A DNA stretch of 64,000 nucleotides from assembly GCA_038087875.1 (NCBI GenBank), contig CM075979.1, forward strand, positions 45,818,001-45,882,000. Direction: 5' to 3'. Under the pieces are notes generated by a model that did no database searches, was not told where the DNA came from, and was given only the letters and a program-made list of their open reading frames with translations. Shown here piece after piece: positions 1-64,000 of the stretch. Source of the DNA: Malacoraja senta. Taxonomy: Eukaryota. Each line of letters begins with the position of its first letter. Position 1 is the first letter of the stretch. Both the position numbers and the translations under genes were made by a program.

Positions 1-190
1 GTGTATAAATTCAGCGGAGGAAAGCATACACCTTACAGAAAAGATGCTGCGATTTTTGATGATGAGTTAAAGAAGGGAATTGCCTCTCTCTTCCTCCCAC
101 TTGTTCAATTTAATGAAGAAGGAGATTATACCTGCGTAGTCTTCATCAGCCCGGACCAGGGAAGTGGCAAATCTACAATGATTGTTTCAG
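1..190 (+). CDS. NCR3LG1-like: 3' part of V-set Ig exon (B7-H6-like)
   Basis: [63 protein letters not shown] has the V-set ASLxL and EGxYxC motifs. It parallels B7-H6 as I recall it (VFEFFGDHQEAFRPGA...[26 protein letters not shown]). Donor G|GTAAAA at 190/191, phase 1. Confidence 0.88.
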
Positions 191-3100
191 GTAAAAACAA
201 TTAACAAATATTTCAGGCATGCACAGTGGTGCAGCGGGTGGAGCTGCTGTCTCACATTCCAGAGACCCCGGTTCGATCCGGACCTCGTCAGTGTGGAGTT
301 TGTACATTCTCCCTGTGATGGGTTTTCTCCGGGTGTTCCGGTTTCCTCCCACCCTCTAAACATGTGCAGGTTTGTAGGTTAATTGGCTTTGGTAAAATTG
401 TAAAATTGTTCCTACTGTGTAGGATAGTGCTAGTGTACGGGGTGATTGCTGGTCGGCATGGACTCGGTGGTCTAAAGGGCCTGTTTCCATGCCGTATCTC
501 TAAAGCCTGAAGTCTAATGAATTTGTCCTCTGTTTATATCTTTGACATTTTCACCCATATAACCATATAACCATATAACAATTACAGCACGGAAACAGGC
601 CATCTCGACCCTTCTAGTCCGTGCCGAACACGTATTCTCCCCGAATAAAATCCCGAATCTCACCCAGGGATAAAACGTTCTGACAATCTACTCTTTGAAA
701 CGGAACACAAAAAATGATTCACTCAATCGTTATATATGTAATTGCAAGCTGCAATAGCGATACACCTGTAAACTAAAAATAAAAATACCCAACACATCTC
801 CACCATGTGTCTACGCAACCTCCGACATTCCAGAGAAAACAATGCAACTCTGTCCAACTTCTCCTTGTAGTTAATACCACCTAATACATCAACTTTCTAC
901 CCTGAAAAGGACATAACCATGGACTGTTTGCCCTCCTCCCATCAGGGAGGCGGTACAGGAGCCTCAGGTCTCGTACCAGTAGGATGAGGAACAGCTTCTA
1001 CAATTATACCGTCGCATTGCTGAACTCGGAGTCCCGCCGATAGATTCCTCCGGTCCCTCCGTCCCCATTGTTAATTATTCTGTATTTTTGATTATTCTGT
1101 ATCCTCTTTTAAAAAAAAATTCTATATTGCACTACTACTACGGACTGACGCAAAACTGCATTTCGTTGTACCCATACTCAGTATTTGTGCAATGACATTA
1201 AAGTTGAATTGAATTGAATTGAATTGAATTGAATAAAATGCTGGAGTAACCCAAGTGTGTAAGATAGAATTAATGTACAGGGTGATTGATGGTCAGCACG
1301 GACTCGATGAGCCGAAGGGCCTATTTCCACGCTGTATCTCGAACCTAAACTAAACGTTTCAATTTGTGCACTCATTACTAGATTTGGATTAAAAATATAT
1401 TTTTAAACGTCCACTAATATCAAATGACTATGGGACATGCTGGCTCGTGTGGGCAGATTGGGCTGAAGGGCCTGTTTCCACACTGTATGATTAACATTGA
1501 TTATTATCTTCACAGCTAAACCACAAATGACTTTATCCGCAACTGCTATCACAATTGAGAATGGGACGGAGAAATCGGTGAAATGTGACAGTACTGCGTT
1601 TTACCCCTTGGAGATTCAGATAAGTTGGCTCAAGAAATCAAAGAGTGGAGAACAGACGATCCTGGGACCACATTTGCACAGGATCTCCTGTTAGAAATAC
1701 AGATGGAACCTACAATGTGTCGAGCCATATGAGGCTACGTCCAACACTCCAGGACGATGGTAACACTTACGTCTGCTTAGTGAGACATAGATCACTTGGT
1801 AAGCACGCAGAGTTGACAACCCATCTGACTGTCAGAGGTAAGTTTAATTTTAGTTATAGAGGTAATGTGGAAACAGGCCCTTCAGCCCAACGAATCCACA
1901 CCGACCATCGATGGGCCAAATATGGGCAGGTTAGTCGGGCGTAGATGGGGTATCTTGGACAGTATGGACAAGTTGGGTTGAAGGGCATTTGTCTGTGATA
2001 CAGCATGGAAACAGGCCCTTCGGCCCACCAAATCCATGCCGACCATCGATCACCTGCTCACACTAGTTCTATGTTATCCCACTTTCTTATCCACTCCCTG
2101 CACACAAGGTAGACAAAAATGCTGGAGAAACTCAGCGGGTGAGGCAGCATCAATGGAGCGAAGGAATAGGTGACGTTTTGGGTTGAGACCCTTCTTCAGA
2201 CGGGGTGGGGGGGGGCGTTAAGAAGAAAGTAAGAGGTGGAGACAGTAGACTGTGGGAGAGCTGGGAAGGGGAGGGGAAGGAGCGAGAAAGCAAGGACTAC
2301 CTGAAATTGGAAAAGTCAATGTTCATACCGCTGGGGTGTAAACTACCCAAGCAAAATATGAGGTGCTGCTGCTCCAATTTGCGGTGGGACGCACTCTAGC
2401 CATGGGGGAGGCCCAGGACAGAAAGGTCAGATTTGGAATGGGAGGGGGAGTTGAAGTGCTGGACCACCGGGAGATCAGGTTGGTTATTGCGAACCGAGCG
2501 GAGGTGTTGGGCGAAGCGATCGCCAAGCCTACGCTTGGTCTCACCGATGTAGAGCAGCTGACACCTCGAGCAATGGATGCAATAGATGAGTTTGGAGGAG
2601 ATGCAGATGAACCTCTGCCTCACCTGGAAAGACTGCTTAGGTCCTTGGATGAAGTTGAGGGGGGAGGTAAAACGACAAGTGTGGCATTTCCTGCGGTTGC
2701 AAGGGAAAGTACCAGGGGAGGGGGTGGTTTGGGTGGGAAGGGAGGAATTGACCAAGGAGTTACGGAAGGAGCGGTCTCTGCGGAAAGCAGACGGGGGAGG
2801 AGATGGGAAGATGTGGCCAGTGGTGGGATTCCATTGGAGGTGGCGAAAATGTTGGAGGATTATCTGTTGTATAGAAACATAGAAACATAGAAAATAGGTG
2901 CAGGAGGAGGCCATTCGGCCCTTCGAGCCTGCACCGCCATTCAATATGATCATGGCTGATCATCCAACTCAGTATCCTGTACCTGCCTTCTCTCCATACC
3001 CCCTGATCCCTTTAGCCACAAGGGCCACATCTAACTTCCTCTTAAATATAGCCAATGAACTGGCCTCAACTACCTTCTGTGGCAGAGAATTCCAGAGATT

Positions 3101-6100
3101 CACCACTCTCTGTGTGAAAAATGTTTTTCTCATCTCGGTCCTAAAGGATTTCCCCCTAATCCTTAAACTGTGACCCCTTGTCTGGACTTCCCTAACATCG
3201 GGAACAATCTTCCTGCATCTAGCCTGTCCAACCCCTTAAGAATTTTGTAAGTTTCTATAAGATCCCCCCTCAATCTTCTAAATTCTAGCGAGTACAAGCC
3301 GAGTCTATCCAGTCTTTCTTCATATGAAAGTCCTGACATCCCAGGAATCAGTCTGGTGAACCTTCTCTTTACTCCCTCTATGGCAAGAATGTCTTTCCTC
3401 AGATTTGGAGACCAAAACTGTACGCAATACTCCAGGTGTGGTTTCACCAAGACCCTGTACAACTGCAGTAGAACCTCCCTGCTCCTATACTCAAATCCTT
3501 TTGCTATGAATGCTAACATACCATTCGCTTTCTTCACTGCCTGCTGCACCTGAATGCCTACTTTCAATGACTGGTGTACCATGACACCCAGGTCTCGTTG
3601 CATCTCCCCTTTTCCTAATCGACCACCTAACCGTATGTGACGGCTGGTAGGGTGGAAGGTGAGGACTCTGTCCTTGTTACGAGTGGGGGGATGGGGAGTG
3701 AGAGCGGAGCTACGGGATAGAGAGGAGACCCCGGTGAGAGCCTCATCTATAGTCGAAGAGGGGAAACCTTGTTCCCTAAAGAATGAGGACATCTCCGATG
3801 CCCTGGTTTGGAACACCTCATCCTGGGTGCAGATATGGCGTAGCTGGAGGAATTGGGATAGAGTCCTTACAGGAAGCAGGGTGGTAAGAAGTGTAGTCCA
3901 GATAGCCATGGGAGTCAGTGGGTTTGTAGTAGATGTCGGTCAGTAGTCTGTTACCTGCGATGGAGTTAGTGAGGTCTAGAAACGGTAGGGAGATGTCGGA
4001 AATGGTCCAGGTCAGTTTCAGTGCTGGATGGAAGTTAGTGGTGAAATGGATGAAGTCGGTGAGTTCTGCATGGGTGCAGGAGGTAGCACCAATGCTATCG
4101 TCAATGTAGCAATGGTAGAGTTCGGGGTCAGGGCCACAGTAAGCCTCGAACAAGGATTGTTCGACGTACCTACAAAGAGACGGGTGTAGATGGGGCCCAT
4201 GCGCGTGCCTTGGATTTGAAGGAAATGGAAGGGGTCAAAAGAAAAGTTGTTGAGGGTAAGGACCAGCAGAGGAGAGTATTTGTAGACGGGGATTGGTTGG
4301 GCCAACCAATCCCCGTCTCGACCGCAGAACCAACCAATCCCCGTCTCGACTGCAGAACCAACCAATCTTCCCACCCTGCTTCCTGTAAGGACTCTATCCC
4401 CTACTCCCAATTCCTCCGTCTACACCGCATCTGCACCCAGGATGAGGTGTTCCAAACCAGGGCATCTGAGATGTCCTCATTCTTTAGGGAGCGGGGGTTC
4501 CCCTCTTCGACTTCCCCTCTTCGTCCTTTCATTTCTTTTTTTAAATTTTTACGTTAAAAAGTGTTGATTGGAGGTCTGTTCTTTTTATGGGGGGGGGGGG
4601 GGGAGGGGGAAACTATTTCTCAGTCCATACCTGGTCGGAGAGGCGGCTTTCCTCCGAGCAGCGCCTCGACCCGTCCTCGCGTCCTACCATCGGGGTCTGG
4701 AGCGGCGTTTCCTGACGGGACCAGCCAGAACCTCGGTTTCGGTGGCTGGAGCGCTATCGCGGAACGGAGCGGGCGAATGCTGAGTCCTCCGATTGGAACA
4801 TCACGGAGCTGCGGGATTGTGGAGCGGCCAGCCGCAGGCGGCGGCGCTGACTTTGACATTGCGCAGCCTGGGATCTCTCGCCGAGATCACCAGTGGTGGA
4901 GCTCCGTCCAGCGTTGGCTTCGGAAGCCGCGGTCTCCGGTAAGGAAGCGGCTGTTCCAGGCATCCCAAGCCGCTGAGAGGATTCTTCCGACGCCGGAGCA
5001 CCATCACCCGGCCTGGAAGGGCCTGGAACATCGGGCCCCGTAGCGGCTACTGCGGAGGCCTCAATAGGCCCGACTATGGGTGGACAAGGGGATGGGGACT
5101 GGACTTTGTGCCTTCCCTCACAGTGGGGACCATTGTGGGGGGATGTTTTTATGTTTTATGTTAAATTCTCCTTAATGTTGTGTTGTATTCTTATTAGTGT
5201 GCTGCAATGGCAACTTGAATTTCACTATACCAATTGGTGTATGTGACAATAAATGAACCTTTGAACCTTTGAGATGATGCTCTCACCAGGGTCTCTTCTA
5301 TATACCGTAGCTCCGCTCTCACTCCCCATCCCCCCCCCCCCACTCGTAACAAGGACAGAGTCCCCCTTGTCCTCACCTTCCACCCCACCAGCAGCCACAT
5401 ATAACAGATAATACTCCCAACATTTTTGCCACCTCCAACGGGATCCCACCACAGGCCACATCTTCCCATCTCCTCCCCTTTCAGCTTTCCATAGAGACCG
5501 CTCCCTCCGTAACTCCCTGGTCAATTTGTCCCTTCCCACCCAAACCACCCGCTCCCCTGGTACTTTCCCTTGCAACCGCAGGAAATGCCACACTTGTCAC
5601 TTTACCTCCCCCCGCGACTCCACCCAAGGACCTAAGCAGTCTTTCCAGGTGAGGCAGAGGTTCACTTGCCTCACCTTCCTTTCTTCTTCACTGTCTCCAC
5701 TTCCTTTCTTCTTCCCGCCCCCCCCACACCCCCCACCCCCTCATCAGTGTGAAGAAGGGTCTCGACCCGAAACGTCACCTATTCCTTCGCACCATAGATG
5801 CTGCCTCACCCGCTGTGTTTGTCCAGCATTTTTGTCTACCTACGATTTATCCCGCATCTACAGTTCTTTCTTAAACAACCCTCCACACTAGGGGGCATTT
5901 AATTATGTAAACCAACATCTGCAGCAAGGAAACAGGCCCTCTGGCCAAACTTGCCTATGCTGATCAAGATGCCCCATCTAAGCTAGTCCCACCTGCCCGC
6001 GTTTGGTCCATGTCCCTCTCAACCTTTCTTATCCATGTACCTGTCCAAGTGTCTTTTAAATGTAGTTATTGCACCTGCCTCAACTACCTCTTCTGGCAGC

Positions 6101-9100
6101 TCGTTCCATATACCCACCACCTGTGTGGAAAAAAGTTGTCCCTCCGGTTCCCTTTAAATCTTTCCCTTACTTATGTCCCTCGATTTTGTAATCATATGGT
6201 ATTAACCTGAAATTCAAAGCTCCTCTACTGGTATACTGGGTCAGGCTACATCTCTCCAAAACATGGATAGGCGACATTTCAAATCGGGACTCTTCAGGTC
6301 TTGCATTTTAATGCGAGCAGTTTGGAGCACAAAATCTAGACGTTTGGAACAAAAATGAATTGTGGCGGGAATTCATTCTCAATAGAGACCAGACACACTA
6401 AGTTGTGAAGCAGTGTTACAAAGCAAATTCATCAAATACAAAATATCCCAGATCCAATAGGGAATACTAGTTTTGCTTAGTTTAGTACAGTTTAGAGATA
6501 CAGCGTGGAAACCGACCCTTCGGCCCACCGAGTCCATGTCAACCATGTTCATTAGTTCTCTGTTAGACAAAAATGCTGGAGAAACTCAGCGGGTGAGGCA
6601 GCATCTATGGAGCGAAGGAAATAGGCAACGTTTCGGGCCAAAACCCTTCTTCAGACTGATGTGAGGTGGGAGGGGGGGGGGGTGCGTGGGTGGGAAGAAG
6701 AAGAAAGGAAGAGGTGGAGCCAGTGGGCTGTGGGAGAGCTGAGAAGGGGAGGAGAAAGTAAGGACTACCTGAAATTAGAGAAGTCAATGTTCATACCACT
6801 GGGGAGCAAACGTTCCAAGCGAAATATGAGGTGCTGCTCCTCCAATTTACGGTGGACCTCACTCTGGCCATGGAGGAGACCGTTCTCTGTTATCCCAGTT
6901 TTGCATCCTACACACAAGGGAGAATTTACAGAATCCAATTAACTCACAAACCCGCACGACTTTGACGTGTGGGAGGAAACCGAAGCACCCGGAGGAAACT
7001 CACGCGGTCACAGGGACAAAGTACATACTCCGCACAGTTAGCACCCGGAGTCAGGATCGAACCCAGGTTTACTTTACTTGATTGTCATTTGTACTGAGGT
7101 ACATTGAAAAGCTTTACTTTGTCTCTGGCACTGTGAGGCAGCAACTCTACCGCTGTGCTACTATGCTGCCTATGTAGTTGTTTTGGAAATAGTCTTGTGT
7201 AATGAATATAATTTTTTTTGCTAATTGTTATTAAAACTTATTTTCTTACAGAGCCAGAAGTCGTTGTACCAGGGGGAATAATAACAGGCTGTGTTATTGG
7301 TAGTATACTGCTGTGTTCCTTGATCATGATAGTTGGATTTTTAATGTATCTAAAGATTTTTAGAAAAGGTAAAGTATCCTTCCCTGAACATTCAAAACAG
7401 TTTTGCCTAAGATCGTTTTCTGTGTTTGATATGATATGTTATAGAATGCTTGCCTACATCAGACACGACATTGAGTATAAGAGGCAGCAAGTCATATTGC
7501 AGCTTTATAGGACTTTAATTAGGCCATATTTGGAGTATTGCATGTAGTTATGCTCGCTACATTACAGGAAGGGTGTGGAGGCATGGTGAGAGGTTTACCA
7601 TAATGCTGCCTGGGTCAGAGGGTATTAAATACGGGAAAGATTGGACAAACTTTGATTATTTTCTCTAGAGTGAGGAAAAGGCTGAGGAAAGATCCTGATA
7701 GAAATTGTCAAATTATGCGAAGCATAGATAATCAGAACCTTATCCCCAGGGTGGAAATGTCAAAGACCAGAGGGCATAACTTTAAGATGAGAGGGGCAAA
7801 GTTTTATGGAGATATGGGCGACAATTCTTTTTACACAGAGGTGTGTTGGGGGTTGCCTGGAACATGCTGCCAGGGGTAGTGGTGGAGGAAGAGCAGATTA
7901 ATTTATCTTGGCATCATGTTCGGCATGAGCATTGTGGGCCGAAGGGCCTGTTCCTGTGCTGTACTCTGTTCAATGTTCTATATTTCATGCATTTATTCAA
8001 TACATTACCTCGACTGTATGTGAACTGTCAGATAATTTGAGCTGATCTCCTGGAAAACATTAGTTAGATAGATAGAGTGGACGTGGAGAGGATGTTTCCA
8101 GTAGTGGGAGAGTCTAGGACCAGAGGCCACAGCCTCCATTCTAACCTCCTTTAGAATGGAGATGAGGAAGAATTTCTTTAGCCAGAGGGGGGTGAATCTG
8201 TGGAATTAATTGCCACAGGCAGTTGTGGAGGCCAAATCATTGGGTATTTTTAAAGCCAAAGAAATTGATAGGTTTTAAAGAATTGATAGGTTTGTGATTC
8301 CTTTCTAAAGGTACTATGTTTCTATGTACGTCCTTTTATTCTGAGGCTGTTCCCTCTGGTCCTAGACTCTCCCACGTGGAAGCATCCTCTCCACATCCAT
8401 TAATTTCTATTAACGTCTAACTTTAATAGGATGATCTTTCTTTGTTCTTGAGGTACACCAGCATTTTCACCTCTGCATTTCTGGTTCTTTTGTTCTTGCA
8501 TCCTGATTTTGATGCATTTTTTCATATCCTTGGCTTTATTTTTGTCTCTGATCTACTTACTGATTCTCATGTTATTTATAAATGTGGAAATACCTAAAAT
8601 GTGATGAGATATTGAGCCAGGTGTTCTTACATCCAAGGTACACAAAAATGCTGGAGAAACTCAGCGGGTGCAGCAGCATCTATGGAGCGAAGGAAATAGG
8701 CAACGTTTCGGGCCGAAACCCTTCTTCAGACTGATAGGGGGTGGGGAGAAGAAAGGAAAAAAGGCGGAGGAGGAGCCCGAGGGCTGGGGGAGGGGAGGAT
8801 ACAACCAGAGGGCTGATGAAGCGGAGGGGACATCCATATTTATTACAGTGGATGTTTTATGTAGATGGATGATGAATTTGTTCTGATACTTTTAAAGTGA
8901 CATAAACCTCTTCCAAAAGAAAAATAACATCAAAAACATTTTTTTTTCTAGTACCTCCTAAAGTGTCTGAAATTGCCAAACCACCACATATTATACATTT
9001 GGAAGAAACTGTTCTGACTTGTCATATATCAGGATATAAGCCTGCAAACATTTTGCTTTGTTGTTTTCTACAAAGAGAGGGGGGAAATCAAAGTAAGATT

Positions 9101-12100
9101 TTCCAATGGAGCTCTGCACCTGGCCACTCGCAAGCACCTGAAGCTATTGACCAGCAAAGACTTATTTGCAACAGCGACTCTGCAGAGGATACTTTCCACA
9201 TTGAGATGACAGCTGCTACACATGATGGCCGCTCCAGTGCGAAATGCAAAATTATATTCATCCCTGATATTGATAAAGATGACGGAACTGTCCTCTCTCT
9301 TCACGTTTCACATAGCACTCTTGGAAAGCCTATTACTAAATCCATCCAATTGAAAGTTGAAGGAAGTAAGTATACAGTGCGGCACGGTGCAGCAGGTAGA
9401 GCTGCTGCCTCACAGTGGCAGAGGCTCAGAGTTTGACCTGGGGTGCTGTCTGTGTGGAGTTTGCATGTGACTGCTGGGTTTTCTCCGGGTGCTCCGGTTT
9501 CATCCCATATTCCAAAGATGTGTGGGTTTGTAGGTTAATTGGCCTCTATAAATTGCCCCTAGTGTGTAGGGAGTGGTTGAAAAAGTGGGATAATGTAGAA
9601 CTAGTGTGAACAGGTGATTGATGGTCGGTGCGGATTTGTTTGCATGCTGTGTTTCTAAAGTAGACTAAATGATGTCAAGAAAACAATGATCTTTATTTGT
9701 TTATAAAAGCATCTTACTAAATCAATACCTCAGGTAATATGTAGCTTAGCTTAGAGATACAGCATGGAAACGGGCTCTTCTACCCACCAAGTCCGCACCA
9801 ACCATCGATCACCTGTTCTACGTTATTCCACTTCCTCACCTATTCCCTACACGCTGAGGGCATTAACCTACAAACCCACACGTCTTTGGGATGTGGGAGG
9901 AAACTCACGCGGTCATAGGGATAATGTGCAAACTCCACACAGACAGCACCGGAGGTCAGGATCAAACCTGGATGTCCGGCTCTGAGACAGCAGCTCTACC
10001 AGCTACGCCACTGTGCTTCCCAAAATTACTCTGTTTTAACTATATACTTTTAAATTAGCCGTCCTTTCTGTGATTATATCTCACGAATAATCTGAAATAC
10101 TATGCAGTAAATGTTACTAGTGTGTGCGGGGTCTTAAAATGGCTGGATTGCAGTTACATCTCAACTGCACTAGGCAAAATAAACTCAGCATGTTTTACAC
10201 TGTAAATTCTAAAACCATGAAATCTTCTCTCCTTTTTCATTTCTTAAATAAAAACAGTTGCACCAAAGATGACCAATATTCTCGCTCCGCCTCACATTAT
10301 TCATGAAGAGGTGATTGCTTTGTCTTGTTCTATTGACGGATTTAAGCCAAGACCACTGGCCATCACTTGGTACCAAAAACCCAACAAAGCAAAAGAAAAC
10401 ATGGGATTGAAAGAAATTGTGAGAACTGTGTTTGGAAGCGAAGATGTTATTGTTGGTGGGGAAAAGGATCTGCCTAAATATTCCCACTCTCTAAATCAGT
10501 TGACCAATGAAGACAATACTTATAGTGTCACCAGTTTCCTAATATTTACACCAACGATTCTCGAAGACCATGGAACAGTGTATGTTTGTGAAGTTGAACA
10601 TCCAGCTACGGCTTCAAAAACACAACATCAGGTCAAACTTGACATAAAAGGTACAGTCAGAATTTCTCTTATTCCTATTATGGATTGTAAGATACAATGG
10701 AAGCAGGCTCTTCCCCTCAGCATGTACTCCTGCAGTCTGGAATGTGCCAATGCCCATGTGCTGGGAGACCAACAAGTTTCGGGCAGACCAAAGAATGTCT
10801 TTTACCTAATCTATACGCAGATTAGACCAGGCATCAGGATAATAATTCGGGTGAATGTGCTACCAATGTCCAATCTGGCTTAATATCAACACTTTTTAAT
10901 TACCCTTTCAAAGTAGGTAGTATCGTGGACAGTGAAGATGATTATCAAAAATCACATTTGGCTTTTGATCATCTGTGCAAGTGGGCTGTGCAATAGCTAA
11001 TGGAGTTTAATGCAGATAAATACAGTTTGTATGTTCTCCTTGTGACTGTGGGTTTACTCTGGGTGCTCCGGTCTCCCACACTTCAAAGACCTACAGATGT
11101 GCAGGTTAGTTGGCAATTGTAAATTGCCCCGTGTGTAGGATTGTGGTAGAGTATGGGGTGATCGATGGTTGGCATGGACTCAGTTGGCTGAAGGGCCTGT
11201 TTCACTCTGTATCTCCAAAGTCTAAAGTGCAAGGTGCTGCATATTTGGGAAATCAAACCAAGGCAGAACCTTCACAATGAATGGTAGGGCCATGGGAAAT
11301 GTTGTAGAACAGAGGGATCTAGGAGTGCAGGTGGGTTGTTCCCTGAAAGTGGTGTTGAAGGTAGATAGGGTGGTAAAGAAGGATTTTGGAACATTGGCCT
11401 TCATTTGTCATGGTATTGAGGATAGAAGTTGAGATGTTATGTTACAGTTGTACAATATGTTGGTGAGGCAACATTAAGTTGTTCAGTTTTGGTCACCTTG
11501 CTATAGGAAGGATGTCATTAAGCTGCAAGGATTGAAGAGAAGATTTATGTGGATATTGCTGGGACTTGAGGGCCTGAGCTATAGGTAGAGTTTGAGCAGG
11601 TAAGAGGTTTTTTTTGGAGCGCAGGAGGCTGATGGCTGATCTTATAGAGGCGTCTTTTACACAGGATAGAGGAATCAACAAACCAGAGGGCATAGGTTTA
11701 AAGTGAGAGGGGCAAGATTTAGTAGAAATCTGAGGGGAAACGTTTTCAATCAGAAGGTGTTGGGTGTATGGAAAGTGCCAGAGGAGGTAGTTGAGACTGG
11801 TACTATAACAACATTTCAAAGACTGGAACAGATACATGGATAGGAAAGGTTTAAAGGGATACAAGCCAAACGTGTATTAATGGGATGAGCTGAGATGGGC
11901 ATCTTGGTTGTGGACAAGCTTGGCTGAAGGGCCTATTTCCGTGTTATATGACTCGAACAAAAATCCCTGCAGAATGTCTGAACCTTTCACAGCTTCTTTT
12001 TCCTTCCCTTTCTCTTCAGCAATCCCAGAATGTGAAGACATTAAGTTGGCGCCGGAAATCCCAATTGCAGAAGAATTTGCTGATTCAACCTGCAGGATAC

Positions 12101-15100
12101 ATTCCTTCTTCCCAAAGAACATTACAGTTATTTGGAAAATAGATAACAAACTAATGCAGGAAACTAAAGCTGAAACGGAACCTACCTTAGGAACCGATGG
12201 TCGTTATAGCTTCACAGATCATCTGAAGTTCATCCCTGCAAGAGAAGACCTTGGAAAGATATTAACCTGTAAATTCCAGCATGAAAGTGTCATCGGCACA
12301 CAAAGAACTGACCGTAAATTGGATAAACTAAGTAAGGAAATGTTTTATTTCTTTTTTATTTTGAAAGATTGAACATCGTTGTCCATTTTTGTTCATTTAC
12401 CGAGAGTGATAGAGCATGGAAACGGGCCCTTTGGCCCAAATTGCCCACACCAGCCAACATGTCCCAGCTACACTAGTCCCCCCTGCTTGCGTTTGGTTCA
12501 TATCCCTCCAAACCTGTCCTAACCATGTACCTGTTTAACTGTTTCTTAAACATTGGGATAGTCCCAGCGTTGACTACCTCCTCTGGCAGCTTGTTCCATA
12601 CATCCACCACCCTTTGTGTGAAAAGGTAACCCCTCAGATTCCTATTAAATCTTTTCCCCTTCACCTTAAACGTAAGTCCTCTGGTCCTCGATGCACTTAA
12701 TCTGGGCAAGAGACTCTGTGTATCTACCTGATCTATTCCTCTCATGATTTTATATACCTCTATAAGATCACCCTTCACCGCCCCTGCACTTCAAGGCCCA
12801 AGTTATGTAAAGGAGGATAGTAAAATAAGAATATAAAGGAAGATAGTAAAAGCTTCTTTAGGTATGTGAGAGGAAAAAATTAGTTAAGACCAAAGTTGGA
12901 CCCTTGAAGACTGAAAAGGGTGAATTTATTATGGGGAACAAGGAAATGGCAGATGAGTTGAACAGGTACTTTGGATCCATCTTCACTGAGGACGACACAA
13001 ACAATCTTCCTGATATAGTGGTGGCCAGAGGATCTGGGGTGACGGAGGAACTGAAGGAAATCCACATTAAGCAGGAAATGGTGTTGGGTAGACTGATGGG
13101 ACTGAAGGCTGATAAATCCCCAGGTCCTGATGGTCTGCATCCCAGGGTACTTAAGGAAGTGGCTCTAGAAATTGTGGATGCATTGGTGATAATTTTCCAA
13201 TGTCCTGTGGATTGGAGGGTAGCTAATGTTATCCCACTTTTTAAGAAAGGAGGGAAAGAGAAAACAGGGAATTATAGACCAGTTAGCCTGACATCGGTGG
13301 TGGGGAAGATGCTGGAGTCAATTATAAAAGATGAAATAGCAGCACATTTGGATAGCAGTAACAAGATCGGTCCAAGTCAGCATGGATTTACGAAGGGGAA
13401 ATCATGCTTGACTAATGTTCTGCAATTTTTTGAGGATGTAACTCGGAAAATGGACAAGGGAGAGCCAGTGGATGTATTGTACCTGGACTTTCAGAAAGCA
13501 TTTGATAAGGTCCCACATAGGAGATTAGTGGGTAAAATTAGGGCACATGGTATTGGGGGTCGAGTGCTGACATGGATAGAAAATTGGTTGGCAGAGAGGA
13601 AACAAAGAGTAGGGATTAACGGGTCCCTTTCAGAATGGCAGGCAGTGACTAGTGGGGTGCCGCAAGGTTCAGTGCTGGGACCGCAGCTATTTACAATATA
13701 CATCAATGATTTAGATGAAGGGATTCAAAGTAACATTAGCAAATGAGTAGATGGCACAAAGCTGGATGGCAGTGTGAACTGTGAGGAGAATGCTATGAGA
13801 ATGCAGGGCGACTTGGACAGGTTGGGTGAGTGGGCAGATGCATGGCACATGCAGTTTAATGTGCATAAATGTGAGGTTATCCACTTTGATAGCAAAAGTA
13901 GGAAGGCAGATTACTATCTAAATTGTGTCGTTGGGAAAAGGGGAAGTACAATGGGATCTGGGGGTCCTTGTTCATCAGTCAATGAAAGTAAGCATGCAGG
14001 TACAGCAGGCAGTGAAGAAAGCGAATGGCATGTTGGCCTTTATAACAAGAGGAGTTTAGTATAGAAGCAAAGAGGTCCTTCTGCAGTTGTACAGGGCCCT
14101 AGTGAGACCACACCTGGAGTATTGTGTGCAGTTTTGGTCCCCTAATTTGAGGAAGGACATTCTTGCTATTGAGGGAGTGCAGCGTAGGTTTACAAGGTTA
14201 ATTCGCGGGATGGCTGGACAGTCATATGTTGATAGTTGATAGAATGGAGCGGCTGGGCTTGTATACTCTGGAGTTTAGAAGGATGAGAGGGAATCTCATT
14301 GAAACATATAAGATTATTAAGGTACACAAAAATGCTGGAGAAACTCAGCGGGTGCAGCAGCATCTATGGAGCGAAGGAAATAGGCAACGTTTCGGGCCGA
14401 AACCCTTCTTCAGACTATTAAGGGTTTGGACACGCTAGAGGCAGGAAACATGTTCCCGATGTTGGGGGAGTCCGGAACCAGGGGCACAGTGACGATTAAA
14501 CACTTTTTCTCACAGAGAGTTGTGAGTTTGTGGAATTCTCTGCCTCAGAGGGTGGTGGATACTTTGGATAAGCTTTGTGGATACGGTGGCTAGGTTCTCG
14601 GGATACTTTCAAGAGAGAGCTAGATAGGGTTCTAAAAGATAGCAGAGTCAGGAGATATGGGGAGAAGGCAGGAACGGGGTACTGATTGGGGATGATCAGC
14701 CATGATCACATTGAATGGCGGTGCTGGCTCGAAGGGCCGAATGGCCTACTCCTGCACCTATTGTCTATTGTCTGAGTTCCAATCATAAATTGCAAGAATT
14801 AGTGACAGACACAAAGTGCTGGAGGAACTCAGTGGTTCGGGCAACACCTCTGGAGAAAATTGATGGGTGATGTTTTAGGTCGGGACCCATCTGCAGACTG
14901 TTCTTCAGTCCCAATTCGAAACGTCATCTATCCATGTTCTCCAGAGATGCTGCCTGACCCGCTGAGTTACTACTGCCATTTCATTTGGCCATTCAGCCTA
15001 TCAAGTCTACTTCATCATCGATTCATAGTTGACCTATCTTTCCCCCTCAACCGCATTCTCCTGCCTTCTCCCCATATCCCCTGACACCCGTACTAATCAC

Positions 15101-18100
15101 CCCTGTCAATCTCCACCTTAAAAATATCCATTGACTTGGCCTCCACGGCCTTTTGTCGCAATGAATTCCACAGATTCTACACACTCTGACTAAAGACATT
15201 TTTCCTCATCTCCTTTGAAAAGATACATTGTAGCGCGACGATAATCCCGAAATGAAGGCGAGGAGGCAGGTGTTTCGGGAGACATTTTAATCGCTGTCCT
15301 TCTCCTGACCAGACGAGTCTGCAAGAGAGAGGTTGCACATAAACCCCTGCCCTTTATCCCTGTAGCTAAGGGCCGGCCCCGGACTCATCCATTCCCGTGC
15401 TGAGGGGTTAGATTGTGGAAATGGCCCGACCATTGGGAGCCGCCACATCATCATTTTATTCTGAGGCTGTGGCCTCTGGTCCGAGACTCTCCCACTAGTA
15501 GAAACAACCTCTCCACATTCACTCCATGTCTATTTTATGTCTATCTTTGCTATAAACCAGCATCTGCATTTGCTTTTGTATTACATTCTATCCAAGAGTT
15601 ATTGTTTTTTTGCAGTTTCTCCTCCGTTAATGGACGACATAGAAATTCAACCACAATGTCCCAAACCAGGAGATTTGACAACATTCTCGTGCCATGCACG
15701 TGGCTTCTATCCAAAGGATGTTATGTTCATGTGGTTCAAAAATGAGAAGAGGATTGATGAGAAAGAGATCACTTCTACTGACCCGGAGATCGATAAAAAC
15801 ACTGGCCTCTTCTGCTGTGAAAGTCGGTGGAAGTATATGATTTTACCTGATGATCATCAAATCGATTTCAAAGTTGAGGCTCTTCATTTTCAAACTTCTC
15901 ATCGACCCGCTAAGGTCTTTCACAGCTTAATCCTTGGAGGTATGAGATATAAAGTCATAGAGTCATACAGCCTGGAAACAGGCCCAGTTGCTCAACTTGC
16001 CCACACCGGCCAACATGTCCCATCTACACTAGTACCACCTGCTTACGTTTGGCTCATGTCTCACTAAACCTGTCCTATCCAAGTACCTACATAATTGTAT
16101 ACACCACTCTTTGTGTGAGAAAGTTACCCCTCAGATTCCTATTAAACCTTTCACCCATTTACCTTGAATCTATGTAGGGAATTGAAGAATGCAGGTGAAC
16201 AGAGGGATCTTGGAATAACTGTGCACAGTTCCCTGAAAGTGGAATCTCATGTACATAGGGTGGTAAAGAAAGCTTTTGGTGTGCTGGCTTTTATAAATCA
16301 GAGCATTGAGTATAGAAGTTGGGATGTAATGTTAAAATTGTACAAGGCATTGGTGAGGCCAATTCTGGAGTATGATGTACAATTTTGGTCGCCTAATTAT
16401 AGGAAGGATGTCAACAAAATAGAGAGAGTACAGAGGAGATTTACTAGAATGTTGCCTGGGTTTCAGCAACTAAGTTACAGAGAAAGGTTGAACAAGTTAG
16501 GGCTTTATTCTTTGGAGCGCAGAAGGTTAAGGGGGGACTTGATAGAGGTCTTTAAAATGACGAGAGGGATAGACAGAGTTGACGTGGATAAGCTTTTCCC
16601 ACTGAGAGTAGGGAAGATTCAAACAAGGGGACATGACTTGAGAATTAAGGGACAGAAGTTTAGGGGTAACATGAGGGGGAACTTCTTTACTCGGAGAGTG
16701 GTGGCTGTGTGGAATGAGCTTCCAGAGAAGGTGGTGGAGGCAGGTTCGTTTTTATCATTTAAAAATAAATTGGATAGTTATATGGATGGGAAAGGAATGG
16801 AGGGTTATGGTCTGAGCGCAGGTATATGGGACTAGGGGAGAATACGTGTTCGGCACGGACTAGAAGGGTCGAGATGGCCTGTTTCCGTGCTGTAATTGTT
16901 ATATGGTTATATGGTTATGTCCTCTGGTTCTCGATTCCCTTTCTCTGGGCAAGCGACTGTGAGTCTACCTGCTCTATTCCTCTCATGATTTTGTCATGCG
17001 TACATCATCTACTTTGTGGCTTGGACTAGTTCGGTTTCCCTGCCTTAATCTTCTTCTTGTCTGAAGAAAGGTCCCAACTGTATATAATATTATGGAGACA
17101 TATATAAGGTCGACAGTCAGAACCTTATTCCCCAGGGTGGAAATGCAAAGAATACAAGGCAGAGCTATGAATCGAGAGGTGGTAACTTTAACGGAGATGT
17201 GGGGGCAAGTTTTTTTAGACGGAGTGTGGTGGGTGTCTGGAATGGGCTGCTAGGGGTGGTGGTGGAGGCAGATACGATAGCGCCGTTTAAATTGCATTTA
17301 ATTAGGCACATGGATATGCAGGGAATGGAGGGATAGGGTTCATGTACCGGTAGATGAGATCAGTTTAGCTCGGCATCATGTTCAGCACAAACGTCGTGGG
17401 CCGAAGGTCCCGGTCCGTGGTTTACTTGTAACCTGAAAAATCTTCTGTCCATGTTGTCCAGAGATGCTGCCTGACCCACTGAGTTACTCCAGCACTTTGT
17501 GCTTTTACCGCAACAATTTTATCTGATGAGTTATCCTGGGCTTCTAAGCATTGTACTGTAATAACATTTAATCAGATTATAGAAGTTCTTGAACACACAA
17601 CAGACTGCAGATGCAGGTTTACAAAATGCTGAAGTAACCCATCGGGTCAGGCAGCATCTCTGGAGAGCATGGGTAGTGGGCCAATCTTCAGACTGATTGT
17701 TGGGGGGGAGAAAGCCAGAAAAAAGGGTGGGGAGGTGACAAAGCCTGGCGAGTGTTAGGTGGATTCATGTGAGGGGAAGGGTTTGATTATCAGATGCGGT
17801 GGACAAAGGCTAGGGATGAAAAGGTGACAAAATGGTGTCAAAAAAAGAGAGGTGAAAGTTTTTTTTCAAAGAACTTTGATATTTGAAGGAAACTTTAGTT
17901 GGGAAGTGTGGCGACTCTTGTGTAGGCCATTCGGCTCATCAAGTCTACTCCGCCATTCAATCATGGCTGATCTCTCTCTCCATCTTAATCCCATTCTCCT
18001 GCCTTCTCCCCATAACCCCTGACAACCGTATTAATCAAGAACTAATCAGGTGTAATCTACTATTCTTACACTCTTGTAGTTAGGTTTGTTAGTGTTTATA

Positions 18101-21015
18101 TATAGTAAGATTCTATTAGATTGTATGCAAAAGAAGAATTTCACTGTACCTAGCTATGCACTTGTGACAATAAATTACACCATTGATTTCTCGGGCACCC
18201 TTGGTTCCAGAGCATTGCTGGATTATCTGTTTTGCTGGACTAACAGAGGTCACAGCCTCTGAGAGGAGTCTAGCGGTACCAGAACGGTCCACCTAGGTTG
18301 CTGAGTGGCCGAGACACCGGCCTTGGAAGTTGGCTTTGGGAACAGATCTGCCTGCTGGCAACATGGGGCAAATGCAACTCGCCGGTCGGCCGCCGGAAGT
18401 CCTGATGAGGTCGAGGTCGGCCGTTTCATCGAGCCGAGGCTTCACATTTTTGGGGGGACTTCCCAGGGGTGGGTTAGGGGGGGGGGTGAGGGGGAGGATA
18501 ACAAGTGTGCTCTCCTAATTTTGTCTGGATTAAAGGTGTTGTTCCACCAGTTGCTGGAAAATCGATGGTGCACCTGTACCTTTGAACCCGTTGCAATGTG
18601 AAGCCAAAGGGAGGGATACAGGTGGAAGGGGAGGGGAGAGATAAGAGGAGAAATGGGTGTGCACCAGTGGGGCACAGTGAGGAGAAGGGGACAACTTGTG
18701 GGGGGATTATTAACCAGCATTGGAGAAGTCAATTGGGTTGTAAGTGGAATGTAAGGTGCTGTTATCAGGCAACTGAACCATCCTACCTCCAATTAGTGAG
18801 CAGTCCTGACCTACTCTCTACCTTCACACTATAATTGATCAGACTTTACTGTACTTTATCTTGCACTAAATTATATTCAAGTTACTCCCTTTATCCTGAG
18901 GATACACTGAGGATGGCTCGAATGTAATTAAGTATAGCCTGTCCACTGACTGGAGAGCACGCATACTTTGGTACAGGTGATATAAACTAAAATAAATGCC
19001 AGTTTGAGTGCAATTGTTCTGAGAAAAGGCAGATTTGTTTACGGCAACTCCACTATAATAAAATTGAGCAATATCTAAACTGTTGTCTGTTTTATTTTTC
19101 CAAATAGGAATTCCAAAGCTTTCTGATATCATTCTTGAGCCAGAAACTCCATTCTATGGCCAGCCTCTAGTTCTTAAATGCAACGTGACCAATTTTGCTC
19201 AGAATGGAATCTCCACCAATTGGCTAATGGACAATAAACCTATTTTGAAAGGAGTCAGGAATACAAACCCCAACAAAGAACAAGATGGATTTTATCAGTT
19301 GTGCTCCTGTCTGAAGCTGATACCCACAGCGTTACATTACAACAAGAAACTTGTCTTTGAGGTGAAAAATCTAATTACACCTGATGTTATCACCAAACAC
19401 TTATATTTACCACTTCCAGGTAAGTGAAACTGGTGGAAAGCCTTAATAATTGTTAACAAGGATGGAATTGATCAGTCGGGTACTAAGGTTTTAGAAAAAA
19501 AATTTGGGTGGCACAGAGGTGGAGTTGTGGACTTGCAGCACCAGAGACTCGGATTTGATCCTGACCTCGGGTGCTATCTATGCAGAGTTTGCACGTTCTC
19601 CCCTTGACCGGTTTCCTCCCACATCCCAAAGACCTGCAGGTTTGTAGGTTAATTGGCTTTGGTAAAATTGTAAATTGTCCCTTGTGTGTAGGTTAGTGCT
19701 GGTGAATGGGCTGATCGCTAGTCGGCGCATTCAGTGGGCAGAAGGCCCTGTTTCCACTATGTATCTCCAAGGTCTAAAGTAAAAGTTAATTGACATCTGT
19801 AAATTGTCCCCTAGTGTATAGGGAGTGGATGAGAAAATGGGATAACATAGAACTAGTGTGAATATGTTAGTGATAGGGGGTGGGGGTGGGGGGGGACTTT
19901 AAAAATCTTTCCCCTGCACGGGAGACCTGACCTTTTCTTTGTCGGGTCTCCGTTGTCGTTGGGGCTGGGCAACGTGGAGCGGCCTCCAGCAGGAACGACC
20001 TGTGGCTCCAGTTGCGGAGCTGCGGACTACTCACCGTCACGGGGCTGGCCGAGTTCGGAGCGGGTGGAGCTGTGGTGGAGACAATCGCTGCTGCTACCCG
20101 ACCCCCGGAGATTCGGAGGCTACAACCGCGGGTCCCTGGTGGGAGACCGCTTTTCGGGGTTCCGCAGCGGCGACTTCTCCCGCCCGAGTTGCGGGGTTGA
20201 AGAGCACCTGGAGCGGGGCTCTACATCGTCGCCCCGCGCGGCTTGGAGTGGCCGCCGGACTTTGCGAGCGCACACCGGGGCTCTAACACCAAGACCCGGT
20301 GCGCGACCTTGCATTAACCGGCGTGGCTTTAATGGCCGTGGGACAATTACCATCGCCCGCCGGGGGCTTTGACTTTGACTCTGACATCGGGGGAGGGGAG
20401 TGCAGTGGAGAGATAAGTTTTTTGCCTTCCATCACAGCGCTGTGATGGATGTATGTGTAAATTGTGTTGTGTCTCGGGTCTTCTTCGTTTTGTAATGTAT
20501 GGCTGCAGAAACGACATTTCGTTTGGACCTCAACGGGGTCCAAATGACAAATTTGTCCAAAAGACAAATAAATTGTATTGTATTGTGATGGTCAGCGTGG
20601 ATTCGCTGGGCCTAAGAGCCTGTTTCCTTGCTGTATCTCTGAACTAAACTATCCACTGTAGAAAGTGAGACCATTTCAATATGTGCATATTCTATTCCAT
20701 TTTAAGGTAATTTCCCCACTGTGTCTGAAATCTACTGCAAAGCTCCAGAGGAAAGCACAGTGGCTTCTTTCATGATTTCGTTGACTGAATATGTACCTCA
20801 GGAAATTGAGGTGAAGTGGTTCAAAGGAGAACAGCCCTATACAGGACCTGTCCATAATGGTCAACCTCAGATTGACAGCACTGGCCTCTTCTCTTCAACA
20901 ACAGAAATAGAATTTATTCCAGAACCATCTGATCATGACTTGGAAATCAGATGTGAGATATTTCATCTGGAAACAAAGAAAAGGATTGACCAAAAGTGCC
21001 GCTTAATATTTTGAG
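1..21015 (+). CDS. NCR3LG1-like: Multi-exon B7-H6/NCR3LG1-like IgSF gene, 5'-incomplete: V - C1 - TM - six C1-like domains
   Basis: Nine exons (1-190, 1516-1837, 7252-7368, 8952-9365, 10258-10650, 12020-12331, 15616-15939, 19108-19419, 20707-21015). All visible boundaries are AG/GT and phase 1, and internal lengths are multiples of 3 except the 322-nt second exon. Splicing them gives one continuous Ig-domain protein ending at TGA 21012-21014. That they form a single transcript is inference. Confidence 0.8.
216..515 (+). mobile_element. tRNA-derived V-SINE (HE1-like)
   Basis: A box TGGTGCAGCGG (227-237), B box GGTTCGATCC (270-279), conserved core GTGTGGAGTTTG..GGTTTCCTCCCAC, CR1-like tail AAGGGCCTGTTTCC. 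Confidence 0.85.
895..1235 (+). mobile_element. Rex1/Babar-like LINE 3' end
   Basis: Translates to [26 protein letters not shown]. Tail CATTTCGTTGTAC..TGCAATGACATTAAA followed by (TTGAA)n. Confidence 0.7.
1516..1837 (+). CDS. NCR3LG1-like: C1-set Ig exon (extracellular) with +1 frameshift at GGG 1664-1666
   Basis: Acceptor CACAG|CT, donor AG|GTAAGT. Motifs [26 protein letters not shown] and YVCLVRH. The exon is 322 nt and the ORF track switches frame at ILG/DHIC. The paralogous copy reads CTGGAC where this copy reads CTGGGAC. Confidence 0.88.
2107..2870 (-). mobile_element. Penelope-like element, GIY-YIG endonuclease and 3' end
   Basis: Minus ORF contains [44 protein letters not shown], a GIY-YIG domain of PLE type, followed by the PLE terminal sequence. 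Confidence 0.85.
2873..3630 (-). mobile_element. CR1 LINE 3' fragment inserted into the PLE
   Basis: [23 protein letters not shown] motifs, (CATAGAAA)n tail, and GTAT duplicated at both junctions. Confidence 0.9.
3633..4300 (-). mobile_element. Penelope-like element RT region (continuation)
   Basis: QGTRMGP, YIDD, FLDL and [13 protein letters not shown] motifs of PLE reverse transcriptase. Confidence 0.85.
4366..5850 (+). mobile_element. Inverted Penelope arm (interrupted at 4510-5270)
   Basis: [21 protein letters not shown] and CNRRKCHTC plus the terminal CCAGCATTTTTGTCTACCT. It is the reverse complement of 2107-3880. Confidence 0.8.
4510..5270 (+). mobile_element. CpG-rich non-coding retroposon-like element with LINE-type tail
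   Basis: Homologous to 42443-43111. Ends in TTCACTATACCAATTGGTGTATGTGACAATAAA and (GAACCTTT)n. It splits the PLE arm. Confidence 0.6.
6565..6870 (-). mobile_element. Penelope-like 3' fragment
   Basis: AGACAAAAATGCTGGAGAAACTCAGC terminus and GGACTACCTGAAATTAGAGAAG GIY-YIG tail sequence, as at 2110-2400. Confidence 0.75.
6870..7150 (-). mobile_element. V-SINE (HE1-like)
   Basis: Reverse complement of the SINE core and head (GGATCGAACCC B box). Confidence 0.7.
7252..7368 (+). CDS. Transmembrane exon
   Basis: Acceptor TTACAG|AG, donor G|GTAAAG, 117 nt, phase 1-1. [39 protein letters not shown] contains a ~25-aa hydrophobic stretch followed by basic KIFRK. Confidence 0.85.
7440..8330 (+). mobile_element. 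Degenerate CR1 3' fragments
   Basis: [15 protein letters not shown] and AAGGGCCTGT tail motifs, with multiple stops. Confidence 0.7.
8637..8820 (-). mobile_element. Penelope 3'-terminal fragment
   Basis: GGTACACAAAAATGCTGG..CCCTTCTTCAGACTGAT terminus shared with the other PLE ends. Confidence 0.75.
8952..9365 (+). CDS. Post-TM C1-like Ig exon 1 (138 codons; F-strand Cys and core Trp absent)
   Basis: Acceptor TTCTAG|TA, donor A|GTAAGT, 414 nt. Motifs [10 protein letters not shown] and [12 protein letters not shown]. Confidence 0.8.
9382..9668 (+). mobile_element. V-SINE (HE1-like)
   Basis: GGCACGGTGCAGC head, SINE core and tail. Confidence 0.75.
9750..10015 (-). mobile_element. V-SINE (HE1-like)
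   Basis: Reverse-oriented core and head (CAGGATCAAACC, CCACTGTGC). Confidence 0.7.
10258..10650 (+). CDS. Post-TM C1-like Ig exon 2 (131 codons; both Cys)
   Basis: Acceptor AACAG|TT, donor G|GTACAG, 393 nt. Motifs [27 protein letters not shown] and YVCEVEH. Confidence 0.88.
10920..11960 (+). mobile_element. Degenerate CR1 with an internal SINE fragment
   Basis: CR1 RT 3' nucleotide motifs, and a SINE core at about 11030-11225. Confidence 0.6.
12020..12331 (+). CDS. Post-TM C1-like Ig exon 3 (104 codons; both Cys)
   Basis: Acceptor TTCAG|CA, donor A|GTAAGG, 312 nt. Motifs [21 protein letters not shown] and LTCKFQH. Confidence 0.88.
12400..12790 (-). mobile_element. CR1 3' fragment
   Basis: [25 protein letters not shown]. 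Confidence 0.8.
12830..14772 (+). mobile_element. 5'-truncated CR1 LINE (RT domain)
   Basis: [33 protein letters not shown] and [10 protein letters not shown] motifs, with a (CTATTGT)n tail. Confidence 0.92.
14323..14415 (-). mobile_element. 93-bp Penelope terminal mini-insertion with 8-bp TSD
   Basis: TATTAAGG at 14315-14322 and 14416-14423 flank the insert. Removing it restores the CR1 sequence. Confidence 0.85.
15229..15447 (-). mobile_element. Putative solo LTR (219 bp)
   Basis: TGTAGCG..CGCCACA termini, ACAT/TCAT 4-bp flanks with one mismatch, and GATAAA and ATTAAA on the minus strand. It interrupts a CR1 tail. Confidence 0.55.
15616..15939 (+). CDS. Post-TM C1-like Ig exon 4 (108 codons; F-strand Cys absent)
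   Basis: Acceptor TGCAG|TT, donor G|GTATGA, 324 nt. Motifs [25 protein letters not shown] and FKVEALH. Confidence 0.86.
16172..16918 (+). mobile_element. CR1 3' fragment
   Basis: 223-aa CR1 RT C-terminal ORF and (ATATGGTT)n tail. Confidence 0.9.
19108..19419 (+). CDS. Post-TM C1-like Ig exon 5 (104 codons; F-strand Cys absent)
   Basis: Acceptor AATAG|GA, donor G|GTAAGT, 312 nt. Motifs [19 protein letters not shown] and LVFEVKN. Confidence 0.85.
19505..19870 (+). mobile_element. V-SINE (HE1-like) with duplicated tail
   Basis: Head, core and two CTAGTGTG tail segments. Confidence 0.7.
19900..20583 (+). mobile_element. CpG-rich non-coding retroposon-like element with Rex1-like tail
   Basis: GC-rich body, 22-bp palindrome at 20428-20449, stem-loop at 20522-20544, and AATAAA plus (TTGTA)n. 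Confidence 0.55.
20707..21015 (+). CDS. Post-TM C1-like Ig exon 6 (B-strand Cys absent), stop codon in the last codon
   Basis: Acceptor TTTAAG|GT. Motifs [16 protein letters not shown] and IRCEIFH. TGA at 21012-21014 is followed by G|GTAAAT. 309 nt. Confidence 0.8.
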
Positions 21016-22174
21016 GTAAATATGACTTAGTGCCTCCAAAGCATGGTTTCGACAAGGCTAGGTTTTAAAATAGCCAATTTCTTCCCAGCTGTTATCACGC
21101 AATTGAACCGCAATTGAAGTTGGTCATCTCACCAACTAGATTGCAGTCCTGACCTCCCATCCAACTTTATCTTGCACTAAATGTTGTACCCTTTAAATTT
21201 ATACGTCGTGGGAGCAGAATTAGACCATTCGGCCCATTGAATCTACTCCGCCATTCAATCATGGTGGTTGCACCTTGCACTCTCAACCCCATTCTCCTGC
21301 CTTTATCTGTTCACTTTGGACAGTTTGATTTTACCATGTATAGTCCTTCCGCTGACTAGTCTTCTGCTGACTGGATAGCATGCAACAAAAAACTTTTCAC
21401 ATGTGACAATAAACTAAACTAATCCATTGGATCATATTGCCCATTCCTGGCAAAATGTCATGTAATACAATGTGCTGGAGTGACTCAGCGGGTCAGGCAG
21501 CATCTATGGAGAACATGCATAGGGGTGACGTTTTCGGTCGGGTCCCTCCTTCAGACTGATTGTACTGGGTGGAGGAAATCTCATAAACTCCACTATCGTG
21601 TAGGAAGGAACTGAGACTGATCGCCTGTCGGTACCTGTACTTGGTTTACAGGTACCTGTAATACCTGTAAACTCCACTATCATATCTGCCTCCACCACTA
21701 ATCCGCGCGGCGCTGACTGCCAGGTGAAGAGATCGATCTGCGCACGCGCGTTTTTAAAGATTTATAAACCTCGCTAGCTTTTACGACATTCAACCGATCT
21801 GAACGAAACTTGGTGCAATCGCAGCACAGGAGGACAGTGAGTGAACTGGCGAAAAAATCGTAGCGCTATCGCGAACCATATTTGCGTAAATAGAATGACC
21901 GCCAAACCGGAAGATAAAAAGGTCAGAGTTTTAGGTATGTATAGATAGATAGAAGATATCAGGTTTCCCCTCAATCTCTGTCATTCCAGAGAAAACAATT
22001 CAAGTTTGTTCAATCTGTCCCTGTAGGTTATGTGCCTAATTCAGGCTGTTAACCACAATGACCTTGCAGTTTGATGCAAGGCAAGGAGATCAGGAAAATG
22101 TAGGTGTGTTAGAGTAACTAACACAGCAGCGCGTGATGTGAACGTTCTTGAGTTTTGTTGAAGGGACATTGACT

Positions 22175-23600
22175 CTTTTTTTTTTTCTTCTTTTTTTTTC
22201 TTTTGTTTTTTATTTATTAGAAGTACATTACATTACAACCACATACATTAATACTCGTCATTTATATCTTCTTACAATTAATGTACTCCCTTTATTTATT
22301 TTTTTACACTAGAAAAAGAAAAGATTGAAAGAGAGAAGAAAGTGAAGGAAAAAGTGCAAGTGTAGAAAAGTGTAGAAAATGTAACAACAAAAAAGGACGA
22401 AGACCCTATAAGAGCGAAATTAAAAACAAAAAGAAAAAGAGTTAAGAAATAGGCCCTAAGAAAAGAAAAGAGAAAGAGAAAAAAAGAGAAACAAATTTTT
22501 TTTTTTTGAGCATCACGTAAATAGGACATACCAACTCTTCAACTATCATCCCCCCTTACCTGACCTCAATTTTGTATTTTTTTTAAAGTACTTTTGCACC
22601 CTATGTTTGTAATAATTCTATAAATGCAGACCACGTCAGGTGGAAGTGATCTGGTTTACCTGCTAGGAGGAGTCTTATCTCTTCTAGGTGTAATGTTTCA
22701 AACATATTTGAAATCCACATATTTATAGTTGGTATTGGAGCCTTCTTCCAAAATTTTAGAATTAGCTTTTTTCCAGTTATTAACCCATAGTCCATTAATT
22801 TCTTTTGAAACACATTTAGTTCTGGATCATCTTCCGTTATTCCGAAGATAATCCATTCTGCTTTGGGTATCAGTCTTGTTTTAAATAACTTTGTAAAGAT
22901 TTCAAAAATTTCATTCCAAAATTTTTGAATTTTTGTACAGAAGACAAATGAGTGCGCTATAGTTGCTTCTTGGGATTGACATTTATCACAAATAGATGAT
23001 ACGTTTGGGGAAATTTTATGAATTTTAGTTTTCGAATAATATAATCTATGTAAAATTTTAAATTGTATTAAAGTGTGTCTTACATTAATCGAGCATTTAT
23101 GCACGTTTAATAAGTATTCATTCCAACTTTCCTTTGAAATTTTAATAGCTAACTCTTGTTCCCAGTCTCTTCTGATACCCTCCGTAGATGGTATTTGTGC
23201 ATTTAAGATAATATTATACAAATATGATATTAAGTTTGCTGATTCCGCTTTTATCTGCATTGCCTCGTCCAGTACATCTGCTGGGTTATTATGATGATCT
23301 TTTATATATTTTTTCAAATAGTCGCATATTTGAAAGTATTTAAAATATTGATTATTTCCGAGTTTATATTTTATTTGTAATTGTTGAAATGAAAGTAATT
23401 TTCCAGTTTCATACGTCACCAAGCGTTTTAATTCCTAGTCTATCCCATTGTGTATAAGCTTTATCTATAATAGAAGGACTAAACGAAGGGTTATTGACTA
23501 TAGGTAATAAAAGTGATAAGTTTCTTAATTTTAAATTTTGTTTTATTTGTTTCCAAATACGGATTGTACTATGAATAATTGGGTTCTTATTATAGTTTAT
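22175..23600 (-). mobile_element. 5'-truncated L1-clade LINE (ORF2 C-terminus, 3'UTR, polyA)
   Basis: QFKILHRLY..CDKC..EATIAHSFVFC..IQKFW cysteine-rich domain. AATAAA and an A-rich tail on the minus strand near 22176-22216. Frameshift near 23410. Confidence 0.85.
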
Positions 23601-23799
23601 GTTATTGAATTTCATTGGAGAGAGGAGGATCGCTCCAATGTTTCTAGAGGAGCAATCCTCTTTCTCCATTACAATCCATTGACTCTGTTTCTCTCTCCAC
23701 AGATGCTGCCTGGTCTGCTGACTATTTCAAGAGGGATTTTGTACCAATATGTAAAGCTAACTTTAAATCTCATCATAAGCTGTGAACCTTGGAGGAGTT

Positions 23800-25345
23800 G
23801 GAGGACCAATCGCTGTAGGAGTTTCAGGAACTAAGGAACAAACTAAAAAAGGAGACCAGAAGGGCAAAAAGGGGCCAGGAGATAGCACTGGCCGGCAGCA
23901 TAAAAGACAATCCCAAAAGATTTTATAAATACATAAGAGGGAAAAGGTTAACTAGAGAGAGAGTGGGACCTCTCAGGAATAAAAGCGGTCACCTCTGTGT
24001 GGAGCCACAGGAGATGGGCAAGGTCCTCAATGAGTATTTCTCCTCTGTATTAACCAAGGAGAAAGACAGTAGGACAGAAGAAATGGGAGCAGTCACTGGA
24101 AGTGTCTTGAGCGCAGTCAGGGTTAATGTCGAGGAAGTACTGAAGGTGCTGTCGTATTTGACGGTAGACAAATCTCCGGGGCCTGGTCAGATATATCCGA
24201 GGACATTGCGGGAAACTAGAGAGGAAATTGCGGGAGCCCTGGTTGAAATTTATGTGTTGTCCTTAAATACAGGAGAGGTGCTTGAGGATTGGAGGTTTCA
24301 AATGGCATGCCTCCTTTCAAGAAGGGCTGCAGTGAAAATGCTGGGAACTATAGGCCGGTGAGCTCAACATCTGCAGTTGGTAAGTTACTGGACAGTATTC
24401 TGAAGGATAGGATATGCAGGCATTCAGATGGGCAAGGGCTGATTAGGGACAGTCAGCATGGTTTTGTACGTGGGAGGTCGTGTCTCACAAATCTGATTGA
24501 TTTTTTTGAAGACGTGAGCAAAAAGATTGATATGTGCACATGGACTTCAGTATGGACTTTGACAAGCTGCCACGTGGTTGGCTGCTCCAGAAGGCTAGAT
24601 CTCATGGGATCCAAGGAGAGATAGCTGAATGGATAGCTATTGGCTCCATGGAAGGAAGCAGAGGGTGATGGTGGAAGGTTGCTTCTCAGAATGGAGGCCT
24701 GTGACTAGTGGTGTGCCACAGGGTTCGGTGCTGGGCCCGTTACTGTTTGTCATCTATGTTAATGATTTGGATGAGAACATACAGGGCAAGATTAGCATGT
24801 TTGCTAATGATATAAAAGTTAGTGGTTTTGCAGATAGTGAAGATGGTTGTGAACAATTGCAGCAAGTTCTGGATCGATTGGCCAGGTGGGCGGAGGAATG
24901 GTTGGTGGAATTTAATACAGAGAAGTGTGAGGTGTCGAACAAGGGTAGGCCTCTGGGTTGTGTAATAGAGCAGAGGGATCTAGGAGTACAAGTGTATGGT
25001 TCCTTGAAGGTCGAGTCGCAGGTAGATAAGGTGGTCAAAAAGGCTTTTGGCAATTTGGCCTACATCAGTCAGTTGCAGTTTGGAGGTCATGTTGCAGTTG
25101 TATAAGACGTTGGTGAGGCTGCATTTTGAGCATTGTTTTTAGTTCTGGGCAAAATGTTATATGAATGATGTTGTCAAGCTGGAAAGGATACAGAAAAGAT
25201 TTACGAGAATGTTGCCAGGACTAGATGATGTGAGCTATAGGGAGAGGTTGAGTAGGCTGTTGTCTCTATTCCATGCAGCGTAGGAGAATGAGGGGTGATC
25301 TTATAGAGGTATACAAAATCATGAGAGGAATAGATCGGGTAGATG
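23800..25345 (+). mobile_element. Degenerate CR1 LINE
   Basis: KSPGPG.IYPR, GRSCLTNL and [10 protein letters not shown] motifs across frameshifted ORFs. Confidence 0.88.
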
Positions 25346-27313
25346 AACATGATATATACATCTGTTGCTTCCAATTACTGCCAATACACCGCATATTTTA
25401 ATTCAGAGCAATTTGATATTGGCAAGTTAGGCAAGATCATGACTCATCTTTGAGATTTACAGGAGCATTAGGAGCTTCCAACGGAATATCTAACTCATAG
25501 CATATAATGTACATAGAACAGTACAGCATAGATACAGGCCCCACGGCCCACAAAGTCTGTGCCAAACTTGATGTGAAGACTTAACTAATCTCTGCCTGCA
25601 TGTCCTCCATATCCTTCTGTTCCCAGTATATCTATGTGCCTATCTAAAAGCCTCTTAAACGCCACTATGGTATCTGCTTTCACTGCCACTCCTGGCAGCA
25701 TGTTCCAGGCACCCACCTCCTGTGCAGAAAAACCTGCCCTACACCTCTTTTAAACTATTGCGCTTCCAACCTTAAAGCTATGCCCTCTAATATTTGATAT
25801 AATGTTGGATATACATTTACTGATGATAACTGTAAGGTGCAGATACTCCATTCTGTAAAATGAAGGCTACAAAAGACCAGACATTTCAAGTAAAATTCTC
25901 CCTCATCTCACTGTCACAATTCTTCCCATTCCATTCCATTCAATTTCTTTAACATTATGTTCAAATGCCATTGACAAAAAACAGTCAACTTTTTTTCCCA
26001 GGGTAGGGGAATCTAGAACCAGCGGACACAGGTTTAAGGTGATAGGGGAAAGATTTAAAAGGTAACTGAGGGGCAGCTGTATCACACAGAGGGTGTATGG
26101 AACGAGCTGCCGGACGAGCTAGTTGAGACAGATACAATAACAACATTTAAAAGACATTTGGATAGGGACATGGATAGGAAAAGTTTAGAAGGATATGGGC
26201 CCAATGTGAGCTGGCGGGACTAGCTTCTTGGTCGGCATGGGCATGTTTGGCTGAAGGGCCTGTTTATGTGCTGTATGAATCTAATATATCTGGTAATCAG
26301 AATTACTGATCTGAAGAAGGATCGCAACCAGAAACGTCATCTCTCAATCCCCTCCAGAGATGCTGCCTGACCTGCTGAGTTCCTCCAGCACTTTGTATTT
26401 TGTTATCATCCCGAGTATTAATGCTGTAACCTGTAAATGCTTAAAAGTTGAAATACATTTTAAAAACATTTCAGATGCAATCTCAATATATTTTCAAAAT
26501 CATTGTTTTATCCCAGTCTTCCCAAAAGATTTTCTTAATGTTTCCATTATACTAAAATATTTGAGGATTTAAATGTTTCTTTGTGTAGGTGATTTTGAAT
26601 GTTTTCTGTAAAGATGATTTTTTTCATTAAAATATTTGCTATTAAATAACAATGCATTCCTAGAGTATTATTTTAGTTCCTTTCTTATGTATCTTGACCT
26701 AAATGATTTTAAAGCTATTTATGTTGCATAATTACTTGAAATAACCTATTATACATTGAAAAATGGCCAAGAGATGCTGAATATTGGTTAAACTTATTTT
26801 TGTTAATTTGTTTATTGTTTTGCGCTCTTACTGAGGATTAGATAACTATGATTGGCAATATTGGACATTCAAATATGTCCTATTTGACAACACAAGGAAC
26901 TGCAGACACTGGAATCTTGAGCAAAACACAAAGTGCTGGAGGAACTCATTGGGTCTGGCAGCATTTGTGGAGGGAATGACGTTTCAGGTCAGGACCCTTG
27001 TTCAGACTCATGAAACATCATGTGTCCATTTTCTCCATGGATGTTGCCTGTCCTGTGAAGTTCCTCCAGCACTTTGTCATTTACTCGTGACTTATTTGAC
27101 ATCCAGTAGGAGACAAGATCGTTTTACACCAAAGAAAGACCAACAAGCTGGAGTAACAGCAGAACAGGCAGCATCTCCGGAGTGAAGGAATGGGTGACAT
27201 TTCGGGTCGAGACCCTTCTCCAGTCTGAAGAAGGGTTTCGACCCGAAATGTCACCCATTCCTTCTCTACAGAGATGCTGCCCGTCCCACTGAGTTACTGC
27301 AGCTTTTTTTTGT

Positions 27314-30093
27314 CTATAGGGAGGTTGCACGCAGTCGAGGTCATGACCCGTGACCCATACTGTTGCCACGCAACGCCAACTGGAGTACACGTGATGAACT
27401 GCAGGTAAGCATTTACAATGGCTGGCAGGCACTTCTTCTGGCCCAGCATAGAAACATAGAAACATAGAAACATAGAAAATAGGTGCAGGAGTAGGCCATT
27501 CGGCCCTTCGAGCCTGCACCGCCTTTCGATATGATCATGGCTGATCATCCAACTCGGTATCCCATCCCTGCCTTCTCTCCATACCCCCTGATCCCTTTAG
27601 CCACAAGGGCCACATCTAACTCCCTCTTAAATATAGCCAATGAACTGGCCTCAACTACCTTCTGTGGCAGAGAATTCCACAGATTCACCACTCTGTGTAA
27701 AAAATGATTTTCTCATCTCGGTCCTAAAATACTTCCCTCTTATCCTTAAACTGTGACCCCTAGTTCTGGACTTCCCCAACATCGGGAATAATCTTCCTGC
27801 ATCTAGCCTGTCCAACGCCTTAAGAATTTTGTACGTTTCTATAAGATCCCCCCTCAATCTTCTAAATTCTAGCGTGTACAAGCCGAGTCTATCCAGTCTT
27901 TCTTCATATGAAACTCCTGCCATCCCAGGAATCAGTCTGGTGAACCTTCTCTGTACTCCCTCTATGGCAAGAATGTCTTTCCTCAGATTAGGAGACCAAA
28001 ACTGTACACAATACTCCAGGTGTGGTCTCACCAAGACCCTGTACAACTGCAGTAGAACCTCCCTGCTCTTATACTCAAATCCTTTTGCTATGAATGCCAA
28101 CATACCATTTGCTTTCTTCACTGCCTGCTGCACCTGCATGCCTACTTTCAATGCATCTCCCCTTTTCCTAATCGGCCACCATTCAGATAATAGTCTACTT
28201 TCCTGTTTTTGCCACAAAAGTGGATAACCTCACATTTATCCACATTATACTGCATCTGCCATGCATTTGCCCACTCACACAGCCTATCCAAGTCACCTTG
28301 GAGCCTCCTAGCATCCTCCTCACAGCTAACACTGCCCCCAGCTTCGTGTCATCCGCAAACGTGGAGATGTTGCATTCAATTCCCTCATCCAGATCATTAA
28401 TATATATTGTAAATAGCTGGGGTCCCAGCACTGAGCCTTGCGGTACCCCACTAGTCACTGCCTGCCATTCTGAAAAGGACCCGTTTACTCCTACTCTTTG
28501 CTTCCTGTCTGCCAGCCAGTTCTCTATCCACATCAATACTGAACCCCCAATACCGTGTGCTTTAAGTTTGTATACTAATCTCTTATGTGGGACCTTGTCA
28601 AAAGCCTTCTGAAAGTCCAGATATAACACATCCACTGGTTCTCCCTTATCCACTCTACTAGTTACATCCTCGAAAAATTCTATAAGATTCGTCAGACATG
28701 ATTTACCTTTCATAAATCCATGCTGACTTTGTGCAATGAATTCACCACTTTCCAAATGTGCTGCTATCCCATCTTTAATAACTGACTCCAGAATTTCCCC
28801 CACCACCGATGTTAGACTAACTGGCCTGTAATTCCCCGTTTTCTCTCTCCCTCCCTTTTTAAAAAGTGGGGTTACATTAGCTACACTCCAGTCCTCAGGA
28901 ACTACTCCAGAATCTAAAGAGTTTTGAAAAATTATCACTAATGCATCCACTATTTCTGGGGCTACTTCCATAAGCGCTCTGGGATGCAACTTATCTGGCC
29001 CTGGGGATTTATTGGCCTTTAATCCATTCAATTTACCTAACACCACTTCCCGGCTAACCTGGATTTCACTCAGTTCCTCCATCTCATTTAACCCCCGGTC
29101 CCTTGCTATTTCCGGCAGATTATTTATGTCTTCCTTAGTGAAGACAGAACCAAAGTAGTTATTCAATTGGTCTGCCAAGACCTTGTTCCCCATGATCAAT
29201 TCGCCTGTTTCTGACTGCAAGGGACCTACATTTGTTTTAACTAATCTTTTCCTCTTCACATATCTATAAAAACTTTTGGAGTCAGTTTTTATGTTCCCTG
29301 CCAGTTTTCTTTCATAATCTATTTTTCCTTTCCTAATTAAGCCTTTTGTCCTCCTCTGCTGGACTCTGAATTTCTCCCAGTCCTCTGGTAGGCTGCTTTT
29401 TCTGGCTAATTTGTACGCTTCATCTTTTGTTTTGATACTATCCCTGATTTCCCTTGTTATCCACGGATGCACTACCTTCCCCGATTTATTCTTTTGCCAA
29501 ACTGGGATGAAGCATCCGGACTGGTTGCACACTCGCGGACCCTGGGCCGTCTATCCCCACGGCCGGGGGTAGGAGGAGGTGGTTCGGGGGGGGGAGGTCG
29601 GGGTGTCGGTGCAGCGCGGTCAATGACTCTGGGTGGGCGGAGGGAGCAGACCGTCCCCAACTCTGCTGCAGCTGACGTTGCCTCGAGCTGCGGCCCCACT
29701 CCCCCCGGCCCCGCTCCCCCCGGCCCCGTGTTGGCGCTGCCAACCCACAGCCATTGACAGTGGGGCCCACAGGGGGAGAGGGGGAGGAGGGCGGTCGTTG
29801 CCGGACAGCGCTGACCCCGGGGGGAGATGTCCCGAGGGATGCGCTCCTTCGGCTGCTTACACCTTGGTGCTCGGGTTCAGAGCAAAGATACTGATACCTT
29901 CCCGCTTTCAATGACAGTACCCATAAATATTTATAGCGCAGAAAATGACAATTTCGGCGTTTTGTAACAGGTAAGAAGGTATACGTTCCGTGTGTTAAGT
30001 GTGTGCCGGAAGCTGCCATGTCCTCCACATGGATTGAGTTGCTCCGTGCGTCACGCCCTTTGACCCGATGACCTTACGTGCAACCCCCCTATA
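27314..30093. mobile_element. TIR-bounded non-autonomous DNA element (about 0.7 kb net) containing a CR1 insertion
   Basis: CTATAGGGAGGTTGCACG (27314-27331) and CGTGCAACCCCCTATAG (30077-30093) are inverted repeats with TATA on both outer sides. Confidence 0.65.
27447..29511 (-). mobile_element. 5'-truncated CR1 LINE
   Basis: RT ORFs with FADD and a (CATAGAAA)n tail. Confidence 0.92.
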
Positions 30094-32237
30094 GAAAATA
30101 GGTGCAGGAGTAGGCCATTCGGCCCTTCGTGCCAGCACTGCTCGGTTTTTAGCTTGAATCAGCATCTGCAGTTCCATCCTACACCAGCTTTTTACGTTAT
30201 GCCCCCATTATAAAACCTTTTAAAATTTCAGTTCCCACTTTGAACCACAAAGTTCCCCACAGATGCACAGTGACGCAACTGGTAGAGCTGCTGTCACAGC
30301 GTCAGAGGCCCGGGTCCGGTCCGGACTAGTTCTGGACCTGTTTCCGTGTTGCATTTCTCAATCAATTGACAAACTAGTTGACAGATGTTCAGTTATCATC
30401 ACAACAATTCAATCGCCAGTTCTACATTCTCTACATTATCTTTGTTATTAGGAGTATAAACACTCGATGTGATTTGAGTTTGCGGAGATTCTCCCAAGCG
30501 GGAGGTAGTCTGCTACCAAGTGCTCTCCCCAATGTTGGCCTCTGTTGACAAAAAACTCTCATTTGTCATCTCTCTGTCCGACTGCTCTCTCTGGCACGGT
30601 GGCACAGCGGTAGAGTTGCTGCCTTATAGCGCCACAGACCCGGGTTCATCCTGACTACGGGTGCAGTCTGCATGGAGTTTGTACTTTCTCCCTGTGACCA
30701 TGTGGGTTTTATCAGGGATCTCCGGTTTCCCCCCCAAGCTCCAAAGACATACAGGTTTGTAGGTTAATTGGCTTCAGTTAAAAAAAAAGGCCACAAAAGA
30801 CCAGACATTTCATGTAAAATTCTCCCTCATCTCACTGTCACAATTCTTCCCATTCCATTCCATTCAATTTCTTTAACATTATGTTCAAATGCCATTGACA
30901 AAAAACAGTCAACTTTTTTTCCCAGGGTAGGGGAATCTAGAACCAGCGGACACAGGTTTAAGGTGATAGGGGAAAGATTTAAAAGGTAACTGAGGGGCAG
31001 CTGTATCACACAGAGGGTGTATGGAACAAGCTGCCGGACGAGCTAGTTGAGACAGATACAATAACAACATTTAAAAGACATTTGGATAGGGACATGGATA
31101 GGAAAAGTTTAGAAGGATATGGGCCCAATGTGAGCTGGCGGGACTAGCTTCTTGGTCGGCATGGGCATGTTTGGCTGAAGGGCCTGTTTATGTGCTGTAT
31201 GAATCTAATATATCTGGTAATCAGAATTACTGATCTGAAGAAGGATCGCAACCAGAAACGTCATCTCTCAATCCCCTCCAGAGATGCTGCCTGACCTGCT
31301 GAGTTCCTCCAGCACTTTGTATTTTGTTATCATCCCGAGTATTAATGCTGTAACCTGTAAATGCTTAAAAGTTGAAATACATTTTAAAAACATTTCAGAT
31401 GCAATCTCAATATATTTTCAAAATCATTGTTTTATCCCAGTCTTCCCAAAAGATTTTCTTAATGTTTCCATTATACTAAAATATTTGAGGATTTAAATGT
31501 TTCTTTGTGTAGGTGATTTTGAATGTTTTCTGTAAAGATGATTTTTTTCATTAAAATATTTGCTATTAAATAACAATGCATTCCTAGAGTATTATTTTAG
31601 TTCCTTTCTTATGTATCTTGACCTAAATGATTTTAAAGCTATTTATGTTGCATAATTACTTGAAATAACCTATTATACATTGAAAAATGGCCAAGAGATG
31701 CTGAATATTGGTTAAACTTATTTTCGTTAATTTGTTTATTGTTTTGCGCTCTTACTGAGGATTAGATAACTATGATGGGCAATATTGGACATTCAAATAT
31801 GTCCTATTTGACAACACAAGGAACTGCAGACACTGGAATCTTGAGCAAAACACAAAGTGCTGGAGGAACTCATTGGGTCTGGCAGCATTTGTGGAGGGAA
31901 TGACGTTTCAGGTCAGGACCCTTGTTCAGACTCATGAAACATCATGTGTCCATTTTCTCCATGGATGTTGCCTGTCCTGTGAAGTTCCTCCAGCACTTTG
32001 TCATTTACTCGTGACTTATTTGACATCCAGTAGGAGACAAGATCGTTTTACACCAAAGAAAGACCAACAAGCTGGAGTAACAGCAGAACAGGCAGCATCT
32101 CCGGAGTGAAGGAATGGGTGACATTTCGGGTCGAGACCCTTCTCCAGTCTGAAGAAGGGTTTCGACCCGAAACGTCACCCATTCCTTCTCTACAGAGATG
32201 CTGCCCGTCCCACTGAGTTACTGCAGCTTTTTTTTGT

Positions 32238-35079
32238 CTATAGGGAGGTTGCACGCAGTCGAGGTCATGACCCGTGACCCATACTGTTGCCACGCAACGC
32301 CAACTGGAGTACACGTGATGAACTGCAGGTAAGCATTTACAATGGCTGGCAGGCACTTCTTCTGCCCCAGCATAGAAACATAGAAACATAGAAAATAGGT
32401 GCAGGAGTAGGCCATTCGGCCCTTCGAGCCTGCACCGCCTTTCGATATGATCATGGCTGATCATCCAACTCGGTATCCCATCTCTGCCTTCTCTCCATAC
32501 CCCCTGATCCCTTTAGCCACAAGGGCCACATCTAAATCCCTCTTAAATATAGCCAATGAACTGGCCTCAACTACCTTCTGTGGCAGAGAATTCCACAGAT
32601 TCACCACTCTGTGTAAAAAATGATTTTCTCATCTCGGTCCTAAAAGACTTCCCTCTTATCCTTAAACTGTGACCCCTAGTTCTGGACTTCCCCAACATCG
32701 GGAATAATCTTCCTGCATCTAGCCTGTCCAACGCCTTAAGAATTTTGTACGTTTCTATAAGATCCCCCCTCAATCTTCTAAATTCTAGCGAGTACAAGCC
32801 GAGTCTATCCAGTCTTTCTTCATATGAAACTCCTGCCATCCCAGGAATCAGTCTCGTGAACCTTCTCTGTACTCCCTCTATGGCAAGAATGTCTTTCCTC
32901 GGATTAGGAGACCAAAACTGTACACAATACTCCAGGTGTGGTCTCACCAAGACCCTGTACAACTGCAGTAGAACCTCCCTGCTCTTATACTCAAATCCTT
33001 TTGCTATGAATGCTAACATACCATTTGCTTTCTTCACTGCTAACATACCATTTGCATGCTGCACCTGCATGCCTACTTTCAATGACTGGTGTACCATAAG
33101 ACCCAGGTCTCGTTGCATCTCCCCTTTTCCTAATCGGCCACCATTCAGATAATAGTCTACTTTCCTGTTTTTGCCACGAAAGTGGATAACCTCACATTTA
33201 TCCACATTATACTGCATCTGCCATGCATTTGCCCACTCACACAACCTATCCAAGTCACCTTGGAGCCTCCTAGCATCCTCCTCACAGCTAACACTGCCAC
33301 CCAGCTTCGTGTCATCCGCAAACGTGGAGATGTTGCATTCAATTCCCTCATCCAGATCATTAATATATATTGTAAATAGCTGGGGTCCCAGCACTGAGCC
33401 TTGCGGTACCCCACTAGTCACTGCCTGCCATTCTGAAAAGGACCCGTTTACTCCTACTCTTTGCTTCCTGTCTGCCAGCCAGTTCTCTATCCACATCAAT
33501 ACTGAACCCCCAATACCGTGTGCTTTAAGTTTGTATACTAATCTCTTATGTGGGACCTTGTCGAAAGCCTTCTGAAAGTCCAGATATAACACATCCACTG
33601 GTTCTCCCTTATCCACTCTACTAGTTACATCCTCGAAAAATTCTATAAAATTCGTCAGACATGATTTACCTTTCATAAATCCATGCTGACTTTGTGCAAT
33701 GAATTCACCACTTTCCAAATGTGCTGCTATCCCATCTTTAATAACTGACTCCAGAATTCCCCCCACCACCGATGTTAGACTAACTGGTCTGTAATTCCCC
33801 GTTTTCTCTCTCCCTCCCTTTTTAAAAAGTGGGGTTACATTAGCTACCCTGTCCTCAGGAACTACTCCAGAATCTAAAGAGTTTAAAAAAATTATCACTA
33901 ATGCATCCACTATTTCTGCGGCTACTTCCATAAGCGCTCTGGGATGCAACTTATCTGGCCCTGGGGATTTATCGGCCTTTAATCCATTCAATTTACCTAA
34001 CACCACTTCCCGGCTAACCTGGATTTCACTCAGTTCCTCCATCTCATTTAACCCCCGGTCCCTTGCTATTTCCGGCAGATTATTTATGTCTTCCTTAGTG
34101 AAGACAGAACCAAAGTAGTTATTCAATTGGTCTGCCAAGTCCTTGTTCCCCATGATCAATTCGCCTGTTTCTGACTGCAAGGGACCTACATTTGTTTTAA
34201 CTAATCTTTTCCTCTTCACATATCTATAAAAACTTTTGGAGTCAGTTTTTATGTTCCCTGCCAGTTTTCTTTCATAATCTATTTTTCCTTTCCTAATTAA
34301 GCCTTTTGTCCTCCTCTGCTGGACTCTGAATTTCTCCCAGTCCTCTGGTAGGCTGCTTTTTCTGGCTAATTTGTACGCTTCATCTTTTGTTTTGATACTA
34401 TCCCTGATTTCCCTTGTTATCCACGGATGCACTACCTTCCCCGATTTATTCTTTTGCCAAACCGGGATGAAGCATCCGGACTGGTTGCACACTCGCGGAC
34501 CCTGGGCCGTCTATCCCCACGGCCGGGGGTAGGAGGAGGTGGTTCGGGGGGGGGGGAGATCGGGGTGTCGGTGCAGTGCGGTCAATGACTCTGGGTGGGC
34601 GGAGGGAGCAGACCGTCCCCAACTCTGCTGCAGCTGACGTTGCCTGGAGCTGCGGCCCCACTCCCCCCGGCCCCGCTCCCCCCGGCCCCGCTCCTCCCGG
34701 CCCCGTGTTGGCGCTGCCGACCCACAGCCATTGACAGTGGGGCCCACAGGGGGAGAGGGGGAGGAGGGCAGTCGTTGCCGGACAGCGCTGACCCCGGGGG
34801 TAGAGTGGGGGATGTCCCGAGGGATGCGCTCCTTCGTCCGCTTACACCTTGGTGCTCGGGTTCAGAGCAAAGATACTGATACCTTCCCGCTTTCAATGAC
34901 AGTACCCATAAATATTTATAGCGCAGAAAATGACAATTTCGGCGTTTTGTAACAGGTAAGAAGGTATACGTTCCATGTGTTAAGTGTGTGCCGGAAGCTG
35001 CCATGTCCTCCACATGGATTGAGTTGCTCCGTGCGTCACGCCCTTTGACCCGATGACCTTACGTGCAACCCCCCTATAG
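32238..35079. mobile_element. Second copy of the TIR-bounded element
   Basis: 18-bp TIRs with one mismatch (32238-32255 and 35062-35079). Confidence 0.65.
32371..34471 (-). mobile_element. 5'-truncated CR1 LINE, 641-aa open RT frame
   Basis: Duplicate of 27447-29511 with a continuous ORF. Confidence 0.92.
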
Positions 35080-35576
35080 AAAATAGGTGCAGGAGTAGGC
35101 CATTCGGCCCTTCGTGCCAGCACCGCTCGGTTTTTAGCTTGAATCAGCATCTGCAGTTCCATCCTACACCAGCTTTTTACGTTATGCCCCCATTATAAAA
35201 CCTTTTAAAATTTCAGTTCCCACTTTGAACCACAAAGTTCCCCACAGATGCACAGTGACGCAACTGGTAGAGCTGCTGTCACAGCATCAGAGGCCCGGGT
35301 CCGGTCCGGACTAGTTCTGGGCCTGTTTCCGTGTTGCATTTCTCAATCAATTGACAAACTAGTTGACAGATGTTCAGTTATCATCACAACAATTCAATCG
35401 CCAGTTCTACATTCTCTACATTATCTTTGTTATTAGGAGTATAAACACTCGATGTGATTTGAGTTTGCGGAGATTCTCCCAAGCGGGAGGTAGTCTGCTA
35501 CCAAGTGCTCTCCCCAATGTTGGCCTCTGTTGACAAAAAACTCTAATTTGTCATCTCTCTGTCCGACTGCTCTCTC

Positions 35577-35895
35577 TGGCACGGTGGCACAGCGGTAGAG
35601 TTGCTGCCTTATAGCGCCACAGACCCGGGTTCATCCTGACTACGGGTGCAGTCTGCATGGAGTTTGTACTTTCTCCCTGTGACCATGTGGGTTTTATCAG
35701 GGATCTCCGGTTTCCCCCCCCCAAGCTCCAAAGACATACAGGTTTGTAGGTTAATTGGCTTCAGTTAAAAAAAAATGTACATTGTCCCTAGTGTGTGTAG
35801 TATACTGTTAGTGTGCGGGGATTGCCCGTCGGCGTGGGCTCTGCGGGCCGAAGGGCATGTTTCTGCACCCTATCTCTAAACTAAACTAAACTAAA
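35577..35895 (+). mobile_element. Complete V-SINE; its duplicate at 30592-30788 is truncated by the duplication junction
   Basis: Head TGGCACGGTGGCACAGCGG, core, and (CTAAA)n tail. Confidence 0.8.
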
Positions 35896-36383
35896 ATCTC
35901 TTTCCCTCTGCAATCTCTGCAGTCTGTATATCTGGGATCCAGACACAAAACGCTGGAGTAACTCAGTGGGACAGGCAGCATCTCTGGAGAGAAGGAATGA
36001 GTGATGTTTTGGGTCGAGACCCTTCTTCAGACATCTGGGATCTATATGTCCTCTCACTCTGTGATCTGTCTGCGATCTCTCTGTTCTCTGTGGTCTCTGT
36101 GTTCTGTCGCTGATCTCTGTCTGTAATCTCTAGGATCTGAGATCTCTGTCTGTAATCTCTGTCTGGGATCTCTGCCTGATCTCTCTTTGCCTGGGATCTT
36201 TGTCTCTGGAAATGGATTCTCTATCTCACTGTCTGAGATTTCTCTCTGTCTGGGATCTCCCTCTGTCTAGGGAAAGAGGTCCTTGCTCTCACTCTGGAGA
36301 GACTCTCTGATCTGGCTGTGGTCTCTGTTTGGGGAAAGAGACCCGCTTTCTGTCTCCGATCTCTCCCTGCCTGGGATAGAGGT

Positions 36384-36384
<1 letters not shown>

Positions 36385-36460
<76 letters not shown>
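36385..36460. repeat. (CT)38 microsatellite
   Basis: Perfect dinucleotide run. Confidence 0.95.
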
Positions 36461-36465
<5 letters not shown>

Positions 36466-37994
36466 AGGCTCCACTCTCCCCGGACAGGCTGCGCTCTGTG
36501 AGACACAGCCTCTCCCCGCCCACCTGCGGTGGAAGTGAAACCAGCGGAGAGAGAGAAGGGAGAGAGAGGGGAACATGGGGAGAGGGGAACATGGGGAGAG
36601 GGGAATGGGGAGAGAGGGGAGCGGGGAGAGTGGGGAGCGGGGAGAGAGGGGGGGGAGAGAGAAGGGAGGGAGGGGAAAGGGGCGAGAGGGGAGCGAGGAG
36701 AGAGGGGAGCAGGGAGAGAGAGGGGAATGGTGAGAGAGTGTTGAAGGGCCTGTTTCTCTGCTGTACTGTTCTATGTATAATGGCCGGCACCAAGATTACA
36801 GGCCGAAGGGCCTGATCCTGTGCTGTTCTATACATTATGGGCAGCACGGATATTGTGGGCCAAAGGGTTTGAAACTGTACTGCACTATTTAAGATTCTTG
36901 GGGGTTCCTGGGGGTTGTTGCGATGATTTCGCTGGTGGGAAAGTCGTGATCAAGTGGAAATCGCTACAAAGTAAGGAATATAGAGCCGTACTGCACAGAA
37001 ACAAGACCTTTCAGCTCAACCTGTCCATGATGACCAAGACACACATCGAAGCTAGTCCCTTTTGCCTGCGTTTGGTCCATATCTGTCAAAACACTTCCCA
37101 TCAATATACCCATCTTTTAAATGTTGTTATAGTACATGTCTCAACGAACTCCTCTGGCAGCTTGTTCCATATATCCACCACCCTCTGTGTGAAAGCGTTG
37201 CCCTTCAGCTTCTTACCCCTCACCTTAAACCTCTGCCCTCTAGTTCTTAATTCCCCTACTCTGATTCTGTGTACTCTATGCCCCTCATGATTTTGTACAT
37301 CTCTATAAGATCATCCTTCATCCTCCAAGGAATGAAGTCCTAGACTGCTCAAACTCTCCATGTAGCTCAGGCCCTCAGTCCTGGCAACATTCTCGCAAAC
37401 CTTCTCAACAACTTTTCCAGGTAATGGGGAAGGGGTGAGATAAAGGAACAAGAGACGAGATTTATGTGGAGTATGGCCCATATTTGAGCTGTGGTTTTTG
37501 TACAAACATAAGGTCAATTACTGTAGGGGGTCTTGTATTCCGTGTCCTCAAGGTTGGCTGGGGGACAAAGACTAAAGGTGGCCGGGCGATGAGAAGGTCG
37601 ATCCAGGCGTAGGCTACGACTGCAACAGGCCTTTGTCACCAACTGCAGCTGAGACTCTGAAAATGGCACTAAAACATGGAGACTCTTGCATATGGACTCA
37701 GTGGGCTGTTTCTATACTTTCTGTACTTAATCAAGGATTGTATTTATGTATGGCAATAATCTTATTGATCTGTATGCAAAAAAAATGTCACTGTACCTTG
37801 ATACATATAACCATATAACCATATAATAATAATAATAATAATAATCATTTTATTTACTGGCGCCTTTCTAAAACCCAAGGACACCTTACAATGCATAGAA
37901 TCACAACAAAACAGAAAACACATAATCGGAATAAATTAAATAAGAAAACACCACAGTACACAAATCAAGGACAGAATTCAATTTCAAAAGACAC

Positions 37995-38865
37995 ACATAT
38001 AACCATATAACCATTACAGCATGGAAACAGGCCATCTCGGCCCTTCAAGTCCGTGCCAAACATTTTTTTTATTTTTTAATAAATACTCCCCCCTAGTCCC
38101 ATCTACCTGCACTCAGACCATAACCCTCCATTCCTTTCCCGTCCATATACCCATCCAATCTATTTTTAAAGGATAAAATCGAACCAGCCTCCACCACTTC
38201 CACTGGAAGCTCATTCCACACAGCTACCACTCTCTGAGTAAAGAAGTTCCCCCTCATGTTACCCCTAAACTTCTGTCCCTTAATTCTCAAGTCATGTCCC
38301 CTTGTTTGAATCTTCCCTACTCTCAATGGAAAAAGCTTATCCACGTCAACTCTGTCTAACCCGCTCATAATTTTAAAGACTTCTATCAAGTCCCCTCTTA
38401 ACCTTCTGCGCTCCAAAGAATAAAGACCTAACTTGTTCAACCTTTCTCTGTAACTTAGTTGCTGAAACCCAGGCAACATTCTAGTAAATATCCTCTGTAC
38501 TCTCTCTATTTTGTTGACATCCTTCCTATAATTAGGCGACCAAAATTGTACTCCATACTCCAGAATTGGCCTCACCAATGCCTTGTACAATTTTAACATT
38601 ACATCCCAACTTCTATATTCAATGCTCTGATTTATAAAAGCCAGCACCCCAAAAGCTTTCTTTACCACCCTATCTACACGAGATTCCACCTTCAGGGAAC
38701 TATGCACAGTTATTCCTAGATCCCTCTGTTCAACTGCATTCCTCAATTCTCTACCATTTACCATGTACGTCCTATTTTGATTTGTCCTGCCGAGATGTAG
38801 TACCTCACATTTATCAGCATTAAACTCCATCTGCCATCTTTCAGCCCACTCTTCCAAATGACAAT
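37995..38865 (-). mobile_element. CR1 3' fragment
   Basis: 265-aa CR1 ORF and (AACCATAT)n tail. Confidence 0.9.
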
Positions 38866-39039
38866 AAAGAATCATTGAATCATTGAACATGCATATTACA
38901 AAAAAAAATGATATTTTAAAATGTATATTTTAATAACAATTTTTAATATGTATTTCTTTCAATGTTCATAATATTATATTTTTTTATTTCAGTTTACAAG
39001 ACAGTCAACGTTGAAGGCAAGCAGATTGTCCAAGTGGCC

Positions 39040-39930
39040 AGGTTGGCCATTTTGGATCTGGATCGATTGGCCAGGTGGGCGGAGGAATTGTTGATCGAAT
39101 TAAATACAAAAAAAGTGTGAGGGACATCGAACAAGGGCAGGACCTACCCAGGACCTACACAGTAAATGGTAGGCCTCTGGGTAGTGTTGGAGAGCAGAGG
39201 GATCTAGGAGCATGGTTCCTTGAAGGTCGAGTGGCAGGTAGATAAGGTGGTCAAAAAGGCTTTTGGCACTTTGGCCTTCATCAGTCAGAGTATTGAGTAT
39301 AGAAGTTGGGAGGTCATGTTGTAGTTGTATCAGACGTTGGTGAGACTGCATTTGGAATATTGTGTTCTGTTCTGGGCACCATGTTATAGGAAACATATTG
39401 TCAAGTTTGAAAGGGTTCAGAGAAGATTTACGAGGATGTTGCCAGGACCAGAGGGTGTGAGCTGTAGGGAGAGGTTGAGTTGGCTGGGACTCCATTCCGT
39501 GGAGTGCAGGAGAATGAGGGATGATCTTATAGAGGTGTACAAAATCATGAGAGGAATAGATTGGGTAGATGCACAGAGTCTCGCCCAGAGTAGGGGAATC
39601 GAGGACCAGAGGACAGGTTCAAGGTGATGGGGAAAAGATTTAATAAGAATCCAAGGGGTAACCTTTTCAGTGGGTGGATGGAAGAAGATGCCAGAGGAGG
39701 TAGTTGAGGCTGGGACTATCCCATCGTTTAAGAAACAGTTAGACAGGTACATGGATAGGACAGGTTTGGAGGGTTTTGGACCAAGCGCAGGCAAGTGGAA
39801 CTAGTGCAGCTGGGACATTGTTGACCGGTGTAGGCAAGTTGGGTCGAAGGTCCTGTTTCCACACTGTTTCACTCCATGACACTATGAAGGGCCTGTTTCC
39901 ACACTGTATCACTCTGTGACTATGAAGGGC
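39040..39930 (+). mobile_element. Degenerate CR1 3' fragment
   Basis: LVRLHLEYCVLFWAP and [11 protein letters not shown] motifs. The tail AAGGGCCTGTTTCCACACTGT is repeated three times. Confidence 0.82.
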
Positions 39931-40748
39931 CTGTTTCCACACTGTACAAGTCCAGCGACAGTCATCCTGTACGATAATGGACTACTTGAGTGTGAGATTG
40001 CTGATCTCAGTGCGATTACTTTCAGTCCAAAGATTTTAGGCCTTTTATTGGTTCTCAGATTAAACATCTTCATATAAATGGGCAGATAACAAATCTATGG
40101 AAAGAAACAGAGCTCCCTGGAAGCCCCATTCTAAATGGAAGCATGTCACTACTCCTAAGAAATATTAAGGCACTTGCTAGAATGCAGATGCTAGAACCTG
40201 GAGCAGAACAAAGTGTTGGAGGAACTCAGCAGGTCAGGCAGCATATGTGGAGGGAATCGACTGGACGTTTAGATGGAAGTCTGAAGAAGGGTTCCAACTT
40301 GAATCGTTGTCTCTATTTCCCTCCACAGATGCTGCATGACCCGCTGAGTTCCCCCACCACTTTGTGTTTGCCGTACTGTTTTCTGTTTTATTATGAATTT
40401 TATGTATATTTTTATTATGAATAAAATTTATCTTTGAAATATACAAACTCCCCTCCATAGATGCTGCCTGACCCACTGAGTCACTCCAGCATGTTGTGTT
40501 TTGAAGTACTGTTCTTTGGTGGGCCGAAGGGTATGTTTCCATGCTGTATCTTTCAATCAATCAGTTAGTCCAACAGCACAGAAAAAAAACCTTCAGCCCA
40601 ACTTGTCCATGCTGTCCAAGATACCCCATCTACGCCAGACTAACCTGCCCATATTTGGCCCATCGATGGTCGGTGTGGATTCGGTGAGCCGAAGGGCCTG
40701 TTTCCACACTATCTCTATCACAAAAATTAAAACTAAAATTAAACTTAC

Positions 40749-41069
40749 CTCTGACAGTCAGATGGGTGGTCAACTCTGTGTCCTTACCAAGTGATCTATG
40801 TCTCACTAAGCAGACGTAAGTGTTACCATCGTCCTGGAGTGTTGGACGTAGCCTCATATGGCTCGACACATTGTAGGTTCCATCTGTATTTCTAACAGGA
40901 GATCCTGTGCAAATGTGGTCCAGGATCGTCTGTTCTCCACTCTTTGATTTCTTGAGCCAACTTATCTGAATCTCCAAGGGGTAAAACGCATCACTGTCAC
41001 ATTTCACCGATTTCTCCGTCCCATTCTCAATTGTGATAGCAGTCGCGGATAAAGTCATTTGTGGTTTAG
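40749..41069 (-). pseudogene. Orphan intact inverted copy of the extracellular C1 exon
   Basis: 321 nt, open frame, AG/GT boundaries intact. Differs from 1516-1837 by 6 substitutions and the missing extra G. Flanking intron homology runs about 40590-41310 versus 1270-1985. I found no partner V or TM exon on the minus strand in this window. Confidence 0.75.
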
Positions 41070-41239
41070 CTATAAAGATAATCAATGTTAATCATACAGT
41101 GTGGAAACAGGCCCTTCGGCCCAATCTGCCCACACGAGCCAGCATGTCCCATAGTCACATTGTCATTTAATATTAGTGAACATTTTTTAATATATTTTTT
41201 AATCCGAAACAAGTAATAAGTGCATACATTGAAATGTTT

Positions 41240-41500
41240 CGTTTAGAGATACAGCGTGGAAACAGATCCTTTGGCCATCGAGTCTGTGCCGACCATCAGT
41301 CACCTGTACACTGGGTCTATCTTACACATTAGGGACAATTTACGGAAGCCAATTAACATACAAACCTGCACTTTGTTGGGATGTACGGAGAAACCGGAGC
41401 ACCCGGACAAAACTCACAGGGAGAACGTGCAAACTCCATACTGACAGCACCTGTAGTTAGGATCGAACCTAGGATCGAACTACGCCACTGTGCCACCCAC
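41240..41500 (-). mobile_element. V-SINE (HE1-like)
   Basis: Reverse-oriented core with GGATCGAACC B box. Confidence 0.7.
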
Positions 41501-42442
41501 AGCCAAAAACAGCCTTTCCCCACAGTCAGCAAGAAGGCTGATATAAAGAACTGCAGGTGCTGGTTTACAAAAAAAGACACAAATTGTCAGAGTAACTCAA
41601 TGGGTCAGGCAGCATCTCTGGAGAACGTGGACAGGTGATGTTTTGAGTCGGGACACGGATTACTCCAGCATTTTGTGTCCTTTTCCGGGTAGAATGTTGC
41701 CTGGGTTAGGTGGTATTAGCTACAAGGAGAAGTTGGACAGTTGGATTTCTCTGGAATGTCGGAGGATGCAGAGAGGCCTAATGGAGGTATATACAATTAT
41801 GAGAGGCACAATAGCTAGAATCTTCTTCCCAGGGTAGAAATGTCAAAGACTACCCCGGGAAGATAAGAGGGTCCATATTTTAAGGAGATGTGTGGGGCAT
41901 TAAAATAAATGTATAGGTATCGCTACACTGCATGCAAATACATATATAAAGATTGAGTGAATAATTGTTTGTCATCTGTTTCAAAGAGTAGACTGTCATA
42001 ACCTTTTACCCCTGGGTGAAAATGTCAAAGACTAGAAAGCCTAGATTTAAGGTGAGAGGGGCAGATTTTGAAGGAATTGTGCAGGGGAAGTGTTTTGCAT
42101 TCAGAGAGTGGTGGGTGTCTGGAACATGCTGTTAGAGGCAGATATGACAGGTTTTTAGATAGCCACATGGATGTGCAGTAACTGGGTGGGTGTGGATCAC
42201 GTGCAGGCCGAGGAGATAAGTTGAATTTGGGATCATGTTCATTACATTAAATTCTAAAGACTTTAGAGATACAGTGTGGAAACAGACCCTACAGCCCATA
42301 ATGTCTGTGCTGACCAGCGATACCCATACACTGGCATTATCCTACACACTAGGGACAATTTACGTATGGAGTTGGCACGTTCTCCCTGTGAGTGCATGAG
42401 TTTCCTCCCACGCCCAAAAACAACTTGTGGGTTTTAGGGTAA

Positions 42443-43111
42443 TCGGCACTCTGTCAAACTACACAACTCCTCCCCCTTCGATCGTGGGGTAGACGGAGAC
42501 TTTCCTACCGGAGACCGGCCACTCGTCCCGAGCTTCAGCAGCGGCGCAGCAACGAATTCCATCGCGGAGCGGGACGATGCCTTGCCGGGGATCGCCTGTT
42601 GAAGTTCTGAAGTGTTGGGCCTGCTGATCAACACCGTGGAGCTGTGGTTGCGGAGCTTCTAGCCACAGGCGGCACTGACTTTAACATCGCGGAGTCCTGG
42701 GATCTTTTGCCGAGGGTTGCCAGTGTTGAATCTCCACCCGGCTCAGCCTGTGCACTTTGGGAGCCACGGTCTCCAGTAGGAAGCGGCCGATTCGGAAACT
42801 CCAAGCCGCGAGTGTGTTCTTCCATTCCAACGCCGGAGCTCCGATCATCCCGGCGAGAGGGCCTGAACATCGGGCTGTCCGTAGCGGCGACTACGGAGGG
42901 CTCAAAGGCCCCGACCACGGGTGAACAAAGAGGAAGATGACTGAACTTTATTGCCTTCCCTCACAGTGGGAAACGTTGATTCCGCTGTGTGGGGATGTTC
43001 ATGTTAAATTCTATCGTGTATTGTGTTCTTTTTACTTGTATGGCTGTCTGGTAACTCAAATCTCACTGTACCAATTGGTGCCTGTGACCATAAATGTCAC
43101 TTGAACTTGAA
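42443..43111 (+). mobile_element. CpG-rich non-coding retroposon-like element (relative of 4510-5270)
   Basis: Shared blocks GCACTGACTTTAACATCGCG, GAACATCGGGC..CCGTAGCGGC.ACT.CGGAGG, CCTTCCCTCACAGTGGG and the CCAATTGG tail. Confidence 0.6.
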
Positions 43112-44661
43112 CAATGTGGCTCTTAATCGGGTGAGTAGGTTTATTTTACCAACCGTAATTTGATTGTTGTCTGGCGATTGTAAGTTGTGCTTTCAAAAGA
43201 ACAAAATGGAGGAAAACATAAAGGAAAAGTGTGGTGACTTTACTGAACAAGGTTGGTGAAGGTCCTAACATGGGGGTTATACAAAGGTAGCGTGAGACGA
43301 CAGGTACTACCACTGCGTGTTGCATGAGATAGCGTCCTCTTTTGCCTGAGACAGCATCTGGTGCGGGTAGATATGAGGGCAGCTTTGGTGCGGTGAGGCA
43401 GATATGAGGGCAGCTTGCGTTGGTGGAAATAGTGGTTTAAATCAGTATAAAGTACCTGTAGGGCATTCGATAGATGCGGATAAGAAAAGTGCTGACATCA
43501 AATGGGCCTGAGCGATCCATAGTACAAACTATAGTCGACTGTATTAAAGAGTAATTGGGAAAATGCTAGAGAAAGATTATGATCTGGAAGCACCCCTTGC
43601 TGAGAAAAAGCATGGTGGCAGGGACAAGAAAGCATAAATATTAAAATGGAGTAATTATATTCACAGCCATGGCAAAGAACCAACAACAAAAGGTAAACAT
43701 AACAGCATTAGATTGGACACAGGAGGAAGAACACAATAAACATTTGCGGTAGAATTGTGGCGCTGTGTCACCTACCCCCCCCCCCCCCCCCCCCTCCCCG
43801 CCATTGGACGGAGACAACATTGACTGGGCAAGTTTAGACAATGAGATGTATCAAGAAGGGTATGATGAGGATTATGGACTGTCTCCACCCTAGATGTTAA
43901 GAAATGAGTTGCAGTCCCAGTAGCTCTGACTCGGACAGTAGTCAATACGAGAGGGTGACGAATTACCAGCATGATAGAAGATAAGGGCAACCGGGATGTT
44001 ATAAGCGTGTGATTGTCTGTGAGAGTCAGCCGAGAGTTACATGTGTTGTGACAACTCGCTAGTTAATTTTGATTTGTATGAAAGGAAGTGAGAAAAAGCA
44101 TGAAGTCAGAGAGTGCAAAGATTGTTAAATTGTTTGTTCGTTTGTTCTCAGAGAATGTTGTATTAATCCTATGGTTCAGATGGTCTAGGATGTGACTGAA
44201 TGATTCTGCTCCTCTATGTGAAATATATTTGTAGTACCTCTTGTGTATTAAGAGGTAGTGTCCCATTAAGAAGTTGTGTGAGGGGACCTCTCAAACCCAT
44301 TCATCTTTTATGCTTTGGACATTTGTTAGAAGCTTTCAATGTGGAAATTAACTGTTTATTCTTTGTTTTCTTACAACGGTTTGAATGAAGGAGATGTGCA
44401 AAGATGCAGTTTTGTTTAGTTTTATCTGTGTTTTGTCTGTTTGTTTTCTTCCTAATTTTTTCATTTTTAATTGATTTCAGAGACTGGTCATGGGAATCCA
44501 GGTTAAAGTGTTTGAAATGTGAGTTACGGATATGAATATTACGGATATGAGATGCCAACATTTCAGAAAGAAATCAACATTTGGGGAAATTGTCATTAGT
44601 ATACATTTGGATTATGAATTTTAAATCGTCATTTTTGGAGATACAGTAGATTAGTCAATAA

Positions 44662-45255
44662 GACAATAGGTCCAGGAGTAGGCCATTCAGCCCTTTAAGC
44701 CAGCACCACCATTCAATTCTCCCAATATCCCCTGACTCTGCTATCTTCAAGAGCCCTATCTAGCTCTCTCTTGAAAGTATCCAGAGAACCGGCCTCCACC
44801 ACCCTCTGTGGCAGAGAATTCCACAGACTCACAACTCTCTGTGTGAAAAAGTGTTTCCTCATCTCCGTTCTAAATGGCTTTCCCCTTATTCTTAAACTGT
44901 GGCCCCTGGTTTTGGACTCCCCCAACATCAGGAACATGTTTCCTGCCTCTAGCGTGTCCAAACCCTTAATAATCTTATATGTTTCAATAAGAACCCCTCT
45001 CATCCTTCTAAACTCCAGAGTATACAAGCCCAGCTGCTCCACTCTCTCAGCATATGACAGTCCAGCCATCCCGGGAATTAACCTACGCTGCACTCCCTCA
45101 ATAGGAAGAACGTCCTTCCTCAAGTTTGGAGACCAAAACTGCACACAATACTCCAGGTGTGGTCTCACTAGGGCCCTGTACAACTGCAGAAGGACCTCTT
45201 TGCTCCTATACTCAACACTTCTTGTTATGAAGGCCAACATGCCATTTGCTTTCTT
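44662..45255 (-). mobile_element. CR1 3' fragment
   Basis: 201-aa CR1 RT C-terminal ORF. Confidence 0.88.
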
Positions 45256-45574
45256 TGATTGATTGGTTGATTGGAACAATTGGGGAATAATCTTAAACAT
45301 TGCTTTTCTTACTAACAATGTATTTCTGCATTTAAAAAAATATTGCTCAAGTTACAGATTGCTGATTTTGAGTTTATAAATTATTTTGTAAATGCTTGTA
45401 TTGATGCAAGTGCTGGAAGTTCAGCAAGTGTCTAGTAAAATGCAAATGAGGATCCATGCAGTGCTCTGCTGGTCAATTATGTCAGACCCTGTTTTACAGG
45501 AAGGAGATTTAAGGAAAATCCCTAGGGAAGGCAAACGGTTGAGAGAGAGAAAGTAGATTGCGGGGAGAAATAAA

Positions 45575-45985
45575 AATTGGGCATTTGCAAAAATCAAGCA
45601 ACCCCTGACCTCCTGACTCCCCAGCATTGGGACTCCAAGATTTAACAGAACCCTTCCATCTGCACTGTGATAATGGAAGAGGATACTAACACAGCTATAG
45701 TCACACATAAACATGGGGATAGAATGAGGCCAGTAGCATAATATCCAAGATGTGCTCAAGCACTTGACTGTGCAACATGGACAGTTGAAATCTCAGAGCA
45801 CATTACTTTGATGGCAAATATAATTTTACATTCACCTCATGGAATGGTGCAACTTTTAGAGGCAGGGAAGTTAAAGGCAGTATCAGATAATCAACAAGTG
45901 AAATGGGAGAGCATATTATTACCAGCGGACAAGCACGTGCTGATAGTCAAAGACAATGTGGTGAATCCGGCCACAATGATGGTGA
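45575..45985 (+). mobile_element. Endogenous retrovirus pol remnant (RT connection/tether region, gamma/epsilon-like)
   Basis: Hand translation across frameshifts and stops: AFAKIKQ..PALGLQDLTEPF..VTHKHGDRMRPVAxY..LHSPH..VNPATMM. This parallels retroviral PALGLPD..KPF, RPVAY, PH and LNPATLL motifs. Confidence 0.65.
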
Positions 45986-46047
45986 GGGACTATCCCTCCC
46001 CCCCCCCGCCCCCCACCCCTCCTCCCCCCCCCCTCCACAGATAAGGA

Positions 46048-46287
46048 GGGCCTGTCCCACTTGGCGATTTTTTCGGTGACTGCCGGCGTCATTGACTGAC
46101 GTATCAGGGTTGCCGAAAGGTTTTGAACATTTCAAAATCCAGCGGCGACAAAACAAAATGTTGCGACACTTGAGGAAACACGTCAATACGTCATCACGCC
46201 ACGTCACGGCGCATCACGCCACATCTTTTTCGGTGACCCGATATGTTAGTCAATGATGCTGAAAAAATTGCCAAGTGGGACAGGCCC
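46048..46287. mobile_element. PIF/Harbinger-like MITE (240 bp)
   Basis: 27-bp TIRs GGGCCTGTCCCACTTGGC(G/A)ATTTTTTC with one mismatch. No clean 3-bp TSD is visible. Confidence 0.75.
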
Positions 46288-47779
46288 TTTAGCTACTTTA
46301 ACCACATTCTATCTTGCTCATTTTCCCATCATGCTCCCCAGTATGTAAATTCCAGGGTTAACTAAACTATAACCTACTCATCTTCTTTACAATACTCAAA
46401 ATTTCCTACATCACATTTTCATTACGAAAGTGCAGACACTTCTGCTTTTCACAATAGTCTGACATAATGAAGGGCAGGGGAATTTGCTTCCTCTGCGGGC
46501 ATGTATTGGTGACTAATGTGAGTTTACAATACTGAAAAACTTAACAAGACATCTATTTTAACTAATACTGAGGTCTAAAGCAAGACATTTTGAATTGAGC
46601 AAGATGCCCCATCTACGTACAGGCAACGCGTTTTGTAAAGCAACGTGTAAATAACACATATACTGTATGCCAGGCACCGTATCCAACTCAGCTTCCATGT
46701 GGTCCCAGGCATAAATTTGAGGTAGTTATTCTGTAAATAACACATAAATCAAGCAAGCGTAAAACACAAGGTGCCTGTCGTCCCATTTGCCTGTGTTTGG
46801 CCTAGATCCGTCTAAGCCTTTCCTATCCCATGCACCTGTTCAAATGTATTTTAAATGTTGTTATAGTACCCACTTCAGCTACATCTTCCACCGATTTTCC
46901 ATTAACTGGTGGACTGGACCTCCCTTAAATCCAGATATACTTCCCCCCACCTGAAGTTCCCCCACAAATGTGGCGCCAAGGCCGGGTGAGGCGGCCAATC
47001 TCAACCTCATCGGGACTACCATGCCTATTGGCGGGTCAAATCTGCCACCTATCGCTAATGAAACTCTGGCCTGGCTGGAGTCGACACATCCGTTCCCGTT
47101 CCGACTTCCGAGGCTGACTTTGCGGGCCGGTGTCTCAGCCCCTCGGTGCAATGTTCCAGTACCAATGGACTCCTCGCAGAGGCCATGACCTCTGTTGGTC
47201 TGGCAAAATGGATAATCCAGAAAGGCTCTTGAACCAAGGGTGCTGTAAAATTGGTGGTGGACCTGTACCTGCTTTGGCAGCTCATTCCATAAACTCACCA
47301 CCTTCAGTGTCAAAACAAAATATTTTCACTGTACCTCAGTACACGTCACAAAAACTAAACTAAACCTATTCCTGTCAAATCTTAATTCTCCAATCCTGGG
47401 TAAGAGTCTCTGTACTAACACTATCTATTCCCATAATGACTTTATACACTAATATAAGTCAGATCAAGTTTGACTTCACTGAACACCGTATCAGTATAAA
47501 CGGCCAAGAAACATGTTGAGGAAGAGACATGAGATTATGAAATTTAACGAAGAGGCACAGAAAGCATGATGTGTAGGCCATTGACTGGATGCAAGATGAG
47601 GTTTACTGGAATGATCAATGGATTAGGGGGTATTGTCTACAGGGAGAGGTTGGACAAACTTGGATTATAGACGATAGACAGTAGACAATAGACAATGGAC
47701 ATAGACAATAGACAATAGGTGCAGGAGTAGGCCATTTGGCCCTTCGAGCCAGCACCGCCATTCACTGCGATCATGGCTG

Positions 47780-47930
47780 TTCATTATAGATGAGGCTCTC
47801 ACTAAAGTCTACTCAATATCCCGCAGCTCCACTCTTGCTCCCCCTCCCCCATTCACAACGAGGGCAGAGTCCCCCTTGTCCTCACCTTTCACCCCATCAG
47901 CAATCACATACAACATATTTTCTCTGGAAC
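47780..47930 (+). mobile_element. Penelope internal fragment
   Basis: TATAGATGAGGCTCTCAC..GGCAGAGTCCCCCTTGTCCTCACCTT matches 5272-5400. Confidence 0.7.
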
Positions 47931-48059
47931 ACTGGAGATTGCGGGGAGGCCTGATAGAAGTATATACATTCATGAGAGGTTTAGTTCCGTTTAGTTTAGT
48001 TTAGTTTAGAGATACAGCATGCAAACAGAGCTTTCGGCCCACCGAGTCTGCGCTGAATA

Positions 48060-48535
48060 GATAGAAATAGATGGCTGAATGGATAGAAAATTGGCTCCAT
48101 GGAAGGAAGCAGAGGGTGATGGTGGAAGGTTGCTTCTAGGACTGGAGGCCTGTGACTAGTGGTGAGCCTCCGGGTTCGGTGCTGGGCCCATTACTGTTTG
48201 TCATCTACATCAATGATTTGGATGAGAACATACAGGGCAAGATTAGCAAGTTTGCTGATGATACAAAAGTGGGTGGTTTTGCAGATACTGTAGATGGTTG
48301 TGAAAAATTGCAGCAATTAATCGATTTGCCAGGTGGGCTGAGGAAGGGTTGATGGAATTTAATACAGAGAAATGTGAGGTGTTGCATTTTGGGAAGTCTA
48401 ACATGGGCAGGACCTACACAGTGAATGGGAGGGCTCTGGTGCAGGTTGTAGAGCGGAGGGATCTAAGAGTGCAGGTGCATGGTTCCTTAAAGGTGGAGTC
48501 GCAGGTAGATAGGGTGGTTAAAAAGTTTGCCTGGG
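48060..48535 (+). mobile_element. CR1 internal fragment
   Basis: GSVLGPLLFVIYINDLD..KFADD. Confidence 0.8.
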
Positions 48536-48589
48536 TCAAGAACACTGAAACTGTCGAAAAGCAAACGCTTCATTAATTCCCTTTGGGGG

Positions 48590-50290
48590 GAGGAGAGGTT
48601 CGCCCAGTTGGCAGTGTTGACCTGTAGTGCCACCTAGTGACACGTGTGCACAAGCTGAACTGTTTTATTGTCCCCGGCAAAGTAACGACTCTACTTGGTA
48701 TTGATGCCTGCCAGGATCTGAGAGTGATAAGCTTTGCAGAAGAGGTGCATCACCTTTCCCCTGCCCAAGATTCCACTGAATAAATTCTCGCTCAGTATAA
48801 GGTACATTTTGACAACAAGCTTGGAAAGCTGCCACTGAAATACTCTATTGTAACCAATCCCGACATAATGCCTGCTAGACTAAAATGCAGGAGAAACTCA
48901 GCGGGTGAGGGAGCATCCATGGAGCAAAGGAAATAGGCCAATTTAAAGGAAGTACTGGATTGGGTGAAGGACATCAACCTTAAGCTTAACCCCCTAAAAT
49001 GCAGGTTTGGTGTCAGAGAAGTAAAGTACATAGGACACGTTTTTACTAGTGATGGACAAACCAGATCCTTCCAAGACCGGTTCCCTGGGACGTAACCAGT
49101 TTACACAGATTCCTTGGCCTGGTGAATTACCTGGGTAAGTTCATTCTGAACTTCAGCGAACTGTCAGCACCACTGCGGCAGCTGACACACAAAGACACAA
49201 CCTGTTCCTGGTACACACAACACCAGGGAGTATTTGTCTAAACCAGCAGTTGTCCTGTGCCCCGACTCTCGCTTACTTTGATGTAAACCTGCCGGTAACG
49301 CTAACCTGCGATGGATGCCTCCCAGTACGGACTGGGTGCTGCCTGCCTTCAGAGCACCAGTGACGGTGACAACAAACCTGTGGTATCTGCCTCTCGCGCG
49401 ATGTCTGAGACCGAGCAATGCTATGCTCAAATCAAAAAGGAACTACTGGCATGGACTTTGCCTACATAAAATTCAAAGGCCTTATTTTTGGAAAGACTGT
49501 AGCTGTTGAAACAGACCACCAGCCCCTGATCAGCATTCTAAACAAGCCAATCCACGCTGCTCCCGCTCGCCTGTAGCGGATGATGATGAAGCTTCAAAGG
49601 TACGATATCAACCTGGTTTACAAACCAGGCAAAGACATGCACCGAGCCGACACTCTATCCAGAGCCCCACGTAAGACCTGCGAGCAACAAACAACAGTCA
49701 ACGACACGTACATTGTGATGATGGTGTCGTACCTTCCCCCAGAGTGGCTGGATGACTAGGCTGCCCAGACAGCAGCTGATGTCTCCCTCCAGTCCCTGTC
49801 CTCGATCATCCGGCATGGCTGGCTGGATAAACAGCACAAGGTACCTGTTACCATCCGCCCGTTCTTCCTGGTCCGTGATGAGCTAGAGCTCCAGGATGGT
49901 GTGATTGTCAAAGGACACAATGCGGTCATTCCAACTGCTATACGAGACAAGTATTTCGACTCGGACCACGGGGGACATCCCGGCACCGAGGCAACCATTC
50001 TTCGAGCCAAGAGCATGTTTTTCTGGCCCGGAATAACCGAGTTTATACGAGAGAGAGTGGAAGCCTGCGCGATCTGCAACAGCCTGGCACCCCATCAACA
50101 CTAATCAGCCACTTCTCACTCACCCAGTCCCTGCCCTACCATGGTCCACACTGGCAACAGACATTTTTGAATGGCATGGTAAACAATTCCTGTTTCTAGT
50201 TGACTCGTACTCGGGCTGGTTTGGGATTGACTTGCTTCCCAGCCCCACTTCAGCAGTGGTGGTTCAGAAACTAGCGCAACACTTTTCAAG
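48590..50290 (+). mobile_element. Degenerate Ty3/Gypsy pol remnant
   Basis: LLGIDAC, LKLNPLKC, YAQIKKELLA, TDHQPL, ADTLSRA, the H2C2 zinc finger (HGGHPG..CAIC) and LVDSYSGW occur in PR-RT-RH-IN order, with many stops and deletions. Confidence 0.8.
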
Positions 50291-51189
50291 TCATGTAGGT
50301 ATGTTACAAAACTTACCTTCAGCCGCGCTGCAGTTCTGTCACTGCCCGTGTGCGCGACTTTGGTGCCTTTGAGAGGGGGGCGGGTTTAAAATGCCTTGTT
50401 TCTCCAGCCTATTCAAATCGATGTTTGTTAGACTTAGCTGCTAAAGAATAATCGCTTTGACTGCCGTTTTATTAAGTTTCTTTTAAACTGCACTGGATAT
50501 TTTACAAACGGGATAAACATCTTCCCGTCGCATTCCAACCTATATTTCTGAAGTTTTTAAAGTTATAATCATTTATTTGAAAAAATTATCTGCTCTTCAG
50601 TGGGAGACTCTTGCAACACTTTCCATTGATGATGTCAAAGTGCCATCTCACAGACATCCAATCACAAAGGATCTCATTTACAAATGACATCACAATGGGA
50701 CAGGGGTGGGAGATTGCAACTTTCACGTGTACCCACGAATGCAATCAACCTGGCATGCACAATCAAATAAGATCAAAGACAAGTTGTCCTCCCCCTCCCT
50801 CCCCACCACCCTCCCTATCTACACCCCCTCCTTCTCTACCTCCCTCCCTCTCTGCCACCTCCCTCTCTGCCACCTCCCTCTCTACCCCCTCCCTCTCTAC
50901 CCCCTCCCCCTCCCTCTCTACCCCCTCCCTCTCTACCCCCCCTCCTTCACTGCCCCCCTCCCTCTCTGACTCCCTCTCCCTCTCTACCCGCCCTCTCTAG
51001 GGAGTGGTGAGTATTGGGACCTATGGGTGAGTGGAGGAATATTGCATTCGGGGACAAGCCCTCCCCTGCACTCCCCACCAACCCTCAATATCTAACCACC
51101 TCCCTCTCCCTCTCTACCCCCCCTCTCTCTCTACTCCCTCCCTCTCCCACTCTAGCCGCACCTACGCAGTTGGGGGCTATGGCGGGATA

Positions 51190-51775
51190 GACATAGAATA
51201 TAGGTACAGGAGGAGGCCATTCGGCCCTTCGAGCCAGCACCGCCATTCATTGTGATCATGGCTGATCGTCCCCTATCAATAACCCGTGACTGCCTTCTCC
51301 CCATATCCCTTGATTCCACTAGCCCCTAGAGCTCTATCTAACTCTCTCTTAAATCCATCCAGTGACTTGGCCTCCACTGCCCTCTGTGGCAGGGAATTCC
51401 ATAAATTCACAACTCTCTGGGTGAAAAAGATTTTTCTCACCTCAGTCTTAAATGACCTCCCCTTTATTCTGAGACTGTGGCCCCTGGTTCTGGACTCACC
51501 CAACATTGGGAACATTTTTCCTGCATCTAGCTTGTCCAGTCCTTTTATAATTTTATATGTTTCTATAAGATCCCCCCTCATCCTTCTAAACTCCAGTGAA
51601 TACAAGTCTAGTCTTTTCAATATGACAGTCCCGCCATCCCAGGGATCAATCTCGTGAACCTACGCTGCACTGCCTCAATCACAAGGATGTCCTTCCTCAA
51701 ATTAGGAGACCAAAACTGTACACAATACTCCAGATGTGGTCTCACCAGAGCCCTATACAACTGCAGAAGAACCTC
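51190..51775 (-). mobile_element. CR1 3' fragment
   Basis: [16 protein letters not shown] and [12 protein letters not shown]. Confidence 0.88.
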
Positions 51776-51944
51776 CTGCCCTCTCTGCCAGGGCGGGGAA
51801 TAGGGGAAAAGGAGCAAATTAATAATATCAATATGATATCAGCGGGGGGGAGTAGTGTATATGTGTGTGGGGGTGGTTAGTGTGTGTTAGTGACGCCGCA
51901 GCATCCCCCCCCCCCCCCCGGCTGCAACCGGGTGTTGAGGGGAC

Positions 51945-51972
51945 GGGACCCAACGAGTCCCACTTGGTCTAG
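51945..51972 (+). mobile_element. Helitron-like 3' terminus
   Basis: Hairpin GGGAC/GTCCC followed by ACTTGGT-CTAG. Confidence 0.5.
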
Positions 51973-52214
51973 AGTTACACTGTAACTCTTCCCTTTGTTC
52001 TTAACATTGTAAATTTCTGTGTGTTTGCAGGGTTTCGCCACAGCCTTCCCATTTTCAGAAACGCTACTCACATTTTTTCCACGGACGGGATAGATATCTT
52101 CCTGTCGCATTTCAATCTATATTTCTGAAGTTACTAACCTTTTAAAAACAGCTTCAAAATATTAAAGTTTTCAAAGTTCTAATTTCAAAGAAAAGAAATC
52201 CGACTGACGTCATA

Positions 52215-52905
52215 ATCGACTGCAAGGCATGATGGGACACCGTGCGGGAGGGGCACTGAAGCTCTCCTGTGACATTTTCAAGCTCGGGGCTTGGGATGGG
52301 GCCGTGACTAGAGCCGAAAAATAAGCCGCTGGTGGAACCAAGGACGAGCCGGGGTCAGGGTCGTCGATGCCCGCCCCGCTGCCTGGTGGGGATGCTGCTG
52401 CCGTGGGCCGAGCCCGGCGACTGGGCCTGGGCTGGACCAGAGTCTGGAGCTGGAGTGACGGCCGAGCGCGGGGTTGGGATGGGGCTGTGAGCGGCCCCAA
52501 AAAAGAACCAAGAACGAGCCCAGAGATAAAGTAGGGGCCTGGACTGGAGACCATGCAGCAGCCGCAGAGCTGATGGCTACAGTCTACAGCCAGAGCCAGG
52601 CTGAGTACGAGAACCAGGCCGAGTTCCAGGCCCTGCCGCTGCTCTACGACCTGGGTTGGTCATGTGGCAGGTCCACGAGTAGTTGCTCTACTCAACAGCC
52701 AAAAATCTGTAACCTCCCTTTGATCTGGTATTTTGTTGGTTCACATGCTTGATCAATGGTGTTTTATCATTAATGTTTTATTATTATTAATGTTTAGTGT
52801 TTTCGGAGTCATTCGTAACTGTCACTATGTCATGTTGTTACTTGTGGGTGGAGCACCAAGGAAAATTCCTTGTATGTGAATACTTGGCCAATAAACTTAC
52901 TTACT
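52215..52905 (+). mobile_element. GC-rich element with LINE-type tail
   Basis: Ends in AAATTCCTTGTATGTGAATACTTGGCCAATAAA and (CTTA)n. Confidence 0.5.
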
Positions 52906-52959
52906 TAATGGGAGTGAGGAGAGGAGGGTGAGGGAAATGAGGAGGAGGGGTGGGGTCTC

Positions 52960-52965
52960 TACTCT

Positions 52966-52997
<32 letters not shown>

Positions 52998-53999
52998 GCT
53001 CCTCTCTCTCTCTGCCCCTCACTCGCTCTCCTCTCACTCTCTCCTCTCACTCTCCTCTCTCTCTGCCTCTCTCTCTGCCTCTCTCTCTGCCCCCCTTCTC
53101 CCTCTGCCTCACTCTCTCTCTCTCTCTCTCTCTCTGCCTCTCTCTCTCTGCCTCTTCTCTTTCTGCCTCTCTCTATCTGCCCCTCTCTCTCTGTGCCTCT
53201 CTCTCTGCCTCCCTCTGCCTCTCCCTGCCTCTCTCTTCCTCTCCCTCACTATGCCTCTCGCTCTGCCCCTCTCTCTCTCTCTCTGCCCCCTCTCTCTCTC
53301 TGCCTCTCTCTCTCTGCCTCTCTCTGCCTCACTCTCTCTGCCTCTCTCTCTCACTGCCCCCTCTCTCCCTGCCTCTCTCTCTCTCTGCCTCTCTCTGCTT
53401 CTCTCTCTGCCTCTCTCTCTGCCACTCCCTCTTTCTGCCTCTCTCTCGCTCTTTGCCCCCTCTCCCTCTCTGCCTCTCTCTTTCTCTGCCTCTCTCTCTG
53501 TCATTATCTCTCTGCATCTCTCTCTCTCTCTGTGCCTCTCTGCCCTCTCTGCCCTCTCTGCCCTCTATTTCTCTCTGNNNNNNNNNNNNNNNNNNNNNNN
53601 NNNNNNNNNNNNNNNNNNNNNNNNNNNNNNNNNNNNNNNNNNNNNNNNNNNNNNNNNNNNNNNNNNNNNNNNNNNNNNNNNNNNNNNNNNNNNNNNNNNN
53701 NNNNNNNNNNNNNNNNNNNNNNNNNTCTTTCTCTCTCTGCCCCTCTCTTTCTCTCTCTGCCCCTCTCTTTCTCTCTCTGCCCCTCTCTTTCTCTCTCTGC
53801 CCCTCTCTTTCTCTCTCTGCCCCTCTCTTTCTCTCTCTGCCCCTCTCTTTCTCTCTCTGCCCCTCTCTTTCTCTCTCTGCCCCTCTCTTTCTCTCTCTGC
53901 CCCTCTCTTTCTCTCTCTGCCCCTCTCTTTCTCTCTCTGCCCCTCTCTTTCTCTCTCTGCCCCTCTCTTTCTCTCTCTGCCCCTCTCTCTCTCTCTCTG

Positions 54000-54033
<34 letters not shown>

Positions 54034-54070
54034 GTTTCACCCTATCTACCCCTTTCCCCTCCCTCTCTAC
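52960..54070. repeat. Pyrimidine-rich low-complexity tract with a 20-bp tandem repeat (about 13 copies, 53726-53980)
   Basis: Unit CCCTCTCTTTCTCTCTCTGC. Confidence 0.95.
53578..53725. other. Assembly gap (148 N)
   Basis: Run of N. Confidence 1.
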
Positions 54071-54928
54071 CCCCCTCTCTGCGTAGTTGGGGGCTATGTG
54101 TGAGTGGATAGGCCTGTTAGTCTGCCCCACGCAGATTGGTCTCCTCGCCTGTCAGTCAACACCATGGCCAGGACGGCGACGCCCCTTCCTGCACCACGAC
54201 CTCTCCCGTCTCACTCACAAACCCATCATCCCCTCCTCACAGTAACTTGTCTACCGTCTCCCCAACCACTGGCGGCGGCGGCTGCGGGGGTGGGGGGGGT
54301 TAGTTCAGTGGAGGCCCTGGTCCCGTCTCTCTCTCCCTCACTTACCCCTCTTTCCCCGCCCAACCCTTGCGGCAATGGCGGTCCCGTCTACCCGTCCCCC
54401 CCGGATAAATGGCTGCGACCGTCCGTCTCCTCAGCCGCCGCCGCTGCAGTAACTCACCCTCACGGCCCTCACCCTCAGGCAGCGGGCAGGCAGGGCTTGA
54501 ATGGGCCGAGCCGCAGCAGCGAGCGGTCGGGCAGGACAGGGAAGGGCCGAGCGGCGGCTTAGCTGGAGTGGGCAGAGGGAGGGAGGGAGAGTCGGGTTGC
54601 AGGGTGGCCGAGCAGTTTGCGCGGAGTTTGAGAAACTCACACACACACGCAAAATGCAAACTGGTCCAATCGTCTAGTCAATGGGATCTAAACCACAGCT
54701 AACAATGAATGACCTGTGGAGGAAGGAACTGCAGATGCAGCTTTTTGTGGAGGGAGGGAGTAACTGAAGGTAGTGGAAAGGAGATGGAGGGAGAGATGAG
54801 GGAGGGATTGGGGGAGGGGAGGAGGAGAGGTGAAGAGGAGGGGGAAGGAGTGCTGGGGGATGAGGGGAATGAACCGTGCCTGCGCAGTTGGGGGGCTATG
54901 CGCGAGTCGTGGAATATTGCGTTGGGGA

Positions 54929-54953
54929 GCAGACCCGTCTGCACTTAGTCTAG
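54929..54953 (+). mobile_element. Helitron-like 3' terminus
   Basis: Perfect hairpin GCAGAC-CC-GTCTGC, then ACTTAGT-CTAG followed by T. Confidence 0.55.
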
Positions 54954-55214
54954 TGAAGGATTGAACGTTGCATTAGTTTATAAAACCATCACCCACTTCA
55001 CAAACACATTTACAACATTGCTGCAGATGCTAGAGATACTGGCAATAGAGTTCATTGCAGTCCATGTCCTTGTGATCATTTTGTGGTTCAGATCCCCTCC
55101 AGTCTGTGTTGTGAGGAAAACTAGATTACTAATCAGTGTTGTGGTGAGTTTACAAGACTGTTCGGTTCTCATCACTAATCCATTCCCACACTGGACATTC
55201 TGTGTAAGTTGACC

Positions 55215-55432
55215 CTACAAACGGCAGACGTGAGGCGGTCCTTCAAAAAGGGCAATGACTGCCAAGCTCCAGGATGTGCGCTGATCAACTGGCAGAGGTG
55301 TTCACCAACATCTTCAACCTCTCTCTGAGTCAGTCTGTGGTTCCCAACCCCTTCAAAGCATCCATCATGTTCCTGTTCCAAAGAAACCAATAATCTCCTG
55401 CTTCAATGACTACCGTCCTGTCGCACTGACAA
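55215..55432 (+). mobile_element. Rex1/Babar-like RT fragment
   Basis: QLAEVFTNIFNLSLSQSVVP..PKKP..FNDYRPVALT. Confidence 0.75.
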
Positions 55433-57940
55433 CACAAGAAGAAAGAACGGGCGAGGACAAGTTTCTACAGAGATCCGTATAAGTTTGTCAAAAGCCTCTT
55501 TGTCAAGGAGAAGAGCGGGATCCTGAGAGTACCTGTAAGGGAACTGGAGGAGCACCTGAGGAAGACGTACTCTGACAACCTGAGGCATGAGCCAGTCACC
55601 ATTCGAGATGACATGCCACCTATCCACCCACCTGATCACCAGATGGACATAAGGCCTCCTACATGGAAGGAGGTGGAGAACACAGTCAGACGGACAAGAA
55701 CAGCATCAGCCCCAGGGCCCAATGGCATTCCATACAGGCTCTATAAGAACACCCCTGGTGCCCTGAAATACCTTTGGAAGTTAATGAAAGTGGCATGGGG
55801 GAAAGGAATCATACCTAAGGCATGGCGAAGGGCAGGAGGGATCTTAATTCCCAAAGAAAAGAACTTCTCAACCATTAGCCAATTCCGCCAGATCAGCCTT
55901 CTGAACGTGGAAGGAAAGATCTTCTTTGGTGTTGTGGCCCAAAGACTCTCAGCATTTTTGCAGAGCAACAACTTCTTTGACACGTCAGTGCAGAAAGCAG
56001 GGGTACGTGGTTTCTCAGGATGTCTGGAACATGCAAACGTCATCTGGCACCAGATACAAACTGCCAAGAAGGAAAAGAGATATCTGCATGTGGTTTTCTT
56101 AGATCTTGCCAATGCCTTTGGTTCGGTGCCCCATGAGACTCTTTGGGCAGCTTTTAACTTGTTCCAGGTCCCAGAGGTCATCACAAAGCTGGTAAAAGCT
56201 TACTTCCAGGACCTCCAGTTCTGCGTCACAACACAGGACAACACCACCGCCTGGCAGCACCTTGAGGTAGGCATAATGGCAGGCTGTACCATTTCTCCTC
56301 TGGTTTTCACCATGGCAATGGAGCTCATCATTCGAGCATCACGATGGGTGGTCGGAGGGGAAAGCTTGAAGAGTGGGCTGCGTCTTCCTCCAATCAGGGC
56401 GTACATGGATGACATCACCACAATAACAACAACAAAAGCATGCATCAAACGCAGGCTGGATAAACTCCAGGAAAACATCAAATGGGCACGAATGGAGATT
56501 AAACCCAGCAAATCCTGCAGTATTTCCATCGTCAAAGGCTGGCTCACTGACGAAAGGTTCCGCTTCAATAACGAGACAATACCAACTGTTCTGGAGAAGC
56601 CTGTCAAAAGCCTCGGGCGATGGTACACCTCATACCTCAAGGAAGCAGAGCAGGTGGAACAACTCAGGCAGGATACAATCAGTGGCCTCAAGCAAATCAA
56701 CAACATTGCTCTCCCAGGGAAGCTGAAGCTTTGGTGCCTTCAATTCAGTCTACTGCCCCGACTTATGTGGCCAATTACCATCTACGAGGTCACTTTATCC
56801 CATGTCAACCAGCTGGAGAGGCTGGTGAACTCACGTGAGGAAGTGGCTTGGGCTACCGAGATGCCTCAGCAGCATAGGGCCCAATAATAAGAGGTGTAGC
56901 TCCAACCCTAGCAACAGGGAAGAAATGAACTCCAGCAGCAGTGGTACAGGACGCAAAATCCGCCCTCCGACACCGGGACATAGTGGGCCATGTCCAACAA
57001 GACCAAGGGGGCTTTGGCCTGGGAGCAATGAAACCTACCTGGCAAAAGGTTACTCCAGCTGAACGTCAGCACCTGGTGGTGGAGGAGGTGCGCCACCAAG
57101 AAGAAGCATCCAAGTGTGCCAAAGCCATATCCCAAGCCAAACAAGGCCGCTGGATGAGGTGGGATGGCGTTGAGAGGAGGAAAATCACATGGGGAGAGCT
57201 GTGGACCATGGAGTCAAATAAGTTGAGCTTCATTATCAGAGCCACATATGACATCCTTTCCTCTCCCACAAACCTAGGTCAAGGATCCAGCCTGCCCCCT
57301 GTGTGCAGTTCCAGCAAACCTCAAGCACATCCTGGTCGGTTGTAAGACCAGCCTAACACAAGGCAGATACACCTGGCGACACAACCAGGTGCTGAGGTGT
57401 TTGGCAGCTGAACTCGAGTGCAAGAGAGTTACCACCAACGCCATGCCTATCAATGCCCAGATAACATTCCCGCAAATACCATCCTTCATCCGGGAAGGAG
57501 AGAAACGGAGGACTAACCCCTCGCCTCTCAACACATGCCCACTGAACGCAGCCAGGGACTGGGAAATGCGTGTTGACCTAGGCCAGAGGCTTTCGTTCCC
57601 AGCTGAAATCACAGCTACTAACCTGCGACCAGACCTCGTTCTCTGGTCCAACTCCTGTCGGCGTGTTTTCATCATTGAGCTGACGGTCCCCTGGGAGGAG
57701 GCTGTGGACGAGGCTTATGAAAGAAAAAAGGTTTGAAATTCAAACCTTACAGCAGAGGCAGAGGAGAGAGGTTGCAGTGTAAGGGTGTGTCCAGTGGAGG
57801 TAGGGTGCAGGGGCTTTGTAGCCAGTTCCACCGCAAGGCTCCTGAGGGAAGTAGGAGTCAGAGGGCAGGCACAAAGGAGGGCAATAAAAGAACTTGCCAA
57901 TGCCGCCGAACGGAGCAGTCACTGGCTGTGGCTGAAGAGA
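55433..57940 (+). mobile_element. HERO-like (R2 superfamily) non-LTR retrotransposon with restriction-like endonuclease, 5'-truncated
   Basis: SAPGPNG, LDLANAFGSVPH, GIMAGCTISP, YMDD, RHNQVL, RPDLV..IIELTVPWEE and WLWLKR. Frameshifts and a deletion after about 56835. Confidence 0.85.
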
Positions 57941-60305
57941 AAACATAGAAACATAGAAAATAGCTGCAGGAGTAGGCCATTCGGCCCTTCGAGCCTGCAC
58001 CGCCATTCAATATGATCATGGCTGATCATCCAACTCAGTATCCTGTACCTGCCTTCTCTCCATACCCCCTGATCCCTTTAGCCACAAGGGCCACATCTAA
58101 CTCCCTCTTAAATATAGCCAATGAACTGACTTCAACTACCTTCTGTGGCAGAGAGTTCCACAGATTCACCACTCTCCGTGTGAAAAATTATTTTCTCATC
58201 TCGGTCCTAAAAGACTTCCCCTTATCCTTAAACTGTGACCCCTTGTTCTGGACTTCCCCAACATCGGGAACAATCTTCCTGCATCTAGCCTGTCCAACCC
58301 CTTAAGAATCTTGTAAGTTTCTATAAGATCCCCCCTCAATCTTCTAATTTCTAGCGAGTACAAGCCGAGTCTATCCAGTCTTTCTTCATATGAAAGTCCT
58401 GCCATCCCAGGAATCAGTCTGGTGAACCTTCTCTGTACTCCCTCTATGGCAAGAATGTCTTTCCTCAGATTTGGTGACCAAAACTGTACGCAATACTCCA
58501 GGTGTGGCCTCACCAAGACCCTGTACAACTGCAGTAGAACCTCCATGCTCTTATACTCAATCCTTTTGCTATGAATGCTAACATACCATTCGCTTTCTTC
58601 ACTGCCTGCTGCACCTGCATGCCTACTTTCAATGACTGGTGTACCATGAAACCCAGATCTCGTTGCATCTCCCCTTTTCCTAATCGGCCACCATTCAGAT
58701 AATAGTCTACCTTCCAGTTTTTGCCACCAAAGTGGATAACCTCACATTTATCCACATTATACTGCATCTGCCATGCATTTGCCCACTCACCCAACCTATC
58801 CAAGTCACCTTGCAGCCTCCTAGCATCCTCCTCACAGCTAACACTGCCCTCCAGCTTTGTGTCATCCGCAAACTTGGAGATGTTGCATTCAATTCCCTTA
58901 TCCAGATCATTAATATATATTGTAAATAGCTGGGGTCCCAGCACTGAGCCTTGCGGTACCCCACTAGTCACTGCCTGCCATTCTGAAAAGGACCCGTTTA
59001 TTCCTACTCTTTGCTTCCTGTCTGCCAGCCAGTTCTCTATCCACATCAATACTGAACCCACAATACCGTGCGCTTTAAGTTTGCATACTAATCTCTTATG
59101 TGGGACCTTGTCGAAAGCCTTCTGAAAATCCAGATATAACACATCCACTGGTTCTCCCTTATCCACTCTACTAGTTACATCCTTGAAAAATTCTAGAAGA
59201 TTTGTCAGACATGATTTACCTTTCATAAATCCATGCTGACTTTGTCCAATGATTTCACCACTTTCCAAATGTGCTGCTATCCCATCTTTAATAACTGACT
59301 CTAGCATTTTCCCCACTACCGATGTTAGACTAACTGGTCTGTAATTCCCCATTTTATCTCTCCCTCCCTTTTTAAAAAGTGGGGTTACCTTTGCTACTCT
59401 CCAATCCTCAAGAACTACTCCAGAATCTAAAGAGTTCTGAAAAATTATCACTAATGCATCCACTATTTCTGGGGCTACTTCCTTAAGTACTCTGGGATGC
59501 AGCCTGTCTGGCCCTGGGGATTTATCGGCCTTTAATCCATTCAATTTACCTAACACCACTTCCCGGCTAACCGGGATTTCACTCAGTTCCTCCATCTCAT
59601 TTGACCCCCGGTCCCCTGCTATTTCCAGCAGATTATTTATGTCTTCCTTAGTGAAGACAGAACCAAAGTAGTTATTCAATTGGTCCGCCATGTCCTTGTT
59701 CCCCATGATCAATTCACCTGTTTCTGACTGCAAGGGACCTACATTTGTTTTAACTAATCTTTTTCTCTTCACATATCTATAAAAACTTTTGCAGTCAGTT
59801 TTTATGTTCCCTGCCAGTTTATTTTCATAATCTATTTTCCCTTTCCTAATTAAGCCCTTTGTTCTCCTCTGCTGGACTCTGAATTTCTCCCAGTCCTCTG
59901 GTAGGTTACATTTTCTGGCTAATTTGTATGTTTCATCTTTTGTTTTGGTACTATCCCTGATTTCCCTTGTTATCCACGGATGCACTACCTTCCCTGATTT
60001 ATTCTTTTGCCAAACTGGGATGAACAATTGTTGTAGTTCATCCATGCAGTCTTTAAATGCCTTCCATTGCATACCCACCGTCAACCCTTTAAGAATCACT
60101 TGCCAGTCTATCTTGGCCAATTCACGTCTCATACCCTCAAAGTTACCCTTCTTTAAGTTCAGAACCCTTGTTTCTGAATTAACAATGTCATTCTCCATCC
60201 TAATGAAGAATCCAACCATATTTTGGTCACTCTTTCCCAAGGGGCCACGCACAACAAGACTGCTAACCATCCCTTCCTCATTACTCAATACCCAGTCTAG
60301 AATAG
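57941..60305 (-). mobile_element. CR1 LINE (endonuclease end plus RT), interrupted by DIRS
   Basis: 592-aa ORF from LDWVLSNEEG/LGKSD to FADD, with a (CATAGAAA)n tail. Confidence 0.92.
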
Positions 60306-60612
60306 TAAGATTAAACGAGAACTTACCTAAGTTTGAAGTTTGATCTTTATTTTATGAGGAGTTACGTAGGTGATTACGTGAAGAAGCCCGTCAGTGCGCC
60401 TGCGCGTCAATCTTCAAAGCAGCGGTGTGAAATCACAAAAAACAAGAACCGAAGTAATATAGTCTCATACTAAAACGAGTAATACAAGAACTTCCATCTG
60501 ACCTTTATGATAGAGGGTAGGGTCGTGGCGGGCACGTAATCACCTACGTAACTCCTCATAAAATAAAGATCAAACTTCAAACTTAGGTAAGTTCTCGTTT
60601 AATCTTACTATT
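60301..60612. repeat. Perfect 80-bp inverted repeat (60301-60380 / 60533-60612): DIRS right terminus and ICR
   Basis: Exact reverse complements with a 152-bp spacer. Confidence 0.95.
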
Positions 60613-60815
60613 TTACTTCGGAGTCACGTGAGTGACTACGTGAAGATTTTAAAGCTTTGTGATTTCATGCCGTGGATCAATCCCGGCTTCTCACTGCATA
60701 GATTGACTCGAAACGAGAAAAATCAATCATGCATTCATAATAACATTTGTACCACAAATGCAGTAATTCATTTTTAATAATGAAATTAATCAGATCCCCT
60801 TTAAACCAGAGGAAT

Positions 60816-61796
60816 TTACACAGAACTAAAAATAGTTTCTGCAAACAACCCCGCATTAACAATAGGCCGATGGTAAAAATGTTGAAACATCAACTCATTG
60901 GACCACCCGGCGGCTGCGAGGATATGGTCGACGGGAACGTCTTTCGCCCAGGCCGCCGACGTTGCGGCTGCCCTAGTCGAGTGAGACGTAAAAACATCAG
61001 TGTTAATACCAGCAGCTTTTAAGACTTCTTTTATCCATCTGGAAATAGTCTGTACTGAAACTCTCTTGTGTGGTTTCTTGTGTGTGATCAGCAACCCATT
61101 TTCCATATTTCTTAAAGTCTTTGTGACCTCAATGTATTGTAACAAATATGTTTTAACACAGAGACAAGGATCATTTGGATTTGCTGCTAGCACAATTTTA
61201 AACCCTGTCACACCTGGCCTACTTTGCTTTAGTAGGTCATAGATATAGAATGTAACCTTGTCAGCAGTTACTTCCATCCTGTCTATTTGTAATTTCCCAA
61301 GTGTTTGCACTCGTTGTGCTGTCACTAATGCCATAAGCATGACTACTTTCATACTGAGCTTGGCCAAAGATAAAGACACACTTGGAGACCATTCACGAAG
61401 TAGTTTCAGCACCACACTTACATCCCAGATTGTCATGTATCTAGGTTTTGGTGGTCTGGAATTAAAAATTCCTTTCATTAGTCTGGAAACAAGTGGGTGT
61501 GACCCAATTGGGTTTCTTTCTGAATCCAGAACCAAATATGAGGATAATGCACTTCTGGCTGAATTAATTGCACTATAACTCAGACCTTTACCATAATAAA
61601 GTTTTGACAGAAATTCTACAACATCTGAAATATTCACAGTACTATATTGCACATTTTCCTGTACACAAAATTCTTCCCATTTCTTAATATAAGAAAGGTA
61701 CTGTTTTTGAGTGCTCTTCCTCCAGGCTGCCGTAAGCATGTTGACAGTACGCTCAGACAGTCCTCGCCCCAAAAAAGGCCTTCTTAAAACCTGCAA
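60816..61796 (-). CDS. DIRS tyrosine recombinase (326 aa, open)
   Basis: R (TAQRV), HSTR and Y (FQHFYHRP) catalytic motifs. Confidence 0.9.
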   Translation of the reverse strand: MQVLRRPFLGRGLSERTVNMLTAAWRKSTQKQYLSYIKKWEEFCVQENVQYSTVNISDVVEFLSKLYYGKGLSYSAINSARSALSSYLVLDSERNPIGSHPLVSRLMKGIFNSRPPKPRYMTIWDVSVVLKLLREWSPSVSLSLAKLSMKVVMLMALVTAQRVQTLGKLQIDRMEVTADKVTFYIYDLLKQSRPGVTGFKIVLAANPNDPCLCVKTYLLQYIEVTKTLRNMENGLLITHKKPHKRVSVQTISRWIKEVLKAAGINTDVFTSHSTRAAATSAAWAKDVPVDHILAAAGWSNELMFQHFYHRPIVNAGLFAETIFSSV

Positions 61797-63898
61797 ATCA
61801 ACAAAGCCAAACGATCATATAATGGATGTTGTTCCCCTGTTACAGGGTGCAGCAAAAGATTCTTTCTTTTTGGGACTTTCATCAATTTTTGTGATGTCAA
61901 TTGTAATATCAATGGATACCATGGTTGTGTAGGCCAATCTGGCACTACTAATACCCCTGAAGCAGCATCTTGCCTGATTTTAAGCAAACATCGGCTTATG
62001 AGGCAGAAAGGTGGAAACATATATGAAAACATGCCACCCCAATGTAGCGAGAAAGCATCAATCGCCACTGCTCCTGGATCTGGTTCCCATGACACATATC
62101 TCTCTAGCTGATGATTCAGCCTAGATGCGAACAAGTCGATGTCTGGCATTCCAAATCTGATTACTATATCATTGAATACCTCTTTATTCAACATCCATTC
62201 TTTATTATCATGGAAGTTTCGTGACCTGGTGTCTGCTATCGTATTCATTCTACCTGGTAGATGGATAGCTGAAATACAAATATTCTTTTCAATACACCAA
62301 GACCAAATTTGATTAGCCATTTTGTCACATGACACCGACTTGATTCCACCCATATGATTAATATAGGCAACTGCTGTTGTGTTATCAATTTGAACTTGAA
62401 CATGCTTATTAGTTGTATTAGAACAGTAAGCTTGGAGCCCATAGAAACATCCTAGAAGCTCCAAATAGTTAATTCCCCATGTCTGCAGTAACAATGACTC
62501 TTCCTGATTCCATCTGCCACCGCAGCTAGATGTTAAGTCAGTTGCACCCCATCCTAGTGCACTGGCATCAGTCTGTAATATCATGGAAGGTTGTTCAATC
62601 AGCACTTTGCCTGAACTGCTTGAGACATGTAGAATCCACCACTGCTGATTAGAAACAGCATTTGTTGTTAGTTGCATGGTTCTATCAAAGTGACCAACAT
62701 GCATTCTCAGTGCCTGTTCTTTAAGTCTCTGCAGCTGTTGATAATGTAATGGTCCAAATTGGACTGCTGGGAATGCTGCTACTAACTTTCCCAGTACACG
62801 AGCCACCTGCCTAATTGAAGGTTTTTGCTCGTTTAGGAGATTACTGCAATCTTTAATCAAATCCCCCATTTTTTCCCTGGGCAAAGTAATATTCATGTGG
62901 ACTGAATCAATTGTGAACCCCAAATAATTAATAGAGGTGCTGGGTATTAACCTTGATTTCTTTGGATGAATTAGAAACCCCAAACTTTCAAAAGTTGATT
63001 TCACAACTGCAACAGATGCTTCTGTTGACTGTTTTGTCTTTCCTATAATCAAAACATCATCCAAGTATGCCATCAGTACATGTCCTTGGCTTCTCAGCAA
63101 GCCCAGAATTGGTTTTAACAATTTTGTGAATATTCTGGGTGCAGACGTTAACCCATTAGGCAGAGCTTTGAACTGCCACAACTGGTTCATCCATTTAAAT
63201 TTAAGATACTTCATATCTTCTGAATGAACAGACACTGAATAATATGCATCTCTCAAATCTATTGTTGCCATATAACATGCTTCTGAAATAAGCTGTTTGG
63301 CAGTCACAAATGTCTCCATTTTAAAATGTCTAAATTGCACAAAAGGATTCAGATTTGTCAAATCTAGAATAATCCTACATCCTCCATCCTTTTTTGAACG
63401 AGGAAATATATTTGACACAAATTGGTGACTTTGGTAGACTGATTTTTCAATAACCCCTTTTTTATATAGGGTTTCAATTTCAACCTGAACCTCCATCACT
63501 TCTTTTTGTACAAAGTGGAGAGTTCGGCTAGGAACATGCTGAACAGGCAAATCATAATTTGGATTGAATTCAATTCAAAATCCTTGTATATTATTCAGGA
63601 TTACCACATCTGAAGTAAGTTTCTTCCAGTTATTATAGAAGAAATGTAACCTGCCTCCAACTTTTGGACTTAATCCAGTTATTATGTTCCCATGAGAACC
63701 AGGTCCACCTACCTCTTGACTCATTTGAGTAACTTGAGATTCCTGGATTCTCCCGGAAGCACGACCACTCGTTCTTGCTCCCGCTGCAGGCCGCCAACTA
63801 CGTCCCTGCGTTGATGAGCGACTTGGGCCAGGATCCGTATGACGTCTGAAAGGATACTTCCTCTTTACAGACTTCACAACCATTGATGTCTTCATCAA
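61784..63898 (-). CDS. DIRS pol (RT, RNase H, DAM-like methyltransferase) with one in-frame TGA at 63575-63577
   Basis: VGGRL..W, YLDD, TDAS..GWG, INYLEL, DNTTAVAYINHMGG and DLFAS..FPP. ORFs 63575-63898 and 61784-63550 are in the same frame. Confidence 0.88.
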
Positions 63899-63988
63899 AG
63901 GTACACAAAAATGCTGGAGAAACTCAGCGGGTGCAGCAGCATCTATGGAGCGAAGGAAATAGGTAACGTTTCGGGCCGAAACCCTTCT
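63899..63988 (-). mobile_element. Penelope terminal fragment interrupting DIRS gag
   Basis: GGTACACAAAAATGCTGG..GAAACCCTTCT, the same unit as 8637 and 14323. Confidence 0.8.
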
Positions 63989-64000
63989 ATCCTGTTTTCG

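What the first reader, a model, noticed from the sequence alone, without database searches (positions are those of the whole stretch)
1..21015. B7-H6-like receptor/ligand with six Ig C1-like domains after the transmembrane segment (predicted cytoplasmic Ig array)
Seen: exon order V, C1, TM, then six C1-like exons, all phase 1-1 and splicing in frame, adding about 690 aa after the membrane anchor. The TM ends in KIFRK. Established: B7-family proteins are V-C1-TM with short tails, C1-set domains are characteristic of extracellular adaptive-immune proteins (Ig, TCR, MHC, tapasin, B7, SIRP), and basic residues after a type-I TM mark the cytoplasmic side. Inference: this is a type-I membrane protein carrying a long intracellular C1-Ig scaffold instead of a conventional signalling tail. 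It could be an uncharacterised immune signalling architecture in cartilaginous fish. I cannot check whether it has already been described.
Basis: partly seen in the sequence, partly recalled or inferred. Interest (0 to 1): 0.88.

Follow-up and report, generated by a model that had tools for sequence, protein, structure and literature searches.

The report
B7-like gene with Ig domains after anchor
This skate gene belongs to an old, unnamed family of surface proteins that look outside like the NK-cell ligand B7-H6 and carry, after the membrane anchor, six antibody-type domains that should sit inside the cell, though this copy has a one-base frameshift.

Summary
The window carries a partial V exon, a C1 exon, a TM exon ending KIFRK, and six phase 1-1 Ig exons.

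Intronless RNA-run contigs from a close relative (92-97% identical) join the TM exon directly to the first post-TM exon. One of them carries a single ORF through all nine coding exons.

The same V-C1-TM-(Ig)n order occurs in gene models, and one mRNA-derived entry, from chimaera, sharks, rays, coelacanth, lungfish, reedfish, frogs, a newt and a turtle. Nearly all are labelled 'uncharacterized'.

The ectodomain matches human B7-H6 structurally (TM-score 0.9). Five of six post-TM exons pass Pfam C1-set, and all six are modelled as beta-sandwiches. Four of the six have kept only one cysteine of the canonical pair across all 24 sequences compared.

Cytoplasmic placement is inferred from the signal peptide, the single TM and its basic flank. 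It was not shown.

The flaw is that this copy's C1 exon has an extra G (1664-1666) that breaks the frame. This is either a pseudogene or an assembly error, and read laying closed before I could check. The scan has already noted this family at other loci in this genome, and another follow-up covered an overlapping window.

The parts
1..190 (+). 3' part of the IgV exon (cut by the window start). Phase-1 donor GT at 191.
   Evidence: Pfam ig/V-set hits. 97% nt identity to L001 323-517. 97% aa identity to P0169 65-127.
1516..1837 (+). Ectodomain IgC1 exon, 322 nt. One extra G in the run at 1664-1666 breaks the reading frame.
   Evidence: Alignment to the inverted copy 41070-40750 shows a single 1-nt gap. 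The same single gap appears against mRNA contig L001. tblastn splits the exon into two frames.
7252..7368 (+). Stalk, transmembrane and stop-transfer exon (117 nt, phase 1-1). Encodes ...[33 protein letters not shown].
   Evidence: Joined directly to E1 in RNA contigs (record 1). Hydrophobic segment with a basic C-terminal flank is conserved in homologues.
8952..9365 (+). Post-TM exon E1: Ig-fold domain with a roughly 25-40 aa low-confidence insertion. It has the B-strand Cys but no F-strand Cys.
   Evidence: No Pfam hit. AF2 pLDDT 81 with seven strands, residues 57-77 disordered. Nearest folds are MHC class II beta2 and V domains, E about 1e-5. Alignment A3.
10258..10650 (+). Post-TM exon E2: C1-set domain with both canonical Cys.
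   Evidence: Pfam C1-set 9.7e-10. 257 homologues found with this exon as query.
12020..12331 (+). Post-TM exon E3: C1-set domain with both canonical Cys. The donor is at 12331, not 12313.
   Evidence: Pfam C1-set 6.6e-12. RNA contig pieces 12018-12329 are contiguous with E2 (record 5).
15616..15939 (+). Post-TM exon E4: C1-set-like domain, B-strand Cys only.
   Evidence: Pfam C1-set 7.5e-7..
19108..19419 (+). Post-TM exon E5: C1-set-like domain, B-strand Cys only.
   Evidence: Pfam C1-set 7.6e-11..
20707..21015 (+). Post-TM exon E6: C1-set-like domain, F-strand Cys only. Stop codon TGA at 21012-21014, donor GT at 21016.
   Evidence: Pfam C1-set 3.4e-6..
23703..24170 (+). 3'UTR exon, derived from a LINE fragment.
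   Evidence: L001 3007-3468 aligns at 91%. Acceptor AG at 23701-23702. The translation resembles the N-terminal part of a LINE ORF2.

Best explanation
The locus is one copy of a tandemly repeated, ancient and unnamed gnathostome gene family. Its mRNA encodes a signal peptide, a B7-H6/B7-H3-like IgV-IgC1 ectodomain, one transmembrane helix with a basic stop-transfer flank, and then, two residues later, six tandem Ig domains derived from the C1 set.

Shown:
- the exon structure;
- the TM-to-Ig splice and the full ORF in a close relative's transcript;
- conservation of the domain order across jawed vertebrates;
- Ig folds for all domains in the structure model;
- the domain-specific cysteine pattern.

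Inferred:
- By standard type-I topology the Ig array lies in the cytosol, where disulfides do not form. This fits four of six domains having kept only one Cys of the pair in all 24 sequences compared, from skates to frogs.
- The ectodomain is a ligand for an NKp30/CD28-type receptor.
- The cytosolic array acts as a rigid scaffold or sensor coupling cell-internal state to ligand display. It would work like the intracellular B30.2 domain of butyrophilins without being related to it.

This particular copy has a +1 G frameshift in the ectodomain C1 exon. It is either a recent pseudogene or null allele, or it is mis-assembled at that base.
For: - Exons and splice sites.
- Transcript evidence: an X1 contig joins 7250-7366 to 8950-9365, and another joins E2 to E3. 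Logan contig L001 is collinear with all exons and holds one ORF with an upstream in-frame stop, an ATG and a signal-peptide-like start.
- Conservation: 257 representative homologues, most with one internal TM at about residue 230-350 followed by hundreds of residues. Named examples come from Pristis, Callorhinchus (including V9K7L7), Latimeria, Protopterus, Erpetoichthys, many frogs, Lissotriton and a turtle.
- Ectodomain: B7-H6 and B7-H3 at about 1e-28. Foldseek to B7-H6 gives TMt 0.88-0.90 and rmsd 2.1-2.7 A.
- Post-TM domains: Pfam C1-set. Best PDB sequence hits are the SIRP-alpha C1 domains, Ig constant regions and UrIg2. AF2 mean pLDDT is 84.9 with eight beta-sandwiches.
- Cysteine pattern across 24 sequences.
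- Post-TM domains are about as conserved as the ectodomain, 52-62% versus 63-66% mean pairwise identity.
Against: - Topology was not measured.
- N-glycosylation sequon density is the same on both sides of the TM (observed/expected about 1.15). One sequon in E5 (CNVT/CNVS) is shared by rays, one chimaera gene and coelacanth, which could hint at a luminal location.
- E2 and E3 keep both cysteines.
- Two gene models (S. torazame P0011, frog P0022) lack exactly the TM exon. That exon is symmetric, so skipping it would give a wholly secreted chain.
- dN/dS between this copy and the relative's mRNA is high in E4-E6 (about 1.2) and 0.84 pooled over the post-TM exons.
- This copy's C1 exon is frameshifted.
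- No RNA run held this copy's own E2 sequence at more than 0.2 of its words.
Confidence: 0.75

Rival explanations
1. The working product is a secreted multi-Ig chain. The symmetric 117-nt TM exon is skipped, so V-C1 and all six further Ig domains enter the ER lumen together. The TM-containing form would be a minor or regulatory isoform.
For: - The TM exon is phase 1-1 and divisible by 3.
- Gene models P0011 (Scyliorhinus torazame) and P0022 (a frog) lack exactly this exon.
- E2 and E3 keep both cysteines.
- One E5 sequon is shared across distant lineages.
Against: - Both transcript contigs contain the TM exon.
- All 18 close relatives found cover the region across the TM fully.
- All six Callorhinchus isoforms, including the mRNA-derived V9K7L7, keep the TM.
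- The TM and juxtamembrane sequence is conserved to coelacanth, and dN/dS is 0.30.
- Four domains have had only one Cys of the pair since the family's origin.
Confidence: 0.12
2. Two genes: V-C1-TM with a short tail, and an independent downstream gene made of the six Ig exons.
For: None was found. A priori, a 1.6-kb intron full of repeats separates the TM exon from E1.
Against: - Spliced contigs join TM to E1 at the exact exon ends.
- E1 has no leader or signal-peptide exon.
- The joined order is conserved in dozens of species.
Confidence: 0.02
3. This copy is a dead gene. The frameshift at 1664-1666 is real, and the locus is a recent pseudogene in a birth-and-death tandem family. The architecture would then be a family trait and not a product of this locus.
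For: - The extra G is absent from the in-window inverted copy and from the relative's mRNA.
- No RNA run held this copy's E2 sequence well.
- dN/dS is about 1.2 in E4-E6.
- The scan's notes list several sister copies nearby.
Against: - All other exons are open with intact splice sites.
- Polarised by Rhinoraja, this copy has fewer derived residues (26) than the expressed relative (49).
Confidence: 0.5

Closest known systems
B7-H6 (NCR3LG1) and B7-H3 (CD276), B7 family
   Same: Signal peptide, IgV, IgC1 and a single TM. Sequence hits of about 1e-28 to both. The ectodomain model superposes on human B7-H6 at TMt 0.88-0.90 with 28-30% identity. A few frog members are labelled NCR3LG1 by annotators.
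   Different: From my own knowledge, human B7-H6 has a non-Ig tail and B7-H3 a short one. Here the tail is about 690 aa of tandem C1-type Ig domains. Orthology to NCR3LG1 and binding to NKp30 were not tested.
Butyrophilins (BTN/BTNL), known from my own knowledge
   Same: A B7-like IgV-IgC ectodomain, one TM, and a folded beta-sandwich module on the cytoplasmic side that can sense an intracellular ligand and change what the ectodomain presents. This is an analogy of working principle only.
   Different: The intracellular module of butyrophilins is B30.2 (PRY/SPRY). The precomputed Pfam lists for this family show only Ig-type families. No common descent of the tails is implied.
UrIg and UrIg2 of elasmobranchs (PMC12227049; PDB 9dmx)
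   Same: Non-rearranging genes with one V domain and many C1-type domains encoded by phase 1-1 exons, with exon duplication. UrIg2 is among the PDB sequence hits of the post-TM region.
   Different: UrIg2 has a VJ-type V domain, all its C domains precede the TM, and every domain in the crystal structure keeps the canonical disulfide. Here the V domain is B7-like without a J motif, the TM sits after the first C1, and four later domains lack one Cys.
Cytosolic Ig-domain arrays (titin, obscurin, myosin-binding protein C)
   Same: Tandem Ig beta-sandwiches that work in the reducing cytosol without disulfides. Titin I65-I70 is the top whole-chain Foldseek hit, and MyBP-C and obscurin-like 1 appear.
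   Different: Those are I-set domains in soluble sarcomeric proteins. The matches are generic multi-Ig alignments (TM-scores 0.1-0.3). Here the domains score as C1-set and are tethered to a membrane ligand.

Membership tests
B7 family (B7-H6/B7-H3-like) | Signal peptide followed by an IgV and an IgC domain in the ectodomain | tested here: met
   Partial V exon with ig/V-set hits and a C1-set exon. Signal-peptide-like start in the relative's mRNA. PDB hits to CD276 and NCR3LG1 at about 1e-28. Foldseek TMt 0.88-0.90 to B7-H6.
B7 family (B7-H6/B7-H3-like) | Single-pass type I membrane anchor directly after the IgC domain | tested here: met
   TM exon 7252-7368 with a hydrophobic core and a KIFRK flank.
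B7 family (B7-H6/B7-H3-like) | Orthology to NCR3LG1 (phylogeny, linkage to MHC/NCR3) and binding to NKp30 | not tested
   No tree with the other B7 members and no synteny analysis were made. The window holds no other gene. Binding needs an experiment.
B7 family (B7-H6/B7-H3-like) | Cytoplasmic tail without Ig domains | tested here: not met
   About 687 aa of six Ig domains follow the anchor in frame.
Ig C1-set domain (Pfam PF07654) | Score above the Pfam gathering threshold | tested here: met
   E2 39.1, E3 46.0, E4 29.8, E5 42.6 and E6 27.8 bits against a cut-off of 21. E1 has no hit.
Ig C1-set domain (Pfam PF07654) | Canonical B-strand/F-strand cysteine pair | tested here: inconclusive
   Present in E2 and E3. 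Only the B-strand Cys is present in E1, E4 and E5, and only the F-strand Cys in E6. The pattern is conserved in 24 sequences.
Ig C1-set domain (Pfam PF07654) | Extracellular or luminal location, as for all C1-set domains I know of | not testable with these tools
   Topology rules predict the cytosol. The N-glycosylation sequon statistics were uninformative.
Butyrophilin family | Intracellular B30.2 (PRY/SPRY) domain | tested here: not met
   Only Ig-type Pfam families are on record for the family's proteins and for the window's exons.
UrIg/UrIg2 | VJ-type V domain, and the TM after the last C domain | tested here: not met
   The V exon ends ...SGKSTMIVS with no FGxG-like J motif. The TM lies between the first and second C-type domains. 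Family definition taken from PMC12227049.

The most novel reading that the evidence does not exclude
C1-set Ig domains, otherwise the hallmark of extracellular adaptive-immune molecules, work here in the cytosol. They would form an ancient (pre-chimaera/shark split) submembrane array attached to a B7-H6-like surface ligand. That array would sense or scaffold something inside the cell and so control what the ligand shows to NK/T-cell receptors. This would be an inside-out system parallel to butyrophilin B30.2, lost or replaced in mammals and teleosts.
Probability: 0.3. Interest if true: 0.9.

Novelty: new variant of a known kind. Interest (0 to 1): 0.72.

Why it matters
If the array is cytosolic, it breaks the rule that C1-set domains are confined to the extracellular or luminal side. 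It would add a second example, after butyrophilins, of a B7-like ligand carrying a folded intracellular module.

The family is old, conserved and expanded (frog members reach about 1800 aa), yet nearly every database entry is 'uncharacterized'. I found no paper describing it in the searchable library.

It is directly testable with a cloned cDNA: topology assays, interaction screens, and binding to NKp30-like receptors. It bears on how NK-ligand display was regulated in early jawed vertebrates.

Tried and rejected
- **N-glycosylation sequon density as a topology test.** Observed/expected was about 1.15 on both sides of the TM, so it was uninformative. Positional conservation was ambiguous.
- **Whole-chain fold searches.** Apart from the B7-H6 match to the ectodomain, they gave only generic multi-Ig hits.
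- **A relic of the extra C-terminal Ig domain.** I searched 21-26 kb for the domain present in chimaera, coelacanth and frog members and found nothing. The 3'UTR exon is LINE-derived.
- **V or TM exons partnering the inverted orphan C1 exon.** None were found.
- **Literature.** Six full-text searches found no description of Ig domains behind the TM of a B7-like protein. Flajnik et al. 2012 (Immunogenetics 64:571) and Ohta & Flajnik 2015, the likeliest places for one, are not held, so prior description cannot be excluded.
- **Pseudogene decay.** Polarising substitutions showed no excess of derived changes in this copy.
- **UrIg/UrIg2 identity.** Considered and rejected.

Full report
**What is in the sequence**

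The window opens inside an IgV exon (1-190). It is followed by these exons:
- an IgC1 exon (1516-1837);
- a 117-nt exon for stalk, transmembrane helix and a basic stop-transfer flank ending KIFRK (7252-7368);
- six further exons at 8952-9365, 10258-10650, 12020-12331, 15616-15939, 19108-19419 and 20707-21015.

All six have canonical AG/GT sites and lengths divisible by three. Spliced from the TM exon onward they give one open frame that ends at TGA 21012-21014.

Pfam places E2-E6 and the ectodomain C1 in the C1-set above its gathering score. E1 has no Pfam hit. The introns and the rest of the window are mostly LINE and other retroelement sequence.

**The flaw in this copy**

The ectodomain C1 exon is 322 nt, one base too long. 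Two comparisons each show a single gap at the G run 1664-1666:
- an inverted, otherwise near-identical copy of the exon elsewhere in the window (41070-40750, minus strand);
- the mRNA contig of a close relative.

Polarising the differences between this copy and the relative's mRNA with Rhinoraja gives 26 changes derived in this copy against 49 in the expressed relative. There is therefore no sign of long-standing decay.

**Is the TM exon really spliced to the Ig exons?**

Yes, in a close relative.
- In run X1, one 1437-nt contig covers 7250-7366 and continues without a break into 8950-9365.
- Another X1 contig, 1777 nt long, joins 10340-10648 to 12018-12329 (table 8).
- A Logan contig of 3517 nt (L001, from SRR5172151) was found through its 958-aa product P0169. 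It aligns collinearly at 92-97% to the V, C1, TM and E1-E6 exons, and then to a further exon at 23703-24170.

In L001 an earlier in-frame ATG, preceded by an in-frame stop, adds a hydrophobic signal-peptide-like start. This is an intronless, full-length message. It excludes the two-gene reading.

The extra 3' exon is untranslated and is derived from a LINE fragment.

No RNA run held this copy's own E2 sequence at more than a fifth of its sampled words. Expression of this very copy is therefore not shown.

**How widespread is the architecture?**

A full HMMER scan with E2 as query found 257 representative proteins. In most of the best 150, a single internal hydrophobic segment sits at about residue 230-350, followed by basic residues and then hundreds to more than a thousand further residues.

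Named examples:
- Rays and skates: Pristis pectinata XP_051885227.1 (same six-domain form, same C-terminal end), Mobula, Hypanus, Rhinoraja, Narcine, and Amblyraja (a V-C1-V-C1-TM form).
- Sharks: about ten species.
- Chimaera: two adjacent Callorhinchus genes, one of them represented by the UniProt entry V9K7L7.
- Bony vertebrates: Latimeria, Protopterus, Erpetoichthys, many frogs (up to about 1800 aa), Lissotriton and a turtle.

Nearly all are called 'uncharacterized'. A few frog entries are labelled NCR3LG1.

All six Callorhinchus isoforms keep the TM. Two models, from Scyliorhinus torazame and one frog, lack exactly the TM exon. I cannot tell whether these are real isoforms or missed short exons.

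Chimaera, coelacanth, frog and one skate paralogue also have an acidic linker and a further Ig domain after E6. In the form seen here the frame stops one base before the end of E6.

**What the domains are**

- *Ectodomain.* In the PDB its best sequence matches are CD276/B7-H3 and NCR3LG1/B7-H6, both at about 1e-28. An AlphaFold2 model of P0169, built on a 24-sequence alignment, has mean pLDDT 84.9 and eight beta-sandwich domains. Its ectodomain superposes on human B7-H6 with TM-score 0.88-0.90 and rmsd 2.1-2.7 A.
- *Post-TM region.* Its best sequence matches are the C1 domains of SIRP-alpha, Ig constant regions and UrIg2.
- *E1.* The window's own E1, modelled with 12 homologues, is an Ig sandwich (pLDDT 81) with a disordered insertion. 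MHC class II beta2 and V domains are its nearest folds, at weak E-values.

**Evidence bearing on location**

The cytoplasmic placement follows from the signal peptide, the single TM, the acidic N-terminal flank and the basic C-terminal flank of that TM. It is an inference.

Across 24 sequences from skates to frogs the cysteine pattern is as follows:

| Domain | Canonical cysteines |
|---|---|
| Ectodomain V and C1 | both pairs invariant |
| E2, E3 | both kept |
| E1, E4, E5 | B-strand Cys only |
| E6 | F-strand Cys only |

An ancient, domain-specific loss of one partner fits domains that never form the disulfide.

Post-TM domains are about as conserved among chondrichthyans as the ectodomain (52-62% against 63-66% mean pairwise identity), and all are net acidic.

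Points against, or neutral:
- Sequon density does not differ between the two sides.
- One E5 sequon is shared by distant lineages.
- dN/dS between this copy and the relative is 0.27-0.54 for V, TM, E1 and E3, but about 1.2 for E4-E6. Counts are small.

**Mechanism, with odds**

| Claim | My estimate |
|---|---|
| The family's mRNA encodes V-C1-TM-(Ig)n | near certain |
| The Ig array is cytosolic | about 0.8 |
| The array acts as a submembrane scaffold or sensor linked to display of an NKp30-type ligand, working like butyrophilin B30.2 | about 0.3 |
| The main product is instead a TM-skipped secreted chain | about 0.1 |
| This copy is functional | about even |

**Comparison and novelty**

The gene is a B7-family member by its ectodomain and anchor, but it fails the 'non-Ig tail' trait of known B7 proteins.
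- It is not UrIg or UrIg2. Those have VJ-type V domains, a C-terminal TM and intact disulfides.
- It is not a butyrophilin, because it has no B30.2 domain.

Six full-text searches found no description of this architecture. The two papers most likely to mention it are not held.

I file it as a new variant of a known kind.

**Earlier notes of this scan**

The scan's own notes list the same architecture at several other loci of this genome. One earlier follow-up, on a window overlapping this gene, reached the same reading, including 'this copy looks damaged'. I treated these as leads. The points I use were re-tested here.

Noticed in passing
window 40515-41334 (minus strand); exon 40750-41070: An inverted, orphan copy of the ectodomain C1 exon with its flanks. 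The roughly 830-bp segment is 87% identical to 1250-2032 overall, and the exon itself is nearly identical. It keeps an open frame and both splice sites and lacks the extra G. No V, TM or post-TM exon partners it on that strand.
   Followed up: yes
window 23703-24170: The gene's 3'UTR exon is an exonised LINE fragment. Its translation resembles the N-terminal part of a LINE ORF2. The stop codon lies one base before the end of exon E6, whereas chimaera, coelacanth and frog relatives read on into an acidic linker and one more Ig domain.
   Followed up: partly
window about 25900-30800 and 30800-35800: A tandem duplication of about 4.9 kb carrying LINE reverse-transcriptase ORFs. Near-identical ORFs recur at an offset of about 4924-4985 bases, for example 26835-27182 and 31759-32106.
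   Followed up: no
window 55430-56884 (+), 58513-60351 (-), 61787-63574 (-): Long open retroelement ORFs. Two are LINE-type reverse transcriptases. The third is a 596-aa reverse-transcriptase/RNase H-like ORF of another element class.
   Followed up: no
window 36290-36500: A long GA/CT dinucleotide repeat, read as SLSLSL on one strand and RERERE on the other, inside repeat-rich sequence.
   Followed up: no
window 53578-53725: A run of 148 N (assembly gap or masked stretch). It was left untouched.
   Followed up: no
protein P0010 (Amblyraja radiata LOC116984368), not in the window: A second skate paralogue type with a doubled ectodomain (V-C1-V-C1), then the TM, Ig domains, a long acidic repeat and a terminal Ig domain. 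It corresponds to the second of two adjacent Callorhinchus genes, so the two types predate the chimaera/elasmobranch split.
   Followed up: partly
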